Below, one piece after another: positions 1-64,000 of a stretch of DNA of 64,000 nucleotides. The notes under the pieces were generated by a model, which worked only from the letters and a program-made list of their open reading frames with translations, was not told the DNA's origin and ran no database searches. The stretch is from Alphaproteobacteria bacterium. GTDB lineage: Bacteria > Pseudomonadota > Alphaproteobacteria > UBA9219. The position numbers were made by a program, and so were the translations under genes. Within the stretch, counting starts at the first letter, position 1, and every line of letters begins with the position of its first letter. The DNA lies in NCBI GenBank assembly GCA_041908065.1, contig JAYRGC010000050.1, positions 21,718 through 85,717 on the forward strand. The letters run 5' to 3'.

Positions 1-29
1 GGGTGGGTAATTTGGCCGAGAATAGCAGC

Positions 30-118
30 AGCAAACAACGTCATTGCGAGCCGCCAAGGGGCGGCTCGCAATGACGGCCTTTGGCCGTATCCACCCGTTT
101 TGCGTAAGAGCCAGATTT
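30..118. repeat. Copy (partial, at window edge) of a nested-palindrome interspersed repeat element (cattgcgagccgcc...ggcggctcgcaatgac; ttttgcgtaagagcc tail)
   Basis: Same palindromic modules recur at 940-1300 and 61975-62262; seen directly in sequence. Confidence 0.6.
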
Positions 119-251
119 TTTAAGTGACAATCGGCGCGTTTGGGTATAGGTTCGGCACTGTTCGGTAGCCGCCTTGGTTTCCGACACTTTTTTCCGCAAG
201 CGTTCCCTCGCCAAATTCGCCATCCGCAACCATCCCACCAAAGAGGATAAA

Positions 252-827
252 ATGGCCAAGCCAATGTCCAATCCGTTCCTAGAAATGGATATGTCGAAGA
301 TCATGAGCATGTCGCCGATGATGGACATGTCCAAGATGATGGATTTTGCGAAATCCATGCCGATGATGGACATGTCAAAAATGATGGAAATGGCCAAGTC
401 CATGCCGATGCCGATGCAAATGCCAGAGATGATGCAATCGATGGCGATGCCGAACATGGACATGGAATCCATGATGTCGGTGTGGCGCAAGAACGTCGAA
501 GCCGTGGCCGCCGCCAACCAGATGATGTGCGAAAGCGGACAGGCCATCGTCCAAGGGCAGGTCGACATGGCCAGACAGGGGTTCGAAACCATGTCGGGCA
601 TGATGCAGTCGATGATGGCCACACAAAACCCGTCCGAGCGCATGGCAAAGCAAGCCGAAGCCACCAAAACGGTGATGGATCGCTGCATCACCGGCATGAA
701 GGACATGACCGACACAGTGGCTCGCAACCAATACCAAGCCATGGAAGTCATGGGAACCCGCGTTTGCGAAGGGCTGGACGAGATGCAACGCTGCATGACG
801 CCGACAGGCAAGGCCAACGCGGCCTGA
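252..827 (+). CDS. Phasin-family (PHA granule-associated) protein with extremely Met-rich N-terminal repeat region
   Basis: RBS AAGAGGA before ATG 252; C-terminal half matches phasin_2 pattern (NVEAVAAANQ...QGFE...NPSERMAKQAEATK); N-terminal ~70 aa are MDMSKMM/MPMPMQMPEMM repeats. Confidence 0.65.
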   Translation: MAKPMSNPFLEMDMSKIMSMSPMMDMSKMMDFAKSMPMMDMSKMMEMAKSMPMPMQMPEMMQSMAMPNMDMESMMSVWRKNVEAVAAANQMMCESGQAIVQGQVDMARQGFETMSGMMQSMMATQNPSERMAKQAEATKTVMDRCITGMKDMTDTVARNQYQAMEVMGTRVCEGLDEMQRCMTPTGKANAA

Positions 828-939
828 ACTGACTTCTCTGCCGTTAGTTCGAGAGTCCGGCTATTGAACGAAATAGCTCTTACGTAAAGCGATTGATTAA
901 TTTGGTCGCTAGAATCGGCGGCAGGTGCCGTTGTTGCAA

Positions 940-1300
940 GGCATACGGCCAAAGGCCGTCATGCGAGCCGACACAACTTAGTTTGGACAGCGTTAAACGC
1001 TGTCGTGCGGCGAAGCAATCCAGAGACATCGAATAACGACTCTGGATTGCTTCGGGGCGTTAAGAACGCCCCTCGCAATGACAACGTCGCTGTCATTTGC
1101 GAACCTCCACTCGGGTTTTAGGCGTCATTGCGAGCCGCCTTCTTCAGGCGGCGAAGCAATCCAGCGCAACAGGCGCAGCTGCTCTGGATTGCTTCGCCGC
1201 ACGACAGCGTTTAACGCTGTCCAAACCAAAGGTTGCGGCTCGCAGACAGCCTTTGGCTGTACCCTCGCAATGACGCTCATTTTAGGTAAGAGCCTGTTTT
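940..1300. repeat. Compound interspersed repeat: several nested palindromes (ggccaaaggccgtcat.gcgagccg; ggcgaagcaatccag...ctggattgcttcgcc; gacagcgtttaacgctgtc) between phasin and mutL
   Basis: Multiple perfect inverted repeats; modules shared with 30-118 and 61975-62262. Confidence 0.65.
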
Positions 1301-1309
1301 TGTCGGTTC

Positions 1310-3109
1310 CTATCTCCGGTCGAACAGCTTTTCCAGATCCGACAGCTTCAGCTCGACGTAGGTCGGTCGGCCATGGTTGCATTGGCCGCTGTTGGGGGTG
1401 GATTCCATTTGCCTAAGCAGCGCGTTCATTTCCTCGACGTTCAAGGCGCGGCCTGAACGCACCGATCCGTGGCATGCCATCGAAGCGCAGACCTTTTCCA
1501 TTTTTTCCCGCAACGCTCCCGATTGCCCGTTTTCGGCCAGTTCCTCGGCCAGATCGCGCAGCAATACTTTGACGTCGGCTTGCCCGATTATGGACGGGGT
1601 TTCCCGCACCAGAATCGAGCCGGAGCCGAACGGCTCGACCGCCAGCCCGAACCGCGCCAGCTCGGCGGAGTTTTCCAGAATCCTCGCGCTGTCGGATTCT
1701 GTCATGTCCACGACCGCCGGAACCAGCAAGGCTTGCCGCGCCACCTTTCCTTCTAGCAAATCGCGCTTCATCCTTTCATAGACTATGCGCTCGTGGGCGG
1801 CGTGCTGATCGACTATCACCACCCCGTCTTGCGTCTGCGCCACGATAAAAGTTCCGTGCACCTGCGCTACCGCCGCGCCTAAACGACCTATCGCCGCTCC
1901 GCGCTCTCCGCCGGAGACGCCAGCCGTCGCGTCGTTATCATCAGCGCTTGCGGCTTGGGCGCGAGCCAAAGGCGGAAAATCCGCCGCCGCGCCGAAGCCG
2001 AAGGCAGAATGTTCGGAAAATCCGGCAGACGACGGCGGCGAATAAGACGGAGTGGAAAACGGCGAGGTTCGGGGTTGCAGCATCCCCAACGCTTGCGGGG
2101 CCAAGGCGTTAGCGGTGAACCCCGCCGCCCCTTCCAACGCGCGGCGCACGCCGCTGACGATTATGCCGCGCGCCGCCGCCGCGTCGCGAAACCGCACCTC
2201 GGTCTTAGCGGGATGGACGTTGACATCGACATCGCGAGCCGGAATCTCCAGAAAAAGCACTGCCGCCGGATGCCGACCGGCCGGCAGAACGTCGCCGTAA
2301 GCCCCGCGCACGGCGGACATCAGGACGCGATCCCGCACCGGCCTGCCGTTGACGAAAAGATATTGCTCCCGCGTCGTGGGACGGTTCCACGTCGGCAAAC
2401 CCGCCCTTCCCCGCAGCTTCATGCCCTCGCGCTCCAGACCGACCTCGACCGAATTGGCGGCGAATTCCTCCCCTAAAACGGCGGCGATCCGCGACGAAGC
2501 GTCGGATGCGGGGGAAAAACGCGCCGGACGGCGGTCGTCCTCGCGCAGGATGAACTCGACCTGCGGATGGGACAAGGCCAGCCGTTCCACGGCTTCGCGG
2601 GCGGCATCAGCCTCGGTGCGAGGCGATTTCAGGAACTTCAGGCGGGCGGGCGTGGCAAAAAACAGATCGCGCGCTTCGATGGTCGTGCCGCGCCCGTCTC
2701 GCGCCGTGGGAACCGGATCGCCGACTTTGCCGCCTTCGACCGTCAACTCCCATGCCTCAAGGCCGCCTCCGGCGCGACTGGCTATGGAAAGTCGCGCCAC
2801 CGCGCCGATGGACGGCAGAGCCTCGCCGCGAAAACCGAAGCTGTGAATGTTCCAAAGATCCTCGTCGGGGAGTTTGGACGTGGCGTGCCTTTCGACAGAT
2901 AAAAGCAGCTCGTCCCTGTCCATGCCGCACCCGTCGTCGGCCACCGCCGTAAGCGACAGTCCGCCGCCGCGCAAGGTGATCTCGATGCGCGAGGCTTGGG
3001 CGTCCAGAGCGTTTTCGACCAGCTCCTTAACCACGGCTGAGGGGCGTTCTATCACCTCTCCCGCCGCAATGCGGTTGACCATCTGTTCGGAAAGGCGACG
3101 GAGTTTCAT
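1310..3109 (-). CDS. mutL: DNA mismatch repair protein MutL
   Basis: N-terminal GHKL ATPase motifs (RIAAGEVIERPSAVVKELVENALDA, DDGCGM) and conserved C-terminal dimerization/endonuclease end (CNHGRPTYVELKLSDLEKLF). Confidence 0.9.
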   Translation of the reverse strand: MKLRRLSEQMVNRIAAGEVIERPSAVVKELVENALDAQASRIEITLRGGGLSLTAVADDGCGMDRDELLLSVERHATSKLPDEDLWNIHSFGFRGEALPSIGAVARLSIASRAGGGLEAWELTVEGGKVGDPVPTARDGRGTTIEARDLFFATPARLKFLKSPRTEADAAREAVERLALSHPQVEFILREDDRRPARFSPASDASSRIAAVLGEEFAANSVEVGLEREGMKLRGRAGLPTWNRPTTREQYLFVNGRPVRDRVLMSAVRGAYGDVLPAGRHPAAVLFLEIPARDVDVNVHPAKTEVRFRDAAAARGIIVSGVRRALEGAAGFTANALAPQALGMLQPRTSPFSTPSYSPPSSAGFSEHSAFGFGAAADFPPLARAQAASADDNDATAGVSGGERGAAIGRLGAAVAQVHGTFIVAQTQDGVVIVDQHAAHERIVYERMKRDLLEGKVARQALLVPAVVDMTESDSARILENSAELARFGLAVEPFGSGSILVRETPSIIGQADVKVLLRDLAEELAENGQSGALREKMEKVCASMACHGSVRSGRALNVEEMNALLRQMESTPNSGQCNHGRPTYVELKLSDLEKLFDRR

Positions 3110-3270
3110 GATAAAATTTAGTTACGATGAATTGCGCCGCTTGTCCATATTCGCGGATGCCGCAGCCACAGGCGCATAGTTCTTGTTGCGGCGGATTTTC
3201 CTATGGGGCATAAACATCCCCTGAAAGGCGCGGAGCGAGCTATAACCTTCCGCCTGTCGCCAGAAACAAT

Positions 3271-3350
<80 letters not shown>

Positions 3351-3361
3351 GTTTTTTGCCT

Positions 3362-4507
3362 TTAATTTCCCCTTGGGTCCGAGGGTTCGCCGTCGCAACG
3401 CCATTCGAAGTACATTTCGGGGCGGCGGGCGGACGCGCCTTTGGCGGGCAGGTTGCCCAACGGCTCTCCCACCGCGACCTTTTGTCCGACGTCGGCGTCG
3501 ATGCGGCCAAATCCGGCCAAGAGGCTGTGGCAACCTCCGTCGTGCTGGATAATGACCATCTGTCCGTAACCGCGAAACGGTCCGGTGAACATCACCCGTC
3601 CGTCGCGCGGTGACACCACGGTGGCCGACGGGGCGGCGGCTATCGACAGGCCTTGGCTGGCCACGCCGTCGCCGTCCTTTTCCCCGTATCCCCGCGACAC
3701 GTTTCCGGAAACCGGCATCCGCAGCCCCGCCTTGAGCGAGCCGCCCTCCCGTCCGGCGCGGGCGGATTTTCCGGCTCCGGCGGCGGCGCGGTTCACCCGT
3801 TCCAAAAGTTGCCGCAAGTCTCCGGCCTCCTTGGACAGCTCGGCCAACTGGCGTTCCGCCTCCTCGCGTTGGGCTGCGGTTTTCCTGACGGTTCCCTGCC
3901 GGATGCGGATCATGCGATCGAGGCTGTCGCGCTGTTTTTCCAGATTGGCTCCGGCCAGCTTCACGGCCTCGCGCTGCGCCGCCAAGGAGGCGCGCATCTC
4001 CTCCAACCTTTCCAATTCTCCCGCCAGCCTTGCGGTTTCCTCGCGCAGCCACGGAACCAGACGGCGCAGGACTATGGAACGATGCACGTTGTCGGTTATC
4101 GAATCCGTGTGCGGCAGCAGCGTTTCCGGCGGCTGCCGCGCCATCCGCAGCATGGCGGAGGTCAAAATCGCCAGCCGCTCCTCGGCTCCTATCAGCGCGG
4201 TTTCACCGGCTTTCGTTTCCTTCTCCAGCGTCGCCAGTTTTTCCTCCAGCAGTTCTTGCTCTTCCTGCTTGTCCTGAATTTCCTTCGTCGCCCTTACCAG
4301 ACGCGCCTTCAGGGCTTCGAGGTCAACCGAGGCCGATCTTTCCATTTGCTCCAACGCTTGGGATTCCGATCGCTGCCGCGCCAGTTCCTCCTCCACGGCG
4401 CGCAAGCCGTCGACGGACGGGGACTGGGTCGCGGCCGACGCAGGCCACGCGCCGCACAGCGCGGCCATAAGGACGCCCAACGCTCCGATCGCTTTCGCCG
4501 TTTTCAT
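3362..4507 (-). CDS. M23-family peptidase with long coiled-coil N-terminal region (EnvC-like murein hydrolase activator), signal peptide
   Basis: N-terminal signal peptide ([26 protein letters not shown]), long coiled-coil, C-terminal LytM/M23 domain ([37 protein letters not shown]). Confidence 0.75.
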
Positions 4508-4529
4508 GCGTTCCTCATGGGTCTTCGAG

Positions 4530-6086
4530 TTAGGCGTTCGCCGGTACTATAAGGCTATTCCCGTCCATCTCCTCGGGTTTGTCCAGCCCCATAATCTCCA
4601 GCATTGTCGGGGCTACGTCGGCCAGTTTGCCGTCGCGCAGCGATTTGATTCCGGCAGGAGGATTTATCAACGCCACCGGAACGCGCTCCAGCGTATGCGC
4701 GGTATGGGGCGCGCCGCTCAAGGGATCCTTCATGGTTTCGCAATTCCCGTGATCCGCAGTCAGGACGATGAAACCGCCGCGTTCTTTCACCGCCTCGGCC
4801 AAGCGACCCAAGCATTCGTCTACCGTCTCGACCGCCTTTATCGCGGCCTCCAAAGATCCGGTATGCCCCACCATGTCGGGGTTGGCGTAGTTCATCACTA
4901 TCAGATCGAACATCCCGCTTTCCACGGCCTTGACCGCGTAGTTCGTCACTTCCCGCGCCGACATTTCCGGTTGCAGATCGTAGGTCGCCACCTTGGGCGA
5001 CTGCACCATTATGCGCTCCTCGCCCGCGTAAGGCTCCTCCCGTCCGCCGTTGAAGAAAAAAGTGACGTGCGGATATTTTTCGGTCTCGGCCAAGCGCAGC
5101 TGCCGCATTCCGGCGGCGGAAACCAATTCCCCCAAACCGTTGGCGATGGTTTTAGGAGGAAACATGGTGGCCATCAGCCCGTTCAGGCGGTCGGAGTATT
5201 CGACCATGCCCAAGGCCGCCGCGAAGCCGACGCGCCTCCCGCGCAGAAAGCCCGGGAAATCGTCGTCGAGCAACGCCAGCAAAATCTCCCGCGCGCGATC
5301 GGCGCGGAAGTTGGCGAACAATACGCCGTCGCCGTCTTTCATGCCGCCGTATCCGCCGATGGCTATGGGCGACAGGAATTCGTCGGTCTCGCCCGCAGCG
5401 CGCCGCACATCAACCGCCGACAGCGCGTCGTCGAAAGCCAATCCAACTCCATCCGTCAGCAAGACGTAGGCCTTTTCCACCCGATCCCATCTTTTGTCGC
5501 GATCCATGGCGAAATACCTGCCGCAGACCGTGGCCAGCTTGGCTTGGGGGGAAGATTTCAATTCATCCGACAGAAAGGACAGGTATCGGGACGCGCTTGC
5601 GGGCGGGGTGTCGCGCCCGTCGGTGAAGGCGTGCACGGCCACCGCGACCCCGCTGCGGGATATTATCCGCGCCAGCGCCGCGATATGCCGCTGGTGCGAG
5701 TGGACTCCGCCGTCCGAGAGCAAGCCCATCAAATGGCAGGTTCCCCCGCTTTGCTTGAGCTTGGATATGAAGTCGGTCAAAGCGGGATTTTTCTCCAGCT
5801 CGCCCATGGCCAAAGCGCGGTCGATCATGGGCAGATCCTGAAACACCACCCGCCCCGCGCCGAGGTTCATGTGCCCGACCTCGGAATTGCCCATCTGGCC
5901 TGCGGGAAGCCCCACATGTTCTTCCGAAGCGTCCAGCAGAGCGTGAGGGCTTTCAGCCATTATTCGGCGGAAATTAGGGGCATTGGACGACGCCACCGCG
6001 TTGTCCGCCCCCCCTTCGCGATGCCCCCATCCGTCCATCACGCACAACACGGCAGGACGGGGAAAATTGCGCTTGTCAGTTTTCAT
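4530..6086 (-). CDS. gpmI: 2,3-bisphosphoglycerate-independent phosphoglycerate mutase
   Basis: PAVLCVMDGWGHREGGADNAV...SEVGHMNLGAGRVVFQDL; start trimmed to MKTDKRNF (ATG at 6084-6086) from a longer spurious upstream extension. Confidence 0.9.
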   Translation of the reverse strand: MKTDKRNFPRPAVLCVMDGWGHREGGADNAVASSNAPNFRRIMAESPHALLDASEEHVGLPAGQMGNSEVGHMNLGAGRVVFQDLPMIDRALAMGELEKNPALTDFISKLKQSGGTCHLMGLLSDGGVHSHQRHIAALARIISRSGVAVAVHAFTDGRDTPPASASRYLSFLSDELKSSPQAKLATVCGRYFAMDRDKRWDRVEKAYVLLTDGVGLAFDDALSAVDVRRAAGETDEFLSPIAIGGYGGMKDGDGVLFANFRADRAREILLALLDDDFPGFLRGRRVGFAAALGMVEYSDRLNGLMATMFPPKTIANGLGELVSAAGMRQLRLAETEKYPHVTFFFNGGREEPYAGEERIMVQSPKVATYDLQPEMSAREVTNYAVKAVESGMFDLIVMNYANPDMVGHTGSLEAAIKAVETVDECLGRLAEAVKERGGFIVLTADHGNCETMKDPLSGAPHTAHTLERVPVALINPPAGIKSLRDGKLADVAPTMLEIMGLDKPEEMDGNSLIVPANA

Positions 6087-6246
6087 GCTCAAAACCGTTC
6101 GAATGCGTTGACGACGACGGGATACGTTTAGCGCATTTTGCCGTCGCCGCCAAAGAACCTTGTCGCGACAAGGTGGACGCGACGGCTCGGTTGTGCTTGT
6201 CTCTGGACGTCGTCGCCTCTCCTCGCCCGCAAATAGGAAACGTTCC

Positions 6247-7059
6247 ATGTTTTTCCCGCCCAACCTAGGCCCGCAATTCGTCGCGGTCATAGATCCCATA
6301 ATGAAATCCGACGCGCCGGATCATATCCGCATGATGAACGCTTGGAGCATGTTGAACGGCTTGCAGGGCGTGGTCTTAAGCCAGATGATTCGTAATCGCA
6401 TGGGCGAAAACGTCTTGGCCGGACCGTTTAGCGGGATGCGGCTGACCAAGGAAGCTCTGTCCGGCCATTTCGCGCCCGCCCTTTTGGGCAGCTACGAATG
6501 GGAGCTGCACGACACCATCGAAAAGGTCATAGCCCATCAGTACAAGCAGGTGCTGAACATCGGCTGTTCCTACGGCTATTACAGCGTCGGTTTGGCCAAG
6601 CGGATGCCAGAAGCGAAAGTTATGGCCTTCGACATAGATCCCATTGCCCGCGTCAAATGCGGCTCGATGATAGCCGCCAACGGGGTCGAGGGCCGCGTGA
6701 CGGTGGGCGAACGATTCAACGGCGAGGATTTCGCCCGCCTGTCGGGGCCGGAAACGCTGGTGATAATGGACATCGAAGGCGGGGAGATGGATTTGTTGAA
6801 CGTGGAATCCTATCCCGCGCTTAAGGGCATGGACGTGATAGTGGAGCTGCACGACTGCTATAATCCGGCCATATCCAAGACGATCGCCGACCGTTTCTCG
6901 GCAACTCATAAGGTGGAGATAATCCCCAACCGCCCGTTCCATTTTCCTTTGGAGAAGATTTTGGGACCGGATTACGTCCCCAATCACTTCGACGGGCTGA
7001 TCGCGACGTGGGAAGGCCGATCCGGCCCCACCCCATGGGCGGTGATGCGGCGTAGGTGA
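6247..7059 (+). CDS. Class I SAM-dependent methyltransferase (FkbM-like?)
   Basis: Gly-rich SAM motif NIGCSYGYYSVGLA followed by acidic FDIDP; start chosen at ATG 6247 after AGGAAA. Confidence 0.45.
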   Translation: MFFPPNLGPQFVAVIDPIMKSDAPDHIRMMNAWSMLNGLQGVVLSQMIRNRMGENVLAGPFSGMRLTKEALSGHFAPALLGSYEWELHDTIEKVIAHQYKQVLNIGCSYGYYSVGLAKRMPEAKVMAFDIDPIARVKCGSMIAANGVEGRVTVGERFNGEDFARLSGPETLVIMDIEGGEMDLLNVESYPALKGMDVIVELHDCYNPAISKTIADRFSATHKVEIIPNRPFHFPLEKILGPDYVPNHFDGLIATWEGRSGPTPWAVMRRR

Positions 7060-7110
7060 AAGGTTGACGCAATCCGGCGAAACGGTTAAAGCATCGCATC
7101 TGATGTTGCC

Positions 7111-7185
7111 GCCGTTGTAGCTCAGCGGTAGAGCAGGGCTTTCGTAAAGCCAAGGTCGGGGGTTCAAATCCCTCCAACGGCACCA
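7111..7185 (+). tRNA. tRNA-Thr (anticodon CGT); integration target of the downstream element
   Basis: Acceptor gccgttg/caacggc, anticodon loop ttCGTaa, T-loop ttcaaat, CCA encoded; its 3' 45 nt are repeated at 61151-61195. Confidence 0.8.
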
Positions 7186-7186
7186 T
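7141..7186 (+). repeat. attL: 46-bp core identical to 61151-61196 (3' half of tRNA-Thr)
   Basis: ttcgtaaagccaaggtcgggggttcaaatccctccaacggcaccat present at both positions. Confidence 0.8.
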
Positions 7187-7212
7187 TTTTATGTTGGAAT
7201 ATCAAAGCAATA

Positions 7213-7247
7213 GGCGGCGGCTTCGGCCCCGCCTTTTCGCTTTTTAG
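7213..7247 (+). terminator. Rho-independent terminator candidate downstream of tRNA-Thr
   Basis: GC hairpin ggcggcggcttcggccccgcc followed by ttttcgcttttt. Confidence 0.5.
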
Positions 7248-7376
7248 CCCTGATTTTAACTTTTGGAAGCAGGTTGGAAGCAATAGGGAGCAAGTCGGAG
7301 CGAAAAATAATGCAGTTCCGGCTACGCGGGAGCACGAAGAATCTGACCGAAAAAATGGAAGCCGCGCCTTTGGGCA

Positions 7377-7916
7377 TCAGCAGTTTCTGACCACACCTAC
7401 AACGCATCCCAAGACCGCGAAGTCGTCTGAGAGGGCGATGGAGATTGGCTTATAGGCTGAATTCTCCGGCATCAACGTAATCTTGCCGCTCTTGTCGCGA
7501 CGGAAGGTTTTGACGGTGGGCTGACCGCACACGTTGGCGACGACGATCTTGCCGTTCTTCGCTTCTGCCTTGCGGTCGACAATCAGGATATCGCCGTCGA
7601 ATATTCTGGCCCCCACCATGGAGTCGCCGGTGACCTTGAGCAGGAATGTGTCCGCCGGATGCTGCACCAGCAGGCTATTGAGATTGACGCGTCCGTCGAT
7701 ATGGTCGTCGGCGAAGCCTGGCTGACCTGCTGGGACGTGCGAGGTGTAGAGGGGCAGCCTGAACCCACGCGCCTCGATGAACGAGACAACGTCTTCATAA
7801 ATGCTCATCGGCACGCGCAGAGGCTTCGTAGCCTCTCCCCATGGGCCGGTGCCTTTCGGTCGGCCTGCGCCGGGGCGCACACCGCCGTGTGAGCTTTTTG
7901 CCTTGCCTTTCTTTGC
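7377..7916 (-). CDS. S24-family peptidase (UmuD / phage CI-LexA-like autocleaving repressor C-terminal domain)
   Basis: LPLYTSHVPAG...NLNSLLVQHPADTFLLKVTGDSMVGARIFDGDILIVDR...MPENSAYKPI closely parallels UmuD; start set at GTG 7916 preceded by GGAGG (alternatives ATG 8027 or 7808). Confidence 0.6.
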   Translation of the reverse strand, partial: AKKGKAKSSHGGVRPGAGRPKGTGPWGEATKPLRVPMSIYEDVVSFIEARGFRLPLYTSHVPAGQPGFADDHIDGRVNLNSLLVQHPADTFLLKVTGDSMVGARIFDGDILIVDRKAEAKNGKIVVANVCGQPTVKTFRRDKSGKITLMPENSAYKPISIALSDDFAVLGCVVGVVRNC

Positions 7917-8088
7917 GGGTTTCTTGACCACTGCATCGCCTCCTGAAAATTGCGAAACGAAAAGAGCGCGACAAGAAAAAACAGAAAATGACAACTTATG
8001 ACATTTACAAACGATTGATTTTTTCATTGTGCCAGATTACTGTGCGCTAATCAAGCCTGATTTTCAAGCCACCTTTCTGGAGGTCAAG

Positions 8089-8757
8089 ATGAGCCTTCCC
8101 CGCCGCAATTATTTCTCTGTTTTCGAGGTCATGGCGCGTTGGGGAATCACGAACACCGACATGCGGTATTATCTTGAATCCGGCCTGTTGCAGGCACAGG
8201 TCTTGTTGGCCGAAAAACTGGTGCAGGTTTATCACCGCCTTGAGACGCCCGAGAAAGAGGAGGCCTGGATCAAGAAATTGATCATCAAGATCGATGGCTA
8301 CGTTGTGATCCAGCCCGAGCAGTTGCGGACGGTCTTTCGTTTGAAGTCGGCCCCCATCCACAAATTCAAATCCGTCGACGGCCCCGAGCATTACAAGCTG
8401 TTGCGCGAGAAAGAGATCACGCCCGTCGGTATCGAGGATCTTTGGATTTCAAGTTTGGAATGCGCCCGCGTCGAGCGCGAGCATGGAATTGCGAATGATC
8501 GTGACGCTCTCGCCAATGGATCGAAAACGGGCATTATTGCCCTGTCTGCAGGGCGACCCAGCATCATGCAGCGGATCACAGAAAGGCATCAGGAACGCAT
8601 CGGTTCAGGTGAAGCATTGCCGTCCGTGGCGGCAGAAGCCAAACTTCTGCGCAGTTGGGCGAAGGAATCCATTCCCGGCGTGCAAATCCCGTCGGTGAAA
8701 ACGATCCGGAACCAGCTCTATTCCGCAGGCGCTGAACAATCCCGAAATTGTGCCTGA
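8089..8757 (+). CDS. Hypothetical phage protein (divergent from S24 gene)
   Basis: ORF with GGAGG RBS 6 nt before ATG 8089; no recognisable domain. Confidence 0.4.
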   Translation: MSLPRRNYFSVFEVMARWGITNTDMRYYLESGLLQAQVLLAEKLVQVYHRLETPEKEEAWIKKLIIKIDGYVVIQPEQLRTVFRLKSAPIHKFKSVDGPEHYKLLREKEITPVGIEDLWISSLECARVEREHGIANDRDALANGSKTGIIALSAGRPSIMQRITERHQERIGSGEALPSVAAEAKLLRSWAKESIPGVQIPSVKTIRNQLYSAGAEQSRNCA

Positions 8758-9125
8758 AATTATGCCTGAAATTCCGCGCGCCTTTTTTATCCTGAAAAAT
8801 CAGATGCCTAAAAATAATGATTTCGGGCATAATTTCAGGCATTGACGTTTTTCTTTGGCTCATTTCCCGTTGCGCGCGGCTCACGGCTGCGCCGTTATTA
8901 TCGCGTCTTATCGCAATCGTTCGTGCTGGCGCGAGTTTTCCGAGAAGATTCCGATGATCCGACTCGAGATCACAGCCTTTTGTGGCTGCCGCGCAGTCCC
9001 GAAAAAGTGCCCGAAATTATCCCGAAATGTGCCCGAAATTACGGGCGGTCATTTTTCGCCTGTAAAATCAAGCTCCTGAAAAAATAATTTCGGGCACATT
9101 TCAGGCACTATTTCGGGCATTAAAT
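8740..9125. promoter_or_regulatory. Array of ~12 copies of an 11-12-bp motif TGCC(C/T)GAAAT(T) in two inverted clusters (operator-like multi-site region)
   Basis: cccgaaattgtgcctgaaattatgcctgaaatt / atttcgggcataatttcaggcat / gtgcccgaaattatcccgaaatgtgcccgaaatt / atttcgggcacatttcaggcactatttcgggcat, spaced about one helical turn apart. Confidence 0.55.
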
Positions 9126-9170
9126 CTGCGCTTCTTAAAGGGCCTCACGCAACGACGCGAAGAGGCTCTT

Positions 9171-9452
9171 ATGAACATCACACATCTCTCTCAATCCGAA
9201 CTGGCCACGCGGTGGCGCATCTCGATGCGAACGCTCGAACGTTGGCGCTGGCTGGGCGAAGGTCCGCGCTTCATCAAGCTCGGCGGGCGCGTCGTCTACC
9301 GCTTGTCCGACATCGAGGCGTTTGAGGCCGACAAGCTGCGCAGCAGCACGAGCCAAACCCAGCCCATCCCCGATTTCCGAAACGAATGCGCGGCTCCACC
9401 CCCCGCATCGGAACAATTTTCCCAACCGCTTCGCAGAAGGAGAGCATCATGA
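9171..9452 (+). CDS. AlpA/Xis-like helix-turn-helix DNA-binding protein
   Basis: LSQSELATRWRISMRTLERWRWLGEGPRFIKLGGRVVYRLSDIEAF is a typical AlpA/MerR-type excisionase-like HTH; the same domain occurs at the integrase C-terminus. Confidence 0.65.
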   Translation: MNITHLSQSELATRWRISMRTLERWRWLGEGPRFIKLGGRVVYRLSDIEAFEADKLRSSTSQTQPIPDFRNECAAPPPASEQFSQPLRRRRAS

Positions 9453-9943
9453 ACTTGCCCAACCGCATTACGTTTGACCAGATCAAGGACTGGCCACCAA
9501 GCAAAATCGCCACACTCTCCGTCGAGGAACTGGCATGTCTTGCTGGCGATATTGCCGATGCTAAAGCCCACGTCGCGGCTGTCGAAAACAAGCTGCGCGG
9601 TGGTCTTGATCTCAAATATGGTCACCGCGCTTCGACGCAGCGTTCGAGCCTCGGCAAAGACACAGGCATCGTGCGTTTTGAAGACGGTACCTTCACTGTT
9701 GTGGCAGAATTGCCGAAGCGGGTGAAGTGGGATCAAGCGCTTCTGGCCGTGGCCGTCAAAACCATCGCCGAGCAATGGCGTGACGATCCGGCGCAGTATG
9801 TCGGTACGGAATACAAGGTCTCGGAAGCTGCGTACACGGCATGGCCGGATGTTTTGCGCAAACTGTTCGAGCCCGCCCGCACGGTCGAGCATGGCAAACC
9901 CGTCTATCGGCTTGAAAAGCAGAACGATGGAGGCCAATCATGA
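9449..9943 (+). CDS. Hypothetical phage protein
   Basis: ATGA-overlapped start at 9449 after GAAGGAGAG; no recognisable domain. Confidence 0.4.
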   Translation: MNLPNRITFDQIKDWPPSKIATLSVEELACLAGDIADAKAHVAAVENKLRGGLDLKYGHRASTQRSSLGKDTGIVRFEDGTFTVVAELPKRVKWDQALLAVAVKTIAEQWRDDPAQYVGTEYKVSEAAYTAWPDVLRKLFEPARTVEHGKPVYRLEKQNDGGQS

Positions 9944-10815
9944 GCCTTCCCATCATCACCGCCGACGAGCGCATGGCCGAGAAGCGCGGCATCAAAGGCG
10001 TGATCTTCGGAAAATCCGGCATCGGCAAAACGTCGCTTCTGTGGACTCTCGATCCGGAAGAAACGCTGTTTTTCGATCTCGAGGCGGGCGATCTGGCCGT
10101 CGAGGGCTGGCAAGGCGACACGCTGCGCCCGCGCACATGGCCTGAATGCCGCGACTTCGCCGTGTTCATTGGCGGCCCCAATCCGGCCCTGCGCGACGAT
10201 CAGCCCTATAGCCAAGCGCATTACGCAGCGGTGTGCGAACGCTTCGGCGATCCCGCACAACTAGCGCGCTACACCACAGTCTTTATCGACAGCATCACGG
10301 TCGCGGGACGCCTTTGCCTTCAATGGTGCAAGGGTCAACCGCAGGCCTTCAGCGAAAAAACCGGCAAACCGGATTCTCGCGGCGCTTACGGTTTGCATGG
10401 GCAGGAGATGATCGCCTGGCTCACGCACCTGCAGCACACGCGCGGCAAGGACGTGTGGTTCGTCGGCATCCTCGACGAGAAGCTCGACGATTTCAACCGG
10501 CGCGTCTTTTTGCCGCAGATCGACGGCAGCAAAACAGGGCTCGAACTCCCCGGCATCGTCGATCAGGTCGTGACAATGGCCGAACTGCGCGACAGCGAAA
10601 ACAAACCCTACCGCGCCTTCGTCTGCCAGACGCTCAATCCCTTCGGCTTTCCGGCGAAGGATCGCAGCGGGCGGCTCGACGTGATCGAAAAGCCCCATCT
10701 CGGCGAACTCATGGCGAAAATCTCCGGCCCGATCAGCGCGACCGAAAAACGCCTGACCTATGAGCAGCCGCAACCTGCCGCCAAAGATTCCACCCCTACA
10801 ACCCAAGGAGCTTGA
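9940..10815 (+). CDS. Phage AAA/RecA-like P-loop ATPase (Sak4-like?)
   Basis: Walker A GKSGIGKTS near N-terminus; Walker B-like VFIDSI; position in replication/recombination module. Confidence 0.55.
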   Translation: MSLPIITADERMAEKRGIKGVIFGKSGIGKTSLLWTLDPEETLFFDLEAGDLAVEGWQGDTLRPRTWPECRDFAVFIGGPNPALRDDQPYSQAHYAAVCERFGDPAQLARYTTVFIDSITVAGRLCLQWCKGQPQAFSEKTGKPDSRGAYGLHGQEMIAWLTHLQHTRGKDVWFVGILDEKLDDFNRRVFLPQIDGSKTGLELPGIVDQVVTMAELRDSENKPYRAFVCQTLNPFGFPAKDRSGRLDVIEKPHLGELMAKISGPISATEKRLTYEQPQPAAKDSTPTTQGA

Positions 10816-10818
10816 ACC

Positions 10819-11421
10819 ATGTCTATCTGGAAAGATTACAATTCCGCCGCCGAGCAATCGAACTTCGATCCCATCCCCGCAGGCACGCTTGCCAAGGTGC
10901 GCATGACCATCAAGCCCGGCGGTTATGACGATCACAATCAAGGCTGGACGGGCGGCTACGCCACGCAGGGTCAAACAGGCGCGGTCTATCTCAACTGCGA
11001 GTTCGTTGTGATGGAGGGGCAATATGCCAAACGCAAGGTCTGGAGCCTGATTGGCCTCCACAGCCCCAAAGGCCCCGATTACGGCAACATCGGGCGTTCC
11101 TTCGTTAAAGGCATCCTGAACTCCGCGCGTGGGGTGAACCCGAAAGACGACAGCCCGAATGCGCAGGCGGCGCGACGCATCAATGGCCTCGGTGATCTCG
11201 ATGGCATCGTGTTCGTCGCCCGCATCGGCGTGCGCAAGGATCAAAACGGCTTGAATCGAAACGAGGTCAATCTCGCGATCACGCCCGAGCACAAGGACTA
11301 CGCGGCGTTGATGGGAGCCAATCCCAATATGCCGGTCGGGTCGGCTGCCGCGCCTATGCAAATTGGATCGCAACAGGCTGCCGCCCCGCATTCCAACAAC
11401 CGTCCCTCCTGGGCGCAGTAA
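10819..11421 (+). CDS. Hypothetical phage protein (possibly DUF669-like ssDNA-binding partner of the ATPase)
   Basis: Position between Sak4-like ATPase and helicase; no motif I can verify. Confidence 0.3.
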   Translation: MSIWKDYNSAAEQSNFDPIPAGTLAKVRMTIKPGGYDDHNQGWTGGYATQGQTGAVYLNCEFVVMEGQYAKRKVWSLIGLHSPKGPDYGNIGRSFVKGILNSARGVNPKDDSPNAQAARRINGLGDLDGIVFVARIGVRKDQNGLNRNEVNLAITPEHKDYAALMGANPNMPVGSAAAPMQIGSQQAAAPHSNNRPSWAQ

Positions 11422-11433
11422 GGAGGACGGGGA

Positions 11434-13098
11434 ATGTTGCTCAGGCCACGACAGCAGGAGTTTGTCACGCGTTCTCTCGGCGCGCTTGTCGCTCACGACA
11501 ACACGCTGGGGGTCGCACCGACGGGCGCGGGCAAGACCATCATGCTGTCAGCCGTCGCGGGCTGGATGCTCATGGAGGGCGCGGAGAAAATCTGCGTTCT
11601 CGCCCACCGCGACGAGCTGACGGCGCAGAACAGGGACAAGTTCGGGCGCGTCAATCCCGGCATCTCGACGTCCGTTGTCGATGCCAGCGAGAAGGACTGG
11701 TCAGGCAACGTCACCTTTGCCATGGTGCCGACGCTCTCGCGGCAAGCCAATCTCGATGGCATGCCCGCGCTCGACTTGCTGATCGTGGACGAGGCGCATC
11801 ACTGCGCAGCGGACAGCTACCGGCGCGTGATTGACAAGGCAAAGTCCCTCAATCCTTCCGTCAAACTCTTCGGCGTCACGGCCACGCCCAATCGCGGCGA
11901 CCGCAAGGGGTTGCGTGAGATATTCGACAACGTCGCCGACCAGATCGAGATCGGCGAATTGATTGCCTCCGGTCATCTCGTGCCGCCGCGCACATTCATT
12001 GTCGATGTCGGCGCGCAGGACAAACTGAGCCAAGTCAAAAAATCGGTCAGCGACTACGACATGGAGGCGGTCAACGCCATCATGAACACCGCGCCGATCA
12101 ATCAGGCCGTTGTCCGGCATTGGAAGGAGAAAGCGGGCGATCGCAAGACGGTCGTCTTCTGCTCGACCATTCATCACGCGCGATCCGTGCAGCAAGCGTT
12201 TCTGGAAGACGGCGTTGAAGCGGTTCTGGTCACAGGCGAGTTGAGCGATACCGACCGTGCCGAGGCACTGGCCGCGTTTGAAAAAGGCTCTGCTCGCGTC
12301 ATCGTGAACGTGGCGGTGCTGACAGAAGGCTGGGATTATCAGCCGACCTCCTGCGTCGTGCTTCTGCGACCCAGTTCCTACAAATGCACGATGATTCAGA
12401 TGGTCGGACGAGGCCTGCGCACAGTCGATCCCGCGCTTTATCCCGGCGTCATTAAAACCGACTGCATCGTGCTCGATTTTGGCACATCGTCCCTAATGCA
12501 CGGCACGCTGGAGACCGATGTTCAGCTGGAGTGCAAAAAAACGTCCGGCGCAGCGCCGACGAAAGATTGCCCGAAGTGCGAGGGCGTCGTTCCCCTCGGC
12601 GTTCACGAATGCCCGTTCTGCAATTACGAATGGGGCCATACCGACAAAGGAGCTTTGGCTGATTTCGTGATGACGGAAGTCGATCTTCTGAACGGCTCGC
12701 CGTTTCTCTGGTGCAATCTTTTCGGTGATGACCACTCGTTGATCGCCCAAGGTTTTGAGGCTTGGGCTGGCGTTTTCTTCTTCGGCGGGCGCTGGCACGC
12801 CCTGGGCGGCGGCAAGAACATGCCACCCGCGCTTTTGCGGGTCGGCGAGCGCCTTGTGTGCCTCGCGGCGGCCAACGACTGGCTTAACACCTATGAGACC
12901 GACGACACGGCCCATAAATCGAAGGGCTGGACACGGCAACCGGCCACGGACAAGCAGCTGCAATATCTGCCGCCGCAATACAGGACGGATTACAGCCTGA
13001 CGCGCTACCACGCCTCGGCGCTTATGACCTTCCAGTTTAATCGCGCCGCGATCCGCCGCCTCGTGTTCGACGCTGCCAAAGAGATGGAGGCGGCATGA
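11434..13098 (+). CDS. Superfamily-2 DEAD/DEAH-box helicase
   Basis: Motif I GVAPTGAGKT, motif II LLIVDEAHH, motif III-like VTATP; C-terminal extension. Confidence 0.75.
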   Translation: MLLRPRQQEFVTRSLGALVAHDNTLGVAPTGAGKTIMLSAVAGWMLMEGAEKICVLAHRDELTAQNRDKFGRVNPGISTSVVDASEKDWSGNVTFAMVPTLSRQANLDGMPALDLLIVDEAHHCAADSYRRVIDKAKSLNPSVKLFGVTATPNRGDRKGLREIFDNVADQIEIGELIASGHLVPPRTFIVDVGAQDKLSQVKKSVSDYDMEAVNAIMNTAPINQAVVRHWKEKAGDRKTVVFCSTIHHARSVQQAFLEDGVEAVLVTGELSDTDRAEALAAFEKGSARVIVNVAVLTEGWDYQPTSCVVLLRPSSYKCTMIQMVGRGLRTVDPALYPGVIKTDCIVLDFGTSSLMHGTLETDVQLECKKTSGAAPTKDCPKCEGVVPLGVHECPFCNYEWGHTDKGALADFVMTEVDLLNGSPFLWCNLFGDDHSLIAQGFEAWAGVFFFGGRWHALGGGKNMPPALLRVGERLVCLAAANDWLNTYETDDTAHKSKGWTRQPATDKQLQYLPPQYRTDYSLTRYHASALMTFQFNRAAIRRLVFDAAKEMEAA

Positions 13099-13295
13099 TC
13101 GACAAGCAACCCCATGAAGAAGCCGCTATGGCCGCCGTGCTGCCTTTGCTCGGCGAGATCGTCGCCGAGATCGGCATGGACAAACCCTTGTCCGCCTACA
13201 CCCGCGCGGAAGTCCTGACGCTGATCGAGGTCGTGGTCACGGCCTACCAGAACGCGCTCTTGCGTTTCACCCCGCAGGAAGGATGTCCGTTCTGA
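13095..13295 (+). CDS. Small hypothetical protein
   Basis: ORF translationally coupled between helicase and nuclease genes. Confidence 0.3.
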   Translation: MIDKQPHEEAAMAAVLPLLGEIVAEIGMDKPLSAYTRAEVLTLIEVVVTAYQNALLRFTPQEGCPF

Positions 13296-14071
13296 TGCTG
13301 GATTACAATCACAGGCCTTCGTTCGGCGACAATCTGAACGCGCTCATCGATGCCGGACTTGTCGCGCAAAATCGCACACAGCCGAAACGAACCTATCTCG
13401 GCGCATCGCGTCTTGGCGTCGCTTGCGAACGCGCGCTGCAATATGAATATGCCGACGCGCCGAAGGACGAGGACAAAGTGTTCGACGGCAGAATCCTGCG
13501 CATCTTCGCTATGGGACACATGCTGGAAGACATGGCTGCGGCGTGGCTCCGGCTGGCGGGCTTCGATCTTTACACAACGCGGCGCAACGATCCCCAAGCG
13601 GGTCAGTTTGGTTTTTCGGTCGCCAAGGAACGGCTGCAAGGCCATACGGACGGCATTATCAACGGCGCGCCTGCGGAGCTGGGTCTGTCCTTTCCCATGC
13701 TGTGGGAATGCAAGTCGCTCAACGACAAATCATGGAAGGATACGGTCAAGCGCGGCGTGAGCGTTTCCAAGCCGATCTATGCGGCGCAGATCGCGACCTA
13801 CCAAGCCTATATGGAAGGCCAGATCGCGGGCATCTCGCAAAATCCGGCGTTGTTTACCGCCATCAATAAGGACAACGCCGAACTGTATCACGAGCTGGTG
13901 CCGTTCGACGCGGGGCTTGCGCAGCGCATGAGCGATCGCGCCGTCAGGGTCATTGCCGCCACCGAAGCTGGCGATCTTCTCCCACGCATCACATCCGATC
14001 CTGCGTGGTTCGAGTGCAAAACATGCGCATGGCAGATGCGTTGCTGGAAAGAGGCCGCACGTGGGGCTTGA
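13295..14071 (+). CDS. PD-(D/E)XK-family nuclease (Cas4/RecB-like, C-terminal Cys pair)
   Basis: GHTDGI...LWECKS gives D...E.K catalytic motif; C-terminal WFECKTCAWQMRCW cysteines; ATG 13295 overlaps the upstream stop (ATGA) with an AGGAAGGA RBS. Confidence 0.55.
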   Translation: MLDYNHRPSFGDNLNALIDAGLVAQNRTQPKRTYLGASRLGVACERALQYEYADAPKDEDKVFDGRILRIFAMGHMLEDMAAAWLRLAGFDLYTTRRNDPQAGQFGFSVAKERLQGHTDGIINGAPAELGLSFPMLWECKSLNDKSWKDTVKRGVSVSKPIYAAQIATYQAYMEGQIAGISQNPALFTAINKDNAELYHELVPFDAGLAQRMSDRAVRVIAATEAGDLLPRITSDPAWFECKTCAWQMRCWKEAARGA

Positions 14072-16202
14072 TTACAACAACGCATCCGACCAACCGGAAC
14101 CTCGTTCGCCGCAGGAACTTGCCGCCGAAAGGGATCGTTTGCGCGAAGCGCTGCTGGCGAGGATTGAAGACGTTCTGTTCCATTTGTTCCCTGCAGGGCG
14201 CGTTCAGGGCAACAAGTTTTTTATCGGCAACGTGCGCGGCGATCCAGGCGACAGCATGGATGTCGATCTCGATGGCCCCAAAGCCGGCCTTTGGAGCGAT
14301 TTTGCTGCAAAAGGTGGCGGCGACATCTTTAGCCTCTGGGCAGCGGCCAAAGGGCTGGACGTTAAACGCGACTTTCCCAAAATCATCGCTGACATCTCCG
14401 CATGGCTTGGCGATGCGCCCGCGCAACAAATCGCGCCGCGATCCAAACCGGCAAAGGCAGCGCCCGTCATTGATACGCTCGGCCCCTATACGGCAAAATG
14501 GGACTATCACGATGCCGACGGCAAGCTGATCGCCTGCGTTTATCGCTACGACACGGCAGGAGGGAAAGAGTTTCGCCCGTGGGATGTCAAGACGCGCTCG
14601 CACAAAGCGCCGGAGCCGCGCCCGCTTTACAACATCCCCTGCATCCTCTCATCCGACATCGTCATTCTGGTCGAAGGCGAAAAGTGCGCGGACGCTTTGC
14701 TCGGAATGAACCAATGCGCCACCACGGCTATGAACGGCGCAAAGGCGCCTGTTGAGAAAACGGATTGGTCGCCGCTTAAGGGCAAACAGGTCTTCATCTG
14801 GCCGGACAATGACGAGCCGGGCAGCCAATATGCGGAAAACGCGGCGCAGGCGATCTTCGACGCAGGCGCGCGCTCGGTGCACATCATCCCGCCGCCGCAG
14901 GGCAAACCCAAGGGTTGGGACGCTGCCGATGCGTTCGACGAAGGTTTCGATTGCGAGGGGTTTATCCGCAGCGCCACGAATGCCTGTTTAAACGTTGCCG
15001 ACAATTACAGCGTGCGCGAGCTTTTGGCCGACACCAGCCCTATGCCGCCGGACATTATCGCGCCGCGCATCCTGACGCAGGGCGGTCTTCTGGTCTTCGG
15101 CGGCGCGCCCAAGGTCGGCAAAAGCGACTTCATCCTCTGCTGGCTCATTCACATGGCAGCGGGAGTTGAGTTTCTGGGCATGCGCCCGCCGCGCCGTTTG
15201 CGCATATTCATTCTGCAGGCCGAGATCCAATACCATTATTTGCGCGAGCGCATCCGCGAACTGCGCATCGATGCCACCATCGTCGAAGCCGCGCTCGACA
15301 ATCTCGTTATCACGCCCCAGTTGAAACTGGTGTTGAACGAGGCTGGTCTCGCCACGGTCGTCAACACCATCCGGCAGAGGTTCAGTGAAACGCCGCCCGA
15401 CATCATCGTCATCGACCCCTTGCGCAACGTGTTCGACGGCGGCGAAGGCGAAGCGAGCGAGAACGACAACAACGCCATGCTGTTTTTTCTGCAAAAACGG
15501 ATCGAAGCCCTGCGAGACGCCGTCAATCCCGACGCGGGCATCGTCATCGCGCATCACACCAGCAAGATGCCAAAAAAGCTGATCGAAGAAGATCCCTTCC
15601 GCGCGCTCAGTGGTGCAAACGCCCTGCGCGGTTATTACACGTCGGGGATGCTTCTATTCCGTCCCGATGAAACGCGCGGCGAACGCCATCTCTACTTCGA
15701 GCTGCGCAACGGCGAGGCCATTCCTTACAAGATCATCGACAAGGCGGGCGGGCAATGGATCGAGATCGACCGCCTTTATCAGCGCACGACGCAACAAGAG
15801 GCAGGAGCCAGGCAAGACGCTGAACGTGAGCGCAAGCACGACGTCATTCTCGAGATCATCGACGAACAAGCGCGGCTCGGCGAGGCGTTCACCATCAAGC
15901 AATTTGCCGAGACCTTTGAGGCCAAGGCGGGGCTCGGCAGCGGTCGCACCATCATGGAGCGCATCTCCGTGCTCGCCACCAAGGGCTTCATCAAATTCTT
16001 CCGCAACGTCGACGACTACGGGCTCAAACCGGCGGAGCGTTCCAAGTACGGCTACATGTGCATCAAGGGCATGGAGTTGCAGACCATGAAAGGCCTCGTG
16101 CGTGTTCTGCCCACCCATTACAAGGACGAGCACACCGGCTCGTTTCTTCCCGTCGAAAACCCCGACATCTGGATCAATCACGAAGGAGGAGAAAGGCCAT
16201 GA
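14061..16202 (+). CDS. Bifunctional phage DNA primase/helicase (Toprim domain plus RepA/DnaB-like P-loop ATPase)
   Basis: Toprim signature ILVEGEKCADAL...IWPDNDEPG; Walker A GGAPKVGKSDF; start set at GTG 14061 after AAGAGG. Confidence 0.65.
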   Translation: MGLDYNNASDQPEPRSPQELAAERDRLREALLARIEDVLFHLFPAGRVQGNKFFIGNVRGDPGDSMDVDLDGPKAGLWSDFAAKGGGDIFSLWAAAKGLDVKRDFPKIIADISAWLGDAPAQQIAPRSKPAKAAPVIDTLGPYTAKWDYHDADGKLIACVYRYDTAGGKEFRPWDVKTRSHKAPEPRPLYNIPCILSSDIVILVEGEKCADALLGMNQCATTAMNGAKAPVEKTDWSPLKGKQVFIWPDNDEPGSQYAENAAQAIFDAGARSVHIIPPPQGKPKGWDAADAFDEGFDCEGFIRSATNACLNVADNYSVRELLADTSPMPPDIIAPRILTQGGLLVFGGAPKVGKSDFILCWLIHMAAGVEFLGMRPPRRLRIFILQAEIQYHYLRERIRELRIDATIVEAALDNLVITPQLKLVLNEAGLATVVNTIRQRFSETPPDIIVIDPLRNVFDGGEGEASENDNNAMLFFLQKRIEALRDAVNPDAGIVIAHHTSKMPKKLIEEDPFRALSGANALRGYYTSGMLLFRPDETRGERHLYFELRNGEAIPYKIIDKAGGQWIEIDRLYQRTTQQEAGARQDAERERKHDVILEIIDEQARLGEAFTIKQFAETFEAKAGLGSGRTIMERISVLATKGFIKFFRNVDDYGLKPAERSKYGYMCIKGMELQTMKGLVRVLPTHYKDEHTGSFLPVENPDIWINHEGGERP

Positions 16203-16204
16203 CA

Positions 16205-16500
16205 AACCCCGTTTTCCAGAATGCAAAACGTCGTTCGCAGATTGCAGAATCCCGCATTCTGCAATCTGTCCGCATTCTGGTTCTCAATAAGATCAAGACG
16301 TTAAGCCAGATTACAGAATGCAGAATGCAGCTTTCGCATTCTGGCCGCATTCTGGAAAAAGCACCTGTTTCCCCAATATGTTATGGCCAGATTACAGAAT
16401 GCGAACCGGCCCTCTACTACGTAGAGGGGGAAGACACCCTTCGGTGTCTTCCCCTTTCGCTACGTAGGCCACCGCTGCCGACCGACGCGTGGTTCATCGC
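16205..16500. repeat. Iteron cluster (CCAGAATGC/GCATTCTGG units, direct and inverted) plus hairpins directly downstream of the primase-helicase gene; putative replication origin
   Basis: At least 9 copies of the 8-9-bp unit in 200 bp, followed by palindrome ccctctactacgtagaggg / gaagacacccttcggtgtcttc. Confidence 0.5.
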
Positions 16501-16535
16501 AGGACAGTCCTCTCTGAGAACGGAAGGGGCGTGCC

Positions 16536-17012
16536 ATGGCTGATCAAAGGCAAACGATCCTCGCGCTCGATCTCGGCACGCATACGGGATGGGCCTTGCG
16601 ACAACGCGACGGCGGGATCGCGAGCGGCACGCAGCATTTTGTGCCAAGCCGGTTCGAGGGCGGAGGGATGAGGTTTCTCAGGTTCAAGCATTGGCTCACC
16701 GAGATGAAACAAACGGTTGGCGGGATCGATGCCGTGTATTTCGAGGAAGTCAGGCGGCATGTCGGCGTTGACGCGGCCCATGCTTACGGAGGCTTTCTCG
16801 CGCACCTGACCGCGTGGTGCGAGCATCACTCCATTCCGTATCAAGGCGTTCCTGTCGGCACGATCAAGAAACACGCGACCGGCAAAGGCAACGGCGACAA
16901 GAAGGCCGTCATCGCCGCGATCAAAGCGAGAGGTTTCGATCCCGCCGACGACAACGAAGCAGACGCGCTCGCGTTGCTCGATTGGGCTTTGAAAAATGGA
17001 GGCGCGTCATGA
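16536..17012 (+). CDS. RuvC-like Holliday junction resolvase (phage)
   Basis: N-terminal ILALDLGTHTGWAL matches the RuvC/YqgF catalytic Asp region; acidic residues later (FEEV, DKKAV). Confidence 0.6.
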   Translation: MADQRQTILALDLGTHTGWALRQRDGGIASGTQHFVPSRFEGGGMRFLRFKHWLTEMKQTVGGIDAVYFEEVRRHVGVDAAHAYGGFLAHLTAWCEHHSIPYQGVPVGTIKKHATGKGNGDKKAVIAAIKARGFDPADDNEADALALLDWALKNGGAS

Positions 17013-17239
17013 GCGGCATGCGTTGGACTCCACGCGGTTTCGGCGGCGAGCGCCCAGACCCTGAACGCGTCAAACGCGAAGGCTGGAACAGCAAAGGCAT
17101 TCTCGTCGTCAAGGCCGACGACGACCGCCTTTCCTGGCCAGAGCGAGAGTTGATTCAGCAACTCGGCGAGAAACTTTACGGCAAACCCCGTGTCGTAGCA
17201 CGGGGCAAACGCAAAACGGAAGGAGCGCGGCATGACTGA
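17009..17239 (+). CDS. Small hypothetical protein
   Basis: ATGA-coupled ORF, Arg/Lys-rich. Confidence 0.35.
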   Translation: MSGMRWTPRGFGGERPDPERVKREGWNSKGILVVKADDDRLSWPERELIQQLGEKLYGKPRVVARGKRKTEGARHD

Positions 17240-17666
17240 GAAATGGACCGCATCGCTGGTCGAAGAACGTCTTGTCGAGGCGGCGGACATTTTGAAACGC
17301 ATGCCGCCCGTCAAGGTGCGCGGGTATTTCAATGTCTGGCCGACCATCGTCCACGACTTCGGCGATCTAGTTGGGCAAGAACCGCCACGCCTCAAGCGTC
17401 CGTATCCCTCCGCCGCTGCGATCAGCCGCATGGAAGAAACGCTTGGCTGGACGATTGGGCTTGATCCTGTCGACGCTAAGATCGTGTGGCTTCGGGCTTA
17501 CGGCATGCGCTGGAAAGACGTGTGCTGGCGGGTCGGTTTGAACCGTTCGACCGTCGGTCAGCACTGGTTTTACGGTCTCTGCATCATCGCATGGCGGCTT
17601 AACGGTCGCAGGTTTAAGCAAAAGCCTTCGTACCGCAGCGTGCTTGCGCTAATCAGCAAGTCGTAA
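17232..17666 (+). CDS. Hypothetical protein with C-terminal HTH-like segment (possible late regulator)
   Basis: MRWKDVCWRVGLNRSTVGQHW resembles a sigma region-4/LuxR-like helix-turn-helix. Confidence 0.4.
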   Translation: MTEKWTASLVEERLVEAADILKRMPPVKVRGYFNVWPTIVHDFGDLVGQEPPRLKRPYPSAAAISRMEETLGWTIGLDPVDAKIVWLRAYGMRWKDVCWRVGLNRSTVGQHWFYGLCIIAWRLNGRRFKQKPSYRSVLALISKS

Positions 17667-17759
17667 TCGTGATGGCTGGATAAAAAAGTGTCTGCCGGAC
17701 ACTTTTCTATGATACAAAAACGCAAGAATTCTGGTAGTTCTTAATCATGATCGGGAGAG

Positions 17760-18125
17760 GCACGAGCGGGCAATGCGGCTCTGATGGATCATGTTACACC
17801 GTCCGACATCATCGCACAGTATCCAACATTTTTGCACAGTATCCGAGGTTTTTCGAACAGCACCCGACATCATCTCACATCATCGCACAGTATCCGACAT
17901 CATGCGGAGAGGATCGCCTCTTTCAGCAATTATAGGACGCTTTCGGCAAGGAAAATGCATCGAAAATTGCTACATCATCGCAACATCATCTGACACCATT
18001 CAACACTATCGAACATCATCCGACATCGTTCGACATGACCTCACATGAACGCACATCATCGCACATGATCTCGCATGAACGTGCATCACCTCACATGATC
18101 GAACATCATCTCAGATGATCGCGGT
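17760..18125. repeat. Repeat-dense, AT-richer non-coding spacer (CGCACAGTATCC x3; ACATCATC / CACATGA(T/A)C x~15)
   Basis: Degenerate short tandem and interspersed repeats; several GATC-containing units; no RBS-supported ORF. Confidence 0.5.
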
Positions 18126-18322
18126 AGGCTTGGCCGCCCAACCACAACGAACGCAGGCAGGCCGTCCATCCCTTTGAAATATAAAAGGTACTTCCCGCCG
18201 CACAACGTATGCGGGCGGGCGAGGCGCGGGCCTTCGCTAGCGACTGAAATCTAAAACGGGTTACAGGGGCGGTTACAGTTACAGCCCTCATCCCTGCCAA
18301 AAAAACGACATCGAGGTTCTGA

Positions 18323-19696
18323 TTGAATGGTCTGGCTCTATCTGCCGCCGGAGGCGATCACGCATGCCCAAACGAAGTGCGCGCGCTGTTCGGCCTCTCG
18401 CTCTGCGCGGGCGCAGGCGGGCTCGACCTCGGCCTTCATCTTGCCGTGTCCGGATATCGTACTGTTTGTTACGTCGAGCGGGAAAGCTATGCCGCATCCA
18501 CTCTCGTGGCGCGGATGGAAGACGAGGCCTTGGATTGCGCGCCTGTCTGGGACGACGTTACCAACTTCAACGGCAAAGCGTGGCGCGGTGTGGTGGATAT
18601 CGTCCATGGCGGCTATCCATGCCAGCCGTTTTCCGTGGCGGGGCGCAAGCTCGGCGACAAAGACCCGCGCCACCTCTGGCCGCACATCGCGCGGATCGTC
18701 CGTGAAGTCAAACCGCCTGTCTGTTTCTTCGAAAACGTCGGCGGACATTTACGATTGGGGTTTGAACAGGTCGCAGATGACCTTCGAGCAATGGGTTACC
18801 GCGTTAAGGCAGGCTTGTTTACGGCGGCAGAAGTCGGCGCGCCTCACAAACGCGAACGGCTGTTCATCCTGGCCTACTGCGAGGGTTTCTTCGGCGAACG
18901 AGGCTTCGCGCAAAGAGATCTTGGCTGGGAACCCAAAATATCGCTTGGAGGTGAGCGCGCAGCTTTGGCTCACGCCGCGCGCGCAGGAGACGACGGAAAA
19001 GCAGGAAAGCTTCATAAAGCGCAACGGCGACAGGACAGGACGATGCTTCGGCTCCCTGACGGCGCAATCGACGTTATGGCCGACCGCGACGGCAACGGAC
19101 TCGCTCGTTCAGCGTGCCAGACCGCCAGAGAAAATGATCCGCAAGGACGGAAGAAACGTCCTTCGCACGCCGAGCCTTGCGGAGACGGTGCTGCAGCCGA
19201 AGGGCTTTCCGTACACGAAGCAGGATTTGCAAAAGGCAAAAAGCGGCGGCAGATACCGAACGGCAAAAACGCAATGGCCAACGCCGCGCGCGCAGGAACC
19301 GGGGAGTACCAGTTCGGATCACGGGATCAGTTTGACGGAGGCCAGCAAAACGTGGCCGACGCCTCGTGCATGCTCGGGCAAAAGATCAAGCGGCATGAAC
19401 AGGACGGAGCTTGTGGGAGCGTGGGCGACGCCAACGACACGCGACTGGAAGGACGGCGCGGCGACGGCGGATGTGAAGACCAACTGTCTGCTTGGCCGCC
19501 AAGCCCCACGCAGCATGGCGAATGGGAGCGCGTTCCCGCTGACCTTAAACCCGCGATTTGTCGAATGGCTGATGGGCTGGCCAGTCAACTGGACTGCCGC
19601 GTCGACCGACTCCGCCTTTGCGGCAACGGCGTGGTGCCGTTGGTCGCGGCTTATGCGTTTTGCACTCTGGCAACTGAAGCTATCAAAGAAAACTGA
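18323..19696 (+). pseudogene. DNA (cytosine-5)-methyltransferase with two apparent frameshifts
   Basis: The three conserved blocks lie in different frames (frame of 18323 / frame of 18327 / frame of 18323); switches fall around 18885-18962 and 19595-19617; motif detail given under findings. Confidence 0.55.
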
Positions 19697-19702
19697 AACC
19701 CT

Positions 19703-20926
19703 ATGACAGAAACGAACACGAAAATGGCCGAACGGATTGAGCTTTGGCCGCTGGATCGGCTTGTGCCCTATGACCGAAATCCGCGCACGCATTCGGAGGA
19801 ACAAATCAGTCAGATCGCGGCCAGCATTGTCGAGTTCGGGTTTCTCAATCCCATTCTGGTCGATACGGCAGCGGGGATCATTGCAGGGCATGGCCGCCTT
19901 CAGGCGGCAAAACAACTAGGCCTGACGCAAGTCCCCGTCGTCGTTCTCGATCATCTGAGCGAAGCGCAAAAACGCGCTTACGTCATCGCGGATAACAAGC
20001 TGGCGCTTAATGCCGGTTGGGACGACGATCTTTTGCGTGATGAATTGGCGGCCTTGGGGGAAGACGGGTTCGACGTTTCGCTCACTGGCTTTTCGGATGA
20101 GGAGCTTGCCGATCTGTTGGAGGATGACGGCGCGGCTGGGAATACAGACGAAGACGCTGTTCCGGAAGCCCCCGTCGATCCCGTCACCAAGGTGGGCGAT
20201 GTTTATGTTCTTGGCGATCATCGTTTGCTCTGCGGCGATAGCACTGTGCTCGCAAATGTCGAGAAAGTTCTCGATGGCGCGCTGGCCGATATGGTATTTA
20301 CGGATCCGCCCTACAATGTGAATTATTCAAATAGCCCCAAGGACAAAATGCGCGGCAACAACCGCGCCATCATGAACGACAATCTCGGCGATGGATTTGA
20401 GAAGTTTCTGTACGACGCTTGCGTCAATATGATCGCAGTCTGCAAGGGCGCGATTTACGTCTGCATGTCCTCAAGCGAACTGCACACGCTTCAAAAAGCG
20501 TTTGTAGCTGCGGGCGGTAAATGGTCGACTTTCGTCATTTGGGCCAAGAACACGTTTACGCTGGGGCGCTCGGACTATCAACGCCAGTACGAGCCTATCC
20601 TCTACGGTTGGAAGCAAGGCGCGGATCATTTCTGGTGCGGCGCGCGCGATCAGGGCGACGTTTGGTTTGTGAACAAGCCAACGAAGAACGATCTGCACCC
20701 GACCATGAAGCCTGTCGAGCTTGTCGAACGCGCCGTCCGCAACAGCAGCAAGAGCCGCGATATCGTCTTGGATTGCTTCGGCGGCTCCGGCAGCACGCTC
20801 ATCGCTTGCGAAAAAACAGGCCGTCAGGCGCGCTTAATCGAATTGGATCCCAAATACTGCGACGTGATCGTCCAGCGTTGGGAGGAGTTTACGGGCAAAA
20901 AAGCTGAATTAATCTCGCAACCTTAA
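19703..20926 (+). CDS. ParB-like nuclease N-terminal domain fused to N6-adenine/N4-cytosine DNA methyltransferase
   Basis: ParB-N box ILVDTAAGIIAGHGRLQAAKQLG; methyltransferase motif IV DPPY (FTDPPYNVNY); C-terminal SAM motif LDCFGGSGST. Confidence 0.75.
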   Translation: MTETNTKMAERIELWPLDRLVPYDRNPRTHSEEQISQIAASIVEFGFLNPILVDTAAGIIAGHGRLQAAKQLGLTQVPVVVLDHLSEAQKRAYVIADNKLALNAGWDDDLLRDELAALGEDGFDVSLTGFSDEELADLLEDDGAAGNTDEDAVPEAPVDPVTKVGDVYVLGDHRLLCGDSTVLANVEKVLDGALADMVFTDPPYNVNYSNSPKDKMRGNNRAIMNDNLGDGFEKFLYDACVNMIAVCKGAIYVCMSSSELHTLQKAFVAAGGKWSTFVIWAKNTFTLGRSDYQRQYEPILYGWKQGADHFWCGARDQGDVWFVNKPTKNDLHPTMKPVELVERAVRNSSKSRDIVLDCFGGSGSTLIACEKTGRQARLIELDPKYCDVIVQRWEEFTGKKAELISQP

Positions 20927-21150
20927 TCTCGGTAGAGGTGCAACGACAGCGCGGCCTTAAAAAGGGCTTCGGCATCGGGAAGAATTTTTTCGAGACCCAA
21001 GGCCGTGCCGATGGCCTCGTTTTGTTTGCCGTTGGTCATGGCTGTGCTGGCCTCTTGCGCCAGCCGCGCGGCTTCGTTCAAACGCTCCGTGAGCGCGGCA
21101 AGATTGGCGGCGACGGCGTTGGTGATTACGTTATTGGACTTGCCGGACAT
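20923..21150 (-). CDS. Small hypothetical protein
   Basis: GGAGG RBS before ATG (reverse strand); shares an upstream ~45-bp motif with the next minus-strand gene. Confidence 0.4.
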   Translation of the reverse strand: MSGKSNNVITNAVAANLAALTERLNEAARLAQEASTAMTNGKQNEAIGTALGLEKILPDAEALFKAALSLHLYRD

Positions 21151-21291
21151 GCGAACCTCCGTTGTTTGGCGCTGATCATAGGGGTATGAACGCTCTTCTT
21201 CGCAAGATTATCAACTCAATTCGGGATCATCGTAGTGCGAAGAAAAGCGTCGAACGATCATTTGATAATCGTTCGACGCGGGTTGATCATT

Positions 21292-21696
21292 TCATTGCTC
21301 CGGTTTGGTAATCTTGTAGATGCGTTTGCCGTCTTTCGGCTTGTCGGAAACGATATGGTAACCGCGTTTCTTTTTGAGCGCATGCGAGATCGCGGCGCGT
21401 GCCGTGTGCTTTTGCCAGCCCGTGACGGCGATAATCTCATCGAGCGTCGCGCCCTCGGGTCGCTTCAAAAGCTCGCTGATGCGCACGAGTTTTGTTAAAC
21501 GTCCTTCGGGCTCTGGCGTTTTTGCATCCGGCTTCATCGCCGCGACGGCGGCAAGGCCGGCCTGCATGGGCTTGGAGAGTTTGCTTTCGTCAAGCGGTTT
21601 ACTCGCCTTGGCCGAACCGTTGGCTTTGGCCTTGACGGGAGCTTTGACGATGGTCTTTGGCTGGGATTTGGCGGTTTTGCTTGGTTTTTTGGACAT
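21292..21696 (-). CDS. DUF3489-like phage protein (Lys/Ala/Pro-rich linker, conserved C-terminal wHTH-like domain)
   Basis: AAAGGAGG RBS; C-terminus LTKLVRISELLKRPEGATLDEIIAVTGWQKHTARAAIS typical of DUF3489. Confidence 0.45.
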   Translation of the reverse strand: MSKKPSKTAKSQPKTIVKAPVKAKANGSAKASKPLDESKLSKPMQAGLAAVAAMKPDAKTPEPEGRLTKLVRISELLKRPEGATLDEIIAVTGWQKHTARAAISHALKKKRGYHIVSDKPKDGKRIYKITKPEQ

Positions 21697-21813
21697 GGTT
21701 TGTGTCCTCCTTTCGTAAGCCATGAACGCTTCATTCGCGGCACTTATCCACTCAATTATGAGCAATCCGATGGCTTTCTTCGGCCCGATTGGATCATCAA
21801 ATGACACGAAACC

Positions 21814-22332
21814 ATGGGACTATCAGCTTCCGCTTACGCCAAGCGACGCGGCGTCAGCCATGTCGCCGTGCTCAAGGCCATCAAGACAGGCCGTATCGTC
21901 AAAGAGAAGGACGGCACCATCGATCCCGACAAAGCCGATGCCGCGTGGACGAAGAACACGGATCCCGCGCAGCAGCGCAAGGCACCGAAGAAGAGCGAAC
22001 AAGCGCCTGAACGCCCAATCGATCCGCCGCTTGCGAACAGCGGCCCGAACTACGCGCAAAGCCGCGCGATCAAGGAGGCCTATCTCGCGCGGCTCGCCAA
22101 GCTGGAATACGAGGAAAAGTCTGCCATTCTCGTCCGCGCCGATGCCGTTAAGGTCGCGTGGTTCAACACGCTGCGCGTCTTGCGCGACCGCGCGTTGAAT
22201 CTGCCGGATCGACTTGCACCCGTTCTCGCCACAGAAAATGATCCGCGCAAGATCGGCGAGATTCTGGGCGCCGAGTTACGGCAGATACTGGATGATGCGG
22301 CAGATGCCGTTATAAGCGCGGGCGAACGATGA
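21814..22332 (+). CDS. Terminase small subunit (HTH N-terminus)
   Basis: N-terminal wHTH (ASAYAKRRGVSHVAVLKAIKTGRI); sits immediately upstream of and overlaps terminase large subunit. Confidence 0.55.
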   Translation: MGLSASAYAKRRGVSHVAVLKAIKTGRIVKEKDGTIDPDKADAAWTKNTDPAQQRKAPKKSEQAPERPIDPPLANSGPNYAQSRAIKEAYLARLAKLEYEEKSAILVRADAVKVAWFNTLRVLRDRALNLPDRLAPVLATENDPRKIGEILGAELRQILDDAADAVISAGER

Positions 22333-24218
22333 ACGTTTTACAAGACTGCCTCGCGCATGCCGCGCTTGCGCTGCGGCCAGACCCCTTGCTGACGGTTTCG
22401 GAATGGTCGGACGCGCACAGGTTCCTCTCGCAAACGGCCTCCGGCGAGCCCGGGCCGTGGCGGACGGAGCGGACGCCGTATCTGAAAGAGATCATGGATT
22501 GCCTTTCGCCGTCCTCGCCTGTCGAGCGCGTCGTGTTCATGAAAGGCGCGCAGATCGGCGGGACGGAAGCAGGCAATAACTGGATCGGCTATGTCATCCA
22601 TCATGCGCCGGGGCCGATGCTCGCTGTGCAGCCGACGGTTGAGATGGCCAAACGCTGGTCGAAACAGCGCGTCGCGGCCTTGATCGACAGCACGCCGGTT
22701 TTGCGGACACGCATCAAGGAGGCTCGGTCGCGGGACAGTGGCAACACGGTTCAGAGCAAGGAGTTTCCGGGTGGCATCCTTGTGATGACCGGCGCAAACA
22801 GCGCGGTGGGGCTGCGATCAATGCCCGTGCGGTATCTGTTTCTGGACGAGGTTGACGCTTATGATTTTGACGTGGACGGCGAAGGCGATCCGGTGGGTCT
22901 CGCCACGCAGCGCACGATCACGTTCGCCAACCGGAAAATCTTTCTGGTCTCGACTCCGACGATCCAAGGGTTCAGCCGTATTGAGATAGAATACGAGAAG
23001 TCCGACAAGCGGCGCTTCTGGGTGCCTTGCCCCGAATGCGGCGAGTATCAGGTATTGGAAGAGAAACGCCTGCAATGGGAAAAAGGCAAGCCCGAAACGG
23101 CTTCGTACTTTTGCTCCGCTTGTGGCTGCGGGATACCGAGCCACAAGAAACGCTGGATGAACGGTCAAGGTGAATGGCGGGCCGAGGAACCTGGCGCGGG
23201 GAAAGCGGCAGGATTCCATTTATCCGGCCTTTATAGCCCTTGGCTCAGCTGGCAGCAGATCGCGGAACGCAAGATCGCAGCCCGCGACGACGCGGCGATG
23301 AAGGTTTACGTCAACACCATCGAGGCGCGGACATGGACGGAATCTGGCGAAGCGCCGGAATGGCAAAGGCTTTATGATCGCCGTGATAGCTACCGGCTCT
23401 GCACGGTTCCCGCTGGAGGATTGTTTCTCACGGCTGGTGTGGACGTGCAGGATAACCGGCTCGAACTTGAGATCGTGGCGTGGGGCCGTGAACGTGAAAG
23501 CTGGTCGGTAGATTATCGCGTCCTGCAAGGCAGGCCGTCCGACAAAGATGTGTGGAACGCCTTGGACGCCGTTTTGGAAGAGAGCTTTACGCACGACAGC
23601 GGCGCGCGGATTGGCATCGTCAAGGTCGCCATCGATACAGGTGGCCATTACACGTCGCAGGTTTATGACTGGGTGCGCGGTAAACAAGGCGATCGCGTTC
23701 TGGCCATCAAAGGCGTTCACGGGCTTGGCGCGGCCATTGGGTTGCCGAGCCATGCGGACGTGACGACGCAGGGCAAACGTAAGCGGCGCGGTTTGTTGAT
23801 CTGGCCGGTCGGTTCGTCCTTTTGCAAGTCCGAGCTTTACGGCTGGCTTCGCAAAGACAAGCCGACCGACGAACAAATGGCTGATGGCGAAGACTTCCCC
23901 ATCGGCTTCTGCCACTTTCCGAAGTATCCGGAAGAGTATTTCAAGCAGCTGACGGCGGAGCGGCTGGTCACGAAAAAAGACCCGCGCGGCTTCCCGCGCC
24001 GCGAATGGCACAAGATGTACGAACGCAACGAGGCTCTTGACTGCCGCGTCTATGCACGCGCCGCCGCTGCGGCCTATGGGATCGACAGATTTACGGACAC
24101 GATATGGGATCGGCTTGAGGAAGCGTTAGGGCAGAAAAAGCAAGCACCCGAGCAAGAAGCGATCAAAACGTCCACGCCGCCGCCTGCGCGGCGCATCATC
24201 AGGAGCAGTTATCTATGA
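22329..24218 (+). CDS. Terminase large subunit, lambda GpA family
   Basis: Length and N-terminal GpA-type organisation, Walker A-like GAQIGGTEAGNNW; followed by gpW-like and lambda-family portal genes. Confidence 0.75.
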   Translation: MNVLQDCLAHAALALRPDPLLTVSEWSDAHRFLSQTASGEPGPWRTERTPYLKEIMDCLSPSSPVERVVFMKGAQIGGTEAGNNWIGYVIHHAPGPMLAVQPTVEMAKRWSKQRVAALIDSTPVLRTRIKEARSRDSGNTVQSKEFPGGILVMTGANSAVGLRSMPVRYLFLDEVDAYDFDVDGEGDPVGLATQRTITFANRKIFLVSTPTIQGFSRIEIEYEKSDKRRFWVPCPECGEYQVLEEKRLQWEKGKPETASYFCSACGCGIPSHKKRWMNGQGEWRAEEPGAGKAAGFHLSGLYSPWLSWQQIAERKIAARDDAAMKVYVNTIEARTWTESGEAPEWQRLYDRRDSYRLCTVPAGGLFLTAGVDVQDNRLELEIVAWGRERESWSVDYRVLQGRPSDKDVWNALDAVLEESFTHDSGARIGIVKVAIDTGGHYTSQVYDWVRGKQGDRVLAIKGVHGLGAAIGLPSHADVTTQGKRKRRGLLIWPVGSSFCKSELYGWLRKDKPTDEQMADGEDFPIGFCHFPKYPEEYFKQLTAERLVTKKDPRGFPRREWHKMYERNEALDCRVYARAAAAAYGIDRFTDTIWDRLEEALGQKKQAPEQEAIKTSTPPPARRIIRSSYL

Positions 24219-24421
24219 CCTACACCACAGCCCAACGCGATGCGCTGAAACAGGCCATCGCGAGCGGCGTCCTGCGTCTCTCTTACGACGGCAAGACGGT
24301 CGAGTATCGCAGCATGTCCGAACTAAAGGCGGCGTTGGCTGAAGTCGAACAAGGCTTGGCGCGAGACAACGGCCAGCCGCAAACGCGGCAGATCAAGATT
24401 TACGCCGACAAGGATCTCTGA
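24215..24421 (+). CDS. Head-tail joining protein, gpW-like
   Basis: 68-aa protein between terminase and portal, the same position as lambda W. Confidence 0.5.
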   Translation: MTYTTAQRDALKQAIASGVLRLSYDGKTVEYRSMSELKAALAEVEQGLARDNGQPQTRQIKIYADKDL

Positions 24422-25959
24422 TGAACCTGTTTTCAAAAATTGGCGCGGCGATTTCCAACGCACGCGGACGGCTTGCCATGTCCTCTTCGATGGGTGGCTT
24501 TGAAGGCGCAATGTCAAAACGGCGACTTATTGCGTGGAAAGCGACCGAGGAGAATATCAATTCTCTTGTGGCCTCGGGTGGCGATCTTTTGCGCGCGCGG
24601 GCGCGGCAGATCGTGCGGTCGAACCCTTACGCGGCCAACGCCGCGAACAGCTTTGCCGCTAATGCGGTGGGCGACGGCATTCGGCCATCAAGCCTGATCG
24701 AAGATCAGGGGATTAAGGACAAGATCGCAGGCCTATGGAAAGACTGGGTTCTTGAAGCTGACGCCGATGGGCTGACGGATTTTTACGGCATGCAGGCTTT
24801 GGTGGCGCATGCGCTGTTCGAAGCGGGCGAGTGTTTCGTGCGCTTTCGTCCTCGCAGGCTTGCCGATGGTTTGACCGTTCCGCTCCAGCTTCAACTACTC
24901 GAAAGCGAAATGCTCCCGCTTTCCAAAACGGAAATCGCCGCGACAGGCAATGCCGTGCGATGCGGGATCGAGTTTGACGGGATCGGGCGGCGCGTAGCCT
25001 ATCACTTCTATCGCAAGCATCCTGGCGACAGCACGGATCAGGGCAACAAGGGCGAGATTGTCCGCGTTCCGGCCTCGGAAGTATTGCACATTTATCGCCC
25101 GCAGCGCCCCGGCCAAATCAGGGGCGTGCCGTGGATTTCGCCCGCGCTGGTGAAGCTGTTTTTGCTCGATCAATATGACGATGCGGAACTGGATCGCAAA
25201 AAGGTCGCGGCTTTGTTCGCGGGGTTCATCACCAAGGACTCGCCGGAAGATAAACTGATGGGCGAAGGCGCGCCGAACGATGCCGGAGCCGCCATCGCAG
25301 GCCTTTCTCCAGGCACGATGCAGATTCTGCTTCCCGGCGAGGACATCAAGTTCTCTTCTCCCGCCGATGTGGGTGGGTCGTATGAGATGTTTCAGTACCG
25401 CACGCTGCTCGCGATCTCCGCTGCGCTCGGCGTGCCTTACACGAACGTCACGGGCGATTTGAAAGCCGCCAATTATTCCAGCATTCGCGCCGGCACGGTG
25501 GAGTTTCGTCGCCGCCTGAACCAGTTTCAGGAAATGACGATGATCTTCCAGCTTTGCCGTCCCATCTGGGCGCGGTGGTTGGAAACGGCTGTTTTGTCCG
25601 GCGCCTTGCGCTTGCCGGGCTTTGCCCGCGATCCGCGCCCGTACAACCGCGTCAAATGGATCAAGCCGAAATGGGAATGGGTCGATCCGCTCAAAGACCG
25701 TCAGGCCGAGCAGATCGCGCAGCAGATGGGCTGGAAAGCGCCCAGCGACATCATCGAGGCCGAAGGCAACAACGTGGACGAGACGATGCAGCGGATCGCC
25801 GCCGATCAGGCGCGGATGAAAGAGCTTGGCATTCAAACGCTGGCGTTAAACGCCCCGCCGCCCGCGCAGACGCAAGTAACGCCTGCCGATGAAAATACGA
25901 CAACCGATCCTTCCGGCGACCCATCACGGGATTCCACGCAGAAAGACCAGAACGCATGA
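24421..25959 (+). CDS. Portal protein, lambda family
   Basis: ~510 aa, gene order terL-W-portal-protease; N-terminus conserved in lambda-family portals. Confidence 0.7.
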   Translation: MNLFSKIGAAISNARGRLAMSSSMGGFEGAMSKRRLIAWKATEENINSLVASGGDLLRARARQIVRSNPYAANAANSFAANAVGDGIRPSSLIEDQGIKDKIAGLWKDWVLEADADGLTDFYGMQALVAHALFEAGECFVRFRPRRLADGLTVPLQLQLLESEMLPLSKTEIAATGNAVRCGIEFDGIGRRVAYHFYRKHPGDSTDQGNKGEIVRVPASEVLHIYRPQRPGQIRGVPWISPALVKLFLLDQYDDAELDRKKVAALFAGFITKDSPEDKLMGEGAPNDAGAAIAGLSPGTMQILLPGEDIKFSSPADVGGSYEMFQYRTLLAISAALGVPYTNVTGDLKAANYSSIRAGTVEFRRRLNQFQEMTMIFQLCRPIWARWLETAVLSGALRLPGFARDPRPYNRVKWIKPKWEWVDPLKDRQAEQIAQQMGWKAPSDIIEAEGNNVDETMQRIAADQARMKELGIQTLALNAPPPAQTQVTPADENTTTDPSGDPSRDSTQKDQNA

Positions 25960-27164
25960 ACCTTCTTCCTCATATAGCAGGGCGCGTCTTTTCGACGCCG
26001 CTTATGATCACGCGCTCGAAACTGGATGTGATCCTTGGCGTGCTTGCGCCGCGCTTGCGAGGCGAGGCCTTGAACGTGTGGCAGCAGCCAGAGATCGACG
26101 ATGAACTGGATATCGTGGCAGGAGGCATTGCCGTCATTTCCATTCTCGGCACGCTGGTGCGCCGGACAGGCGGACTTCAAGCAGCCAGCGGGCTTATGAG
26201 CTATGCCGACATCGCCGTCCAGCTTCAGGCCGCTCTCGATAACAGCGCAGTCAAGGCTATCCTGCTTGATATCGACAGCCCCGGCGGCGAAGCGGGCGGC
26301 GTGTTCGATCTGGCCGATCAGATTTACGCCGCGCGAAAGATCAAGCCCGTTTGGGCCGTGGCGAACGAAGAGGCTTTCTCGGCGGCTTATGCGCTGGCGG
26401 CTTCAGCCGAGCGGCTTTACGTCCCGCGCACGGGCGGTGTCGGCTCCGTCGGCGTGATCGCCATGCATCTCGATCAAAGCCAGTCCGACGCCGAGGAAGG
26501 ACTCAAATACACGCCCATCTTTGCGGGCTTACGCAAGAACGACTATTCGCCGCATGCACCGCTTTCGGATCCAGCGCGCGCCGCGCTGCAAGCGGAAGTC
26601 GATCGCGTTTACGAGATGTTCGTTCAAACGGTCGCGCGTGGGCGCGGCCTTACCGCAGACGCCATTCGCAAGACCGAGGCGGGCCTGTTCTTTGGTGAGG
26701 ACGGCGCGGCAACAGGTCTTGCCGATAAAATCGGCACTTTCGATGACGCGCTGGCCGATCTTGCAGTCTCTCTATCCCTCAACCCCAACCGAAAGGAAAC
26801 TCTGATGAGCAATCCAATTCCCCAACCATCAATTGAAGCGGAAAAAATGCCGCCTGATCTTGAAGCCCTGAAGGCCGAGTTTATGGAAAAGGCTCGAGCC
26901 GAAGCCAAGGCCGAAGCGATGGCCTATGTCGCCGAGGTGCATGATCTCTGCGCTTTGGCGGGCGCGCCGAACAAGGCAACGGCTTTCATCGTCAAAGGCG
27001 CATCCGCCGAAGACGTGCGCCGCGAACTGATCGAGGCCAAGGCTGCAGAAGCCGAGACCACCGCCATCGTCGGTCATCCTTCCGACAACGCCATCGCCAC
27101 CGCCGAAGCCAAGATCGACACGGCGGCGATTTATCAAAACCGCAACAATCAGAAAGGAAACTAA
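25956..27164 (+). CDS. S49-family (ClpP-like) head maturation protease with C-terminal scaffold-like region (lambda gpC-like)
   Basis: ILLDIDSPGGEAGGVFDLADQI...EEAFSAAYALAASAERLYV matches S49/SppA serine peptidase core. Confidence 0.75.
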   Translation: MNLLPHIAGRVFSTPLMITRSKLDVILGVLAPRLRGEALNVWQQPEIDDELDIVAGGIAVISILGTLVRRTGGLQAASGLMSYADIAVQLQAALDNSAVKAILLDIDSPGGEAGGVFDLADQIYAARKIKPVWAVANEEAFSAAYALAASAERLYVPRTGGVGSVGVIAMHLDQSQSDAEEGLKYTPIFAGLRKNDYSPHAPLSDPARAALQAEVDRVYEMFVQTVARGRGLTADAIRKTEAGLFFGEDGAATGLADKIGTFDDALADLAVSLSLNPNRKETLMSNPIPQPSIEAEKMPPDLEALKAEFMEKARAEAKAEAMAYVAEVHDLCALAGAPNKATAFIVKGASAEDVRRELIEAKAAEAETTAIVGHPSDNAIATAEAKIDTAAIYQNRNNQKGN

Positions 27165-27167
27165 AGC

Positions 27168-27818
27168 ATGCCTGAACTCACCGAAGGCCAACACAAGGCC
27201 GAATTTATCGTCTCCGAAGCGAACGGAACGCTTTCACGCGATACCGTCACCATCCTTGCCGGACAGAACCTCAAAGCTGGGCACGTTCTCGGCAAGGTCT
27301 CGGTCGGCACCGCGACGGGCGCGGCGTCGACGGGCAATGTCGGCAACGGCGCTTTGACAAACGTGTCGGTCGGCACAGGCGGCAAGGCCGGAACCTACGT
27401 GATCGACTGTATCGAGCCTGCGGCGAACGGCGGCACCTTTGCCGTCGAAGAACCGGGCGGCTCGATCATCGGCACAGCGCAAGTCGGAACGCCTTTTGTC
27501 GGCGCGATTAACTTCACGCTGACGGACGGCACGACCGACTTTGCCGCAGGCGACCGCTTTACGGTGGTCGTCAGCGGCGGCTCGGGCAAGTACAAAGAGT
27601 ACAGTCCGGCCAACACCGATGGATCGCAAACCGCCGTTGCCGTGTTGTTGGACGCCATCGATGCGACCGCAGCCGACAAGGACGGCATCGTTATCGCTCG
27701 TCAGGCCGAAGTGAACGCCGCCGAACTCGTCTGGTTCGCTGGCGCGACCGACGCCCAGAAAAAGACGGGCACAAACCAGCTTAAAAACCAGACCATCTTC
27801 GCGCGCGTGGCCATCTAA
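27168..27818 (+). CDS. Head decoration protein (lambda gpD-like)
   Basis: Position after the protease; Gly/Thr-rich beta protein of gpD size. Confidence 0.55.
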   Translation: MPELTEGQHKAEFIVSEANGTLSRDTVTILAGQNLKAGHVLGKVSVGTATGAASTGNVGNGALTNVSVGTGGKAGTYVIDCIEPAANGGTFAVEEPGGSIIGTAQVGTPFVGAINFTLTDGTTDFAAGDRFTVVVSGGSGKYKEYSPANTDGSQTAVAVLLDAIDATAADKDGIVIARQAEVNAAELVWFAGATDAQKKTGTNQLKNQTIFARVAI

Positions 27819-27904
27819 GCCTCTCGCGTTTTTTTCACCCGACAAAAGCCCTGTCCCCTTGAAAAAGGCGGCGGGGCTTTTGTCATTCAAAAAGGATCAT
27901 CTCA

Positions 27905-28921
27905 ATGCCTATGCTCGACATCTTCTCCAACAACGCGTTTTCGGTCACGTCGTTGACCGACGCGATCAACAAAATGCCCTTTATTCCCGGCAAGGTCGGG
28001 CAGCTTGGCATTTTTCAGGAAAGCGGGGTTTCGACGACCTCGATCATGATCGAGGAACGCGAAGGCTCGCTGACTCTCATCCCCACCAGCCATCGTGGCG
28101 GCCCTGCGGCGCAAAACAAGCACGAGAAACGAAAAGCGCGGTCTTTGATCGTGCCGCACATCGCGCTTGAGGACACGATCATGGCCGACGAGGTGCAGGA
28201 CGTTCGCGCGTTCGGCAGCGAGTCCGACGTGCAGAGCGTTCAGTCCGTGGTCAACAACCGCCTGTCGGAAATGACGGCCAAGCACGACGCGACGCTGGAG
28301 CATCTACGGATCGGAGCCATCAAAGGCCAGATCCTCGATGCCGATGGGACGAGCGTGCTCTACGACCTCTTCACCGAGTTTGGCGTCACCTCTTATGCCG
28401 AGATCGATTTCGACCTCGACAACGCCAGTCCGGCCAAAGGCGCGATCAAGCTCCTCTGCCACGGCATCAAGCGCAAGATCGAGGATGCATTGGGCGCGGC
28501 TCCGTACACGGCGATCCACGCCTTTTGCTCGGCCAACTTCTTCGACGCCCTGACGACGCATCCCGAAGTGACGGACGCCTACAACCGCTTTCAGGAAAGC
28601 ATCTTCCTGCGCACGGGACAGGCGCGCGGCCAGTTCGACTATGCGGGCATCGTGTTCGAAGAATATCGCGGCAGCATCGGCGGGGTAGACTTTATCCCCG
28701 ACGGCAAAGCGCACTTCTTCCCCGTGGGAACGCCGGGTCTGTTCCGGCAATACAACGCGCCTGCCGACTTCGTCGAAACGGTCAACACCATCGGCCTGCC
28801 GCGCTATGCCAAGCAGGCCATTGACGATGAGTTCGGACGCTGGGTCAAGCTGCACACGCAGTCGAACCCGCTGCCGATCTGCACGCGTCCGAAGGTGCTC
28901 CTCAAGGGCAAGGCCGCGTAA
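27905..28921 (+). CDS. Major capsid protein (lambda gpE-like)
   Basis: 338 aa, follows decoration protein; N-terminus MPMLDIFSNNAFSVTSLTDAINKMP typical of the E family. Confidence 0.7.
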   Translation: MPMLDIFSNNAFSVTSLTDAINKMPFIPGKVGQLGIFQESGVSTTSIMIEEREGSLTLIPTSHRGGPAAQNKHEKRKARSLIVPHIALEDTIMADEVQDVRAFGSESDVQSVQSVVNNRLSEMTAKHDATLEHLRIGAIKGQILDADGTSVLYDLFTEFGVTSYAEIDFDLDNASPAKGAIKLLCHGIKRKIEDALGAAPYTAIHAFCSANFFDALTTHPEVTDAYNRFQESIFLRTGQARGQFDYAGIVFEEYRGSIGGVDFIPDGKAHFFPVGTPGLFRQYNAPADFVETVNTIGLPRYAKQAIDDEFGRWVKLHTQSNPLPICTRPKVLLKGKAA

Positions 28922-29232
28922 TGACTTTCGGCGCTATGATTGCGGCCTTGTTTTCGGATCCGATCCTGAGCAAGGCCGCCGTCTATCTGCAGAAGGGCAG
29001 CGCCGAAGCCATCGATGTCCGCGTGATGACCAAGCAACCGGATATCATCACGGACTTCGGCGAAGGGCAAATCCATGCGGCGACCACTTTGTTCGAAGTG
29101 CAACGACAGGATATTGCCCAGCCAAAAACGGGCGACCGGCTCACGGTGGACGGGATTACTTATATCGTTCAGTCCGAGCCGGTAGGTGACCGCGAACGGC
29201 TGATCTGGCGGTTGGATGTGATTCCGGCATGA
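28921..29232 (+). CDS. Head-tail connector/completion protein (hypothetical)
   Basis: Gene-order inference. Confidence 0.35.
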   Translation: MTFGAMIAALFSDPILSKAAVYLQKGSAEAIDVRVMTKQPDIITDFGEGQIHAATTLFEVQRQDIAQPKTGDRLTVDGITYIVQSEPVGDRERLIWRLDVIPA

Positions 29233-29879
29233 GGCTTTTGGCGGCTCTTCAGGGCGATCTCAAAAAGATCATGGCGCAGGAAATCAAGGCGGCTGAACAG
29301 GCTGCGATGAACGGTATGCGTCAGGCGACCGATGGCCTCAAGCAGGAGTTGCGCGGACAGGTTACCGGAGCGGGTCTTGGTCAGAGGCTTGCGAATACGT
29401 GGCGGGGTATGGTTTTTCCACAAGGACAAGCCAGTCTTAATGCCGCAGGGTTCGTTTGGAACAACGCGCCGAAAATCGTCGGCGCTTATGCGCATGGCGT
29501 CGTGATCCACGCGCATAATAGCCGGTTTCTGGCCGTTCCCACCCCTGCAGCTGGCAAGCTCGCAATGCGGCAGAAAATGACGCCAGAGCGCTGGCAGAAG
29601 ATACACGGCAAGAAGCTGCGGTTTATCTATCGCCGAAACGCGCCGTCTTTGCTTGTGGCCGAGAACATGCGCGCGCGCAAAGGAAAACGCGGGGGGTTCG
29701 CCGACGCCAGCGCGACGGCTCAACGCACGGGGCGCGGTCTTACGACCGTTCCCGTCTTTATTCTTATCCCGCAGGTGTCCGTCAAGAAGCGCTTCGACGT
29801 CGACAGCGTCGCGCAAAAATGGATAAGCCTCGCGCCGCAACTCGTTATCCGGAACTGGCAAGAAAATGAACAGAAATGA
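29229..29879 (+). CDS. Hypothetical head-tail/tail completion protein
   Basis: Gene-order inference. Confidence 0.3.
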   Translation: MRLLAALQGDLKKIMAQEIKAAEQAAMNGMRQATDGLKQELRGQVTGAGLGQRLANTWRGMVFPQGQASLNAAGFVWNNAPKIVGAYAHGVVIHAHNSRFLAVPTPAAGKLAMRQKMTPERWQKIHGKKLRFIYRRNAPSLLVAENMRARKGKRGGFADASATAQRTGRGLTTVPVFILIPQVSVKKRFDVDSVAQKWISLAPQLVIRNWQENEQK

Positions 29880-30304
29880 CACACCGCGAAACCATTCTGC
29901 AAGCGCTGTTCGCGCAGCTGCAAACGATTCCCGATGCGCGGGTTTTGCGTAACGAGGTGTTGCCGGAGGTCATTCCGGCAGGCGGTTTGATCATCCTGCG
30001 CGATGGCGAGACGGGCGAACCGGAAACGATGCTCTCGCCCATTTCTTACTACTGGCAACACCGCGCCATGCTCGACATCGCGGTACAGAAAGGCGAAGCG
30101 GCGGAGCGCGATGCGGCGCTGGACACGCTGTTCGAAGATATAGCGACGGCTCTTTCTACCGACCGCACGCTGGGCGGGCTTTGCGATCTCGTCACGCCGC
30201 TTGCGCCAGAAATCGGCTCGCTCGGCATCAATCAAGCACCGAGCGTCAAGACCGCCATCGTGTTGATTGAGCTTATCTACGTCACCGATGGCCAGCTGGG
30301 TTAG
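29876..30304 (+). CDS. Hypothetical tail terminator-like protein
   Basis: Gene-order inference. Confidence 0.3.
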   Translation: MTHRETILQALFAQLQTIPDARVLRNEVLPEVIPAGGLIILRDGETGEPETMLSPISYYWQHRAMLDIAVQKGEAAERDAALDTLFEDIATALSTDRTLGGLCDLVTPLAPEIGSLGINQAPSVKTAIVLIELIYVTDGQLG

Positions 30305-30433
30305 CTGGCCGTTTTTTTTCACCACCACAACCGAAGGAGTAAACTATGTCACGTGCTGGAGCCTGCCCCCGCGAAAGCGGGGGGCGCGAATACAACGATC
30401 AACTTTCCCTAACATCAAACATCGGAGGATAAC

Positions 30434-31372
30434 ATGTCTCGTGCATACGGAGCTAACGCGCAGCTATTGGGTAAATTTGAAACCATCTACGGGTCTTCGC
30501 CCATCGGAAACTATATGAAGTTCCCGTTCGTGTCCTCGAACCTCGGCTCGGAGCAAGGTCTGATCGCCTCCGATCTTTTGGGGCAAGGCCGCGATCCGGC
30601 TCAGCCTATCCGCGATGTGATCAAGGTCGAGGGCGATATCGTCGTTCCGGTTGACGTTCGCAACTTCGGTTATTGGCTGAAAGCGCTGCTCGGCGCACCG
30701 GATACCACCGGCACGGGGCCGTATGTCCATACGTTCGACTCCGGTCTTTCGTCATTGCCCAGCCTGTCGCTCGAAGTCGGCATGCCGGAAGCGTCGGCGT
30801 TTTTCATGAACATGGGTGTGCGTATCGACTCTATGCAGCTGTCGTTTGCGCGCTCCGGCGCGGCCAACGCCACGTTGAACTGCGTCGCGCAGGGTGAAAG
30901 CCGTGCGGCTGCCAGCTCGGGAGGCACGCCGACAACGTCTTTGCTGACTCGCTTTAACCAGTTCCAAGGCTCAATCAAACGGAACGGAACAGCGCTCGGC
31001 AACGTCACGGGAGCGCAGCTGACCTATAGCAACAATCTTGAACGCATTGAGACGATCCGTTCGGACGGCAAAATCGACGGGGCCGACCCGACGATTGCCG
31101 CTCTGACGGGAACCATCGAGGTGCGTTTCGCGGACACGACGCTGATCGACACGGCGACCAACAACACGCCCATCGAGTTGGAGTTCGGTTACGTTATCGA
31201 CGCCGACCATTCGCTTATCTTCACGGCGCATGAAGTCTATCTGCCCAAGCCCAAACTGGCCGTCACAGGCCCTGGCGGCGTTCAGGCCAGCTTCAACTGG
31301 CAGGCCGCGAAGCCGAGCGTCGGCCAGATGCTGACGGTCGCGCTCACCAACGATGTCGAGGACTACGCATGA
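30434..31372 (+). CDS. Major tail (tube) protein, siphovirus type
   Basis: 312 aa, immediately upstream of the frameshifting chaperone pair and tape measure. Confidence 0.55.
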   Translation: MSRAYGANAQLLGKFETIYGSSPIGNYMKFPFVSSNLGSEQGLIASDLLGQGRDPAQPIRDVIKVEGDIVVPVDVRNFGYWLKALLGAPDTTGTGPYVHTFDSGLSSLPSLSLEVGMPEASAFFMNMGVRIDSMQLSFARSGAANATLNCVAQGESRAAASSGGTPTTSLLTRFNQFQGSIKRNGTALGNVTGAQLTYSNNLERIETIRSDGKIDGADPTIAALTGTIEVRFADTTLIDTATNNTPIELEFGYVIDADHSLIFTAHEVYLPKPKLAVTGPGGVQASFNWQAAKPSVGQMLTVALTNDVEDYA

Positions 31373-31716
31373 TCCGGCTTGATCTTAAGCGCGAGCCTTT
31401 TTGGCTCGATCTCGGTTATGGCGTGCGCCTGCATGTTCGCCCTGCGACATCGGCGCTTGTTATGGCCGCGCGGGTCTCGGCTCTGAAAGAAACGCAAGGG
31501 GACGCCGACGCCGGAACGCGTAGCGCGGCGCTCCTCAAGCGTCTTGCGGAGCTGGCCGTGGTCGCATGGGAAGGCGTGGGCGACAGCGAGGACAACCTCG
31601 CCGAAGTCACGCCGGAAGCCGTTTCGGCGTTGATGGACTTGTGGCCCATTGCAGACGCGTTCGAGCGTCTCTATCTCGGCCCCTCGCTCCTGTTGGAGCA
31701 GGAAAAAAACGCCTAG
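31369..31716 (+). CDS. Tail assembly chaperone (G-like, short form)
   Basis: Lies between major tail and tape measure; ends with slippery heptamer A_AAA_AAC at 31704-31710. Confidence 0.6.
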   Translation: MIRLDLKREPFWLDLGYGVRLHVRPATSALVMAARVSALKETQGDADAGTRSAALLKRLAELAVVAWEGVGDSEDNLAEVTPEAVSALMDLWPIADAFERLYLGPSLLLEQEKNA

Positions 31717-32066
31717 AGGCTCGCTGCAAATGGCACTTCGGCGGCGGGCCGGATTATTGCTGCTCGTGCGCCGAAAACGGTTTGCCGTGCTCGAAAGGAG
31801 AAACCAACGAGCACGGCAACCGCTGCCCCTACGCCGAGACCGAGCCGCAAACGATGGAAGGCTGGCAAGCGTGGGACGTTGCCCTGCGCTGTGCGGGTCA
31901 GCTTCGCACGGCGCAGCTTGCCGTCATCGGCATCGACATGAACGCCGCCATCCGTATCGGAGAATCCCTCGGCTACGACCCGACCGGACTGGTCGAACTT
32001 CTCCCCGCCTGCGAGTCAGGGATGGTTTCCGCAATCAACGCAAAAGTTAATGAGGGCTTAAAGTAA
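31369..32066 (+). CDS. Tail assembly chaperone, -1 frameshift fusion product (GT-like)
   Basis: A -1 slip at AAAAAAC joins to ORF 31566..32066 (KKRLEARCKWHFGGG...), which has no own start and ends at the TMP start. Confidence 0.5.
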
Positions 32067-34606
32067 TGCCCGAACGCAATCTTGCAATCCGGCTGTCCGT
32101 CATGGACGGTGGCAAGGTCAAGGCCGAGTTGAAAGAGATCGGGGAGTCCGGCGAGAAGTCGCTCAAGAAGATTGAGCTTGCCGGACAACCCGCCTCCAAA
32201 AGCCTGATCGCCCTGAACGCCGCCGCGAACGATATGAAAGGCGCGGCGATTGGTCTGTCCAGCCAGATGGGGCCGGTCGGCGCGGGGCTGGCCGCGCTGG
32301 GGCCTGCGGGACTTGCGGCTGGGGCAGCCCTTGGCGCTTTGGCTCTGATCTTCAAGCAGAGCTACGAAGAAGCGGCGCTCGCCGAGCAGACCTTCAACCG
32401 TTTGCAAGGCGTGCTCAAAGCCACGGGTTATGCCTCCGGCCTGACGGGCAAAGAAATCGCCGACATGGCCGAGCAGATGGAGCATTCGACGCTGACCAGC
32501 GCCGAAGACGTCAAAAGCGCCGCCGCGATCATGGCGACGTTCCGTTCCGTCTCCGGCGACACGTTCAAACAGACGATCCATTTGGCGCAGGACATGTCGT
32601 CCGTGTTCGGGCAGGATCTGCGCTCGTCCGCCACGCAGCTTGGCAAGGCTCTGGAAGACCCCGTGGAAGGCCTGACGGCCCTAAAGCGCGTGGGCGTATC
32701 GTTTTCGGATTCTCAAAAAGACGTTATCAAGACGCTTGTCGAGACGGGACAAAAGGCCGAAGCGCAAAAGATGATCCTCGCCGCCCTGCAAGAACAGGTC
32801 GGCGGCGCGGGACAAGCGGAAACGCAAGGGCTGACTGGCGCGACGCATCGCCTGTCGGTCGCTTGGGGCGATATGCTCAAGGCCATCGGCCAGACCGAAA
32901 CCGTGGGCGGCACGGCGATGGGCGTGCTGGCCAAGCTGGCCTCTACTTTCGAAGTGACGACCGAGTGGTTCAGCAAGGCCCCGCTTGATGTCCAGTTGCG
33001 AAAGGCTAAAAACGAACTGGCCGAAGTGCAAAAGCAGCTCGAATGGCTTCAAAACCTGCCGCCGATTGTCCAGCCGCTTTATAAAGACAACACAGCGTTC
33101 CGGCAAAAGAAAGCCGCCGAGCTGACGGCGGAAATCGAACGCCTGACCAAGGCCGAACAAGCCGAAGCCGACGAACGCGCCAAAGCTGATGCCGGTCGCG
33201 CCGCCGCCGAAAAGGAAGGCCGCGCCGATCTTTTGCTCACGACGCGCAAGGGCATCGACGAGGCTTTGGCTAAACTCGTGGACAATCCTGTCGAGAAAAT
33301 CGCCAAAATCAACGAGGAACTGGCCAAGACCAAACAGCGCATCGAAACTCTTCGGGAAAAGGACAACAGCAACGGCGGCGATATCGATGTCGCCGTCAAG
33401 CAAGCCGAGGAACTTGCCCGTCGCCAGATCGCAGCCGTGCAAAAGCCTCTCGACGAGGCGGCAAAGAAAGAGGCCGAGACAAACCAGAAGGTCATCGACG
33501 ACCTGAAACGGCAACTTCTCGGAATGGTCAATGAACGGCAGGCCTTTATCGATCAGGCCGTCAGCCGCCTGTCGGAAAAAGCCGGAGACGCCGATAAAGC
33601 CAAGACGCGCGCGCTGGCGGGCGATTTGTTCGATCAGAAAACTTTTGCCGATACGAAAAAGGTTCTCGACGACCTCACGCGCCAGATCGAAAAGACGACC
33701 GATAAGAAGCAATCTTTTGTTGATGAATATCTTTCGCGGCTTCCTAAGGGCGCGACGCAGGCCGAGATCGACCAGACCAAAAAGCTTGCCGCCGTCACCT
33801 ATGACCAAATCCAAGCGCGCGAGAAGCTCGACAAACTAAAGGAAGAAGGCAAGCAGCTTACCGACAGCGACAAAAGCTCAACAGAGGCCTACGCCAACCA
33901 GATCGCGCATCTGACTGAAATGCTGAATGCGGGCGCAATCAGTCAGGAAGTCTTCAACAAGGCAAAAGACAAAGCCTATGATGAGCAACTGGGCGGGCGC
34001 ACGGATGCGCAGGCCGGAGCAATCCGCGCCTTCCGCGCCTATCAGAAAGAAGGCGAAAATGCGGCTGGCGCGGTCGAGAAAGCGTTCACGAGCGCCTTGA
34101 AAGCAACCGAGGACGCCATTGTGGACATGGTCACGAAGGGCGAGATCAGCCTGAACAGCCTCAACGATCTGGCCAACAGCATCGTCGCCGACATCACGCG
34201 CATGGTCGTGCAGCAATCCATCACGGGGCCAATTGCCAAATGGTTAAGCGGCGCGATGGAGTCGGGCGGCAATGGCGGGAGCATCCTCGACGATATCTTC
34301 GGCGCGATCTTCCACGAAGGTGGCGTTGCGGGCGAAACAGCCCCCTCGCGGCAAGTGCCGTCGTTCATCTTCGCTGGTGCGCCGCGCTATCACAGCGGCG
34401 GGATCGCGGGACTTCAGCCCGGCGAAATCCCCGCCATCTTGCAGCGCGGCGAAGTCGTGCTGCCTAAAAACAGCGGTCGGGGAAGCTCCCCCATAAATGT
34501 CGTCATGCACATCTCGACACCCGACGCCAACTCCTTCCGCGCAAGCCAGGCGCAGGTGGCGGCGGAAGCGGCGCGCGGCATCGGGCGCGCGCGCAGGAAT
34601 CTTTAA
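32066..34606 (+). CDS. Tail tape measure protein
   Basis: 846 aa, long coiled-coil (EIERLTKAEQAEADERAKADAGRAAAEKE...), position after chaperones. Confidence 0.75.
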   Translation: MPERNLAIRLSVMDGGKVKAELKEIGESGEKSLKKIELAGQPASKSLIALNAAANDMKGAAIGLSSQMGPVGAGLAALGPAGLAAGAALGALALIFKQSYEEAALAEQTFNRLQGVLKATGYASGLTGKEIADMAEQMEHSTLTSAEDVKSAAAIMATFRSVSGDTFKQTIHLAQDMSSVFGQDLRSSATQLGKALEDPVEGLTALKRVGVSFSDSQKDVIKTLVETGQKAEAQKMILAALQEQVGGAGQAETQGLTGATHRLSVAWGDMLKAIGQTETVGGTAMGVLAKLASTFEVTTEWFSKAPLDVQLRKAKNELAEVQKQLEWLQNLPPIVQPLYKDNTAFRQKKAAELTAEIERLTKAEQAEADERAKADAGRAAAEKEGRADLLLTTRKGIDEALAKLVDNPVEKIAKINEELAKTKQRIETLREKDNSNGGDIDVAVKQAEELARRQIAAVQKPLDEAAKKEAETNQKVIDDLKRQLLGMVNERQAFIDQAVSRLSEKAGDADKAKTRALAGDLFDQKTFADTKKVLDDLTRQIEKTTDKKQSFVDEYLSRLPKGATQAEIDQTKKLAAVTYDQIQAREKLDKLKEEGKQLTDSDKSSTEAYANQIAHLTEMLNAGAISQEVFNKAKDKAYDEQLGGRTDAQAGAIRAFRAYQKEGENAAGAVEKAFTSALKATEDAIVDMVTKGEISLNSLNDLANSIVADITRMVVQQSITGPIAKWLSGAMESGGNGGSILDDIFGAIFHEGGVAGETAPSRQVPSFIFAGAPRYHSGGIAGLQPGEIPAILQRGEVVLPKNSGRGSSPINVVMHISTPDANSFRASQAQVAAEAARGIGRARRNL

Positions 34607-35206
34607 ATGACCTTCCACGAAGTCCAGTTTCCACCCGATATCGCCTATGGGGCGCAAGGCGGGCCGGAGTATCTGACAACCGTGGTCGCGATGGCATCCG
34701 GTTACGAGCAGCGGAACGTGAACTGGGCGGCGGCGCGAGGCAAATGGAACGTCGCCTCAGGACTGAAGCACCAATCGCAACTCGATACGCTGATCGCGTT
34801 CTTCCGTGCGCGCAAGGGCCGTGCCTATGGGTTTCGGTTCAAGGATTGGACGGACTATAAAGCGACAGAACAGGCGCTTGGCGTTGGCGATGGGACAAAC
34901 AAGAGTTTTCAACTCGTAAAAGCCTATGTCTCCGGCGCTGGCAACGACACGCGCACGATCAAGAAGCCCGTGCAAGATACCGTGGTGCCGTATCTGGCAG
35001 GCGTCAAGCAAACATCTGGCTGGTCTGTGAGCACGATGACCGGCGTGCTGACGTTCCTTGTCGCGCCAGCCCAAGGCGTGGCCGTGACAGCCGATTTTGA
35101 ATTCGACGTTCCCGTTCGCTTCGACACCGACAGTATGGCCGTGACGATTGAGCAAATCGACCTGCATCAATGGTCGGACATTCCCATCGTAGAAATCCGC
35201 GTCTGA
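34607..35206 (+). CDS. Distal tail protein, DUF2460 / RcGTA g12-like
   Basis: MTFHEVQFPPDIAYGAQGGPEY...GYEQRN pattern typical of TIGR02217/DUF2460. Confidence 0.55.
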   Translation: MTFHEVQFPPDIAYGAQGGPEYLTTVVAMASGYEQRNVNWAAARGKWNVASGLKHQSQLDTLIAFFRARKGRAYGFRFKDWTDYKATEQALGVGDGTNKSFQLVKAYVSGAGNDTRTIKKPVQDTVVPYLAGVKQTSGWSVSTMTGVLTFLVAPAQGVAVTADFEFDVPVRFDTDSMAVTIEQIDLHQWSDIPIVEIRV

Positions 35207-35207
35207 C

Positions 35208-36050
35208 ATGAAATCCGCCACTTCCCAACTTTCCGCGCACCTTGCGGGCGAGACGACCACGCTTGCGACCTGCTGGAAGGTCACGCGGCGCGACGGCGAG
35301 GTGTTCGGTTTTACGGATCACGATTTCGATCTGACCGTCGAAAGCCAGATTTATGAAGCGCGGACAGGCTATACGCGCTCCGCCGTGCATGCGATTTCTG
35401 ACTTGTCGGTCGACAACCTCGATATCGAAAGCGCACTGGACAGCGAGACGCTAAACGCCGCTGACCTGCGCGCGGGCGTATGGGATGGGGCCGAGGTGGA
35501 AATCTTCCTCGTCAACTGGTTGGCTCTATCGCAAGGCAAGATTATTCTGAAGCGTGGAACCATCGGACAAGTCGATCTGAAGGACACGGTCTTTAAAGCC
35601 GAACTGCGCGGCCTGACGCAGGCCTTGTCGCAGCAGATCGTCGAACTCTACACGCCTGACTGCCGCGCCGATCTGGGCGACAGCCGATGCAAGGTCGAAC
35701 TGGCGGCGCTGACTGTCGCGGGTAGCGTTACGGCTTCCGATGACAGATACGGCTTTACGGACACATCCCGCACCGAAGCCGATGGATACTGGAACGGCGG
35801 GCTTGTGACGTGGACAGGCGGCGCGAATGCCGGACGCAAGATGGAAGTCGGCACGTTTGCCGCTGGCGCGTTCACGTTGTTTCTGCCCATGCCATCCGAG
35901 ATCGCCGTGGGCGATACCTATGCGCTTCGCCCCGGATGCGACAAATCGTTTGCAACCTGCAAATCCCGTTTCAACAACGTTTTGAACTTTCGCGGCGAGC
36001 CGCATGTGCCCGGCAGCGACAAGGTTCTGACCTATCCGGATCAAAAATGA
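35208..36050 (+). CDS. Tail hub protein, DUF2163 / RcGTA g13-like
   Basis: TLATCWKVTRRDGEVFGFTDHDFDL typical of the DUF2163 N-terminus. Confidence 0.55.
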   Translation: MKSATSQLSAHLAGETTTLATCWKVTRRDGEVFGFTDHDFDLTVESQIYEARTGYTRSAVHAISDLSVDNLDIESALDSETLNAADLRAGVWDGAEVEIFLVNWLALSQGKIILKRGTIGQVDLKDTVFKAELRGLTQALSQQIVELYTPDCRADLGDSRCKVELAALTVAGSVTASDDRYGFTDTSRTEADGYWNGGLVTWTGGANAGRKMEVGTFAAGAFTLFLPMPSEIAVGDTYALRPGCDKSFATCKSRFNNVLNFRGEPHVPGSDKVLTYPDQK

Positions 36051-36493
36051 CGATCACACGCGAAGATGTTGTATCCGAAGCCCGCACATGGCTCGGCACG
36101 CCGTTCAAGCATCAAGGTTGCCTGAAAGGCGTGGCCTGCGATTGCATCGGCCTCGCCAAAGGCGTCGGGCTTGCGCTGGGACTAATCGATTACGATCCAA
36201 CCTCGCCGGAGGCTCTGGCCTATGCCAATTACTCTATGCTTCCGGACAGCAAACGCATGCGGGAGGGCCTGGGCAAGTGGCTCGTTCCGATCCCTGTGCC
36301 GGAAGCGACCTTGGCCGACATTCTCTTTATGGCGTGGGGCCGCGAGCCGCAGCATGTGGCGTTGATTACCGATAAAGGCATCATTCACAGCTATTCCGGC
36401 GTCGGCAAAGTCGTGGAGCACAGCCTTGATGAGCGCTGGCAGCGTCGCGTGACGGCTGCTTATCGTTATCCGTACTTTTCCGAGAAGTCGTAA
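36047..36493 (+). CDS. NlpC/P60-family cell-wall peptidase (RcGTA g14-like)
   Basis: Catalytic Cys context GVACDCIGLAKGV. Confidence 0.6.
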   Translation: MTITREDVVSEARTWLGTPFKHQGCLKGVACDCIGLAKGVGLALGLIDYDPTSPEALAYANYSMLPDSKRMREGLGKWLVPIPVPEATLADILFMAWGREPQHVALITDKGIIHSYSGVGKVVEHSLDERWQRRVTAAYRYPYFSEKS

Positions 36494-39400
36494 TGGCCAT
36501 TCTCGCTCTCGGTCTCGCTGGTGCCGGACTGACTTCCGCTATCGGCATCGGCGCGTCCATCGGATGGATGGGCGGCGTGATGCTCGGCAATCTTCTGTTC
36601 GGAAGCGGGAACAAAGGACAGACGGTTGAAGGGCCGAAACTCAATGACCTTTCCGTTCAGACTTCTACCTACGGCTCGCCCATACCGTTGCTGTACGGCA
36701 CGATGCGAACGGCAGGCAATGTCATCTGGTCGACCGATCTCAAAGAAACGCGTCACGAACAACACCAGCGCGGCGGCAAAGGCGGCGGTGGTGGAGGCTC
36801 GACACAGATCAGCTATACCTATTCGGTGTCGTTCGCGGTGGGGCTGTGCGCGGGGTCTGTCTCCACGGTTCGCCGCATCTGGGCGGACACGAAGCTCATC
36901 TACGATGCCACGGCTTCGAACACGCAAGCGATGGAGAAATATCCGGGCGTCGTGCGCATTCATACGGGCGGCGAGGATCAGCAGCCGGACAGCACCATCG
37001 AGATGCACGAGGGCGTCGGCAACGTGCCCGCCTATCGGGGGCTGTGCTATCTGACCTTTACCGACCTGCAACTGGCCGACTTCGCCAATCGCATCCCGAA
37101 CGTCAGCGCCGAAGTCGTCGGCACGGGGGCGATGGACTGCAACGCGGTCATCCTGCCCAAGGTATCGCAGATGTACCGCGACGGCGGCGTGATCGACGCG
37201 GCGCGCGGCACGTTGATCGGCCTCGGGATCAACAAGATTTTCAAATACGACCTCGTTGGCAACCGGCTGTTGCTGCAGGCTCCGTTGTCCTCGGGCGATA
37301 TCTACGGCGATCTGGCGGGCATCGACAGCGAGGGTTATTATTACCACGCCACGGATGCCTACGGCGTGGGCATGCATCTGGCTAAGCGGCATCCGGACTC
37401 GCTGGCGATGGTCGCCAAGACGACCAAGCGCGTCGATTTCAGCGTCAGCGGCACGGTCATGGGCGGGCTGATCTTCGTGCATCGCTCGCGCAAGGTCTAC
37501 GATCTGGACTTTTCTCTTATCGCCGATCTTTCTGACATCTTTCCGTTTCCGGGAACCTATTACGGCGAAACGCCCATCTGCCGCGATGGCGGCGGAACCT
37601 ATTGGCAGGCGTCCTATGGCGTGCTGCGCAATTCTGACGGAGCAACAAGCGATATATCGTCCTTGACCGGCAACGTCGTGCCCGACGCCATCTTCTGGGA
37701 CGACTTTACGGGGCACCTGTTTATCCGGCTCGATCTGGCGGGACGGCTGATCAAGTGGGATCCGTCGAGCGGCTATGCCGGTCATCTCGACGGCGTGGCG
37801 CTGGGCGCGGGCTGGACGCTGCAATCGCATTACAACTTTCCGCTGAACGGCAGACTATGGGCAGCGGCGGGCACAGAAGCCCAGTTGATCGATCTCGTCA
37901 GCATGCGGATCGAGAAGACCATCGACCTGTCGCCCTATCTGCCGAGCACGTCCACGCACTTCAGCGGCTGTTACGAGAAGTTCACGCACAGCGTCGTGAT
38001 TATGACCGACGCGGGCGAGATCAAATATCCGTTGGAGCGGTATGGATCGGATAGCACATCACTGGCCGATACCATCGAGGACATTTGTCTTAAAGCGGGT
38101 CTGCAAACGACCGACCTTTTGGTCAATGAAGTCAGCCAACCCTTGCGGGGCTACATCGTCAACAACCGCATGGCCGCGCGGGACGCGCTGGAGCCGTTGC
38201 TCGGCGCTTTCTTCGTGGACGCGGTCGAGACGGACGGCGTTTTGAAGTTCAAGCCGCGCGGTGGAACGTCGGCTGCGTCTGTTCCTTATAATGATCTCGG
38301 CGCGGTGGAAGGATCGAACAACGATGCACCCTTGCGCGTCACCGAAACCCGCAAGCAGGACGTCGAACTTCCCCAGCGCATCGACCTGACGCATATCGAT
38401 CCCGACAGGGACTTTCAGACCAACACCCAGCACGCCGCGCGGATCGCGGGCATCGCGCCGACGTTGAACAAAGAAACGGTTCAACTGACCATGAACCTGA
38501 CGGCAGATGATGCCGCGCAGATCGCGGACATGACGCTGCGCAATGCGTGGATCGAGCGCAACAGCTATACCTTCGACCTGCCGCCCAAATGGTTGCGGCT
38601 TGATCCGGCGGATGTGATCGAAGTCGAGTTGCAGGACGCCGTTTTGACCCTGCGCCTCAACCAGGTGGATTTCGGCGGCAACAACATCGTGGCCTGCAAG
38701 GCCGTGGCCGAGGACGAGATATCTTATGTCTCGAACGCGAAAGGCGCCAACGTCGCCTTGCCCTCGATCCCCATCGGCATTGCCGCACCGGTCTCATTGT
38801 TCCTTATGGACGCGCCCATGCTGCGGGTCGAGGACGACGGAATCGGACTTTATTATGCTTTCGGCCTACGCAACAGCAGCAGCGCTTCGCTGTACCGCTC
38901 ACCGGACGAGCTGGCTTGGAGTATTGTCGGCACAGGCATCAACGCTCCCGCCTTCGGATGGGCGGCGAGCATTCTGGCCGACACGCCGCGCCCATGGACG
39001 TGGGATGAGGACAACAAGGTTCAGATTGCCCTCGCGCACGGCTCGCTGGACAGCAAGACGGCGCTGGAGGTTTTGAACTGGGGCAACGCCGCGCTGCTGG
39101 GCGGCGAGATCATCCAATGGCGCAATGCGACCTTGCTGTCCGAAGGACTTTACGAGCTATCGGGTCTTTTGCGCGGACGCAGGGGCACCGAAGAAGCCAC
39201 CGCCTCGCACAAGGCGGGGGAGAAGTTCGTCGTGCTGGCGAGCGAAGGCCTTTACCGCATACCGTTGCCGTCCACCGAGATCGGCAAGACTTCCTATTAC
39301 AAGGCCATGGTGTCGGGTGGGAACTGGGACGACGCGCCGGAGATCAGCCAGACCTTCAACGCCGCCAGCCTACGCTGCTTCTCGCCAGTGTATATCACAG

Positions 39401-39696
39401 GGAGCCGCAACGGCGCGGGCGATCTTACGATCACCTGGATGCGCCGGACGCGATGGTATGGCGAGTGGCTGGACAACGTGGACGTTCCGTTGTTTGAGGA
39501 CGAGGAATTGTATCAGATCGACATCCTCAACGGAGAGAATGTTGTGCGAACGTTATCGGTTGATACCACGACCGCGACTTATACCGCCGCCGAGCAGACC
39601 GCCGACTTCGGCGCGGCGCAGTCCGTTCTTGCCGTCGCCATTTATCAACTCAACGCCATCATCGGACGCGGCACTGCCGGAAAGGTAATCGTATGA
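36493..39696 (+). CDS. Large host-specificity / tail tip protein (RcGTA g15-like)
   Basis: 1067 aa; N-terminal Gly-rich hydrophobic segment MAILALGLAGAGLTSAIGIG; sits after the NlpC/P60 gene as in GTA-type tails. Confidence 0.6.
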   Translation: MAILALGLAGAGLTSAIGIGASIGWMGGVMLGNLLFGSGNKGQTVEGPKLNDLSVQTSTYGSPIPLLYGTMRTAGNVIWSTDLKETRHEQHQRGGKGGGGGGSTQISYTYSVSFAVGLCAGSVSTVRRIWADTKLIYDATASNTQAMEKYPGVVRIHTGGEDQQPDSTIEMHEGVGNVPAYRGLCYLTFTDLQLADFANRIPNVSAEVVGTGAMDCNAVILPKVSQMYRDGGVIDAARGTLIGLGINKIFKYDLVGNRLLLQAPLSSGDIYGDLAGIDSEGYYYHATDAYGVGMHLAKRHPDSLAMVAKTTKRVDFSVSGTVMGGLIFVHRSRKVYDLDFSLIADLSDIFPFPGTYYGETPICRDGGGTYWQASYGVLRNSDGATSDISSLTGNVVPDAIFWDDFTGHLFIRLDLAGRLIKWDPSSGYAGHLDGVALGAGWTLQSHYNFPLNGRLWAAAGTEAQLIDLVSMRIEKTIDLSPYLPSTSTHFSGCYEKFTHSVVIMTDAGEIKYPLERYGSDSTSLADTIEDICLKAGLQTTDLLVNEVSQPLRGYIVNNRMAARDALEPLLGAFFVDAVETDGVLKFKPRGGTSAASVPYNDLGAVEGSNNDAPLRVTETRKQDVELPQRIDLTHIDPDRDFQTNTQHAARIAGIAPTLNKETVQLTMNLTADDAAQIADMTLRNAWIERNSYTFDLPPKWLRLDPADVIEVELQDAVLTLRLNQVDFGGNNIVACKAVAEDEISYVSNAKGANVALPSIPIGIAAPVSLFLMDAPMLRVEDDGIGLYYAFGLRNSSSASLYRSPDELAWSIVGTGINAPAFGWAASILADTPRPWTWDEDNKVQIALAHGSLDSKTALEVLNWGNAALLGGEIIQWRNATLLSEGLYELSGLLRGRRGTEEATASHKAGEKFVVLASEGLYRIPLPSTEIGKTSYYKAMVSGGNWDDAPEISQTFNAASLRCFSPVYITGSRNGAGDLTITWMRRTRWYGEWLDNVDVPLFEDEELYQIDILNGENVVRTLSVDTTTATYTAAEQTADFGAAQSVLAVAIYQLNAIIGRGTAGKVIV

Positions 39697-40418
39697 CACA
39701 ATCGCCCAATCTTCTGATCGACCATATCGCCGCAAGCCAGGCGCAGAAAGAAGTGACGGCCAACGCCGCCTTCGACGCGCTGGACAAGGCGCTCTGCCAA
39801 TTTACAAGCATCGCGTTGGCGGACGCCGATCTCACGCTGACCGACGCGCAGATGCTCGGCAACATGGCGTTGAAGTTTACGGGCACATTGACGGCTTCCA
39901 GAACAATCACCGTTCCAGCGCACGCGAAAATGCTGTTTGTCGATAACGCCACAACAGGCGGATTCTCGCTGTCCGTCAAAGTCCCCTCCGGCACGACATT
40001 CTCAATCGGCGGCGGTGAGCGCAAACTTCTCTACTGCGACGGCACGGATTTCAAGATCGTGGCCGAAGCCGGTGTTTCTGCGCCCTATGACGTTGGTGGA
40101 TCGTTCGTCGGCAAGCCGACCGCCGGAGCCATCATTCTGCGCTTTCCTATGCCGCGCACTGTGCGTTTTCTATCCGGCATGACTTTGAGTAAGTGTGTAG
40201 CCGCAACGGCGGCAACAGCGGCGGTATCGTTTTCGATCCGCAAGAACGGCGGACAATTTGCCACCATGAACTTTGCCGCAGGAGCGACAAGCGCGACCTT
40301 CACCTGCGCGACCACGACAGACTTTGCTGCGGGCGACGTATTGACGCTCGTCGCCCCATTAACGCCCGACGATACGCTGGCCGACATCGGCTTCGCGCTG
40401 GCGGGACTTCGCATTTAA
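39693..40418 (+). CDS. DUF2793-family phage protein (tail fibre/head spike associated)
   Basis: N-terminus MTQSPNLLIDHIAASQAQKEVTANAAFDALD matches the DUF2793 consensus start. Confidence 0.5.
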   Translation: MTQSPNLLIDHIAASQAQKEVTANAAFDALDKALCQFTSIALADADLTLTDAQMLGNMALKFTGTLTASRTITVPAHAKMLFVDNATTGGFSLSVKVPSGTTFSIGGGERKLLYCDGTDFKIVAEAGVSAPYDVGGSFVGKPTAGAIILRFPMPRTVRFLSGMTLSKCVAATAATAAVSFSIRKNGGQFATMNFAAGATSATFTCATTTDFAAGDVLTLVAPLTPDDTLADIGFALAGLRI

Positions 40419-40430
40419 GGAGAAAAGCTC

Positions 40431-41444
40431 ATGGCTTTACGCTTTATCGACGGGTTCGAGCACTATGCCATCCCCGCTCAACTCAATCTGAAATATACCT
40501 CGGTCAGCAACACGTCGATCGGCTCCATGACGGGGCGACGCGCAGGATCGACCGCGCTCAAGCTCTACAACGGCGGCGACAAGGTCGCGATCACGCTCGA
40601 CGATCAGCCTGCATGGATCATGGGCTTTGCTTTCTACACGGATGTCAATTCGTCGAACAGTTCGAAAACTATCCAGCTTCTCGACTCCGCGTCCGCCGTT
40701 CAGTTGACGGTAAGCATCACCAACGGGATCGTGCAGCTGTATCGCGGCGACAGCAGCACGCTGCTTGCCACGGCGGCGCAAGCGCTGCAGGCGGGCGTTT
40801 GGAACTACATGGAGGTCAAGGCAACGATTGCGGATTCCGGCGGCACGTTCGAAGTGCGCGTCAACGAGCAGGTCTGGGTGACCTATGCGGGCGACACGAA
40901 ATACTCATCCACGCTCAGCACCGCTCGCACCATACGTCTCGGCTGCGCCTCGTGGGTCAACACGGGATTTCACGATCTCTATGTCTGCGACGGCACGGGC
41001 AGCGCGAACAACACTTATCTCGGCGATGTGCGCGTCGATACCGTCCGGCCCGTCGGTGCGGGCGCTTTGACGCAGTTTTCGCCGCAGGGAGGTTCTGTCA
41101 ACTGGGAGAACGTGGACGATCCCACGAGCGATGGCGATACGACCTACAACACGAGCGATACGGTGGGGCAGATCGACACTTTCGACTGCGCGAACCTCGC
41201 CGCCACGAATAGCGTGATTTCCGGCGCGCAGGCGAACGTCATGGCAAGGAAAGACGACGCGGGATCGCGAACCTTGCGCGCGCTCACGCGCATCGCTTCG
41301 GCCAACTATGAAGGCGCGGACATTGCGATGGCCAGCGATTACTGCGTATGTCGCCAGCTATGGGAGGAAAATCCGGCTACGGCGGCTGTGTGGACTGAAT
41401 CCGACATCAACGCCGCCGAGTTCGGCTACAAGGTGCAAGCCTGA
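40431..41444 (+). CDS. Hypothetical tail fibre-like protein
   Basis: Beta-rich, position after DUF2793. Confidence 0.35.
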   Translation: MALRFIDGFEHYAIPAQLNLKYTSVSNTSIGSMTGRRAGSTALKLYNGGDKVAITLDDQPAWIMGFAFYTDVNSSNSSKTIQLLDSASAVQLTVSITNGIVQLYRGDSSTLLATAAQALQAGVWNYMEVKATIADSGGTFEVRVNEQVWVTYAGDTKYSSTLSTARTIRLGCASWVNTGFHDLYVCDGTGSANNTYLGDVRVDTVRPVGAGALTQFSPQGGSVNWENVDDPTSDGDTTYNTSDTVGQIDTFDCANLAATNSVISGAQANVMARKDDAGSRTLRALTRIASANYEGADIAMASDYCVCRQLWEENPATAAVWTESDINAAEFGYKVQA

Positions 41445-41650
41445 TGCTGCGCGTCACGCAACTTGCGAACGAAATCGTTCGCCGCCCGAACAACCGCTCG
41501 CTGCGGGCGACGCAGGTGGCCACAGAGATTGTACGCCGCCCGTTATTGCCGCATCTGCGCGTCGGCCAACTCGTCGTGGAAGTCGTGCGCAAGAACAGCG
41601 CGCCATCCTCAAGCGCGCAGCAGCCGCTTGTCATTGTCATCGCGGGATAA
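41444..41650 (+). CDS. Small hypothetical protein with internal direct repeat (NEIVRRP / TEIVRRP)
   Basis: ATGA-coupled; repeated QLANEIVRRP...QVATEIVRRP. Confidence 0.3.
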   Translation: MLRVTQLANEIVRRPNNRSLRATQVATEIVRRPLLPHLRVGQLVVEVVRKNSAPSSSAQQPLVIVIAG

Positions 41651-41660
41651 GTAAGCGTCC

Positions 41661-41963
41661 ATGCCTCAACCACAAACACAACCCGCTCCTCAAGAGCAGG
41701 AACAGGAGAACACGTCCATGAGTCCAAATGAACAAGTCGAATTTTTCCGCAGCATCGGACGCCTTGAGGCGCAAGTCGCCGCGCTGGCCTCCGCCATGAC
41801 CGAAATGAAAACGAAACTCGATGGCATCGACGCGCGGCTCGACCAGCTCGACCGTTTGGCGAACAGGTGGAAAGGCGGCTTTGCCGTCATCCTGACCCTC
41901 GGCGCCATCGGCGGTTTCGTGCTCGATAACGTCCTGCGCTGGTGGACAAGCAAGGGGTCTTGA
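41661..41963 (+). CDS. Hypothetical coiled-coil protein with C-terminal transmembrane helix (holin candidate?)
   Basis: C-terminal GGFAVILTLGAIGGFVL hydrophobic stretch. Confidence 0.35.
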   Translation: MPQPQTQPAPQEQEQENTSMSPNEQVEFFRSIGRLEAQVAALASAMTEMKTKLDGIDARLDQLDRLANRWKGGFAVILTLGAIGGFVLDNVLRWWTSKGS

Positions 41964-42087
41964 AAGTGTTTCCAAATCGTGTAAACAGCGCCTCTTTATT
42001 CGCACAAAATGCCGATTATCTAGTTGATAATAAAGGCAGAAAGAGCGTTAATAGGAGTGTAAAAAGAACCCCGTTTAGGAGGACGCC

Positions 42088-42399
42088 ATGAGCAAGAAAC
42101 TGGTCTACAAAGCCCTCGCCGACGATGCCAGCCGCACGGAAAAATGCTCCGATGAACATCTCGCGATTTTTATAGCGATCTTTGAACACGCCGTGAAATC
42201 GACCGACGGCATCATGGCGGACAGAGCCTGTTTCGACTTGTCGAACTTCGCCATCGCCAAGGAAGGCGGTCTTGAGCGCTTCCGGCTCACGCTGGAGAAA
42301 GACTGCATGAACCGCAGGGACGAGTGGTGCGGCACTTTCGCGCACGGCATGAAAACCCTGAAAGTGTTCGCTGCCTTGGAAGAGGAGAAAGAATTGTGA
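42088..42399 (+). CDS. Paralog 1 of a tandem triplicated ~100-aa protein family (unknown function)
   Basis: AGGAGG RBS; aligns with the next two ORFs (Cys near aa 19-20, F.LT.E, EW.G.F motifs). Confidence 0.6.
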   Translation: MSKKLVYKALADDASRTEKCSDEHLAIFIAIFEHAVKSTDGIMADRACFDLSNFAIAKEGGLERFRLTLEKDCMNRRDEWCGTFAHGMKTLKVFAALEEEKEL

Positions 42400-42431
42400 G
42401 GCGATAAAACCGTCTGAAAAAGGAGAGCAAA

Positions 42432-42740
42432 ATGAACAGGAAAGAGTTTTGGATCCCCACGGTCGACGATGTGCAGAACGAGGGGTGCAGCGAGTTGGAG
42501 AGAGAGGTTCTTCTCGACATCTTCGAAAGCAAGATGAAAGAGATGGCATGCACGGCGCTTGACAAAGGGGTCTACCAATCCATCGACACTTTCTTCCTCG
42601 CCCAAAAGAACGAGGTCAAGGGCTTCGCTCTCACGATGGAACGTTACCCGCATGCGGGATTCGAACAATGGATCGGCGTGTTCGAGGCCGATGCGAAACG
42701 GATGAGAGCCTTCGGAACTTTGGTGGAGCCGACCGATTGA
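42432..42740 (+). CDS. Paralog 2 of the tandem triplicated family
   Basis: GGAGAG RBS; FALTMERYPHAGFEQWIGVFEADAKRMRAFGTLVEP. Confidence 0.6.
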   Translation: MNRKEFWIPTVDDVQNEGCSELEREVLLDIFESKMKEMACTALDKGVYQSIDTFFLAQKNEVKGFALTMERYPHAGFEQWIGVFEADAKRMRAFGTLVEPTD

Positions 42741-42775
42741 GAAAGTTTGAACCGACGCATATGAGGGAGGCAACT

Positions 42776-43078
42776 ATGGAAAAGCAAATTTACAACATCG
42801 CAGACCATTACGACCTGAAAAATAGGGGGTGTACTGACAAAGAAATCGACGGCCTTTGCGAAATCTTCGAACGCCTGATGTTGGAACAAGCCAACGGATC
42901 GCTCCGCAAGGGCGTTTATGATCTGAAGGACTTTGAAAGCGCCGCACCTCTTAAGATCGCGGACTTTACCCTGACGATGGAGCGCCGCGACCATCCAGAC
43001 GGCCCAGAATGGAAGGGCGTGTTTGAAGCCGAAGGCCGCTCAATGGAGGTTTGGGGAACGGTCGAGCCAGCCGCTTAA
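42776..43078 (+). CDS. Paralog 3 of the tandem triplicated family
   Basis: GAGGGAGG RBS; FTLTMERRDHPDGPEWKGVFEAEGRSMEVWGTVEP. Confidence 0.6.
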   Translation: MEKQIYNIADHYDLKNRGCTDKEIDGLCEIFERLMLEQANGSLRKGVYDLKDFESAAPLKIADFTLTMERRDHPDGPEWKGVFEAEGRSMEVWGTVEPAA

Positions 43079-43156
43079 TCGCAACCGACAATTTAACCGA
43101 AGCCGCCGCCCGCGAGGGTTGGCGGCTTTTTCTTTGCTCAAACGAAAGGACGTGTC

Positions 43157-43819
43157 ATGACGAACAAAACGCCCCCGCGCGGCATCCGCAACAACAACCC
43201 CGGCAACCTGCGCCGTACCAAAGACCCGTGGCAGGGATTGGCAAAAGAGCAGACGGATCCCGAGTTCTTCACATTCGAGAATCCGGTTTATGGCATCCGC
43301 GCGCTGGCGCGCGTGCTGATCGCTTATCAGGATGACCGTGGCCTTCGCACCATCCGCCAGATCATCGGTCGTTGGGCTCCCGCCACCGAAAACGACACGG
43401 CTGGCTATATCGAGTCTGTCGCCAAATCCACCGGCTTCGCGCCCGATCAAACGCTCGACTTGCACGCCTACGCCGACCTGAAACCCCTTGTCGAAGCCAT
43501 CATCCAGCACGAAAACGGCCAACAGCCCTACACGGGCGCACAGATCGACAAAGCTTTGGTTCTGGCAGGTGTGGAGCCTCCGGCCAAGAACCTGCAACAC
43601 ACGCGCACTGTAAAGGGCGGAAAGGCCGCCACGGCGGCAACCGTGGGCCTTGGGGCGCTACAGGCCGTGCAGGACGGCCTCGCGCCCGCCCGCGACACGC
43701 TCCAAACGCTCGTGCCGTATCTGGACGTTGCCAAATGGCTGCTTCTGGCCATCACGCTGATCGGTATCGGCGTGATGATCTGGGCGCGAATCGACGACCA
43801 CCGGAAAGGGCTGCGCTGA
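43157..43819 (+). CDS. Putative endolysin / cell-wall hydrolase with C-terminal membrane anchor
   Basis: Sits immediately upstream of the Rz/Rz1 pair; GIRNNNPGNLR motif; C-terminal TM helix WLLLAITLIGIGVMIW. Confidence 0.4.
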   Translation: MTNKTPPRGIRNNNPGNLRRTKDPWQGLAKEQTDPEFFTFENPVYGIRALARVLIAYQDDRGLRTIRQIIGRWAPATENDTAGYIESVAKSTGFAPDQTLDLHAYADLKPLVEAIIQHENGQQPYTGAQIDKALVLAGVEPPAKNLQHTRTVKGGKAATAATVGLGALQAVQDGLAPARDTLQTLVPYLDVAKWLLLAITLIGIGVMIWARIDDHRKGLR

Positions 43820-44058
43820 TGTTTGCCATCCTCACAAGCTGGCTGTCCAGCAACATGCTCAAAATCATCGGTTGGGGAGCGATTGCCGCGTCAGTAGCCG
43901 CCGTCCTCTTCGGTGCGCGCCAGTCAGGTCGTACCGCCGAACGCTACGACCAACTTAAGAAAATCGTGGAGGTGAAAAATGCTCAGTTACGCGCAGCAAT
44001 GGACGCTCCTCGCACTCGCGCTGACCTTGTTAAGCGCCTGCGGGACGGCAAGTTCTAA
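43819..44058 (+). CDS. i-spanin (Rz-like)
   Basis: N-terminal TM (MFAILTSWLSSNMLKIIGWGAIAASVAAVLF) then coiled coil; ATGA-coupled to the endolysin; o-spanin gene embedded in its 3' end. Confidence 0.6.
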   Translation: MFAILTSWLSSNMLKIIGWGAIAASVAAVLFGARQSGRTAERYDQLKKIVEVKNAQLRAAMDAPRTRADLVKRLRDGKF

Positions 44059-44212
44059 CCCCGCCTGCGTCTGCCCGCCGATCAAGGCGTACAGCAAGGA
44101 ACAACAGATCAAGCTGGCCGTCGAGATCGAAGCCGCGCCGCCCGATGCGACGTTTCCGAATGTTGTGCAAGACTACGCCGTGCTGCGCGCGCAACTGCGC
44201 GAGTGCAAATGA
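43979..44212 (+). CDS. o-spanin (Rz1-like outer-membrane lipoprotein), embedded/overlapping
   Basis: Lipobox LLSAC at residues 17-21, Cys- and Pro-rich mature part; overlaps the Rz 3' end in another frame. Confidence 0.6.
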   Translation: MLSYAQQWTLLALALTLLSACGTASSNPACVCPPIKAYSKEQQIKLAVEIEAAPPDATFPNVVQDYAVLRAQLRECK

Positions 44213-44421
44213 TCGAGACGAAGGGGAAGGCGTTGAGATTGCTTGGGACACTTGAGCCGGAGGGGTGAGCAGTCGCCCCCACATCATTTTTCCTGTCAGG
44301 CCGCCCGCGATGAAACGCCGGAGGCTTTTTCTTTGACCAAAACCACAGGATATGGCATTGCGATCACAGAAAACCTTTAAAGTAGTGCAAGCTTTTATCC
44401 AGTGAAGGGGCACGGTAGCAA

Positions 44422-44727
44422 ATGAGCAACGTCATTGAAGGCTGTTTCGGCCCCAAGAAAACTCTGCGAATGAAGGCAGTGGCCTATCAACGCGACCTTA
44501 AGACAACGGCAAATCTCGGCTATGAAGAAAAGTTTGCTTCGCTTCTCGATCTGTGCGACGAGGCAGCATCCGGCGCATTTGATGTGGTGATTATCGCTTA
44601 TCCCGAAATCCTTGGTGACTCCGAGGAGGAGATCATCCGCAACCTGTCGCTGTTGTCGGATGCGGGACTGCTTCTGGTCGTCGCGCAGAAAAGCCCGCGC
44701 CTCATTGAGGCAGCGAATGTGCCGTAA
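44422..44727 (+). pseudogene. Degenerate serine recombinase (resolvase) N-terminal domain remnant
   Basis: MKAVAYQRDLKTT... resembles the resolvase start MKAVAYLRVSTxxQ but lacks the catalytic Ser and the HTH domain. Confidence 0.4.
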
Positions 44728-44735
44728 ATGACGAC

Positions 44736-45033
44736 TTCAGGCTAACGATCGAAAAACACCTCAACGCCGGAGCCGAACAATGGATCGGCATTTTCGTGGC
44801 CGAAGGTAAGAATCTGCGCTCCTCGCACTCGCACTCGCGCTGATCTCGTTAAGCGCCTGCGTAACGGCAAATTCTAATCCCGCCTATGTCTGCCCGCCAA
44901 TCAAGGAATATAGCAGGGAGTTTTAGGAGAGGCTTGCGGCAGAGGTTGAATCCGCACCTGAAGGTTCAGCGTATCCTGAAGCGCTTATGGATTACGGCGT
45001 CCTTCGAAATCAGGTGTCATTATGTCAGTAAGT
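44736..45033 (+). pseudogene. Decayed remnants: C-terminal fragment of a fourth paralog (44736-44841) fused to a degenerate copy of the Rz-3'/Rz1 region (44815-45033)
   Basis: FRLTIEKHLNAGAEQWIGIFVAEGKNL matches the paralog C-terminus; the next ~210 bp are ~75% identical (by eye) to 43995-44212 with an in-frame TAG. Confidence 0.55.
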
Positions 45034-45046
45034 GCAGCTATCTACG

Positions 45047-45658
45047 CTATGGTTCGCAAAGAGTACCGTTTTTGAAAGTCCGCACATTTTTTCTTTCAAA
45101 GAGACTCTCTACTCGTTGGATGGCTGCTAGGATGCTCGTCGTTTTGCTCTGAATCGTTTGCGTGACTAGGTGGTTGTCACCGTATCGTGAAATGATCTCG
45201 TCAAGACGCTCCTGAGCGCTGAGGTTTTGGCCCTCTGGCCCTGTGGTCATATCAGAAAACAGAAGTGCATCAGATGCATTAGAGCCTTCATTCGGAAAGG
45301 CGCTGAGACACTGTTCGAATCCGCGCAATTCGGCCTCGGAAGCTGCACAGGAATGATGTGCGACAAGTGCCGTAACACGATCCTCAAACCCTTCCTCCAA
45401 AAGCCATCGCGCCCCATCCAAGGGATGAAATTGGGTTTTGGCTATGTCTGGAGCGTATCCTATGTCATGAAGCCACGCGGCTACAGTCAAAACTCGAGCC
45501 TCGTCGGCATCGAATAAAATGGCCCCGATCTTTTCGGCTTTTGCCGCTACCGCTTGGACATGAAGCCAGCGTTTTGGCAACGGGGTCTCCAAATGATCTC
45601 GTGCAATCCGCCGAGCCTCCTCTACAGAACACACCTTTCGACTGCCTTTTTGCATCAT
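45047..45658 (-). CDS. HD-domain metal-dependent phosphohydrolase/oxygenase-family protein
   Basis: H...HD...H...H...D pattern (WLHVQAV, WLHDIGY, ALVAHHS); start uncertain (45658/45655/45721). Confidence 0.55.
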   Translation of the reverse strand: MMQKGSRKVCSVEEARRIARDHLETPLPKRWLHVQAVAAKAEKIGAILFDADEARVLTVAAWLHDIGYAPDIAKTQFHPLDGARWLLEEGFEDRVTALVAHHSCAASEAELRGFEQCLSAFPNEGSNASDALLFSDMTTGPEGQNLSAQERLDEIISRYGDNHLVTQTIQSKTTSILAAIQRVESLFERKNVRTFKNGTLCEP

Positions 45659-45683
45659 TTTCTCATTTACTCGCGCCCATGAA

Positions 45684-46340
45684 CTAATGGGATGCATCAG
45701 ACGCATACTTGTAATCGACAATCCAGTAGTAGGAAAGACGTTTAATGTTTATATCCGTTGCGATTCCTTTGAGTATATCCTTGAACTCCTGATCGCTCGG
45801 GAAATTTTTAAGAACCTCATGCTCGCTTCCGTCTGGCAGCTTGCGGGTTTGGTATGTATTGCCGCCGTCATCTGTTCTGGTGATGGGGTGGTTGCTGCCC
45901 TCAACATAGTGGTTGTCTATGAAAACGACTGTGGCTCCATGTTCCAGCTTCGAATGAAAAACATCTAAGAAACTTTTTATCTTTGCCCTTGGAATATGTG
46001 ACCACCAAAACCCAGCAAATCCCGCCGTGAATTTTCCGGAAACCTTTGAAAGCGAGTACGCGTCTTCTTGCATGAATCGTGCATTGGGCAGGTTCTTCTC
46101 TTGGGCGATTTCTAGAACTTCTGCGCTTTGATCTGTGCCCAAGATGGATGCAGCCGTTTTTGCACGCTCTGTCCAGTAACCGGTTCCGCAAGCGATTTCT
46201 AATACGTCATGCCCATTCAAGATTTTTTGTAACTCAAGGGAAAGATTTGCAAGATCCTCTTGTCTTTCCGGCTTTTCGTAGATTTTTTCATAAACTCGTG
46301 CGCGGCGGTTGTAATATTCCTTCAGGGCTTCATCGTTCAT
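45684..46340 (-). CDS. Class I SAM-dependent methyltransferase
   Basis: Motif I VLEIACGTGYWT, motif post-I ILGTDQS, motif II ARFMQEDA. Confidence 0.7.
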   Translation of the reverse strand: MNDEALKEYYNRRARVYEKIYEKPERQEDLANLSLELQKILNGHDVLEIACGTGYWTERAKTAASILGTDQSAEVLEIAQEKNLPNARFMQEDAYSLSKVSGKFTAGFAGFWWSHIPRAKIKSFLDVFHSKLEHGATVVFIDNHYVEGSNHPITRTDDGGNTYQTRKLPDGSEHEVLKNFPSDQEFKDILKGIATDINIKRLSYYWIVDYKYASDASH

Positions 46341-46379
46341 TTTTCATCTCCTTTTGCGGGGCAGGGTTTGAGCACTTTA

Positions 46380-47813
46380 TCACCCAAACCATAAAACAGA
46401 TACCGTTTTAACATTCGTATAAAAGCGCATAGCTTCTACCAATCCTTCTTTGTGACCCAATCCTGATCCCTTAACCCCGCCGAATGGCGACATTTCCGTA
46501 CGAAAACTAGGCACTTCTCCAATGTTGACGGATCCAACACGCAGTCTTTTGATGAATTGTAAGGCAGATGGCCAATGGCTCGTGCACACACCGGCGCTCA
46601 ACCCGAACTCCGTTCCATTGACGATACGTATCGCATCTTCGTTGGTCTTGAAACGAATTATGGGAGCAACCGGACCAAACGTTTCTTCTGCGACGAGGGT
46701 GCTTGCAGGAGAGACATGGTCAAGCACCGTCGGGTGATATAAGGCTCCTTGTCTTTTGTGTCCCAAAAGAAGTTTGGCACCATCCTTAATGGCTCCATCG
46801 ACCCTTTTTTCAATTTGGCGAGCGGAATTCTCGTCTATTACCGTTCCGACATCTGTTTCTTTATTGGAGGGATCTCCGCAAACTAGCTTTGCCGCACGTC
46901 CTACAACCTTGTTAACGAAATCATCTGCTTTTTCTTCTGCCACTAAAATCCGTTTTATGGCTGTACAACGTTGTCCAGAGTTTCCAAACGCGCCGCGCAC
47001 AGCAAGGTCGGCAGATTCATCTAAATTGGCGTCGGGAAGAACAATAAGCGCATCATTGCCTCCCAATTCAAAAAGGAGCTTTTTATACGAGGCTTTCTGG
47101 GCCAGAATCTTGCCTACAGCGGTGCTTCCTGTAAAAGCCAAGACTTCTACGTCTTTGCTCTGCACAAGTTCATCGGCCATTTCAACGGCTGGACCTGTCA
47201 CTACTGACAACATTTCCGGAGGTAGGCCGGATTCATGAAGTATCTTTGCAAAGCGATATGCGGAAAGCGGGGTTTTTTCCGACGGTTTCAAAATTACACA
47301 ATTATTCGTCGCAACGCCGGGAGCAACTTTATGTGCAACCTGACAAAGGGGATGATTGAAAGGAGTTATTACCCCAATAGATGTGACGGGTTCACGGAAG
47401 GTTAGAATTTTTCTTGTCTTCCCGTCACGATTGACATCTCCTGCATAAATATCTGCATCTTCCTGCAGACATAAAGCACTCGCAAAAGTCAAAACGTCCT
47501 GTGCGCGACAAACTTCGTTCTTTGCATCCTTCCAGCAAAGTCCCGTTTCAGCGATAACCAATTGGGCCAGATCTTCTGCGCAATCTTCCATTAATTGAGC
47601 CGCTTTTGAAAGAATTCGGCTGCGTTCGTGACGTGTTAATCCGGCCTCATAGTTTGCGGCAACATCGATAGCCTTCTGTATTTGCTCACGAGAAGCGGAA
47701 GAAACTTCCCCAGTTAACCCCTTTGTAAAGGGGTTATAGACGGATATGCGGTCAGTCGTTTCAATCTGATTGCCGCCAATAAGCAACGGTTCATAGTATG
47801 ATTGGTTCACCAT
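46380..47813 (-). CDS. NAD(P)-dependent aldehyde dehydrogenase (candidate phosphonoacetaldehyde dehydrogenase, PhnY-like)
   Basis: Catalytic Cys context GQRCTAIKRILV and Glu FELGGNDA; ATG MVNQ preceded by AAGGAG (the ORF-track M upstream is TTG). Confidence 0.7.
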   Translation of the reverse strand: MVNQSYYEPLLIGGNQIETTDRISVYNPFTKGLTGEVSSASREQIQKAIDVAANYEAGLTRHERSRILSKAAQLMEDCAEDLAQLVIAETGLCWKDAKNEVCRAQDVLTFASALCLQEDADIYAGDVNRDGKTRKILTFREPVTSIGVITPFNHPLCQVAHKVAPGVATNNCVILKPSEKTPLSAYRFAKILHESGLPPEMLSVVTGPAVEMADELVQSKDVEVLAFTGSTAVGKILAQKASYKKLLFELGGNDALIVLPDANLDESADLAVRGAFGNSGQRCTAIKRILVAEEKADDFVNKVVGRAAKLVCGDPSNKETDVGTVIDENSARQIEKRVDGAIKDGAKLLLGHKRQGALYHPTVLDHVSPASTLVAEETFGPVAPIIRFKTNEDAIRIVNGTEFGLSAGVCTSHWPSALQFIKRLRVGSVNIGEVPSFRTEMSPFGGVKGSGLGHKEGLVEAMRFYTNVKTVSVLWFG

Positions 47814-47838
47814 TTCGATCTCCTTAAAAATCAATTAC

Positions 47839-48999
47839 TCATTCGCCACCAGTACCTGAAGGACATTCGAGTTTGTTTGTTCTTATTGCTGCCTTCAAAG
47901 GTCGTTTTGCCGCATAGGCTGTAAGTGCTTCATCTACAAAACCATGAAGTTGAGCAAGCCCATGATTAGAGTGGACATCAATGCCATGTAATCCGACTTT
48001 TTTATGCAGTCTCTCGATGCCTGACTCGAGATTGCAAACCGGTCCACAAACTATTGGCGTGGTGTATCCCCACTCTTTAAGAAAATGCATTGCACCAAAC
48101 GCCCCCAAAGCATCATTTGCCGAAAGAACAACGAGGGCAACATTTTGCCGAAACTCAGGTTTTATTAAAGCTTCTGGTATGCCCGCCCAAATGATATCTC
48201 CTCCGGCCTCTGCCACAACGACATCTGTGTCTAGAGATGCGGCCCGTATTACGTCGACGGCTACATTTCCGGCTCTATTTGAATCGCCATAAGTTGAAGG
48301 CAGGCCCATATCAACAAAATCAACTGCGCGGATGGCTCCGCCATCTTTTAAGTGTGCAATGTCACGCAGCCGACCGGTTCCGCTGATTTTTGCAGCGCCA
48401 ACCCGATGGAATTTCGATAGGTGTTCTATTATTCGGCGAGTAACCGTGGTCTTGCCGCATTCTGAAGACGTTCCAACAACCATGACAACGGGGGAGATCA
48501 AGTCAGCCTTGGCCTTTGAATTCAACTGGAGCAAATTCATATTCTTGCCGTTCTCATTTAGGATGCCCAACAGTCTTACACGAGCAGCCGGAATGGGCTG
48601 AACCTTGGCTGCAGCATTGCGGCTGTAAGAAGGATATGAGGTGCAGATCCCGACTCCTCCAGCATTTGCCAAAATATCGGCTTCACCCGGAATAGCGAGG
48701 CCTCCCTCTGGGACATGCCCGACGAGAGACACACCAGAATCTCTGTGGCAAACCGTTCCGATGAATCTTTCGCCCTTTTTCAAATCGTGCAGACTGACAT
48801 CCGAGCGTTCAATGGCTGTAATAGCCCCCTTTTCAGACAGCATTTCTGCAACTACTAAATCGCCTTCGTTGGCCTTACCCTCAACTAAAGAAGCTGCCTT
48901 AACGCGGGCAACTGCTTCTTGGCTCCGAAGGTTTGAAGGAAAAACATCAATTTTAATATCCGCCACGCGAACGTCTTTTTTAGAAATGTCATTTTGCAT
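47839..48999 (-). CDS. Uncharacterized P-loop NTPase (DUF1611/CobQ-BioD-like fold)
   Basis: Walker A VVGTSSECGKTTV at mid-protein; start ATG MQND after AGGAAA. Confidence 0.4.
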   Translation of the reverse strand: MQNDISKKDVRVADIKIDVFPSNLRSQEAVARVKAASLVEGKANEGDLVVAEMLSEKGAITAIERSDVSLHDLKKGERFIGTVCHRDSGVSLVGHVPEGGLAIPGEADILANAGGVGICTSYPSYSRNAAAKVQPIPAARVRLLGILNENGKNMNLLQLNSKAKADLISPVVMVVGTSSECGKTTVTRRIIEHLSKFHRVGAAKISGTGRLRDIAHLKDGGAIRAVDFVDMGLPSTYGDSNRAGNVAVDVIRAASLDTDVVVAEAGGDIIWAGIPEALIKPEFRQNVALVVLSANDALGAFGAMHFLKEWGYTTPIVCGPVCNLESGIERLHKKVGLHGIDVHSNHGLAQLHGFVDEALTAYAAKRPLKAAIRTNKLECPSGTGGE

Positions 49000-49025
49000 A
49001 AGTTCTTTTCCTTTCAACAGTTGTA

Positions 49026-50057
49026 CTATCCCACATCAAATGTGCCGATTTTCTTGGGTCTAAACCATCTTACGGGTCTGAAGCTTTTCTCCAGTTCATG
49101 GTCCACACCAAGAATCAAGGAGAACAGAGCCATCCTGATAAGCAAGCCATTGTCGGTTTGCTTGAAAATTACCAGTCTGGGATCCCCATTAAGGTCCGTG
49201 CTTAAATCATATGCATCGGACCTGCTGTCGCGTGGCAAAGGATGCATGATGACCACGTCATCTTTTGCGTACGCCTGCACGATGTTTTGCTTAATTTGGT
49301 GATTTGGCCTCAGGCTTGTGATTAGATTTTGCTCTTCAAGCCGTTCTTTTTGAAGCCTAGTTGCGTAAATAACATCTGCAACCTTAAGCCCCTCCTCAAG
49401 AGTCCCCGCCTCGGTAAAGGAGTGTCCAAATTTAGATGCATATTTGATGACTTCTTGTGGAAGGCCAAAATGTTCGGGATGAACAAGAACGTATTTTATG
49501 TCCTTGTATAGGCACATAAGATAAACAAGCGAGTGAACAGTGCGGCCATACTTCAGATCGCCGGTAAGAGCGATTGTCGAGCCATCAACAGGTTTTCCTC
49601 TTTTTTCGAGTTCCTCTTGAAGCGTGTAAACATCCAGCAGTGCCTGCGTCGGATGCTCTTCAGGCCCACTCCCTCCATTGATAACGGGAATGTTTGTGGC
49701 ACTGCAAAATTCCTTTATTGCAGCCGGATCTGGGTGACGGATCAGGATGATATCGTAAAATCCACTCGTTACCCGACTCGTGTCAAAATAAGATTCTCCC
49801 TTAACAATTGAGGTAATGCCTTCTCCTTGAGTGTGGGACACGGCTCCACCGAGACGCATGAAGGCCGCATCGAAACTCAACCGCGTTCTTGTGCTGGGTT
49901 CAAAGAACATGCTGCCCAGCACGGCTCCGCGCAAAATGTCTGTGCAGACATCTCCCGTCGCTATAGGCTTAACGAGTTTGGCAAGTCTGAACAATTCGTC
50001 CAAATCTTCTCTGTCGACGCTTTTTACCGAAAGAAAATGTTTGCCTAAGAATCCCAT
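49026..50057 (-). CDS. Aspartate/ornithine carbamoyltransferase-family protein (ATCase/OTCase fold) with C-terminal extension
   Basis: Carbamoyl-phosphate-binding STRTR (FFEPSTRTRLSF), HPTQ (HPTQALLD), HPLP (IMHPLPR) motifs. Confidence 0.65.
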   Translation of the reverse strand: MGFLGKHFLSVKSVDREDLDELFRLAKLVKPIATGDVCTDILRGAVLGSMFFEPSTRTRLSFDAAFMRLGGAVSHTQGEGITSIVKGESYFDTSRVTSGFYDIILIRHPDPAAIKEFCSATNIPVINGGSGPEEHPTQALLDVYTLQEELEKRGKPVDGSTIALTGDLKYGRTVHSLVYLMCLYKDIKYVLVHPEHFGLPQEVIKYASKFGHSFTEAGTLEEGLKVADVIYATRLQKERLEEQNLITSLRPNHQIKQNIVQAYAKDDVVIMHPLPRDSRSDAYDLSTDLNGDPRLVIFKQTDNGLLIRMALFSLILGVDHELEKSFRPVRWFRPKKIGTFDVG

Positions 50058-50070
50058 GGTCAGCTCCGTT

Positions 50071-51225
50071 TCAAGGCGTGAATTTCGAGCTAAAGGATAC
50101 CATGTGTTCCCTAAACATTAAAGCGCGCTCAGGGAGATCAAGTTTTGGCCTTTCCACAACCTTTATGGTTAACGGTGCGATCCTAATATGTAAAAAATTA
50201 GGGCCGTCAAAAGGATCAATTGAATGCAGCGCTTCTTTTACAGCTTCTTTGCCAGAGCAAGACCAAACAGAACGATAGCCGCAAGAGAGGGCAACGCCGG
50301 AGAAATCCACCGCATTCGCATTGCTGGGTTGTCCACCAGTTGACTCGAAGATGCCGTTATCGAGCACGACATGGGTAAGATTGCGGGGGGACATTTTCCC
50401 GATGGTTGCGCAGTTTCCCATTTTCATGAGCAATGCGCCGTCACCGTCTAACACGGTGACGGGGTGTGCGCAGTTCATCGCGACGCCCAATCCAATTGCC
50501 GAAGCGTGCCCCATTGAACCAGCCATATAAAAATTGTTGGCCTTATCATGGCATTTGTATGCTTCACGATACGCATAACCGGTCGTCGCAATGACTGCGT
50601 GATTGCTAAACTCCTCCATGATTTGGGCTATGGTAGAGGCTCTATCTCCAATAGGCCCAGCAGTTACGCGTTTCACCGTTGGTCTTTCTCCCGAGGAAAT
50701 TAGAGAGGGCATTGTGCTCTGCGTTTTCGCATTCTCGATAGTCTTGGGATTTATCAAAAACGCTCGGCTATTCCTGTCGGCGAGTTCCTGTTTTGCGCAT
50801 CTCATCTCAGCAAGAGCATCTAGCCATTCACATGGCAGAACGGTTGTTTTAACTCCAAGTAGCTCCAAGAGCGGGCCGGAAGTTCTTCCCATAATCTCGT
50901 GCTGGGCCTCATCCTTAAATCCAACTGCGCCGCGCATAGAGATAAATAATGACACGGGTATCTGGTAGGGTTGGCAAAGAGACGCTATAGGATTCACCAT
51001 GTTTCCAAGACCTGAATTTTGACAAATCACTCCTGCTTGTTTTCCGGCCAGCCAGTATCCGGCAGCAATTGCACAAGCTTCTCCTTCCGTGGTTGCCGGT
51101 ATGTACCGAAGTAAATCTGTCGTTTCCAGATCTTTAAAAACAGACGACAAATTGGAACATGGCACTCCAATCAGAGCAGCATGATTCTGAGCTACCACTT
51201 CGATGAAATCCTCCGATTTGATCAT
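50071..51225 (-). CDS. ppd: Phosphonopyruvate decarboxylase (TPP-dependent)
   Basis: ~384 aa, TPP-enzyme pyrimidine- and PP-binding halves, ATGA-overlapped with the PEP mutase gene as in ppm-ppd cassettes. Confidence 0.6.
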   Translation of the reverse strand: MIKSEDFIEVVAQNHAALIGVPCSNLSSVFKDLETTDLLRYIPATTEGEACAIAAGYWLAGKQAGVICQNSGLGNMVNPIASLCQPYQIPVSLFISMRGAVGFKDEAQHEIMGRTSGPLLELLGVKTTVLPCEWLDALAEMRCAKQELADRNSRAFLINPKTIENAKTQSTMPSLISSGERPTVKRVTAGPIGDRASTIAQIMEEFSNHAVIATTGYAYREAYKCHDKANNFYMAGSMGHASAIGLGVAMNCAHPVTVLDGDGALLMKMGNCATIGKMSPRNLTHVVLDNGIFESTGGQPSNANAVDFSGVALSCGYRSVWSCSGKEAVKEALHSIDPFDGPNFLHIRIAPLTIKVVERPKLDLPERALMFREHMVSFSSKFTP

Positions 51226-52106
51226 GGCATTAGTTCCTTTGGTTTTTGTTGTCTGTTGTATTTTCTTTCCTCTGATGGCAGTAAATCCATGCCAGTGAGG
51301 GACAGCACTTCCTTGACGGTTACCATGTTTGAAACACCGCGTGGATCTTGTTGTTCAAGTAACTCTCTTGACGCATTTTTTAAGGCCAAGATTTGCGCAC
51401 GCAGAAGCTGATTGGCCCATATGATACCTTTGACGCTTTTCAATCGCGGAATAACAGGAGCGATAGAGCTATAGTAAGTCGTGGGGACAATCACGATAGG
51501 ATTTGGTTTATCCCAGTCTTCTATAAAACGAACGATATCAGACGCTTCTTTAGATTTCGAGTGAATCAGAATTGCGTCGGCACCTGCTTCTGCATAAAGA
51601 TTGGCGCGTTCTTTAGCTACATCAAGGCCTTGTCCTACGATTAAAGCCTCAACCCTGGCGACAAGAAACATGTCGTTTCCGAGCGCATCTTTTATGGCCC
51701 GTATCTTTCCGCAGAAAGTTTCCTTGTCTTCGAGCTCTTGACCTGCGGACATGAGAGAGTTTCTCTTCGGAAAAACCTGATCCTCAATGGATATGCCTGA
51801 GGCCCCAGCTTTGAAAAGTTTCTTGGCAAAGAACCGAGCAATATTGAAATCGCCATGCCCATTATCTCCATCGACAAGGATAGCGGCTTGTGTTGCGGAG
51901 GCGATGTTCTCTGTCGCAGCGACGACCTCGGCCCAAGACAATTCTCCAAAATCACGACGTCCTTGAACGGTGCTTAATCCCAGGCTTGAGACCCAAATGG
52001 AATCAAAGCCAGCCTGTTCTGCGACTATAGCCGACAGCGCATCATGGCATCCAATAATGTATGTCGGGGCCGTATTCGACAACTGCGTTCTCAATAAATT
52101 TGTCAT
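51222..52106 (-). CDS. ppm: Phosphoenolpyruvate phosphomutase (ICL/PEPM superfamily)
   Basis: WVSSLGLS, ILVDGDNGHG (DxD), and IEDQVFPKRNS spacing E-x5-K-x-N-S as in PEPM active site rather than ICL KRCGH; AAGGAGG RBS. Confidence 0.7.
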   Translation of the reverse strand: MTNLLRTQLSNTAPTYIIGCHDALSAIVAEQAGFDSIWVSSLGLSTVQGRRDFGELSWAEVVAATENIASATQAAILVDGDNGHGDFNIARFFAKKLFKAGASGISIEDQVFPKRNSLMSAGQELEDKETFCGKIRAIKDALGNDMFLVARVEALIVGQGLDVAKERANLYAEAGADAILIHSKSKEASDIVRFIEDWDKPNPIVIVPTTYYSSIAPVIPRLKSVKGIIWANQLLRAQILALKNASRELLEQQDPRGVSNMVTVKEVLSLTGMDLLPSEERKYNRQQKPKELMP

Positions 52107-52146
52107 TTTATCCTCCTTAAAATTAACGATTCAGATTTTGTTACAC

Positions 52147-52920
52147 TTAACCGAACATGGGGTTTGAAAACGTGAGGCATCGTCCTGCGGACAACCTCCC
52201 ACAAAGCTCCCCCAATGATCCCCCTTTATTGGCAGCAGACAAAAACGATGGAAGGCCTGCTACGACAACATCCACAAATGGATATCCGGTTCTCTCTCTT
52301 TTGTTGTCTACGATAAGCGCTGTCCACATCCCACATTTTTTGGAATAAAAAAGGTTTTCAGGCGTATCATCGACCATGATTGTTCTGGCAGCAGAGGCCT
52401 TCATCTGAGACAGCACATATGTAAAGGGGGCGATGGAATCTGATTTCCTTTGGAACCCAATTTCTTCCAATGTGAAAATAGATTCGTCTGGAAAATAGTT
52501 TTTGATACCAAGCGTGTTGAGAACCCGTGTTGCCCAAGACCTGTTTCCGTGAGTAAGCATCGCGCACGGAATGTTGAGGGTAGAGAATAGAGCAGGAAGA
52601 TCGCCCCTGCTTAAAACATTCTCTTCCTGCAAGCGATTGTGATAAGAGCGATGTAGCTCAGTCAGCGAAATGCCGCATGCTGTGAATGCCTCGTAATACG
52701 TTTTATGCTTTTTACGCGAGGCAAGAGCCATTTGTCTTGCTTGTTTTTCAGTCAGCAACGGGACAAGATCCATAGCTACTTGTGTCGCCACGCTAAAACA
52801 ATGATTTTGAAAGACAGGCGTGTCTTCAAACATGACTCCATCGTTGTCGAAAACGATTAGGTCTATCTTCTTGCTTGTACAAGAAGAACTGTTCTTAGAA
52901 ATTTCGTTCGACTGCATCAT
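52147..52920 (-). CDS. HAD-superfamily hydrolase/phosphatase
   Basis: Motif I LIVFDNDGVM (DxDG), first gene of the operon after an AT-rich promoter region. Confidence 0.6.
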   Translation of the reverse strand: MMQSNEISKNSSSCTSKKIDLIVFDNDGVMFEDTPVFQNHCFSVATQVAMDLVPLLTEKQARQMALASRKKHKTYYEAFTACGISLTELHRSYHNRLQEENVLSRGDLPALFSTLNIPCAMLTHGNRSWATRVLNTLGIKNYFPDESIFTLEEIGFQRKSDSIAPFTYVLSQMKASAARTIMVDDTPENLFYSKKCGMWTALIVDNKRERTGYPFVDVVVAGLPSFLSAANKGGSLGELCGRLSAGRCLTFSNPMFG

Positions 52921-53154
52921 TTACCCTCCAGTAGCACCAAGGTTATCTCAAACAGACAGCTTATCCAACAAACAATCATAGTTAACAGTTTGATTTATAA
53001 TCAATTATCGCCCTTTTGGGTTTTGGATTTTTGCCGAAAACCACCATATTGAGTATCTAAACTCGTTTTTTTCCATCAAGTTGTTCCTTTTCGCCATTCT
53101 CCGTCTATTTTTTCGTACCTTCCCAATTTAGGAAGGTGACTCCGTTTTCTTCCA

Positions 53155-53667
53155 CTACAGCAATGACCGGCTGTTATATTTTTCCCGCCCCACCTTCGCC
53201 GTTTCATCGTGTTCGTTTCTGATCTCTTCTGAAACCAGAACGCGATGGGCTGCCTCAACCAGCGAACGGACAAGGTTGCTCTGTCCGCCGGACGTTCTGA
53301 AAAATGTTTCCTTGCTCATGAAGCGGCGGTTTTGACATTGCTCCGGCCATGTGGCTGCTTCGCCTGCCATGCGTCCAACAAAAACGATTGTTTGCGCGAT
53401 TTCGTTCTGCCGACCCTTGGTCTTGATGGCCGTGACGGGCTTCACGAGGCCGAGGGCGATGTTTGCGCTCTCGAAAACCTCGCGCCGCGCTGCGGCCTCG
53501 GCATCGTCGTCGTCCCATTCCACACATCCGCCAGGAAGGACAAAGCGGTTTTTGTTCTTGATCGCCAGCACGCAATTTTGATCGTCGAAAACAACGATTT
53601 TGACGTATTCGATTTCCTCTGCGTTCAGCGATTGCTCGGGAACAAAACAAGGATTTGTGTTAAGCAT
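53155..53667 (-). CDS. NUDIX hydrolase
   Basis: Nudix box GGCVEWDDDDAEAAARREVFESANI; GGGAGG RBS before ATG MLNTN. Confidence 0.7.
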   Translation of the reverse strand: MLNTNPCFVPEQSLNAEEIEYVKIVVFDDQNCVLAIKNKNRFVLPGGCVEWDDDDAEAAARREVFESANIALGLVKPVTAIKTKGRQNEIAQTIVFVGRMAGEAATWPEQCQNRRFMSKETFFRTSGGQSNLVRSLVEAAHRVLVSEEIRNEHDETAKVGREKYNSRSLL

Positions 53668-53932
53668 AACGCGCCTCCCGTTCATAATAGGAGCCGATGC
53701 CGTTCTCTCTGCACCGAAGCTCAATGACGGCCAGCGCATTGGCGAAGTGCCAAAGGGCAGCTACATCCTGATGGGCAAAGCCCAAGGCAAGAAGGTCTTG
53801 CTGCTCGCAGTTGCCGATCTCCAGTGTCATCTCAACGATTGTGTCAGCCATGCGAGCCACCGGTTCAAATCTCTTATCCGTTTCAGAGGTGATCTGATCG
53901 ACGATGCGGCGGTATTTGATTGCTTTAGCCAC
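53660..53932 (-). CDS. Hypothetical protein
   Basis: Overlap-coupled ORF within a minus-strand operon. Confidence 0.35.
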   Translation of the reverse strand: MAKAIKYRRIVDQITSETDKRFEPVARMADTIVEMTLEIGNCEQQDLLALGFAHQDVAALWHFANALAVIELRCRENGIGSYYEREARYA

Positions 53933-54332
53933 GGGGCGCCTCCCTGATTTCAGGGATGGAAGCCATTACGCGAACAACGCCTGTGTACGAAAGAGCCAAC
54001 GTATGACCGGTCGGGTCGCAACCGGCAGGGATCGTAATGGCCGTCTCATAACGGACAAACTGGATGCCTCGACGGGCAAAGGTCGTAACAAGCGTCTCCA
54101 TTGTCGATTTTTGCGGGATGTATACTCCGTGCTCGATGTTTTTGATCGTTTCCGCAGATATCTTTGCTTCTTTGGCAAGATCGCTACGTGACCAATCGAG
54201 CATGCTGCGCGCGGCACGCAGTTGCGAGGCCGTGAAAACGCAGGACATGATCGCGTACATGGGGCCGGACGGCGTACCGACGTCAGAATTGTTTTTGGCG
54301 TTCGTCGGATCAAAAGGCGGCTTGGAAATCAT
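53925..54332 (-). CDS. XRE-family HTH transcriptional regulator
   Basis: TASQLRAARSMLDWSRSDLAKEAKISAETIKNIEHG; GGGAGGA RBS, ATGA coupling to the upstream gene. Confidence 0.6.
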   Translation of the reverse strand: MISKPPFDPTNAKNNSDVGTPSGPMYAIMSCVFTASQLRAARSMLDWSRSDLAKEAKISAETIKNIEHGVYIPQKSTMETLVTTFARRGIQFVRYETAITIPAGCDPTGHTLALSYTGVVRVMASIPEIREAPRG

Positions 54333-54763
54333 TGGTATCCTCCCGCTTTTCTGTCCTCAATTTCCTCATCGAGATAACGCAGCACCAGATCGGCCAGTTT
54401 CTCTACTGAAGCTTCCGCATAGAACAGCCATTGTTTCCGACGCACCTTGCGCTGCTGGAGGCGGTCATAAAACTGGATGAGTGTTTCCCGATCTTCGGGC
54501 AAATGCGTCTGTTCACGCTTTTGCAAATCTTCGATGTGCATGTTGATCGCGGCGTCGATCTTCGTTGCCCACTTGTCTTCAGCAAGATCGATGGTCTGCT
54601 CAGGAAATGTTCGCTGAAGGTGAAAATCGCAAAACTCGTCCATGAGTCTGGCGAGGGCGATTATTTTATTAACGGACTCCTTCGATCTTCCGTTCTCGCC
54701 GTGCGTAATCATGCTCTGAAACGCCAGCATGAGGGCCATGCGCATTTGTTCGTCTTTAGTCAT
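54329..54763 (-). CDS. Hypothetical protein
   Basis: GGAGG RBS before ATG MTKDEQ. Confidence 0.4.
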   Translation of the reverse strand: MTKDEQMRMALMLAFQSMITHGENGRSKESVNKIIALARLMDEFCDFHLQRTFPEQTIDLAEDKWATKIDAAINMHIEDLQKREQTHLPEDRETLIQFYDRLQQRKVRRKQWLFYAEASVEKLADLVLRYLDEEIEDRKAGGYQ

Positions 54764-55052
54764 GACAGCCTCCGATAACCAAGGCCTGTGGCCAGAAGCG
54801 CGACAACAAACGCGCAAATCGCTCAATCGTATTCAATTCGCGTGTGGAAGGCTGAGGGAGCGGGGAATTGGCGAGATAAAGGAAAGTGATCCCATGCATC
54901 TTGACGGCCTGCGTAAACGCATCGCGCTCGGTATCAGATGCGAAATTGTCTTGAATGATCTCAAGGACAGTGGCCTCTGAACATTCTGGACGGGCCATCA
55001 GTGCCTGCGCCTTGGCGAGAGGCAATGCGATTGCTGTGTTGTCGTTCGTCAT
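54756..55052 (-). CDS. Hypothetical protein (start uncertain)
   Basis: ORF continuing the operon; weak RBS. Confidence 0.25.
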   Translation of the reverse strand: MTNDNTAIALPLAKAQALMARPECSEATVLEIIQDNFASDTERDAFTQAVKMHGITFLYLANSPLPQPSTRELNTIERFARLLSRFWPQALVIGGCHD

Positions 55053-55099
55053 AAAATGCTCACTGATGTCGTTGATCAATGAGGCGAGTATCAATATCT

Positions 55100-55215
55100 C
55101 CAACGCGTGATTCCACAGGAGAATTTGGACTTTTTGCCCATATTCAGGGGGGCAATTTGGACGAATTTCTAATTTGGACTTTTTGATCAAAATTTTGGAC
55201 TTTTTTCCTGATAAA
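55100..55215. promoter_or_regulatory. Four direct repeats of (A)ATTTGGAC(T)TTTT in an AT-rich intergenic region
   Basis: aatttggactttttg / caatttggacgaattt / taatttggactttttg / aaattttggactttttt. Confidence 0.5.
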
Positions 55216-55465
55216 AAATAGGCTGGCGGCGTGACCGCATGAAAGAATAGGCGATGATCGTTTGAAACGGCAATTTCAGAGAGAACACTCAACACGACAA
55301 AAAGCAATCGCCGTTTTTATCAGGCGATCCCTTTTTTCTTGGCACTTTTAATCAGATGAAAAGATGTGTGGGAGGATAGCGCGATATCCGATTGGTTCTT
55401 GGCAGCTCCATGCCTTGACAGGTACAGGCAAAACCGAGGTGCTTTAACTGCACAGAAAAGGCGGT

Positions 55466-56236
55466 TCAGTAGCAAGCCTGCCGTTCTGGTTCGTTGCAGC
55501 CATCCAGCTGTGGCATCCGATGGCTGAAATTCGGCGAAGCCCTTTTTGCGGTAGATGTCGTATATGGTTTGGCTTCAAGCCACCGTTTCTCGAAGTGTTC
55601 GAACGTCTTTTTCACCAGTTTAGGCGACTCGAATACCACGTAGACCGGTTGGCGAAAATTGAAGCGCATGTCTTGCTCTATGGCGAAAGTGACTTCATCG
55701 CCATAGGCAAAGTCGCAGGAGACACAGTTGACGGGCGGTTCGTGATACACCCTGACTTCGAAAGAAGGGCCTCTCGGAAGATATATGTTCTGATCCGCCA
55801 GCAGGCACTTTACAGAGACGACTTTGCTAAGGTTTTGCAGGCGGTCGAAATTCGTCAATCCATTCCGCCCCGTGACCTTCGTTAACATGCCTTGGCTTCC
55901 GATCCTGCACACAACACCTGAAGCTTTGTCCTTGAGCATCTTTTCGATGTTGTCGAAAAAGCGGTCGCAGCTGCCAAGCCCACGGAAATCCTTAACGCCA
56001 TCTGAGCGCGGTCTGACGCTGCCGTCCGGCAGGCATTCGACGCCATGAGCGTCAAAGACGCTTTGTATGTCCAGGATGATGGACTCGCGAACGGGCGCAT
56101 CGTCTTCGAATGTGCAAATGGTACCGCGCGCGACATTCGCTTCGTGTGCCAGCTTTTCACGAGACCACTTCAACAATGATCTCGCCATTCTGCTTTGTGC
56201 GCCTGTTATGAGATAAACTTCGGTCATGGTTGTCAT
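55466..56236 (-). CDS. XRE-like HTH domain protein with ~180-aa C-terminal domain (paralog of 57355-58035)
   Basis: N-terminal ITGAQSRMARSLLKWSREKLAHEANVARGTI; C-terminal region alignable to the 57355 protein. Confidence 0.55.
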   Translation of the reverse strand: MTTMTEVYLITGAQSRMARSLLKWSREKLAHEANVARGTICTFEDDAPVRESIILDIQSVFDAHGVECLPDGSVRPRSDGVKDFRGLGSCDRFFDNIEKMLKDKASGVVCRIGSQGMLTKVTGRNGLTNFDRLQNLSKVVSVKCLLADQNIYLPRGPSFEVRVYHEPPVNCVSCDFAYGDEVTFAIEQDMRFNFRQPVYVVFESPKLVKKTFEHFEKRWLEAKPYTTSTAKRASPNFSHRMPQLDGCNEPERQACY

Positions 56237-56241
56237 TCGCC

Positions 56242-56535
56242 TTAGTTAATTTGTTCTTGCGGGTTTAGGTCGACCAAATAGCGTATGGCGGCATCGTAAT
56301 GTCGACGTTGGATGTTGCAGACATCATTCACGCCGAAATGACTGGCAAGCATAGACAGAACCACTTCGTCGCTAACTTTGTGCGTGTGCGCGACATAGGC
56401 GACCACGGCGGCAATCGATATTAATTCCCGCTTCGCAAGCGAGGCTTCGATCTTAGCCTGTTCCGCGAAGTATTCTTCCGCTGGCTTGGCTTCTTCGATG
56501 GCCTTGCGAATAAGTTGCATGCGATCTGTCGACAT
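56242..56535 (-). CDS. Small conserved protein, member A of a second triplicated family
   Basis: ELISIAAVVAYVAHTHKVSDEVVLSMLASHFGVNDV...AIRYLVDL aligns with 56557-56889 and 59055-59345. Confidence 0.55.
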   Translation of the reverse strand: MSTDRMQLIRKAIEEAKPAEEYFAEQAKIEASLAKRELISIAAVVAYVAHTHKVSDEVVLSMLASHFGVNDVCNIQRRHYDAAIRYLVDLNPQEQIN

Positions 56536-56556
56536 GGAGAAATGGCTCCTTAAAAA

Positions 56557-56889
56557 TCAGTTCATAATGTTGCTTATCTTCAAATCGACCAGATACTCGA
56601 TGGCGTTCTGGTAAAGCCGCGCAGGCAGAGCCTTCACTTTGTCAATGCCGTAATGGGCGGTCAGAATCTCGCAGACGGTCGTTTCATCCACTTGCTGGTT
56701 ATAGGCTACATAGGCGATCATCCCCGCTAGAGCCTTAAGCTCGATATCGTTGACGAGGGCTTCGTGAGCCTTGCGCAGTGCGACAAGACCGGATGTCAAA
56801 AGGCGCAGGTCGCCGGAAGAAAGGTCTTTGCCTTCCGTGGCCTCGTTGAAGGCCTCTTCGGCGGGGTTCATGGGCTGGGGCTTGTTCAT
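56557..56889 (-). CDS. Small conserved protein, member B of the second triplicated family
   Basis: ELKALAGMIAYVAYNQQVDETTVCEILTAHYGIDKV...AIEYLVDL. Confidence 0.55.
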   Translation of the reverse strand: MNKPQPMNPAEEAFNEATEGKDLSSGDLRLLTSGLVALRKAHEALVNDIELKALAGMIAYVAYNQQVDETTVCEILTAHYGIDKVKALPARLYQNAIEYLVDLKISNIMN

Positions 56890-56901
56890 GTCGCTTGCTC
56901 C

Positions 56902-57144
56902 TTAAACCGTGGCCGTCGGGGCGGGCGAAGGGCAAACAACGGCTTGATAGTCGTTGGTGGCCTTAATAAAGTGCTCCCAGCGTTCTTCGAGCATCATGGG
57001 GCGGGGGTGCTTGACACTGTTATAGCGTTCCCAAGTGTCCACAATCTGCTGGATCAGGCTTTCGCTGTGTTTTTTGGTAATCGTGTCAAAATCGAGCATT
57101 AATCCCTCCCTTTGAAAAACCTTACAAAAAGCCTGTTTGGCCAC
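56902..57144 (-). CDS. Hypothetical protein
   Basis: 80-aa ORF upstream in the same operon. Confidence 0.35.
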   Translation of the reverse strand: MAKQAFCKVFQREGLMLDFDTITKKHSESLIQQIVDTWERYNSVKHPRPMMLEERWEHFIKATNDYQAVVCPSPAPTATV

Positions 57145-57354
57145 CTGATTTTGAAACCGTAACGGATTTTGGGCTTGAAAGCAATTAAAATCTACTGGGT
57201 AGGCAAAGAATATCTACATGAAAGCATTATTTTGGTTGAAATTGTTATGAAACATACTTAGAGTTGGTTTGAAACGCACTTTTAGCGAAAAAACTTTAAG
57301 CTTTTTATTAACCAAAAGTCGTGTATAGTATCAGAAAACATCTACGGAGTAGCA

Positions 57355-58035
57355 TTGCAAATGATTACAGCGAGACAAATTCGAGCGGCTAGAGGCCTTT
57401 TGGGATGGGACGCCGTGGTTCTTGCCCGAAAAACAGGGCTGACCAAGGAAACAATCTCGCGGATTGAGATAGAACAAGTGCGCCCGCAAGAGCGTACATT
57501 ACTCAAGATTCTGCGTGTTTTCAACGAGGCGGGTGTAGAGTTCACCCCCAATACAGGCGTGCAACTTAAGCCGCAAAATGTCGAGGTTCTCGAGGGAACA
57601 ACGGGGTTCCTTCGTTTTTATGATTTCGTTTATAACCACTTAAACCAGTACGGGGGCCTCGTTTGCGTGAGCGGCGTCAACGAAAAGTTGTTCGTCAAAT
57701 ATCAAGGTGACTTTGCAGACGTTCATATGAACAGAATGGCAGATCTAGTTAAACGCCGCGAAGATCTTATGATGCGAATTTTGGTAGAAGAAGGCGATTA
57801 TAATTTCGTAGCGTCCTCATACGCTCAATACAGGTGGCAAGCTAAAGCGTATTTTTCTCCTGCCCCCTTCTATGTTTTTGGAGATAACCTTGCTCTCATC
57901 TCTTTCGCGCATGAGCCGTCGCCATTAGTTATTTTTATCAAGTCAGCAAGTTTAGCAGACGCTTACCGGCACGCTTTCGAACTTGCTTGGGCGCAATCTA
58001 TTGAGCCGCCGTCGAGAGAGGAGAGCGCGAAATGA
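57355..58035 (+). CDS. XRE-like HTH regulator with C-terminal domain, translationally coupled to the EgtD-like methyltransferase
   Basis: ITARQIRAARGLLGWDAVVLARKTGLTKETISRIE; 4-nt overlap with the next gene. Confidence 0.6.
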   Translation: MQMITARQIRAARGLLGWDAVVLARKTGLTKETISRIEIEQVRPQERTLLKILRVFNEAGVEFTPNTGVQLKPQNVEVLEGTTGFLRFYDFVYNHLNQYGGLVCVSGVNEKLFVKYQGDFADVHMNRMADLVKRREDLMMRILVEEGDYNFVASSYAQYRWQAKAYFSPAPFYVFGDNLALISFAHEPSPLVIFIKSASLADAYRHAFELAWAQSIEPPSREESAK

Positions 58036-59051
58036 GCTTTCTTGGCGGAAGTATAGACTTTTTTACAGGAACGCGATCTTCTCACATGGGTTCGTACCAG
58101 TATGTAGAACATGCTGGCACTCGAAACGGCAAAAGCATGTCCGGTGCGAAGTTGTGGGCTGAGATTGAAGCTGAAGAGCTAAAGGCAACTGAAACAAATT
58201 TGTTCAGTGCCGAAGAACGAATTTTGCGAAGTGTGGCAAAGGATGTTGGTGCTTACTTTCCAGATTGTTCCCCGATCCTTGAAATGGGAACAGGCACGCC
58301 AAATGCGTTTAAAAAGAAAACACTTCTTATTATGATGGCACTTCGAAGTACGGAATATATCTGCGTGGATGAATCTAGCGAATTTTTGAAGGGCCTAATC
58401 TCAAATAAGGCTCTTTCCAGATTTAAGGTTAGGCCGATTCTGGACGATTTCTTCGAAGGGGATAAACTCTATTTTGATGATCCTGAACGAGATGCTCTTA
58501 TTTGTATGTTTGGCAGCACCATCGGTAATATCGTCGCTCCTTTGGGCGATGCACCGCCAAGAGACGCCCTGATTGCACATTTGTCCATGATAGCGCAGAC
58601 AATCAACAAAGGTGGTCTTTTGGTATCATTCGACGCAGATATGAATGGGGAAAAGGTTGCAGCCTTTTATGCAAGACAGGCCCTTTTTCAGTTAAATACA
58701 TTCTTTCGTATGGCGGTGGAGTTACCGATAAAGGGAGACTTTGATCCCTATGCATTTGAGTACAAGCCGATGTGGTTTGCTCAATCTGGGACGCTAGCAC
58801 ATATGGCTATCGTCGCGCGCGATATGTCCTTCGAACTTGGCGGAAAGAGTATCTCTTTGGTTGCTGGACAAAAGTTGCACATGAAAAACTCATTCAGGTT
58901 CTCTCCTGCCTTCTTCTCCGATTGTTGTGAGAGTGCTGGGTTTGAGATTCTTAAAACGTGGAGAGATCCGTCTTTGACCAATGTTTATCTTTTGAAAAAG
59001 AAAACCGTTGCCGTTTCGCAAACTTCTGCAATCGTGAAGGCTGCATGTTAA
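58032..59051 (+). CDS. EgtD-family (Methyltransf_33, histidine N-alpha-methyltransferase-like) SAM-dependent methyltransferase
   Basis: ILEMGTGTPNAFKKKTLL (cf. EgtD LVELGSGTSEKTRMLL), YICVDESSEFL, and LICMFGSTIGNIVAP (cf. VVFLGSTIGNLTP); C-terminal KNSFRFSP...AGFEILKTWRDP. Confidence 0.65.
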   Translation: MSFLGGSIDFFTGTRSSHMGSYQYVEHAGTRNGKSMSGAKLWAEIEAEELKATETNLFSAEERILRSVAKDVGAYFPDCSPILEMGTGTPNAFKKKTLLIMMALRSTEYICVDESSEFLKGLISNKALSRFKVRPILDDFFEGDKLYFDDPERDALICMFGSTIGNIVAPLGDAPPRDALIAHLSMIAQTINKGGLLVSFDADMNGEKVAAFYARQALFQLNTFFRMAVELPIKGDFDPYAFEYKPMWFAQSGTLAHMAIVARDMSFELGGKSISLVAGQKLHMKNSFRFSPAFFSDCCESAGFEILKTWRDPSLTNVYLLKKKTVAVSQTSAIVKAAC

Positions 59052-59054
59052 AAC

Positions 59055-59345
59055 TTAGTGCTTCGCCGCCGCGCTTGATCCAGCAAGGCCGATGAGAAAA
59101 TTCATGACGGTCTCGAAGTCTTTGGCCGGCAGATAACGTAAATCGCTAACGCCGAAGACCCTTTGTGTGATCTCGAGGATTTCCGCTACGTCTGTCTTCA
59201 TTTCATGGGCGGCGTAGAATACGAGAGCGGTGAGTTTCTGTGCCTCTCTGAAGTTCAGCGCTCTGGAAAGGTCGTCGTCTCCACAGGGAGCAGCCTTCAG
59301 TTTGAAGGGGAGAACGTTTGAGGCAGTATCTTCGCTCATGGTCAA
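59055..59345 (-). CDS. Small conserved protein, member C of the second triplicated family
   Basis: EAQKLTALVFYAAHEMKTDVAEILEITQRVFGVSDL...VMNFLIGL. Confidence 0.5.
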   Translation of the reverse strand: MTMSEDTASNVLPFKLKAAPCGDDDLSRALNFREAQKLTALVFYAAHEMKTDVAEILEITQRVFGVSDLRYLPAKDFETVMNFLIGLAGSSAAAKH

Positions 59346-59457
59346 AATCCTTTTCTTAAAAGCCCCTAAAGCAATGCCCTATTATATCGTTAACGCAGCC
59401 CAAATTCAAAAGAATGCAGCGGTAAAAATCAGGCAAAACTTGATAAATGGTACGATT

Positions 59458-60957
59458 TTACGCTTGACTCACGACAAATGAAGCGGGCGACCCCGCGTTA
59501 ACCATGCCGTATGGCTGATCCTGAATGGGGGCGTCTTTCCCCACAAACTGATCCAAATCCTCCTTTGTGTATCGCACGCTGTTGCCGATTTTGACGAAGC
59601 TGGGGCCGCATTTGCGCCAGCGCCAGTTTTCGAGGAGGCGAGGATTGACGTTCAGGTATGTGGCGGCCTGTGCAGCGGTCATGAAACGTGGCAAGGCCCC
59701 ATTTGCCGTGAGCTGAAGTTTTTCCGCCAACGGTGATGCAACAGGCGGATCAACACACACTGCCGTTCCGTCGATGGTGATGCTTTCGCCTGGCTTGGGC
59801 AGGGCCAAAAGCCCGCCCAGTTCGTCCGTGATTTTGCTGGCCGCTTCGAGTACTGGATTGATGGCCAGATGGGCATAGCGGGCCGTCGTTTGCGTCTGCG
59901 TGTGGCCAAGCAACCGCCCGATCATCGGCAGGCTCATGCCCATCGCCACGGCGTTTGACGCAAAGGTATGCCGAAGGTCGTGAATGCGGACGTCCTCAAT
60001 CCCCGCCCATTTGCGGATATGCCGCCATGTCGTTTGCAGGTCGTTGATCGGTTTGTCGACGTGGTGATCCGAGCAAATCAGATAAGGATTTTCCGGTTTG
60101 CGTGGTAGGTGGCGCAAGAGGTCGATGGCCGTCCGTCCCAGATGAATGAACTTCGGCCCCGTTTTGGAATCCGGCAGACGGATTATGCCTCGGTCAAGAT
60201 GGACGTATTCCCATTTGCAATCCCTAATTTCCCCGAGACGCGCGCCGGTAAGGATTAAGAGCCGAAAGGCAGCAATGGCATAAGGCGAACTCAAACCCGC
60301 TTCCTCGGCCATGCGAAGCGTATCGCCGAGGCGGCGCATTTCGTCGGCGGAGAGGAAGCGCTCGCGCTTGTTCTCCTTGTACTTCTTGACATGACGGCAC
60401 GGGTTCGAGTTTTCCGGGCGCAGGCCCCAATCCTCCGCCGTGTTGAACATTTTGGAGAGCAGCGTCAGCGCGTGGTTCGCGCTGGAGGGAATCTTGTTCA
60501 TGCCGTGATGCAACTGCAGGATATGGGCGCGTGTGACTTCGGTAATCTTTAAGCGACCGAGGGAAGGCACAATCTGGCTTTTGATGATCCCTTCGTAACG
60601 GAGACGCGTACTGGGCTTCAGATGCACGTCCATGTGGAGTTTCTGGAAGCGTTCGCAAAACTCTTTCATATCGGGACAGGCCGCGAAGGCGTGCCGATCT
60701 TCCATCGGATCCTGTCCATCGCGGATAGAGGCGAGGGTCTTGAGCGCCTTGTCTCGCGCTTGTTCCGCCGTGATCGCTGGAAAGTAGCCCAGCGTCATGC
60801 GGCGGGTGCGGGTGCCAACGCGGTATTGCAGGATGAGGTTCTTCCTGCCCGAGGTCAGGACGCGAAGGCCGAAGCCGGACAGTTCGTCGTCGAAGACAAA
60901 ATAGTCTTTGCTCCGAACCTCCGCCGCCTCGATCACTCTTTTCGTCAACCGCGTCAT
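59458..60957 (-). CDS. int: Tyrosine-type site-specific integrase with fused C-terminal AlpA/Xis-like HTH domain
   Basis: Catalytic-domain motifs HDLRHTFAS...LLGHTQTQTTARYAHL; extra C-terminal ~110 aa containing MTAAQAATYLNVNPRLLENWRWRKCGPSFVKIGNSVRYTKEDLDQFV; start ATG 60957. Confidence 0.8.
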   Translation of the reverse strand: MTRLTKRVIEAAEVRSKDYFVFDDELSGFGLRVLTSGRKNLILQYRVGTRTRRMTLGYFPAITAEQARDKALKTLASIRDGQDPMEDRHAFAACPDMKEFCERFQKLHMDVHLKPSTRLRYEGIIKSQIVPSLGRLKITEVTRAHILQLHHGMNKIPSSANHALTLLSKMFNTAEDWGLRPENSNPCRHVKKYKENKRERFLSADEMRRLGDTLRMAEEAGLSSPYAIAAFRLLILTGARLGEIRDCKWEYVHLDRGIIRLPDSKTGPKFIHLGRTAIDLLRHLPRKPENPYLICSDHHVDKPINDLQTTWRHIRKWAGIEDVRIHDLRHTFASNAVAMGMSLPMIGRLLGHTQTQTTARYAHLAINPVLEAASKITDELGGLLALPKPGESITIDGTAVCVDPPVASPLAEKLQLTANGALPRFMTAAQAATYLNVNPRLLENWRWRKCGPSFVKIGNSVRYTKEDLDQFVGKDAPIQDQPYGMVNAGSPASFVVSQA

Positions 60958-61150
60958 GCTTTCCTGTCTCAGCTTGTGTCCTCGATCTCGCGCCGTTTTT
61001 TGGAAGCACTGTGGAAGCAAGAGGCTTCAAAACGGGGCGAAAACCTGATAGGCTCATGAAGCTGAAAAGGCCGCCGGAAGTCAACTAACGTATTGAAATA
61101 TCGTAGTAAATAGAAACGCTTCGCAATCCTTCAAAAACGGTTATATTGGG

Positions 61151-61196
61151 TTCGTAAAGCCAAGGTCGGGGGTTCAAATCCCTCCAACGGCACCAT
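61151..61196 (+). repeat. attR: 46-bp duplicate of the tRNA-Thr 3' half
   Basis: Identical to 7141-7186. Confidence 0.8.
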
Positions 61197-61252
61197 CTGG
61201 CCTTATATTGCGGCGCAAAAGCCGTTTCGCGCGTCCGCTCAGGAGTGGCGTT

Positions 61253-61942
61253 ATGGACATATTCTCCCTTTCCGAAGTGTCGGCATTTTTCCAGATCGTG
61301 CTTATCGATCTGACCATGGCCGGAGACAACGCGATCGTAGTCGGCATGGCGGCGGCGGGCTTGCCCGCCAAGGAAAGGCATAGGGCCATAGCGATAGGCA
61401 TCGCGGCGGCCACCGTATTACGCATAGTGTTCGCCATATTCACCGTGCAGCTTTTGGGCATAATCGGGCTGTTGCTGGCTGGCGGATTGCTGCTTTTGTG
61501 GGTGGCATGGAAAATGTATCAGCATTTGCGCCACGAAGCCCGCCAGCTGGCCGCCGCCGCTGCGTCTCCTGATGCGGCAACAGCGACGGCAACTGTCGAC
61601 GCCGCCGCGCAGCCGCACCATAAAAAGAGCCTGCGCGACGCCGTGACGCAAATAGTGGTGGCGGACGTTTCCATGTCGCTCGACAACGTGTTGGGCGTGG
61701 CCGGAGCGGCAAGGGATCATCTGTGGGTTCTGGTGACGGGACTTGCCTTGTCGGTTCTTTTGATGGGCGTCGCCTCGGCTTTCGTCGTGCGCCTTATGCA
61801 CCGTTTCCGCTGGATCGGCTATGTCGGTTTGCTGGTGGTGTTGTACGTAGCCCTGAAGATGATCTGGGACGGATGGCACGATATTAACGACAAGGTGGAT
61901 TTGGCCGGAATCGCCGATAACGTGATGAAGAGCGCTATGTGA
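61253..61942 (+). CDS. TerC-family integral membrane protein
   Basis: DNAIVVGMAAAGLP and repeated hydrophobic helices; AGGAG RBS. Confidence 0.65.
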   Translation: MDIFSLSEVSAFFQIVLIDLTMAGDNAIVVGMAAAGLPAKERHRAIAIGIAAATVLRIVFAIFTVQLLGIIGLLLAGGLLLLWVAWKMYQHLRHEARQLAAAAASPDAATATATVDAAAQPHHKKSLRDAVTQIVVADVSMSLDNVLGVAGAARDHLWVLVTGLALSVLLMGVASAFVVRLMHRFRWIGYVGLLVVLYVALKMIWDGWHDINDKVDLAGIADNVMKSAM

Positions 61943-61974
61943 CGCTAGTGCGCGTTCATAATCCCGTTGCGCTG

Positions 61975-62262
61975 TTTTTGGCTCTTACGCAAAACTGGTG
62001 GGTATTACCTTTCCAAAATAGCCGTCATTGCGAAGTTACGGCCAAAGGCCGTCATTGCAAAGTTACGGCCAAAGGCCGTCATTGCGAGCCGCCACCCTTT
62101 GGTTTGGACAGCGTTAACCCTGTCAGGCGGCGAAGCAATCCAGACCTTATGGAGCAACGACACTGGATTGCTTCGCCGCCAAGGGGCGGCTCGCAATGAC
62201 GGTGCTTGATGCTGCGTTTGGATGCAAAATTACCCACCTGTTTTGCGTAAGAGCCAATAATT
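61975..62262. repeat. Compound nested-palindrome interspersed repeat (tandem acggccaaaggccgtcattgc x3, ggcgaagcaatccag...ctggattgcttcgcc, ggcggctcgcaatgac, ttttgcgtaagagcc)
   Basis: Shares modules with 30-118 and 940-1300. Confidence 0.65.
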
Positions 62263-62264
62263 TC

Positions 62265-63662
62265 TTATTTGCGCTTTTTCTCGTAGGGATTGTCGCCCTT
62301 CCGCAGTTGCCAGCGGATCGGGACTCCGTCGAATCCGAAGGTTTCCCTCAGCCCGCCGATAAGAAAGCGCAGGTAGCTTTCCGGCAAATCGACCGGCTTG
62401 TTCACCCATAAGGCGAAGGTGGGCGGGCGGCTTTTCACCTGCGTCATATAGCGCAGCTTGACGCGGCGGCCTGACACTATCGGCGGCGGATGGTTGTCCT
62501 CCATCTTTTCCAGCCAGCGATTCAGGCGCGAGGTCGATACCCGCAAATTCCAAACGTCGTAGATGCGGATGACCTCCTTCATCAGCTTGTCCAGCCCCTC
62601 GCCGTTCAAGGCAGATATGGGAACGACCGGAACGCCGGACACTTGCGCCAACGATGCTTCGACCTTGGCCTTTATCATCTTCATAAGCTCGGGCTTGGCG
62701 TCGACCGTGTCCCATTTGTTGACGGCGATTATCAAAGCCCTTCCCTCCTCGGCGACGTGGCGGGCAATGGCGTAATCCTGCTTGTCGAAGGGCTGGGCGG
62801 CGTCGATCACCAATATGGCGACGTGGGCCAGCCTTATGGCGCGCTTGGATTCGTGCGCGCCCATTTTCTCCAATTCTTCTTCGATGCGGGAACGGCGGCG
62901 CAATCCGGCAGTGTCGACCAAACGTATCGGCCTGCCGCGATATTCCCATTTGATGGGTATGGCATCGCGGGTAAGCCCCGGTTCCGGCCCCGTCAGCAAA
63001 CGGTCTTCGCCGGTCAGGCGGTTCACCATCGTCGATTTTCCAGCGTTCGGGCGGCCGACTACGGCTATATGAAGATTGCTCGGAGCGGAATCCTCCTCGC
63101 CGTCATCCTCGCCTTCTCCTTCGTCAGAGGTGTCCGGCGCATCGTCATCGTCGCTGTCGGCTGCGTCGATGGCATATACGCTCAGCGCGGCAGCCAGATC
63201 GTCCAAGCCGTCGCCGTGCAAGGCGGAGATGGCGATGGTTTCAGGAAAGCCCAGTTCAGCCGTTTCGTTGTATCCGGCGGGCAAACGGGTGCTTTCGCAT
63301 TTGTTGACCAGAAGTATTACCGGTTTTCCGAGCTTGCGAACCTCGGCGGCGACGGTGCGATCCCCCTCGGTTAGCCCCGCCTTGCCGTCCACCATCATTA
63401 GTATGACATTGGCCGAGGACAAAGCCCTGAAGGTATGGTCGGCGGCGCGGGCGGCCAAGCTGCCTTTTTTGCGGGCGTTCTCAAGCCCCGCCGTATCCAT
63501 CAAGCGGAAACGCAAGCCGAAAAGCTCGCCGTCGCCGTCGCGCCAATCCCGCGTCACTCCCGGGGTATCGGCCACCAACGCCATCGATTTACCGATAAGG
63601 CGGTTGAACATCGTGGATTTTCCCACGTTGGGACGACCTACTATGGCGATAGTGAAAGCCAT
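62265..63662 (-). CDS. der: Ribosome-associated GTPase Der (EngA), two GTPase domains
   Basis: Two G-domains with GRPNVGKST and GRPNAGKST P-loops plus KH-like C-terminus. Confidence 0.9.
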   Translation of the reverse strand: MAFTIAIVGRPNVGKSTMFNRLIGKSMALVADTPGVTRDWRDGDGELFGLRFRLMDTAGLENARKKGSLAARAADHTFRALSSANVILMMVDGKAGLTEGDRTVAAEVRKLGKPVILLVNKCESTRLPAGYNETAELGFPETIAISALHGDGLDDLAAALSVYAIDAADSDDDDAPDTSDEGEGEDDGEEDSAPSNLHIAVVGRPNAGKSTMVNRLTGEDRLLTGPEPGLTRDAIPIKWEYRGRPIRLVDTAGLRRRSRIEEELEKMGAHESKRAIRLAHVAILVIDAAQPFDKQDYAIARHVAEEGRALIIAVNKWDTVDAKPELMKMIKAKVEASLAQVSGVPVVPISALNGEGLDKLMKEVIRIYDVWNLRVSTSRLNRWLEKMEDNHPPPIVSGRRVKLRYMTQVKSRPPTFALWVNKPVDLPESYLRFLIGGLRETFGFDGVPIRWQLRKGDNPYEKKRK

Positions 63663-63756
63663 GGCAACTCCTTGAAATTAGGGGAAAATCGAGCAAAAAA
63701 AACAGCTCGCGGCAGGTTATAACCAAGCCTCGCTATCAAACGTTTTTCCGAAAATA

Positions 63757-63833
63757 TGGTCGGAGCAGCGGGATTTGAACCCACGACCCCCAGTCCCCCA
63801 GACTGATGCGCTACCAGGCTGCGCTATGCTCCG
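63757..63833 (-). tRNA. tRNA-Pro (anticodon GGG)
   Basis: Reverse complement folds as cggagca...ctGGGgg...ttcaaat...tgctccg a cca. Confidence 0.75.
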
Positions 63834-64000
63834 ATACCATTTTGCGACGGTTTCCGAAGGACGCCGTTGCCGCGACGACAGCCCAAAGGCCGTCGGGGCG
63901 GCACTATATCCGTCCCCGCGCTTTGAAGCAACAACCCATGAAACAAGGTTAATTCCCCTGTTTGTAACCCGCAGGTTATGGCATTATACTCCCTCGCGGC

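Follow-up and report, generated by a model that had tools for sequence, protein, structure and literature searches.

The DNA between positions 7187 and 61196 of the window (the whole stretch of 64,000 nucleotides of an alphaproteobacterium that was analysed) is probably one integrated temperate siphovirus with a unit length of 54,010 bp. Its cargo, the nature of which was left unstated in an earlier note on this DNA, is its most interesting part, more so than its integration. The site of insertion was recognized by ARAGORN as an intact tRNA-Thr(CGT) gene at 7111-7185 on the + strand. A repeat search of the window revealed an exact 46-nt direct repeat with a start-to-start spacing of 54,010 bp. 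The first copy (attL core, 7141..7186, +) runs from the anticodon loop of this tRNA to the CCA plus 1 nt. The second (attR core, 61151..61196, +) is identical at 46/46 positions and lies downstream of the tRNA in the same orientation. The repeat thus contains the last 45 nt of the tRNA-Thr(CGT) gene, the encoded CCA included, and one further base (T). Read directly from the sequence, it starts at tRNA position 31, where the 7-nt anticodon loop (TTCGTAA) begins. As ARAGORN gives no tRNA at 61151, the right copy is a displaced 3' fragment only. No third copy of the core, not even a degenerate one, was found on either strand of the window with up to 3 mismatches. When the core was searched as two sub-patterns of 25 nt and 21 nt, each returned exactly the two known sites, and neither was matched in 100 dinucleotide-preserving shuffles. 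Because of these two sites and the empty shuffles, the repeat is not a product of chance. The sole further member of the repeat family was an unrelated tRNA-Arg with 67% identity. The 46-bp att duplication at tRNA-Thr(CGT) described in the earlier note is therefore confirmed.

Directly outside the repeat, host genes are found on the left (MutL, M23 peptidase, iPGM and a methyltransferase) as well as on the right (TerC and Der), and the gene content turns sharply from host to phage at both core copies. An intact tRNA, a downstream 3' fragment in the same orientation and a tyrosine integrase between them are what Islander looks for (Hudson, Lau and Williams, PMC4383910). The anticodon-centred islands and prophages of this class (PMC4383910) show the same regenerated tRNA, fragment, internal integrase and identity block from the anticodon loop to the 3' end, and nothing essential differs in the window. 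In a tandem array as defined there, every member comes with an integrase and a tRNA fragment of its own (PMC4383910); the window has two core copies only, and one integrase among the proteins scanned. The single internal integrase, the core host genes outside and the complete lambda-like gene set inside bear out the reading as a tRNA-integrated prophage. After integration the 3' 45 nt of the tRNA-Thr gene (the attL core) would be phage-derived. At 30 nt past the tRNA, inside the prophage, a terminator-like GC hairpin with a T-run (7216..7243, +) probably terminates the regenerated tRNA. Like the other promoter and terminator calls in the window, it is a consensus match only. The identical full-length tRNA-Thr(CGT) was present in 13 metagenome contigs in unrelated contexts.

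At the other end, the minus-strand ORF 59458-61020 encodes a tyrosine integrase with Arm-DNA-bind_3 (PF13356, 61 bits), Phage_int_SAM_3 and Phage_integrase (PF00589, 87 bits, spanning profile positions 2-169 of 172) domains followed by a C-terminal HTH_17. Translation likely starts at the ATG at 60957, in agreement with the N-termini of homologues, and ends at the stop codon at 59458, giving a protein of 499 aa (59458..60957, -). The motifs GARLGE (RLGE), HDLRH, LGH (GH) and ARYAHL (RYAHL) form a tyrosine recombinase signature in a check that covers the Arg, His-x-x-Arg, His/Trp and Tyr residues; the catalytic Lys was not located. The start codon is 193 bp from the right repeat (61151). The distance of about 190 bp given previously was correct, but the gene does not end there: it lies on the minus strand and its start codon faces the repeat. 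The placement of the intact tRNA and the repressor at the left and the integrase at the right was likewise borne out, the S24 repressor being 190 bp from the left repeat.

In P4-type islands the integrase adjoins the intact tRNA. This is also the case in locus L224, whereas the integrase gene in the window lies beside the fragment and points into the prophage. No basis was found for regarding the distal position as an anomaly. The Islander criteria are silent on the position of the integrase (PMC4383910), an island integrase related to that of the window (in locus L213, see below) has the same geometry, and no published rule that would make a fragment-end integrase anomalous was found in the literature searched. 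The integrase and cI genes lie at opposite ends of the prophage because integration opens the circle at the core between them.

Both ends also carry candidate arm-type sites. The motif TGGAAGCA occurs twice, 11 bp apart, at 7264..7282 (+, P' arm) and again, with the same orientation and 11-bp spacing, at 61001..61019 (+, P arm). Four of its five matches in the 64-kb window form these two pairs. Matching pairs in both arms are as expected for the two halves of one attP, and they are likely the binding sites of the N-terminal arm-binding domain of the integrase. A candidate excisionase of 93 aa (9171..9452, +) with an HTH_17 domain (Pfam, 33 bits versus a cut-off of 27) is encoded in the rightward early operon.

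The genes in between make up an ordinary lambda-like prophage, of which the integration itself is textbook. Near the left end, a CI/LexA-like repressor with a Peptidase_S24 autocleavage domain is encoded at 7377..8027 (-; Pfam E = 6e-33). The replication module (9940..16202, +), which has homologues in related viral contigs, comprises an AAA_24 ATPase (9940-10815), an SF2 helicase (11434-13098) and a Toprim/AAA_25 primase-helicase (13953-16202). It is followed at 17786..18123 (no strand assigned) by an iteron-like array of 12 overlapping copies of 10-bp-periodic ACATCATC-type repeats, which may represent a replication origin or a protein-binding array. A ParB-N domain fused to an N6/N4 DNA methyltransferase (19703..20926, +) is conserved in 42 related loci. 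Its gene and the methylase gene of Acidithiobacillus phage AcaML1 are 74% identical at the nucleotide level; this was the only match when 18.3-43.0 kb were compared with 50,697 phage records by megablast.

The packaging and head module (21814..28921, all +) contains a candidate small terminase (21814-22332), a gpA-type TerL (22329-24218; PF05876, PF20454) that is 77-91% identical in IMG/VR contigs, a lambda-family portal (24421-25959; PF05136), an S49 (gpC-like) protease (25956-27164; PF01343) and a gpE-type major capsid protein E (27905-28921; PF03864). In the tail module (30434..40418, +), the tail tube (30434-31372), a lambda-type tape measure (32066-34606; PF09718), a Phage-tail_3/Rcc01698-like host-specificity protein (36493-39696) and a tail-fibre-like protein (39693-40418) were recognized. 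The lysis region (43157..44212, +) has an endolysin (43157-43819; phrog_873, E = 3e-67; 80% identical in IMG/VR) and, as judged from its translation, a spanin-like lipoprotein with an LSAC lipobox (43979-44212). The set of lambda-like siphovirus markers is complete (gpA terminase, portal, S49, gpE capsid, tape measure and the S24 repressor, PF00717), and the large phage ORFs are all uninterrupted.

Homologues of the genes at 7.4-44.1 kb were found in many IMG/VR phage contigs; those at 44.0-59.4 kb, where the GC content is lower, had none, in keeping with the description as mosaic and as phage or cargo in the earlier note. The closest overall relative found was IMG/VR contig IMGVR_UViG_3300047678_000666 (loci L083 and L167), which is 63% identical to the window in the integrase, 52% in the repressor, 66-78% in the tail genes and 72% in the endolysin. 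The values for the integrase and for the repressor, which adjoins the integrase in L083, fit the 52-78% of the other genes of this contig. It likewise has low-GC cargo past the lysis genes and a tRNA that adjoins the integrase and is divergent from it. It differs in that the int-att cassette has the opposite orientation with respect to cI, which places int beside cI; in that the tRNA is a full-length tRNA-Met(CAT) instead of a tRNA-Thr 3' fragment; and in the cargo, which is a Z1-domain protein and a DNA methylase instead of a phosphonate cluster. Comparison of the ends of this contig revealed no significant repeat. In three relatives the low-GC cargo starts about 1 kb past the endolysin and includes type III restriction-modification (RM), Z1-domain and methylase genes. 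The interval between the lysis genes and int is thus a cargo hotspot, in which the relatives hold restriction-like genes.

In the window the cargo occupies 14 kb (approximately 45.0-59.05 kb) with a GC content of 0.45-0.52 versus about 0.60. This phosphonate gene cluster (45047..59051, both strands) consists on the minus strand of genes for an HD protein (45047-45721), a SAM-MTase (45684-46340), a PhnY-like aldehyde dehydrogenase (46380-47834), a P-loop protein of 392 aa (47839-49017), an aspartate carbamoyltransferase (ATCase; 49026-50057), a phosphonopyruvate decarboxylase (50071-51225), a PEP-mutase-like protein (51222-52106), a HAD protein (52147-52920), a NUDIX protein (53155-53739) and conserved small ORFs (53660-56889). 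An HTH_3 regulator (57355-58035) and an EgtD-like Methyltransf_33 protein (58032-59051) are encoded on the plus strand. A junction scar with partial duplicates of the lysis-region segments 42623-42691 and 44009-44139 lies at 44735..44958 (+), just ahead of the drop in GC, and a pseudogene-like remnant occupies 44.4-44.96 kb. No convincing inverted repeats flank 44-61 kb; for this reason, and for want of a third att copy, a tandem or transposon origin of the cargo was rejected.

The assignments of the enzymes are of unequal firmness. The PEP-mutase-like protein matches Pfam PEP_mutase with 162 bits and reaches 257 bits with the NCBIfam PEP_mutase model (cut-off 320). It reads EDQVFPKRNS where EDK-X5-NS, the Ppm-specific filter motif (PMC8942020), would be expected; all members of its clade (P0122-P0131) have EDQ, and the canonical PepMs in that alignment have EDK. 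Its gene overlaps by 4 bp (51222-51225) with that of the phosphonopyruvate decarboxylase, which exceeds the cut-off of TIGR03297 (337.5 versus 312.5 bits). The best-scoring family for the PhnY-like dehydrogenase is TIGR03250, whose cut-off of 635.65 is narrowly missed at 621 bits (next family, 427 bits). The aspartate carbamoyltransferase scores 278 bits with TIGR00670 (cut-off 237), and its STRTR, HPTQ, RLQ and HPLPR motifs align with PyrB structures (best match 6ypo, E = 4e-68). An ornithine-type enzyme was rejected, since the aspartate-specific models score far higher. The 392-aa P-loop protein found no useful match in Pfam, NCBIfam or PHROGs. Its predicted structure (mean pLDDT 86.6) is recognizable only as a generic SIMIBI P-loop half like those of dethiobiotin synthetase, CTP synthase, HypB and FtsY, which allows, but does not demonstrate, a function as an ATP-dependent ligase.

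From this gene content, the cargo probably makes a phosphonoacetate-derived compound. As in the clusters of the phosphonoacetate branch, which encode Ppm, Ppd and a PhnY-like aldehyde dehydrogenase (Li and Horsman 2022, PMC8942020), overlapping PepM-like and Ppd genes are accompanied by a PhnY-like dehydrogenase; EDQ-X5-NS instead of EDK-X5-NS sets the window apart. The flavophos phosphonate cluster contains a spare copy of the target enzyme, lumazine synthase (PMC12871164). The window also has a duplicate housekeeping enzyme in the cluster, in this case aspartate carbamoyltransferase. A more specific proposal, which we put forward tentatively and regard as unlikely, is that the cluster makes a phosphonoacetate-derived ATCase inhibitor, a natural counterpart of the synthetic drug PALA (N-phosphonoacetyl-L-aspartate). 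PEP would be converted via phosphonopyruvate and phosphonoacetaldehyde to phosphonoacetate, to which the P-loop protein (47839-49017) would couple an amino acid. The spare ATCase would protect the producer, and the lysogen would be an antimetabolite producer. No paper in the literature searched ties such a phosphonate cluster to ATCase or PALA.

The cargo of the window has no homologue in any related phage contig and is colinear with loci outside phages (L213/L215 and L212). Nine IMG/VR contigs contain any PepM relative, and PhnY-like or ATCase genes occur in none of them. In L213/L215, about 145 bp separate a tRNA 3' fragment from a divergent Arm-DNA-bind_3 integrase gene, past which come Methyltransf_33, HTH_3, matching small ORFs and matching enzymes, arranged in the order seen in the window from 61.0 to 45.7 kb; all four contigs of this type of island end about 300 bp past the methyltransferase. 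In L212 the module belongs to an element that also encodes relaxase, NikA-like and AlpA proteins. The gene order indicates that the cargo module is mobile, carried by a phage here and by non-phage integrative elements elsewhere.

This raises the alternative of a composite origin. A phosphonate island (att fragment, integrase, Methyltransf_33, HTH and cluster; about 45.0-61.2 kb) and a phage (7.2-45 kb) would separately have entered the same tRNA gene or have fused, the surviving integrase being that of the island and the phage depending on it. The colinearity of the cargo and the adjoining integrase with the non-phage island L213/L215, the module in the relaxase/NikA-like/AlpA element and the recombination scar at 44735-44958 agree with such a history. 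However, the integrase of the window is 63% identical to the phage integrase of L083, which is beside cI there, versus 36% to that of the L213 island. It also has a C-terminal extension in common with the L083 protein (508-aa ORF; 499-aa alignment) that is absent from the 421-aa island integrase. Moreover, there is neither a third att copy at up to 3 mismatches nor a second integrase, as a tandem array (PMC4383910) would have, the matching arm motifs around the whole 54-kb unit imply that the present ends belong to one attP, and related phages carry other cargo at the same position. A composite origin is therefore improbable. The alternative of a chance tRNA fragment as the right-hand copy, with no att sites bounding the region, has practically no probability left and is effectively refuted. 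The copy is identical at 46/46 positions with no shuffle matches, starts exactly at the anticodon loop, lies downstream of the tRNA in the same orientation at 193 bp from an integrase, and has matching arm motifs on both sides and a sharp switch from host to phage genes at both copies.

A minor but serious possibility is that the prophage is cryptic or defective: intact as its att sites and genes seem, it would make no particles, for instance as the 14-kb cargo is beyond the head capacity, and would persist as a fixed island. The unit of 54.0 kb compares with at most 46.7 kb in contigs of the closest TerL relatives and with 51.6 and 54.1 kb in contigs with related tails, the completeness of all these contigs being unestablished. 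The gpA-type terminase implies cos packaging of unit-length genomes. In lambda, cos packaging tolerates limited excess length. The pseudogene-like remnant at 44.4-44.96 kb fits with decay of this kind, but the att copies are 100% identical and all large phage ORFs are uninterrupted.

An empty attB site, an attP circle or a sister genome was found in none of the genome, viral and metagenome searches, the host being an alphaproteobacterium from a poorly sampled lineage. The flanking TerC protein retrieved 80 loci from genome contigs with at most 62% identity, and tRNA-Thr adjoined it in 0 of the 54 that were checked. Exact look-up gave no match for TerC and a 1.6-kb contig only for Der. The nearest Der homologues in a collection of 5.8 billion proteins were at most 68-69% identical, and neither of the two contexts examined was syntenic with the window. 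The att core had no match in viral contigs and 13 in metagenomes, all full tRNAs in unrelated contexts. The search of phage records with the tRNA returned phage tRNA genes only, which is uninformative on attP. We infer the mobility of the element from its anatomy.

For an integrated temperate siphovirus, the following course of events can be proposed. The tyrosine integrase would have recombined the tRNA-Thr(CGT) gene with a phage attP whose core consists of the last 45 nt of the tRNA and one further base, and strands were probably exchanged within the anticodon loop of 7 nt. At the left, the core copy of the phage would restore the tRNA and bring in the terminator-like hairpin, and the 3' part of the host gene would be stranded at the right. 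Around the excised circle one would meet the lysis genes and the cargo, then int (leftward), the P arm, the core, the P' arm, cI (leftward) and the early genes (rightward). If induction follows the usual route, self-cleavage of the S24 repressor would switch on the early operon with the candidate HTH_17 excisionase. Int and Xis would then excise the element, after which replication, packaging by the gpA-type terminase and lysis would follow. Lysogeny would equip the host to make the predicted phosphonoacetate-derived metabolite.

Parts of this have precedents. Phage P22 integrates into thrW, the tRNA-Thr(CGU) gene of Salmonella, and its int and xis genes are adjacent, at the prophage end beside the immunity region. 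P22 and the element are both temperate lambdoid phages, target one tRNA isoacceptor and have identity blocks of comparable length; they are unlike in host, which is unrelated, tail and gene order. The prophage SPbeta carries the sublancin biosynthetic cluster, and the known prophage-borne biosynthetic clusters are mostly for ribosomal peptides or bacteriocins. As in SPbeta, the accessory region of a temperate phage would encode a secondary metabolite and turn the host into a producer; the window differs in that the pathway is one for a phosphonate.

For this poorly sampled alphaproteobacterial lineage, the window provides a precisely mapped att pair together with candidate arm sites and the integrase. 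A phosphonate cluster that moves between a temperate phage and non-phage integrative elements would represent a spreading route undescribed in the literature searched. The spare ATCase beside a pathway expected to end in phosphonoacetate offers a concrete, testable target hypothesis. Finally, with a mutase that lacks the genome-mining filter motif, clusters of this type may be under-counted, as motif-filtered surveys would skip the EDQ clade.

ARAGORN called three tRNA genes in the window, including tRNA-Thr(CGT) on the plus strand at 7111-7185. The repeat finder returned an exact 46-nt direct repeat (family D4), of which the two copies, 7141-7186 and 61151-61196, are spaced by 54,010 bp. A search of both strands of the 64-kb window with each half of the repeat, allowing up to 3 mismatches, recovered these two sites only, and 100 dinucleotide-preserving shuffles gave 0 matches. 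This indicates that the repeat is real, far beyond chance, and without a degenerate third copy. The exact repetition of the 3' end of the tRNA gene, as described in the earlier note, was thus borne out. As read from the sequence, the repeat starts with the first anticodon-loop base (loop TTCGTAA; tRNA position 31) and ends one T beyond the encoded CCA; anticodon-centred sites account for about half of the tRNA-type islands (2083 of 3919; PMC4383910). No tRNA was called by ARAGORN at 61151-61196, so the right copy is a 3' fragment. The left copy belongs to a normal, conserved tRNA gene, since the identical full-length tRNA-Thr was found in 13 unrelated metagenome contigs. The same note had placed the intact tRNA at the repressor end of the element, and indeed a minus-strand gene for an S24 (CI/LexA-like) repressor lies 190 bp from the left core. 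A terminator-like hairpin (consensus match) lies within the prophage, 30 nt 3' of the tRNA.

The Islander criteria (PMC4383910) ask for three features: a tRNA gene restored by the integration, a 3' fragment further downstream that is oriented the same way, and an integrase between them. All three were found here. The flanks carry genes for MutL, an M23 peptidase, phosphoglycerate mutase and a methyltransferase on the left, and for TerC, the GTPase Der and tRNA-Pro on the right. Short palindromic intergenic repeats at 944-1200 in the left flank and at 62037-62179 in the right flank belong to one family (examples are TACGGCCAAAGGCCGTCAT and GGCGGCGAAGCAATCCAG...CTGGATTGCTTCGCCGC). The flank genes and the common repeats imply that a single host chromosome lies on both sides. 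This host belongs to a poorly sampled lineage; the next-best match to Der is just 68% identical, and the same Der gene is present in SRR26835459. Interpretation of the unit as a tRNA-Thr prophage is supported by these results, and the integration event itself is of a very well-known kind. The empty attB junction is predicted to read GGTTCAAATCCCTCCAACGGCACCA and then TCTGGCCTTATATTGCGGCG, preceded by the full 5' half of the tRNA, and the circular attP junction would consist of AAAACGGTTATATTGGG, the 46-nt core and then TTTTATGTTGGAATATCAAAGC.

The sole recombinase found in the window is a tyrosine integrase on the minus strand (ORF 59458-61020) with Arm-DNA-bind_3, SAM-like, catalytic and C-terminal HTH_17 domains; the Arg, His-x-x-Arg, His and Tyr motifs were seen on reading its sequence. 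The N-termini of its homologues match the likely ATG at 60957, which places the gene at 59458-60957. With this start its 5' end is 193 bp from the right core and transcription runs inward. The distance of about 190 bp reported earlier was therefore correct, but it is the start codon and not the end of the gene that faces the repeat. The HTH_17 (excisionase/AlpA-type) domain follows the catalytic domain at residues ~425-472. The motif TGGAAGCA is present at five sites in the 64-kb window, of which four form two tandem pairs in the same orientation and with 11-bp spacing, one to the right of the left core (7264/7275) and one to the left of the right core (61001/61012). These candidate arm-type integrase sites have the look expected of the halves of a single attP, and they tie both ends of the whole 54-kb unit together.

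The location of the integrase at the distal end was confirmed, but it is not remarkable, since both arrangements occur in the compared elements. PMC4383910 gives no rule for which end carries the integrase. In the closest overall relative, IMG/VR contig 3300047678_000666, the repressor and a full tRNA-Met both adjoin a 63%-identical integrase, and the int-att cassette is inverted with respect to the window. In locus L083 of this contig tRNA-Met(CAT) (69-143) is full-length and not a fragment, and the integrase gene (338-1831) is on its 5' side; a repeat of the tRNA-Met was sought at the other end of the contig and none was found. A whole tRNA gene might serve as the attP of that phage. An unrelated island (loci L213 and L215) shows the geometry of the window, with a 36%-identical integrase that diverges from a tRNA 3' fragment and is separated from it by about 145 bp. 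At metagenome locus L224 (5-1078) a 25%-identical integrase homologue directly follows the identical intact tRNA-Thr(CGT), which implies that other elements use the same tRNA with a tRNA-proximal integrase. The distal position in the window puts attP between int and cI, and integration consequently separates them.

Related viral contigs contain homologues of the window genes between 7.4 and 44.1 kb, which look like a complete genome of a lambda-like siphovirus. The early operon runs rightward and includes an HTH_17 excisionase candidate (9171-9452); the replication genes are, in order, those of an AAA_24 ATPase, an SF2 helicase and a Toprim/AAA_25 primase-helicase. After the replication genes, flanked by a DUF6362 gene and a gene of 459 aa, lies a 10-bp-periodic array (17786-18123) of dense ACATCATC-type repeats with 12 overlapping 41-nt copies, which by its sequence looks like iterons or another protein-binding array. 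A fusion of a ParB N-terminal domain to an N6/N4 DNA methyltransferase (19703-20926) is kept in 42 related viral loci. Of the whole phage, this part alone resembles a catalogued phage in nucleotide sequence (Acidithiobacillus phage AcaML1, 74%). The packaging genes (a small terminase candidate and a gpA-type large terminase), head genes (lambda-family portal, S49 protease and gpE-type capsid protein) and tail genes (tail tube, tape measure, a large Rcc01698-like tail protein and a tail-fibre-like protein) are accompanied by lysis genes for an endolysin and a lipoprotein of spanin-like appearance. Three tandem paralogous genes of ~100 aa (within 42088-43078) precede the endolysin gene. Many relatives were found in IMG/VR, with large terminases 77-91% identical. 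The size of the unit bears on whether the prophage can still be packaged: it measures 54.0 kb versus at most 46.7 kb for the contigs of the closest terminase relatives and 51.6-54.1 kb for related-tail contigs, any of which may be incomplete.

Between ~45 and ~59 kb the GC content drops from ~0.60 to 0.45-0.52. Homologues of the genes at 44.0-59.4 kb were absent from the related viral contigs, including those that reach 6-10 kb past the endolysin. Three related phages, at loci L165 (11039-18482), L166 (11500-20578) and L167 (11376-16384), likewise have a low-GC block that begins some 1 kb past the endolysin. The genes in these blocks are for a type III restriction-modification pair with an AAA_13 protein, for a Z1-domain protein with a DNA methylase, or for a T4SS coupling-protein-like ATPase; L167 is again part of contig 3300047678_000666, whose cargo is the Z1-domain protein with the methylase. 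The common post-lysis place of these blocks is thus a cargo hotspot of the phage lineage, seemingly one for defence genes. At the junction (44735-44958), partially duplicated pieces of the lysis region are likely a recombination scar. The phage/cargo junction (44422-44958) holds a broken fourth ~100-aa paralogue and, at 77% identity, a second, partial version of the gene for the spanin-like lipoprotein.

The cargo is a phosphonate cluster, mostly on the minus strand. The PEP-mutase-like gene (51222-52106; Pfam PEP_mutase, 162 bits; NCBIfam 257 bits, below the cut-off of 320) overlaps by 4 bp that of phosphonopyruvate decarboxylase (50071-51225; TIGR03297, 337.5 bits, cut-off 312.5). On the same strand are an aspartate carbamoyltransferase (49026-50057; TIGR00670, 278 bits, cut-off 237), which has PyrB as best structures and keeps the carbamoyl-phosphate and aspartate motifs, a 392-aa protein without family match (47839-49017) and an aldehyde dehydrogenase (46380-47834) that best matches phosphonoacetaldehyde dehydrogenase (TIGR03250, 621 bits, cut-off 636). 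Pfam matches identified a SAM methyltransferase (45684-46340), an HD protein (45047-45721), a HAD hydrolase with a weak pyrimidine 5'-nucleotidase match (52147-52920) and a NUDIX protein (53155-53739), likewise on the minus strand, as are conserved small ORFs (53660-56889) colinear with loci L212 and L213. An HTH_3 regulator (57355-58035) and an EgtD-like methyltransferase (Methyltransf_33; 58032-59051), both Pfam matches, are on the plus strand.

Other assemblies contain mutases 59-64% identical, with the gene order preserved. At L213/L215 the tRNA fragment, integrase, Methyltransf_33, HTH_3 and the same small ORFs are followed by mutase, decarboxylase, carbamoyltransferase, the counterpart of the 392-aa protein, aldehyde dehydrogenase and methyltransferase, colinear with the window from 61.0 to 45.7 kb. 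In L212 the module lies within an element bearing relaxase, NikA-like and AlpA genes, and core genes adjoin; L214 has only the first three genes in common. The cargo is itself mobile. The contigs of L213, L215 and L216 end ~300 bp past the methyltransferase of the module, which suggests a repeat or polymorphic junction there; L217 breaks inside the cluster. Among 2.9 million IMG/VR contigs, just nine contain any PepM relative, most with a decarboxylase and none with the dehydrogenase or the carbamoyltransferase. These nine (L231-L239; 5-164 kb, one from a giant-virus MAG) carry canonical PepM relatives, and their clusters differ in type from the cargo of the window.

The colinearity of cargo plus integrase with L213 could mean that the unit is composite, a phage and an island, with the integrase derived from the island. 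This is improbable, as there is a single att pair and a single integrase, and the arm motifs match over the full unit. Moreover, the integrase is 63% identical to that of the related phage versus 36% to that of the island; its C-terminal extension is shared with the former (a 508-aa ORF) and absent from the latter (421 aa). The cargo slot is also at the same position in related phages. The whole unit is therefore probably a single phage.

In the mutase and its whole clade (P0122-P0131 in alignment A2; 56-61% identical), EDQ-X5-NS replaces the canonical EDK-X5-NS, and the remaining active-site positions are invariant across the alignment. EDK-X5-NS was the filter motif of a published phosphonate inventory (PMC8942020), and EDQ-type clusters may escape such motif-filtered surveys. 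The 392-aa protein gave a confident AlphaFold model (mean pLDDT 86.6), in which the C-terminal half is a SIMIBI P-loop domain like those of dethiobiotin synthetase, the CTP synthase ligase domain, HypB and FtsY. The modelled fold is compatible with an ATP-dependent ligase.

Mutase, decarboxylase and dehydrogenase together predict phosphonoacetate. Aspartate carbamoyltransferase has a classical synthetic bisubstrate inhibitor, N-phosphonoacetyl-L-aspartate (PALA). Published inventories show phosphonoacetate as the rarer branch (PMC8942020), and the flavophos cluster contains a spare lumazine synthase as resistance gene (PMC12871164). By analogy, the cluster might make a PALA-like compound from which the extra aspartate carbamoyltransferase protects the producer, a reading that is conceivable but rather unlikely; the literature searched showed no link of such phosphonate clusters to aspartate carbamoyltransferase or PALA. 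The enzyme could instead be biosynthetic, or the product unrelated. The unexpected value of this prophage lies in its cargo.

Follow-up and report, generated by a model that had tools for sequence, protein, structure and literature searches.

A 380-base gap in the prophage carried by the window (the whole 64,000-nucleotide stretch of DNA analysed) holds 12 sites, degenerate copies included, which are phased 11-12 bp apart and form two paralogous modules, each running from forward sites through an A/T-rich spacer to reverse sites (Table 1). Judging from sequence comparisons, we give a probability of roughly one half to the reading in which the product of 8089-8757 (gp8089-8757) binds this array as its cognate multi-site target, folded with IHF and gating the early/replication operon. 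An origin of the type found in SaPIs is a close rival to this regulatory role.

The original prediction of ~12 TGCC(C/T)GAAAT(T) sites in two inverted clusters was confirmed by sequence and pattern searches, with exact TGCCYGAAAT found nine times inside 8751-9119 (369 bp) and nowhere else in the 64 kb. By simple calculation ~0.24 exact copies would be expected by chance in the whole window, and the relaxed pattern YSCCYGAAAW gives 12 matches against 4.3 expected, a number reached in 0 of 100 shuffles. The view that this is a multi-site, helically phased protein-binding region of a prophage, probably cooperative, rather than a simple promoter, is supported. Module 1 (8739-8841) and module 2 (8996-9119) are offset by ~257-267 bp, with the forward sites of module 2 spaced 12, 11 and 11 bp apart and three degenerate motif copies lying in the spacers. 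The G+C content, in 100-bp windows over the spacers, is 39-47% for module 1 and 42-43% for module 2, and the IHF-like core of the module 2 spacer matches 8/9 consensus positions.

Table 1. Features of the array and its flanks (window positions).
Feature	Positions	Strand	Details
S24 (LexA/UmuD-like) autopeptidase gene	7377..7934	-	Divergent transcription; Pfam Peptidase_S24 E 6e-33
Candidate array-binding protein gene, 222 aa	8089..8757	+	First gene of rightward operon
Module 1 forward sites F1-F3	8739..8773	+	8739 ATCCCGAAATT; 8751 and 8763 both TGCCTGAAATT; phasing 12, 12 bp
Module 1 spacer	8774..8818		T-tract 8783-8788; IHF-like core AATCAGATGCCTA at 8798-8810; degenerate copies 8789, 8805
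Module 1 reverse sites R1-R2	8819-8829, 8831-8841	-	TGCCCGAAATC, TGCCTGAAATT on minus strand
Inter-module segment	8842..8995		Only in two-module loci; partly conserved ATCGCAATC.TTCG.GC.GCGCGA block (alignments)
Module 2 forward sites F0 (weak), F1, F2, F3	8996, 9008, 9019, 9030 (8996..9040)	+	GTCCCGAAAAA, TGCCCGAAATT, ATCCCGAAATG, TGCCCGAAATT
Module 2 spacer	9041..9085		T-tract 9052-9056; IHF-like core AATCAAGCTCCTG at 9066-9078; degenerate copy 9073
Module 2 reverse sites R1-R3	9086-9096, 9097-9107, 9109-9119	-	TGCCCGAAATT, TGCCTGAAATG, TGCCCGAAATA on minus strand
Conserved leader	9120..9170	+	A/T-rich 6-8 bp, then TCTGCGC (9125-9131), then hairpin 9138-9170
HTH_17 (MerR/excisionase-like, "AlpA-like") gene	9171..9452	+	First gene after array

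The array lies, as predicted, in front of the HTH_17 operon, however the gene on its other side, 8089-8757, had been assigned to the immunity side and actually opens the rightward operon. The description of the stretch as non-coding holds for 8758-9170, since the ORFs within it (81, 74 and 46 aa) all run through the repeats, and the ORF-occupied stretch is missing from one-module relatives; the first forward sites, however, overlap the last codons and stop codon of 8089-8757, with the stop codon falling within F2 of module 1. No convincing ORF or RNA structure was found in the inter-module segment (8842-8995), and a small RNA or peptide encoded there was rejected, with a consensus structure of just -8.2 kcal/mol and indels that are not multiples of three. 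The leader at 9120-9170 is kept in all type-A relatives, and its hairpin pairs the Shine-Dalgarno region directly 5' of the ATG (dG -17.7 kcal/mol, z -2.8). The HTH_17 gene heads a recombination/replication cluster comprising phrog_2480, a Sak4-like AAA_24 protein, phrog_2300, a helicase, a Cas4-like nuclease and a primase-helicase, with a second, denser repeat array directly after the replication genes (17796-18120) and the terminase genes at 21814-24218, 12 kb from the array. The array is 1.5 kb from a tRNA (tRNA-Thr), and a role as an att-site arm or as recombination-directionality sites was rejected on account of this distance, the lack of an integrase among the ORFs scanned and the lack of any repeat of the tRNA-Thr end in 7-50 kb.

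The array was compared across ~35 related phages, with the search of related prophages for the motif showing that type-A relatives (those sharing the C-terminal domain of gp8089-8757) carry the same module of three forward and three reverse sites, in one or two copies, which begins where the 8089-8757 homologue stops and reaches to ~50 bp before the HTH_17 gene. The pattern was originally said to repeat twice; this is true of the window, however the duplication is found in some relatives only (L023, L024 and L025), and module 2 is the ortholog of the single module in L001 and L022. In the 15 type-A modules from 12 loci, F1-F3 and R1-R3 are each spaced 11(12) bp apart and F3 lies 53-59 bp from R1, and the 8089-like gene always has its stop codon at the start of the array or no more than ~10 bp from it. 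The distance from the array to the HTH_17 ATG is always ~50-110 bp, and in L076 and L078, where a 1.1-kb insertion splits the regulator gene from the HTH_17 gene, the array remains beside HTH_17. An IHF-like WATCAANNNNTTR matching at least 7/9 positions is present at the same offset in 14 of the 15 spacers, compared with a mean of 3.6 and a maximum of 10 across 1000 shuffles, with an A/T-tract 13-15 bp upstream of the core.

No known family fits gp8089-8757, with no Pfam, NCBIfam or PDB sequence match for the protein and no ATPase, helicase, known initiator or loader signature in domain searches. It comprises an N-domain of approximately residues 1-140 (phrog_13283), with a MerR/HTH_17-like segment at its start, a disordered linker, and a "type A" C-domain of approximately residues 152-215, which AF2 models show as a GRPS arm plus three helices. 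An HMM search (E <= 0.001) placed the protein in a modular family of 427 cluster representatives. No homologue was found in ~50,000 GenBank phage records, one type-B relative matching one unannotated GenBank phage record, and alignment gave no relatives in IMG/VR by close patterns and only two in GTDB genomes. The wider set of loci was obtained through alignment of more distant members of the family, the C-domain alignment being too divergent to serve as a locus probe. The HTH-like start of the N-domain (M.LP.K.YF.L.E.A.RW...D..YY.E.G.L) is common to type-A and type-B proteins, and is therefore not the specificity determinant. The receiver-domain response regulator P0154 likewise ends in a type-A domain, as would be expected of a DNA-binding output domain.

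The identity of the motif follows the C-terminal domain. Within 330 bp upstream of HTH_17, CGAAAT-type sites average 5.4 and TCCCAC-type sites 0.14 at 14 non-redundant loci encoding a type-A C-domain, against 0.05 and 5.65, respectively, at 20 loci encoding a type-B (winged-helix) C-domain. Within type A, proteins with the helix 3 sequence (T/S)IANA(I/M)R accompany TGCACGAAAT arrays (L060, L061 and L063), and those with TI(R/Q/L)N(Q/N)L accompany CCCGAAAT arrays. At the L086 locus, which lacks an HTH_17 gene, the type-A C-domain is joined to an unrelated N-domain; from the stop codon of this type-A gene onwards there are still (C/A)(T/A)CGAAA(A/T) sites, two in forward and two in reverse orientation, directly before a helicase gene, and the divergent neighbour gene is unrelated. 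The HTH_17 recognition region (S.RTLERWRWLGEGP) is identical at loci whose arrays read TCCCC, TTCTCYC, TCACAC, TGTCACA and others. This covariation, which like all evidence for the binder is a correlation across loci with shared ancestry, indicates that the motif changes with the C-domain encoded upstream, and not with HTH_17.

In the mechanism we propose, one C-terminal domain would occupy each 11-bp site, (T/A)(G/T)CC(C/T)GAAAT(T), with the three-helix bundle on C(C/A/T)CG in the major groove and the A/T minor groove (AAAT) taking up the GRP(S/T) arm, which is invariant. The one-turn spacing would place three or four protomers head-to-tail along one face of the DNA, with a second set in the opposite orientation ~56 bp away, and host IHF, bound at the spacer A/T-tract and IHF-like core, may fold the DNA back to bring both arrays alongside one another, bridged via the conserved N-domain. 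The compact complex so formed, ~50 bp upstream of the HTH_17 gene, would gate the early recombination/replication operon, with activation after prophage induction the likelier direction, and repression or a roadblock also possible. The two modules of the window would stem from the duplication also found in some relatives.

Gating of this kind raises the question of the promoter. Where type-B-like C-domains occur on other N-domains, the upstream gene and the array are separated by a canonical intrinsic terminator, so that in those loci a promoter must sit at or just after the array; one at the array of the window is putative. A sigma-70 scan gave no consensus promoter in 8740-9170, which fits a factor-dependent promoter, and -10/-35 elements placed by eye across the relatives gave no consistent solution. 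A terminator scan gave two weak candidates, at 8874 and 9030, the latter being a motif copy. N1-domain loci such as the window have no terminator between 8089-8757 and the array, and in these loci transcripts reading through from the upstream promoter could suffice for the operon, no second promoter being needed; a counterpoint to the promoter reading is that module 1 would drive just a non-coding 150-nt segment. The geometry of the array is equally that of a SaPI-type origin.

Whilst the products of all three flanking genes had been put forward as binders, the comparisons favour the C-domain of gp8089-8757 over the other two, the recognition region of HTH_17 being unchanged between motifs and no S24 gene being found in 20.7 kb of L023. 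Binding by the HTH_17 protein in head-to-tail filaments like those of BldC, Xis, Cox and Apl, with autoregulation of its own operon, is improbable. As a MerR/excisionase-type winged helix it has a weak BldC-family match (E 0.012, far below cut-off), and the opposite strand of the sites reads AATTTCGGG, comparable with the direct repeats AATTNNNN(C), such as AATTCGGTC and GAATTTCGC, that BldC binds head-to-tail (PMC5859096). Its gene always follows the array, however L086 has CGAAA-type sites with no such gene downstream, the HTH_17 proteins behind unrelated motifs are 59-74% identical to that of the window over the first 60-90 residues, and the motif follows the C-domain of the upstream protein instead. 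Operators of the S24 (LexA-like) prophage repressor, silencing the replication operon in the lysogen, are a still more doubtful reading. The S24 protein (gene start set to the 185-aa form found in relatives; NCBIfam UmuD-like 113.6 bits, LexA 107 bits) has a short, atypical N-terminus (GAGRPKGTGPWGE...), whose GRP motif could fit the AAAT minor groove, and homologues with the same unusual N-terminus (GRPKG.GPWGE) lie beside most type-A loci, including L060 and L061, with none seen in type-B loci. These homologues adjoin most, but not all, array-bearing loci: L023 has the same array with no S24 gene in 20.7 kb, a stretch that reaches 10 kb either way from the regulator gene, no S24 match was found within the short flanks of L024, L025, L027 and L063, the adjacent gene in L024 and L025 is a DUF5710 gene, and the sites of L086 lie beside an unrelated divergent gene. 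Moreover, the divergent gap at 7935-8088, the usual operator position, has no motif copy. A lambdoid immunity operator (OR/OL), with palindromic sites in the divergent repressor/cro gap, does not fit, the sites being asymmetric, downstream of the first rightward gene, absent from 7935-8088 and present in L023 with no S24 gene in its 20.7 kb. A partition-like centromere, as first suggested, fails since no ParA, ParM or ParR partition genes were found in 7-18 kb and the sole ParB-like domain, 10 kb distant, is part of a methyltransferase fusion, and nothing in the evidence favours the suggested loading of an anti-terminator. The least probable reading of those given a probability is that the inverted arrays act as structure, either a long RNA hairpin (attenuator or processing site) or a DNA cruciform. 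If transcribed, module 2 would fold with -58.3 kcal/mol (z -8.5) and module 1 with -37.8 kcal/mol (z -5.9), however the arms pair in 85.0% of cells across the 15 modules compared with a mean of 85.6% for shuffled partners (497 of 500 shuffles at least as high), and in four columns 8-10 of the 13-15 modules having both positions lack pairing. Compensatory change is seen in just one cell of the 15 modules, and this dearth of it in the arms indicates that neither form of hairpin is under selection. Furthermore, a hairpin has no need of an 11-bp internal periodicity, and the type-B arrays are mostly direct repeats, which cannot pair. An Rfam search of 7000-9600 gave only the tRNA as a real match, the miRNA-family matches on the modules being far below gathering scores and reflecting hairpin shape only.

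A replication origin is possible but less probable than the regulatory role. Here gp8089-8757 would be a non-helicase initiator, with protomers on convergent iterons flanking the A/T-rich, IHF-bent centre, melting it and recruiting the helicase and primase encoded downstream. Such a role could coexist with promoter control, as plasmid Rep proteins combine origin function with control of promoters. The DNA-binding domain and the sites are exchanged jointly, as in lambda O/ori, where they are swapped as a cassette, and the two modules resemble the duplicated modules of P4 ori/crr. The array stands at the head of the recombination/replication cluster, or directly before the helicase gene in L086; the motif occurs at a single place in the prophage; and the spacer, with its IHF-like site, is at 39-47% G+C compared with ~55-60% around it. 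In L060 a perfect DnaA box, TTATCCACA, falls within the spacer; L079, L082 and L083 have it where their TCCCAC arrays begin on the 5' side, with TTTTCCACA or TTGTCCACA at the same place in L069, L072 and L074-L078. The element at the TCCCAC arrays might, however, be one more TCC(C)AC site in degenerate form, and neither TTATCCACA nor TGATCCACA occurs within one mismatch in 8700-9170 of the window. The geometry is that of SaPI origins, with iterons directly after the rep ORF in opposite orientations around an A/T-rich centre (PMC9371898). The TCCCAC arrays of type-B relatives, however, have no obvious A/T-rich centre. Against an origin there is also the lack of any ATPase, helicase, known initiator or loader signature in a protein of 222 aa, the use of the type-A domain by a response regulator, and the second repeat array at 17796-18120, which is an equally good origin candidate. 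We would only tentatively suggest that the module is the origin of a widespread, uncultured temperate phage group and that gp8089-8757 founds a new class of small non-helicase initiators. If so, an effector N-domain (phrog_13283) would be joined to interchangeable C-terminal DNA-binding domains, each with its own iterons, including a previously undescribed "GRP-arm three-helix" domain that is also found in bacterial response regulators, with a recognition code (helix 3 against C-C/A/T-C-G) readable from natural variants.

If instead the array is the regulatory target of gp8089-8757, a concrete function would be given to phrog_13283 (the N-domain) and to the unnamed C-terminal domain, and the loci would form a natural specificity-swap series from type A (CCCGAAAT, CACGAAAT and CTCGAAA) to type B (TCCCAC and variants). 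Such a series could yield a DNA-recognition code, orthogonal regulator/operator pairs, and predictions of prophage cross-regulation or cross-replication. For annotation, the array would also show where the replication module is controlled, or has its origin, in a group of alphaproteobacterial-type prophages.

Among known systems, SaPI origins consist of 6-12 short iterons directly downstream of the rep ORF, in opposed orientations with an A/T-rich centre, and SaPI Rep owes its specificity to a C-terminal DNA-binding domain, domain and iterons being exchanged as a pair (PMC9371898). The likeness to the present array extends to the position of the iterons right after the ORF of the (here putative) reader, to the two opposed sets around an A/T-rich centre and to the co-exchange of C-domain and sites. 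SaPI Rep, however, works as a self-loading hexameric helicase whose C-terminal domain is a winged helix, whereas the candidate reader here has 222 aa, no ATPase and a three-helix C-domain; the 11-bp units, strict helical phasing and central IHF-like site are also particular to the present system. The array differs from iteron origins of the pSC101, R6K and lambda type in that no DnaA box lies in the array of the window (the boxes being in L060, L079, L082 and L083), and ~17-22-bp iterons with a WH1-WH2 or Phage_rep_O initiator were not found here.

Lambda Xis, P2 Cox and 186 Apl form head-to-tail winged-helix filaments on repeats one turn apart. BldC likewise binds asymmetric sites ~one turn apart, cooperatively and on one DNA face, contacting an A/T tract via the minor groove (PMC5859096), and mycobacteriophage D29 Gp36 forms a head-to-tail winged-helix filament as BldC does (PMC12266134). 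The array shares with these systems its asymmetric repeats and the 11-12-bp spacing of all its modules. The putative reader, however, is a three-helix domain with a GRP arm rather than a MerR-like HTH_17 protein, and the two convergent arrays flank an IHF-like site and lie at neither an att site nor a divergent switch region. Plasmid R1 parC has 11-bp iterons in two clusters flanking a promoter core, cooperatively bound into a wrapped complex; the iterons are all direct and are read by ParR, a ribbon-helix-helix protein whose gene lies downstream along with that of an actin-like ATPase. Whilst the 11-bp repeats in two clusters flanking a short core are alike, the present arrays are convergent and no partition ATPase is present. 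In lambda cosB (gpNu1 R3-I1-R2), the pSC101 ori and the Mu operator, an IHF U-turn joins separated sites for a bridging oligomer, with cosB resembling the array in its inverted protein sites separated by an IHF (here IHF-like) site, however cosB serves packaging and adjoins the terminase genes, which lie 12 kb away here. Lastly, OmpR/PhoB boxes are tandem direct repeats with 10-11-bp phasing upstream of a factor-dependent promoter without a good -35. Despite a different DNA-binding fold, a phage protein without a receiver domain and a convergent second array, the present system resembles these boxes in its repeat phasing, and the response regulator P0154 has a type-A output domain.

In the gap upstream of the HTH_17 gene, an 11-bp motif with the consensus (T/A)(G/T)CC(C/T)GAAAT(T) recurs 12 times, neighbouring copies being set 11 or 12 bp apart, and forms two paralogous modules; sequence and a pattern search of the window both bear out the array of about 12 sites that had been noticed. 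All nine matches to the exact form TGCCYGAAAT in the 64 kb fall within the array, and a relaxed pattern gives 12 matches against 4.3 expected, a count reached by no shuffle. A sigma-70-like promoter was looked for in the array region and none was detected, and the region matches no Rfam family.

The array lies within a prophage adjoining tRNA-Thr, with the HTH_17 gene followed by a recombination/replication cluster (phrog_2480, a Sak4-like AAA_24 protein, phrog_2300, a helicase, a Cas4-like nuclease, a Toprim-AAA_25 primase-helicase, a RuvC-like resolvase, and DUF6362), and beyond it by methyltransferases, terminase, and portal. The ORFs scanned beside the tRNA (7186-7376) and at the distal phage end (41000-46000) yielded no integrase, and 7-50 kb no direct repeat matching the 3' end of the tRNA. 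A tyrosine integrase to whose C-terminus an HTH_17 segment is fused occurs in the related locus L021, together with two further small HTH_17 genes to the left of the S24 gene. The S24 protein of the window lacks a recognisable HTH and has ~45 N-terminal residues with a conserved GAGRPKG.GPWGEAT.P.R.P motif; its role as immunity repressor is an assumption, since it scores slightly over the NCBIfam UmuD cut-off and slightly under that of LexA.

Positions in the window of the genes, sites, and other elements discussed
Feature	Position	Strand	Comment
tRNA-Thr	7111-7185		
S24 LexA/UmuD-like gene	7377-7934	-	
Orphan gene, 222 aa	8089-8757		between S24 gene and array
Array, both modules	8739-9119		
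Module 1 forward sites (three)	8739, 8751, 8763	+	
Module 1 spacer			45 bp, A/T-rich, between forward and reverse sites
Module 1 reverse sites (two)	8819-8829, 8831-8841	-	
Module 2 forward sites (one weak, three strong)	8996, 9008, 9019, 9030	+	
Module 2 spacer			45 bp
Module 2 reverse sites (three)	9086, 9097, 9109	-	
IHF-like cores	8798-8810; 9066-9078		
HTH_17 leader hairpin	9138-9170		
HTH_17 gene	9171-9452		first gene after array
Intrinsic terminator	about 17684-17706		closes replication genes
Second array	17796-18120		10-bp units
Methyltransferase/ParB-methyltransferase genes	18327-20926		downstream of second array
Paralogous repeats	42623-44958		distal phage end; 69-nt family D3 (three copies), 131-nt family D2 (two copies)

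The orphan protein encoded upstream of the array is modular: an N-domain of ~140 residues, which matches phrog_13283 and has a MerR/HTH_17-like segment at its start, is connected through a disordered linker to a C-domain of ~65 residues in which an invariant G-R-P-(S/T) precedes three helices (AF2 pLDDT 84). It has no relative in Pfam, NCBIfam, or PDB sequences and zero homologues in 50,697 GenBank phage records, where P0089, a relative with a different C-domain, gives one match, to an unannotated record. An HMM search returned 427 relatives among 1.84 billion representatives, and the close clusters number only 13 among 5.8 billion proteins. The N-domain is also joined to a winged-helix-like C-domain (type B, as in P0089), and the three-helix C-domain (type A) also follows N-domains of other kinds, among them the receiver domain of a response regulator. 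In that response regulator (P0154; L085 867-1835) it forms the C-terminal output domain, and type A is therefore not confined to phages.

The motif follows the type of C-domain. Among IMG/VR loci found with distant family members and HTH_17 homologues, the 330 bp upstream of HTH_17 hold on average 5.4 CGAAAT-type and 0.14 TCCCAC-type sites with type A (14 non-redundant loci), and 0.05 and 5.65 respectively with type B (20 loci). Within type A, arrays adjoining proteins with helix 3 (T/S)IANA(I/M)R read TGCACGAAAT, and those adjoining TI(R/Q)NQL read (T/A)(G/T)CCCGAAAT. Furthermore, at L086 a type-A domain is attached to an unrelated N-domain, a helicase gene replaces HTH_17 downstream, and (C/A)(T/A)CGAAA(A/T) sites, two in each orientation, begin at the stop codon of the type-A gene. 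The HTH-like start of the N-domain cannot set specificity, as it is common to type-A and type-B proteins. The HTH_17 recognition region, S.RTLERWRWLGEGP, is constant behind arrays reading TCCCC, TTCTCYC, TCACAC, TGTCACA, GCCCGTACA, and TGCAGAAC. L023, a Bdellovibrionales MAG (64% protein identity), has no S24 protein anywhere in the 20.7 kb available, yet its array is the same; L024, L025, L027, and L063 also lack an S24 match, but their flanks are short. Together, these correlations make the C-domain of the protein encoded upstream the best candidate binder of the array, with a probability of roughly 0.8, retaining one of the three binders originally proposed and disfavouring the other two.

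Contigs of the close clusters keep the gene order of the window, and the gap before HTH_17 carries the same module, with three forward sites (F1-F3) at 11-bp spacing followed by three reverse sites (R1-R3), the starts of F3 and R1 lying 53-59 bp apart. The module starts at the stop codon of the 222-aa homologue and ends ~50 bp short of the HTH_17 ATG. Whilst the twofold pattern noticed earlier is present in the window, as in L023, L024, and L025, where 150-190 bp of partly conserved sequence part the modules, most loci carry a single module, and on this comparison it is a module duplication and not the basic design. Part of the HTH_17 leader recurs as an inverted near-copy in the inter-module segment of the window (CGTTGCGCGCGGC vs GCCTCACGCAACG; 8868-8880, 9142-9154), and that of L025 has a 16-bp palindrome, TTCGCGCCTGCGCGAA, at about 1858-1873. 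In five unrelated IMG/VR viral contigs (L008, L010, L011, L019, and L020), 11-mers whose cores are similar (GAACCTGAAAT, TTGTCCTGATA, TTTGCCTGAAA) stand in perfect tandem, 5-12 to a contig, followed in L010, L011, and L020 by TTGACA; these contigs came up solely because the pattern searched for favours arrays of this kind. Acidithiobacillus phage AcaML1 (L084) is among the only cultured phages with a clear HTH_17 homologue, in this case gp9, annotated 'transcriptional regulator'; the gap upstream of gp9 (record 6600-6830) holds three A(A/C)CGAAA copies and no counterpart of the 222-aa gene.

If transcribed, the modules are predicted to form long hairpins (-58.3 and -37.8 kcal/mol). Over 15 modules, arm pairing is 85.0% vs 85.6% with shuffled partners, compensatory change is limited to a single cell, and at four arm columns pairing fails in 8-10 of the 13-15 modules having both positions. 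Pairing no better than shuffled, with one compensatory cell, makes nucleic-acid structure very unlikely as the role of the array, and the complementarity of the arms is, judging from these alignments, a by-product of the same motif set in both orientations. The spacers are otherwise divergent, with the IHF core WATCAANNNNTTR matched at no fewer than 7/9 positions and at the same offset in 14/15 (shuffles: mean 3.6, maximum 10 in 1000) and an A- or T-tract 13-15 bp upstream. From the known properties of IHF, a U-turn midway between the convergent arrays would place F3 beside R1, F2 beside R2, and F1 beside R3; such IHF-folded pairing of sites has its textbook precedent in lambda cosB (R3-I1-R2).

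We favour, at about even odds, a complex on the array that gates the HTH_17-led operon. The distance is fixed from the array to a conserved leader (an A/T-rich stretch, TGCGC, and a hairpin pairing the Shine-Dalgarno), and in L076 and L078, where a 1.1-kb insertion parts array and regulator gene, the array remains with HTH_17. Gating is also supported by the lack of a consensus promoter in the array region and by the use of the type-A domain by a response regulator; where type-B-like C-domains are attached to different N-domains, the array comes after an intrinsic terminator, and a promoter must therefore lie at the array. An activator made only after induction would be the simpler explanation for a replication operon silent in the lysogen. 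A replication origin is a less likely but close alternative: the array stands at the head of the replication genes, DNA-binding domain and sites move together as a cassette, and the geometry is as described for SaPI origins, with oppositely oriented iterons directly following the rep ORF, an A/T-rich centre, and specificity residing in a C-terminal domain (PMC9371898). Relatives also have a DnaA box, either inside the array or at its edge (perfect TTATCCACA in L060, L079, L082, and L083); however, none was found in the array of the window, the A/T-rich centre is missing from type-B arrays, the 222-aa protein carries no ATPase or known initiator signature, and a denser second array, which directly follows the replication genes, is just as good a candidate for the origin. 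Gating and origin could coincide, by analogy with plasmid Rep proteins.

The leader hairpin (dG -17.7 kcal/mol, z -2.8) base-pairs the Shine-Dalgarno region as far as the nucleotide in front of the ATG and is conserved at the same place in L001-L027, just after a conserved T(C/T)TGCGC; it may serve translational control or be a site for the invariant HTH_17 protein. In type-B loci L069, L072, L074-L079, L082, and L083, a DnaA-box-like TT(A/T/G)TCCACA lies at the 5' edge of the TCCCAC arrays, in fixed position beside an inverted GTGGGA site, and in type-A L060 the DnaA box is inside the spacer (position 3301). The second array, which lies after the terminator, is built of a 10-bp unit (ACATCATCNC / ACAGTATCCG type) repeated ~25 times in exact 10-bp phasing, unrelated to the 11-bp motif and in two blocks with a ~60-bp spacer; it may be an origin, a control region for a late operon, or a pac-related site.

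Among cooperative multi-site systems, the array resembles the filaments of BldC and D29 Gp36, which assemble on direct repeats in helical phase (PMC5859096, PMC12266134), and those of Xis, Cox, and Apl, as well as R1 parC, IHF-folded complexes, and SaPI origins. Each compared system has a defining feature that the array lacks: the inferred reader is not the MerR-like HTH_17 protein, in contrast to the BldC/Gp36/Xis/Cox/Apl type, there is no partition ATPase as for parC and no helicase initiator as for SaPI origins, and the switch region has no palindromic operator. A phage DNA-binding protein and a phased array of sites that it is predicted to bind are ordinary in principle, but the protein family and architecture are undescribed, and the natural swaps of domain and site form an unusually clear series.

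Follow-up and report, generated by a model that had tools for sequence, protein, structure and literature searches.

The cytosine methyltransferase M.EcoHK31I has a beta subunit read from a short nested ORF (~176 aa) that starts inside the alpha gene, and its recognition domain is assigned to alpha. The enzyme is a natural heterodimeric C5 methyltransferase of YGGCCR specificity from E. coli HK31, in which alpha carries motifs I-VIII and X while beta, all of whose coding sequence lies in another frame within the alpha gene, supplies motif IX, and activity requires both chains (PMC2836561, PMC3404938). The original description is that of Lee, Kam and Shaw (Nucleic Acids Res 1995). In M.AquI, one subunit contains motifs I-VIII and the other the distal variable region together with motifs IX-X (PMC3404938). 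A literature search for two-frame phage C5 methyltransferases returned nothing beyond these two enzymes, and M.EcoHK31I is the only documented precedent for an alpha/beta design in two frames. A published "two-subunit prophage methyltransferase" (PMC10810198) is an unrelated enzyme of the MT-A70 type, and its upstream gene is a separate one.

Here we describe a locus within the window, the whole 64,000-nt stretch of alphaproteobacterial DNA that was analyzed, where two long ORFs overlap on the same strand. The sequence evidence indicates that this is an intact phage C5 cytosine methyltransferase gene, not a broken one, and that it most likely yields two cooperating, overlapping proteins. As in the published description of M.EcoHK31I, motif IX lies in an alternate-frame ORF inside the gene of the catalytic subunit. 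Unlike in that system, ORF B is as long as ORF A, starts 4 nt away and holds the whole recognition region and motif IX plus a conserved N-terminal peptide, and whereas M.EcoHK31I is a single restriction-modification enzyme, the design seen here belongs to a large phage/prophage family. The locus also resembles M.AquI as a two-polypeptide C5 methyltransferase, particularly in what some clades with an interrupted frame A may do (see below); however, the M.AquI subunits are consecutive, while the present ORFs are co-extensive and overlapping, and M.AquI keeps motif X with motif IX, while here motif X shares the catalytic domain's frame.

Both frames are free of stops from end to end, as the first-pass annotation had reported for two overlapping ORFs of 457 and 459 aa, and the third frame contains 15 stops. 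The extent proposed to be read in two frames is 1.37 kb in the window and ~1.2-1.6 kb in the family. An identical ORF A is found on a 134,651-nt NCBI contig, and public databases label ORF A "DNA cytosine methyltransferase", a label that misses the frame-B part. The features of the locus are as follows.

18313..18316, + strand: Shine-Dalgarno-like GAGG, 6 nt 5' of the frame-A TTG and 10 nt 5' of the frame-B ATG; read from the sequence, with a putative function
18323..19696, + strand: ORF A (457 aa, TTG start), the proposed alpha, with the catalytic domain, a ~195-aa unselected "shadow" of the frame-B region, and motif X
18327..19706, + strand: ORF B (459 aa, ATG start, +1 relative to ORF A), the proposed beta, with the N-terminal peptide, the catalytic-domain overlap, the W-x-T-P recognition region, motif IX and a tail that overlaps motif X
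18327..18356, + strand: N-terminal peptide MVWLYLPPEA, frame B; in relatives ATG nnn TGG CTN TAY CTN CCN CCG GAN
18389..18880, + strand: catalytic domain, frame A (PF00145, M.HhaI match, Foldseek)
18389-18433, + strand: motif I, FGLSLCAGAGGLDLG, frame A
18453..18614, + strand: stretch constrained in both frames; B, ...SWRGWKTRPWIARLSG...WISS; A, the motif II-III region to just before motif IV
18611-18634, + strand: motif IV, GYPCQPFS, frame A
18731-18739, + strand: motif VI, ENV, frame A
18842-18877, + strand: motif VIII, PHKRERLFILAY, frame A
18870..19532, + strand: target-recognition region of W-x-T-initiated units, frame B; frame A is open here but unselected
19545..19595, + strand: motif IX, LNPRFVEWLMGWPVNWT, frame B (hhalign, selection)
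19598-19660, + strand: motif X, RVDRLRLCGNGVVPLVAAYAF, frame A, with LCGNGVVP inside
19703..20926, + strand: downstream ParB_N plus N6/N4 methyltransferase gene, whose ATG shares nucleotides with the stop codon of ORF B (ATGA, 19703-19706)

The C5 methyltransferase hallmark motifs I (FxGxGG), IV (PCQ), VI (ENV) and VIII (RxR) all fall within the frame-A domain, where the first-pass annotation had read them in the frame of 18323; their coordinates and the Pfam DNA_methylase match (PF00145), which covers only frame-A residues 25-186 (E 5.6e-33), bear this out. Residues 14-171 of M.HhaI match the same stretch (E 3.4e-14), and Foldseek returns the HaeIII and HhaI methyltransferases (E ~1e-12). Motif X, the GNxVxP helix, shares the frame-A polypeptide with the catalytic domain, and its residues G434, N435, G436, V437 and P439 are invariant across 75 homologues. 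Between motifs VIII and X, frame A contains neither a recognition domain nor motif IX, and this stretch is unconserved and modelled as disordered. The AlphaFold2 prediction for ORF A has pLDDT values of 85-96 for residues 20-190, ~30-40 for residues 201-385, and 94 for residues 437-456, where motif X is modelled as a helix. We regard the frame-A shadow as read-through of the frame-B recognition region that is, judging from this model, probably disordered. A candidate conserved motif in frame A (WPPGP...KPAVCRxADG, 19493-19582) was set aside, as substitution counts identify it as mostly the shadow of the frame-B LLGRQAPR...motif IX.

The recognition region and motif IX can be read only in the +1 frame, as originally noted, and motif IX is found in frame B in 68 of 69 loci. 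Six W-x-T units make up the frame-B series in the window: WPTARV (18870), WLTPRA (18966), WPTATA (19077), WPTPRAQ (19275), WPTPRAC (19353) and WATPTTRDWKDG (19422). At its other end, ORF B begins with MVWLYLPPEAITHAQTK, which follows the pattern MxWLYLPP(E/D) seen in relatives. ORF B is conserved at full length in relatives that share as little as 35% identity, and the frame-B region matches annotated phage methyltransferase genes by tblastn. Alignment of a frame-B profile with a single-frame mycobacteriophage methyltransferase recovers the motif IX region (hhalign 95.3%, E 2.3e-8), and the columns from L407 to W422 of frame-B motif IX are invariant across homologues. On the strength of these alignments, the frame-B similarity is real and not a product of chance. 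A search of PDB sequences with the frame-B profile gave capsid matches only, at chance level, and the AlphaFold2 model of ORF B alone has a mean pLDDT of 47, with confident prediction only for residues 255-315.

The single-frame relatives illustrate how the pieces may belong together. Actinophage enzymes with LLPTPxA repeats (for example Mycobacterium prophage prophiFSIL01-1 gp6, BK061311) contain the same blocks in the same order, namely motifs I-VIII, (L/W)PTP repeats, NPRFSEWMMGWPLDW (motif IX) and LRICGNGVVP (motif X). Unlike in the window, the actinophage gene is confined to one frame, with 15 and 12 stops in the other two. By analogy, the actinophage enzyme is a picture of the window's enzyme drawn as one chain. 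The alignments of frame A to PF00145 and of the frame-B profile to the motif IX region of the single-frame enzyme, together with the selection patterns described next, uphold the earlier reading of the gene in three segments, A then B then A.

To assign a frame to each segment, we used synonymous-site patterns across relatives, including the synonymous share, defined as the fraction of changed codons that are synonymous in a given frame. Purifying selection alternates along the gene in the order B-A-(both)-A-B-A. The frame-B N-terminal peptide varies at frame-B wobble positions, with a four-fold synonymous diversity of 0.44 in B vs 0.11 in A, which points to frame-B selection on the first ten codons (MVWLYLPPEA). 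The synonymous share in the catalytic domain is 0.68-0.74 in A vs 0.13-0.14 in B. Within this domain, positions 18453-18614 show low synonymous diversity in both frames (0.10-0.23 in A, 0.03-0.25 in B) and synonymous shares of 0.47 in A and 0.31 in B. A second stretch, 18747-18836, may likewise be under dual constraint. The preference then passes to frame B in the recognition region (0.65 in B vs 0.05 in A) and motif IX (0.55 in B vs 0.26 in A), and returns to frame A in motif X (0.87 in A vs 0.20 in B), which agrees with the first-pass placement of motif X back in the first frame. The junctions that had been suggested at ~18885-18962 and ~19595-19617 coincide with switches in selection at ~18870-18900 and ~19590-19600, although the additional switch near the start had been missed.

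These patterns bear directly on the proposal that ORF A alone is functional, with its low-complexity middle serving as the recognition region and frame-B conservation being a side effect or the mark of an unrelated overprinted protein. The proposal has the annotation of ORF A alone in databases behind it, along with the completeness of this open frame, which holds motifs I-VIII plus X; we nevertheless consider it very improbable. Only 5% of changed frame-A codons are synonymous in the middle region vs 65% in B, and the frame-A middle is unconserved in the profile consensus with a pLDDT of ~30-40. Motif IX is found only in frame B (68/69 loci), and the frame-B region corresponds by homology to the recognition and motif IX portion that a single-frame methyltransferase reads in frame. 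In some clades the middle of frame A contains 4-14 stops.

Both frames are also kept open to an extent that codon usage does not predict. Of 142 complete loci, 131 (92%) have no interruption in frame A, counts that are non-independent in that the loci are phylogenetically related; stops in the third frame number 11 at the median and 37 at most. The openness of frame A is also seen at 45-48% GC. When frame-B codons of the recognition region are shuffled synonymously, 4.7 frame-A stops are expected in the window and 0 are present (P(0) <0.005); across 55 loci the expectation is 2-7, yet 51 of them have 0 (mean P(0) 0.03). The equivalent shuffling test of the catalytic domain is weak for GC-rich relatives (P(0) 0.5-0.9), and low-GC members, a single-frame control and a sample drawn through the frame-A catalytic domain were therefore used to judge whether frame B is kept open. 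In that sample, frame B is stop-free across the catalytic domain in 68 of 69 loci, and the single-frame relative has ~7 stops in the equivalent of frame B.

The start region provides a plausible route to two products. In the window it reads GAGG-N6-TTG-A-ATG (TTGAATG), and 141 of the 142 loci have an ATG, GTG or TTG in frame A at a distance of -10 to +8 nt from the start of frame B. Where a frame-A start at +2 or +5 is lacking (~95 loci), position -4 supplies one in 94 cases (ATGnATG or TTGnATG), while low-GC relatives start with GTGTGG or ATGTGG, with GTGTGG present in 12 of 142 loci. AUGUG and GUGUG sites are known to initiate translation in two frames (PMC9841429). The arrangement here, two start codons in different frames a few nucleotides apart behind one ribosome-binding site, has the form expected for dual-frame initiation, and both starts may be used. 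As in dual-frame initiation and overprinted viral genes, adjacent or overlapping starts would feed two frames (PMC9841429). In contrast to those cases, in which the alternative product is short or an unrelated overprinted protein, the two products here would be complementary parts of one enzyme over ~1.2-1.6 kb.

An alternative to two initiation events is programmed frameshifting, in which a single chain would be read in A through motif VIII, shift +1 into B, and shift -1 back for motif X; in a variant, an extra shift follows the frame-B start peptide, and shifted and unshifted products may coexist. Segment selection runs exactly A, B, A, and the single-frame homologue contains the same parts in the same order, both as such a chain would require. 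The window also has a 12-nt insertion between NWT (frame B) and RVD (frame A), so that a frame change placed between 19596 and 19600 would join them sensibly. In relatives, however, the motif IX/X junction GGGTGGAC reads GWT in B and RVD in A, so that the conserved parts overlap and share nucleotides, which argues against a shift between them. Inspection of a 66-locus codon alignment revealed no conserved slippery heptamer or +1 motif at any of the three junctions, with wobble variation throughout. Frameshifting would also leave unexplained the avoidance of stops through hundreds of codons of the unused frame, the conserved neighbouring start codons for both frames, and frame-B selection on the first ten codons followed by an unconserved spacer of variable length before motif I. 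The unused frame of a frameshift gene is free to gain stops, and here A is open in 131/142 loci and B in 68/69, with such a gain only in the minority clades L026/27/29, L089 and L094-97. Furthermore, a review of recoding gives no precedent for a bacterial or phage gene with two or three efficient shifts, and describes multiple shifts per gene only in Euplotes and mitochondria (PMC5009743). Frameshifting had been among the options first raised for this locus, and we retain it as a weaker, unlikely rival.

We instead lean, by a modest degree, toward two co-extensive polypeptides, alpha and beta, that would assemble into one C5 methyltransferase. Ribosomes would start at TTG 18323 (frame A) or ATG 18327 (frame B) from one Shine-Dalgarno-like site. 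Alpha would then contain the AdoMet-binding and catalytic elements of the large domain (motifs I-VIII) and the C-terminal motif X helix, with the two functional parts linked by ~195 unselected, probably disordered residues. Beta would consist of the short conserved N-terminal peptide, a partly constrained overlap with the catalytic domain, the W-x-T-P recognition region and motif IX. Association of the two would produce a normal C5 methyltransferase of large and small domains, as in the M.EcoHK31I heterodimer. The frame layout, its conservation across the family, the frame selected in each segment, the avoidance of stops in both frames and the paired starts are all obtained from sequence. From these we infer that both proteins are produced and bind to one another, forming a complex that methylates DNA.

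The two-polypeptide reading is favored because it accounts for open frames, alternating selection, paired starts and a selected frame-B N-terminal peptide where inspection reveals no conserved slippery heptamer. It is also favored because the frame-A and frame-B parts together make up the single-chain homologue, because M.EcoHK31I provides a precedent, and because AlphaFold2 predicts a disordered frame-A shadow alongside a confident catalytic domain and motif X helix. Counted against it are the frame-A stops in 11 of 142 loci; the poor AlphaFold2 model of beta alone, which leaves the folding of beta without independent support; and the ~180 residues of beta that overlap the catalytic domain without evident reason.

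The 11 loci with frame-A stops are informative in this respect. In nine of them, from at least three lineages (L026/27/29, L094-97 and L089), the shadow contains 4-14 stops beginning right after motif VIII. Motif X in these nine nonetheless shows 141 synonymous vs 85 non-synonymous changes in A and 37 vs 180 in B, and by these counts purifying selection in frame A persists there. Alpha therefore need not be continuous, and these clades need either an internal frame-A start or a shift from B to A. In L026/27/29 and L094-97 the last frame-A stop is followed by TGA GGG TGT GGC ATG, which reads as GAGGG-N6-ATG in frame A.

This arrangement is what would be expected of a three-piece enzyme, comprising alpha-1 (motifs I-VIII), beta and a separately started alpha-2 (~90 aa, motif X), with the long frame-A read-through a tolerated by-product. 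In the interrupted clades alpha-1 would end 4-10 codons past motif VIII, the GAGGG-N6-ATG would start a motif X that is still selected in A, and C5 methyltransferases are known to withstand splitting, whether natural or artificial, M.AquI and fragment complementation being examples (PMC3404938). We hold the three-piece enzyme to be distinctly improbable: the shadow is open in A in 92% of loci against expectation, which argues that alpha is normally continuous, and the window lacks a good internal frame-A ribosome-binding site, with GGGAG only 1 nt before a GTG at ~19418. Frameshifting also draws some support from the interrupted clades, as they keep motif X in A and their first frame-A stop falls at the A-to-B junction, like a shift site with a 0-frame stop. 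The clades that lose an open frame A while keeping motif X are fully explained by neither the two-polypeptide nor the frameshift model.

The two-frame layout is widespread. It is found in ~550 species genomes and >560 viral contigs spanning 45-72% GC, including finished isolate genomes such as that of Rhodobacter capsulatus SP18. Frame-B homologues number 6,525 cluster representatives at E 1e-3 or better, with at least 829 full-length frame-B ORFs in the database. The family comprises thousands of clusters across Alphaproteobacteria, and enterobacterial, Komagataeibacter and cyanophage subfamilies have the same design. Copies that could be used as models sit in a P2-like prophage of E. coli E21 (WP_463479269), in prophages of Rhodobacter, including that of R. 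capsulatus SP18 (NZ_CP198946, 3215555-3222715), and in those of Paracoccus. Occasional database ORFs of the family hop between frames (P0099), and indel errors do occur.

Seen in isolation, motifs that alternate between frames look like frameshift mutations, and the first-pass annotation had offered a pseudogene with two indels, or assembly errors, as explanations. The frame-hopping ORFs, which show indel errors in the family, lend this idea what plausibility it has. The identical layout in hundreds of independent genomes and viral contigs, among them finished isolate chromosomes, contradicts both versions. In addition, each segment is under purifying selection in its own frame, both frames are stop-free against expectation, and ORF A is repeated identically on the NCBI contig. 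We thus give decay or sequencing and assembly error next to no credence. We also find nothing in support of the suggestion that the methylase is silenced or switchable.

More broadly, it is about an even call whether there exists a class of phage and prophage C5 methyltransferases that is obligately dual-coding over its whole 1.2-1.6 kb, with starts a few nucleotides apart, segments alternating between frames, some constrained in both, and both proteins needed. If so, thousands of annotated phage C5 methyltransferases would hide a recognition domain and motif IX in an unannotated +1 frame, and predictions of specificity, REBASE-style annotation and structure prediction would consequently be wrong or incomplete. 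The family would represent a large, natural and evolutionarily stable full-length same-strand dual-coding gene with measurable selection for the openness of both frames, useful for studying the origin of overlapping genes, constraints on codon choice and the balance of dual initiation. To our knowledge, no conserved same-strand overlap of genes described so far in bacteria and their viruses would match it in length or breadth of distribution. Tractable models for testing it would be available among the E. coli P2-like, Rhodobacter and Paracoccus prophages. The finding would caution against calling pseudogenes or sequencing errors by default when motifs in phage genes alternate between frames, and M.EcoHK31I would be not a curiosity but the first described member of a common design.

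The methyltransferase gene in the window consists of two almost co-extensive open reading frames, and 15 stops interrupt the third frame across their span.

Features of the two-frame methyltransferase gene (window coordinates)
18323–19696, + strand, ORF A, TTG start, 457 aa
18327–19706, + strand, ORF B, ATG start, 459 aa, +1 frame relative to A
18389–18433, + strand, frame-A motif I, FGLSLCAGAGGLDLG
18611–18634, + strand, frame-A motif IV, GYPCQPFS
18731–18739, + strand, frame-A motif VI, ENV
18842–18877, + strand, frame-A motif VIII, PHKRERLFILAY
between 18870 and 19457, + strand, six frame-B W-x-T units
19545–19595, + strand, frame-B motif IX, LNPRFVEWLMGWPVNWT
19598–19660, + strand, frame-A motif X, RVDRLRLCGNGVVPLVAAYAF

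The Pfam DNA_methylase match is restricted to frame A residues 25–186 (E 5.6e-33), and M.HhaI residues 14–171 align to the same stretch (E 3.4e-14). Together with the ORFs and motifs, these matches bear out the first-pass annotation in its description of methyltransferase motifs in alternating frames. GC content by codon position peaks at the frame-B third position in the middle region of the gene, a pattern that agrees with an alternation of the selected frame.

ORF A has thousands of homologues annotated as 'DNA cytosine methyltransferase', one of them identical, on a 134,651-nt NCBI contig. For ORF B there are at least 829 predicted full-length homologues without any Pfam domain, with identity down to 35%; some are ORFs of 507–544 aa whose lysine-rich sequences point to AT-rich sources, and an exhaustive search returned 6,525 cluster representatives at E ≤1e-3 and 2,042 at E ≤1e-10. 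When used as a tblastn query, the frame-B middle region matched genes annotated as methyltransferases in Klebsiella, Synechococcus and Mycobacterium phages, as well as a hypothetical-protein gene of Komagataeibacter phages. For two Klebsiella phages (N133 and KpV2811) and Synechococcus phage S-H1, what matches is the +1 frame relative to the annotated gene; six-frame views of these phage genes place motifs I–VIII and X in the annotated frame, and WPTP repeats with (E/R)WLMGFPxxW in a +1 frame that is open nearly throughout. In Synechococcus phage Yong-M2-251 the +1 frame opens with MWLYVPNI (compare MVWLYLPPE in the window). In contrast, gp6 of the Mycobacterium prophage prophiFSIL01-1 has every part in one frame, with the remaining frames full of stops. 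Profile comparison divides this chain cleanly into a frame-A part (residues 5–187; 99.5%, E 3.3e-22) and a frame-B part at motif IX (residues 370–412; 95.3%, E 2.3e-8). From these alignments we conclude that the frame-B similarity is real and that the two-frame oddity is shared by other phages.

Scans of species-representative genomes returned 550 relatives, mostly in Alphaproteobacteria, with isolates including Rhodobacter capsulatus SP18, Paracoccus and Sphingobium and with Rhodospirillaceae and Micavibrio metagenome-assembled genomes as the closest; viral contigs yielded more than 560. Frame A is stop-free across ORF B in 131 of 142 complete loci, even at 45–48% GC, and the third frame of these loci has a median of 11 stops and a maximum of 37. 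Because the 142 loci had been found through frame B, a second sample was taken through the frame-A catalytic motifs, and here frame B is stop-free across the catalytic domain in 68 of 69 loci. Throughout this sample motif IX is confined to frame B and motif X belongs to A; frame B has 0–8 W-x-T units per locus (at least one in 68/69), and frame A lacks them in 67/69. These comparative data exclude the private pseudogene or assembly error considered in the first-pass annotation, an explanation to which we now give negligible weight. With both frames open, an indel in a member of this family yields a chimeric ORF and not a truncation. The predicted ORF of P0099, a 332-aa JGI metagenome protein, switches B-A-B-A within a single frame, and indels or assembly errors are the presumed cause.

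The openness of the frames was assessed by shuffling synonymous codons of frame B across the recognition region and counting frame-A stops. The shuffles predict 2–7 stops per locus, yet 51 of 55 loci have none (mean P(0) 0.03); the window's expectation is 4.7 (P(0) <0.005). The same test of frame-B openness across the catalytic domain gives a P(0) of about 0.01 in low-GC members and about 0.1 in the window's clade, and is uninformative in GC-rich relatives (0.5–0.9); the single-frame control has about 7 stops over this domain in the frame corresponding to B. By this measure, frame openness is under selection. In a 66-locus codon alignment, codon-position variability, four-fold synonymous diversity and the synonymous share of changed codons all agree on the selected frame.

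Synonymous share of changed codons (frames A/B) and selected frame, by frame-B codons
1–10, start peptide: 0.29/0.49, B
13–42, motif I: 0.68/0.13, A
43–96, nt 18453–18614: 0.47/0.31, slow overall change, both
97–185, motifs IV–VIII: 0.74/0.14, A
193–384, recognition region: 0.05/0.65, B
385–402: 0.22/0.28, neither
403–420, motif IX: 0.26/0.55, B
424–447, motif X: 0.87/0.20, A

Purifying selection therefore acts along the whole gene, with the selected frame alternating, and it is very improbable that frame A alone is functional. Synonymous diversity over codons 43–96 is low in both frames too. At 18747–18836 (codons 141–170), frame-B IYDWGLNRSQMTFEQWVTALRQACLRRQKS overlaps frame-A motifs VI–VIII; many of its positions are nearly invariant, the Klebsiella, E. 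coli and Komagataeibacter subfamilies have similar motifs (S.IYS..WK.K.TPAGRQ.C) in their +1 frame, and AlphaFold2 of frame B places a helix at 153–171 (pLDDT 53–72 over residues 141–170). The stretch may be a second one under dual-frame constraint.

The data show that both frames are maintained over the whole gene and, by inference, translated. Each frame contributes elements required by an ordinary C5 methyltransferase: the large domain (motifs I–VIII plus X) comes from frame A, and the small domain, with the recognition region and motif IX, from frame B. In the most economical mechanism, two polypeptides would assemble into one enzyme, a model we hold to be somewhat better than an even bet. 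One precedent is found in the literature: in M.EcoHK31I, an alternative frame of the alpha gene encodes the whole beta chain, which provides motif IX (PMC2836561, PMC3404938). That C5 methyltransferases tolerate such splits is shown by M.AquI and by studies of fragment complementation (PMC3404938). The design in the window differs in that the ORFs are co-extensive with adjacent starts, the second frame holds the whole recognition region, and constraint acts on both frames in some segments.

A single chain made by frameshifting is unlikely, as this leaves unexplained the open frames, the paired starts and the conserved frame-B N-terminus. From its start, frame B reads ATG nnn TGG CTN TAY CTN CCN CCG GAN, where variation at wobble positions in the 66-locus alignment indicates a translated, selected peptide; between this peptide and motif I, length is variable and sequence unconserved. 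Of the 142 loci, 141 have a start codon for frame A between −10 and +8 nt of the one for frame B. About 95 loci cannot rely on the automatic xTG at +2 or +5, and 94 of these carry ATG, TTG or GTG at −4 (ATGnATG in Rhodobacterales, TTGAATG in the window). Low-GC members start with GTGTGG, a site type at which two-frame initiation has been demonstrated in E. coli (PMC9841429). Inspection of the alignments revealed no conserved slippery motif at any junction. The motif IX–motif X junction of relatives contains an invariant GGGTGGAC, read as GWT in frame B and RVD in A; in the window, a 12-nt insertion relative to all close relatives (19596–19607; frame B 'AAST', frame A 'QLDC'-side) parts frame-B NWT from frame-A RVD, which elsewhere share these nucleotides.

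What favours frameshifting is the interrupted clades. Frame-A stops are present in 11 of 142 loci, and nine of these (L026/27/29, L094–97, L089) have 4–14 stops in the shadow, the frame-A read-through of the recognition region, starting 4–10 codons past motif VIII. In these nine, synonymous/non-synonymous changes show frame-B selection on the recognition region (1766/1006) and motif IX (52/7), and frame-A selection on motif X (141/85 in A versus 37/180 in B) despite the shadow stops; a continuous alpha polypeptide is therefore not essential. The sequences of L026/27/29 and L094–97 contain a frame-A GAGGG-N6-ATG after the last frame-A stop, which could start a small motif X peptide; the alternative is a B-to-A shift. 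A three-piece variant of the enzyme is rather less probable than frameshifting.

AlphaFold2 of ORF A (75 homologues) gives a confident catalytic domain (residues 20–190, pLDDT 85–96) and C-terminal helix (94), with residues 201–385 at about 30–40; in Foldseek, HaeIII and HhaI methyltransferases match this model over only about 170 residues. ORF B alone is modelled poorly, with only residues 255–315 confident; this model is uninformative for a subunit that may depend on its partner or on DNA to fold. The frame-B recognition region (18870–19532; P0002–P0120, L089–L097) is modular, with W-x-T-initiated units varying in number and order, an arrangement reminiscent of the tandem recognition domains in multispecific C5 methyltransferases of Bacillus phages. 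Among relatives, ORF B is 353 to 549 aa long. Examples of units are WPTxRxSSANGASxKExxAGNPKxRLEV, WPTATATD...ARPPEKMIRKDGRNVLRTPSLAETV, WPTPMANPNTNRQTKPTPSQ and WYTPNVPNGGRVNP, and the ARPPEKMIRKDGRNVLRTPSLAETV unit is the only one with a confident AlphaFold2 model.

The gene sits in a phage region in which helicase, primase and a DUF6362 gene are followed by a repeat-rich spacer, the two-frame gene, a ParB-N6/N4 methyltransferase, terminase gpA, a lambda-type portal and an S49 protease. The 650-nt spacer, which separates the replication module from the methyltransferase and packaging genes, is full of degenerate ACATCATCNN units (17800–18122) with a period of 10 bp (also 20 and 30 bp) by Tandem Repeats Finder, and might serve as an iteron-type origin or as an array for protein binding. 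Downstream, the ParB-N6/N4 methyltransferase gene has its ATG in overlap with the ORF B stop (ATGA, 19703–19706); in close relatives (among L011–L024 and L041–L086) the ATGA overlaps the ORF A stop instead, and in Rhodobacterales relatives each of the two stops has its own ATGA, with 13 nt between the motifs. This placement is consistent with ribosomes arriving in both frames.

We found no description of a family-wide two-frame architecture in the searchable literature. The design also occurs in other subfamilies: Klebsiella phages, Komagataeibacter phiKX1 and an E. coli P2-like prophage methyltransferase. For phiKX1 (L005; LC644975, about 12200–13375), only a 202-aa frame-B piece is annotated ('hypothetical protein'); the deposited annotation omits the catalytic frame, though it is open with PPCQPFS and APHIRKRLFFG. 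The E. coli gene (L247; strain E21, chromosome NZ_CM143892, 1379–2281) adjoins a replication endonuclease gene, has about 50% GC and encodes a 300-aa 'DNA cytosine methyltransferase', with about 255 open codons in the +1 frame that include WYTPTT, GWPTVTTQD and LNPAHSRWLMGFPPEW. Several early frame-B stops leave no start beside that of frame A, and frame B would begin about 37 codons in. This P2-like prophage gene offers a convenient experimental system.
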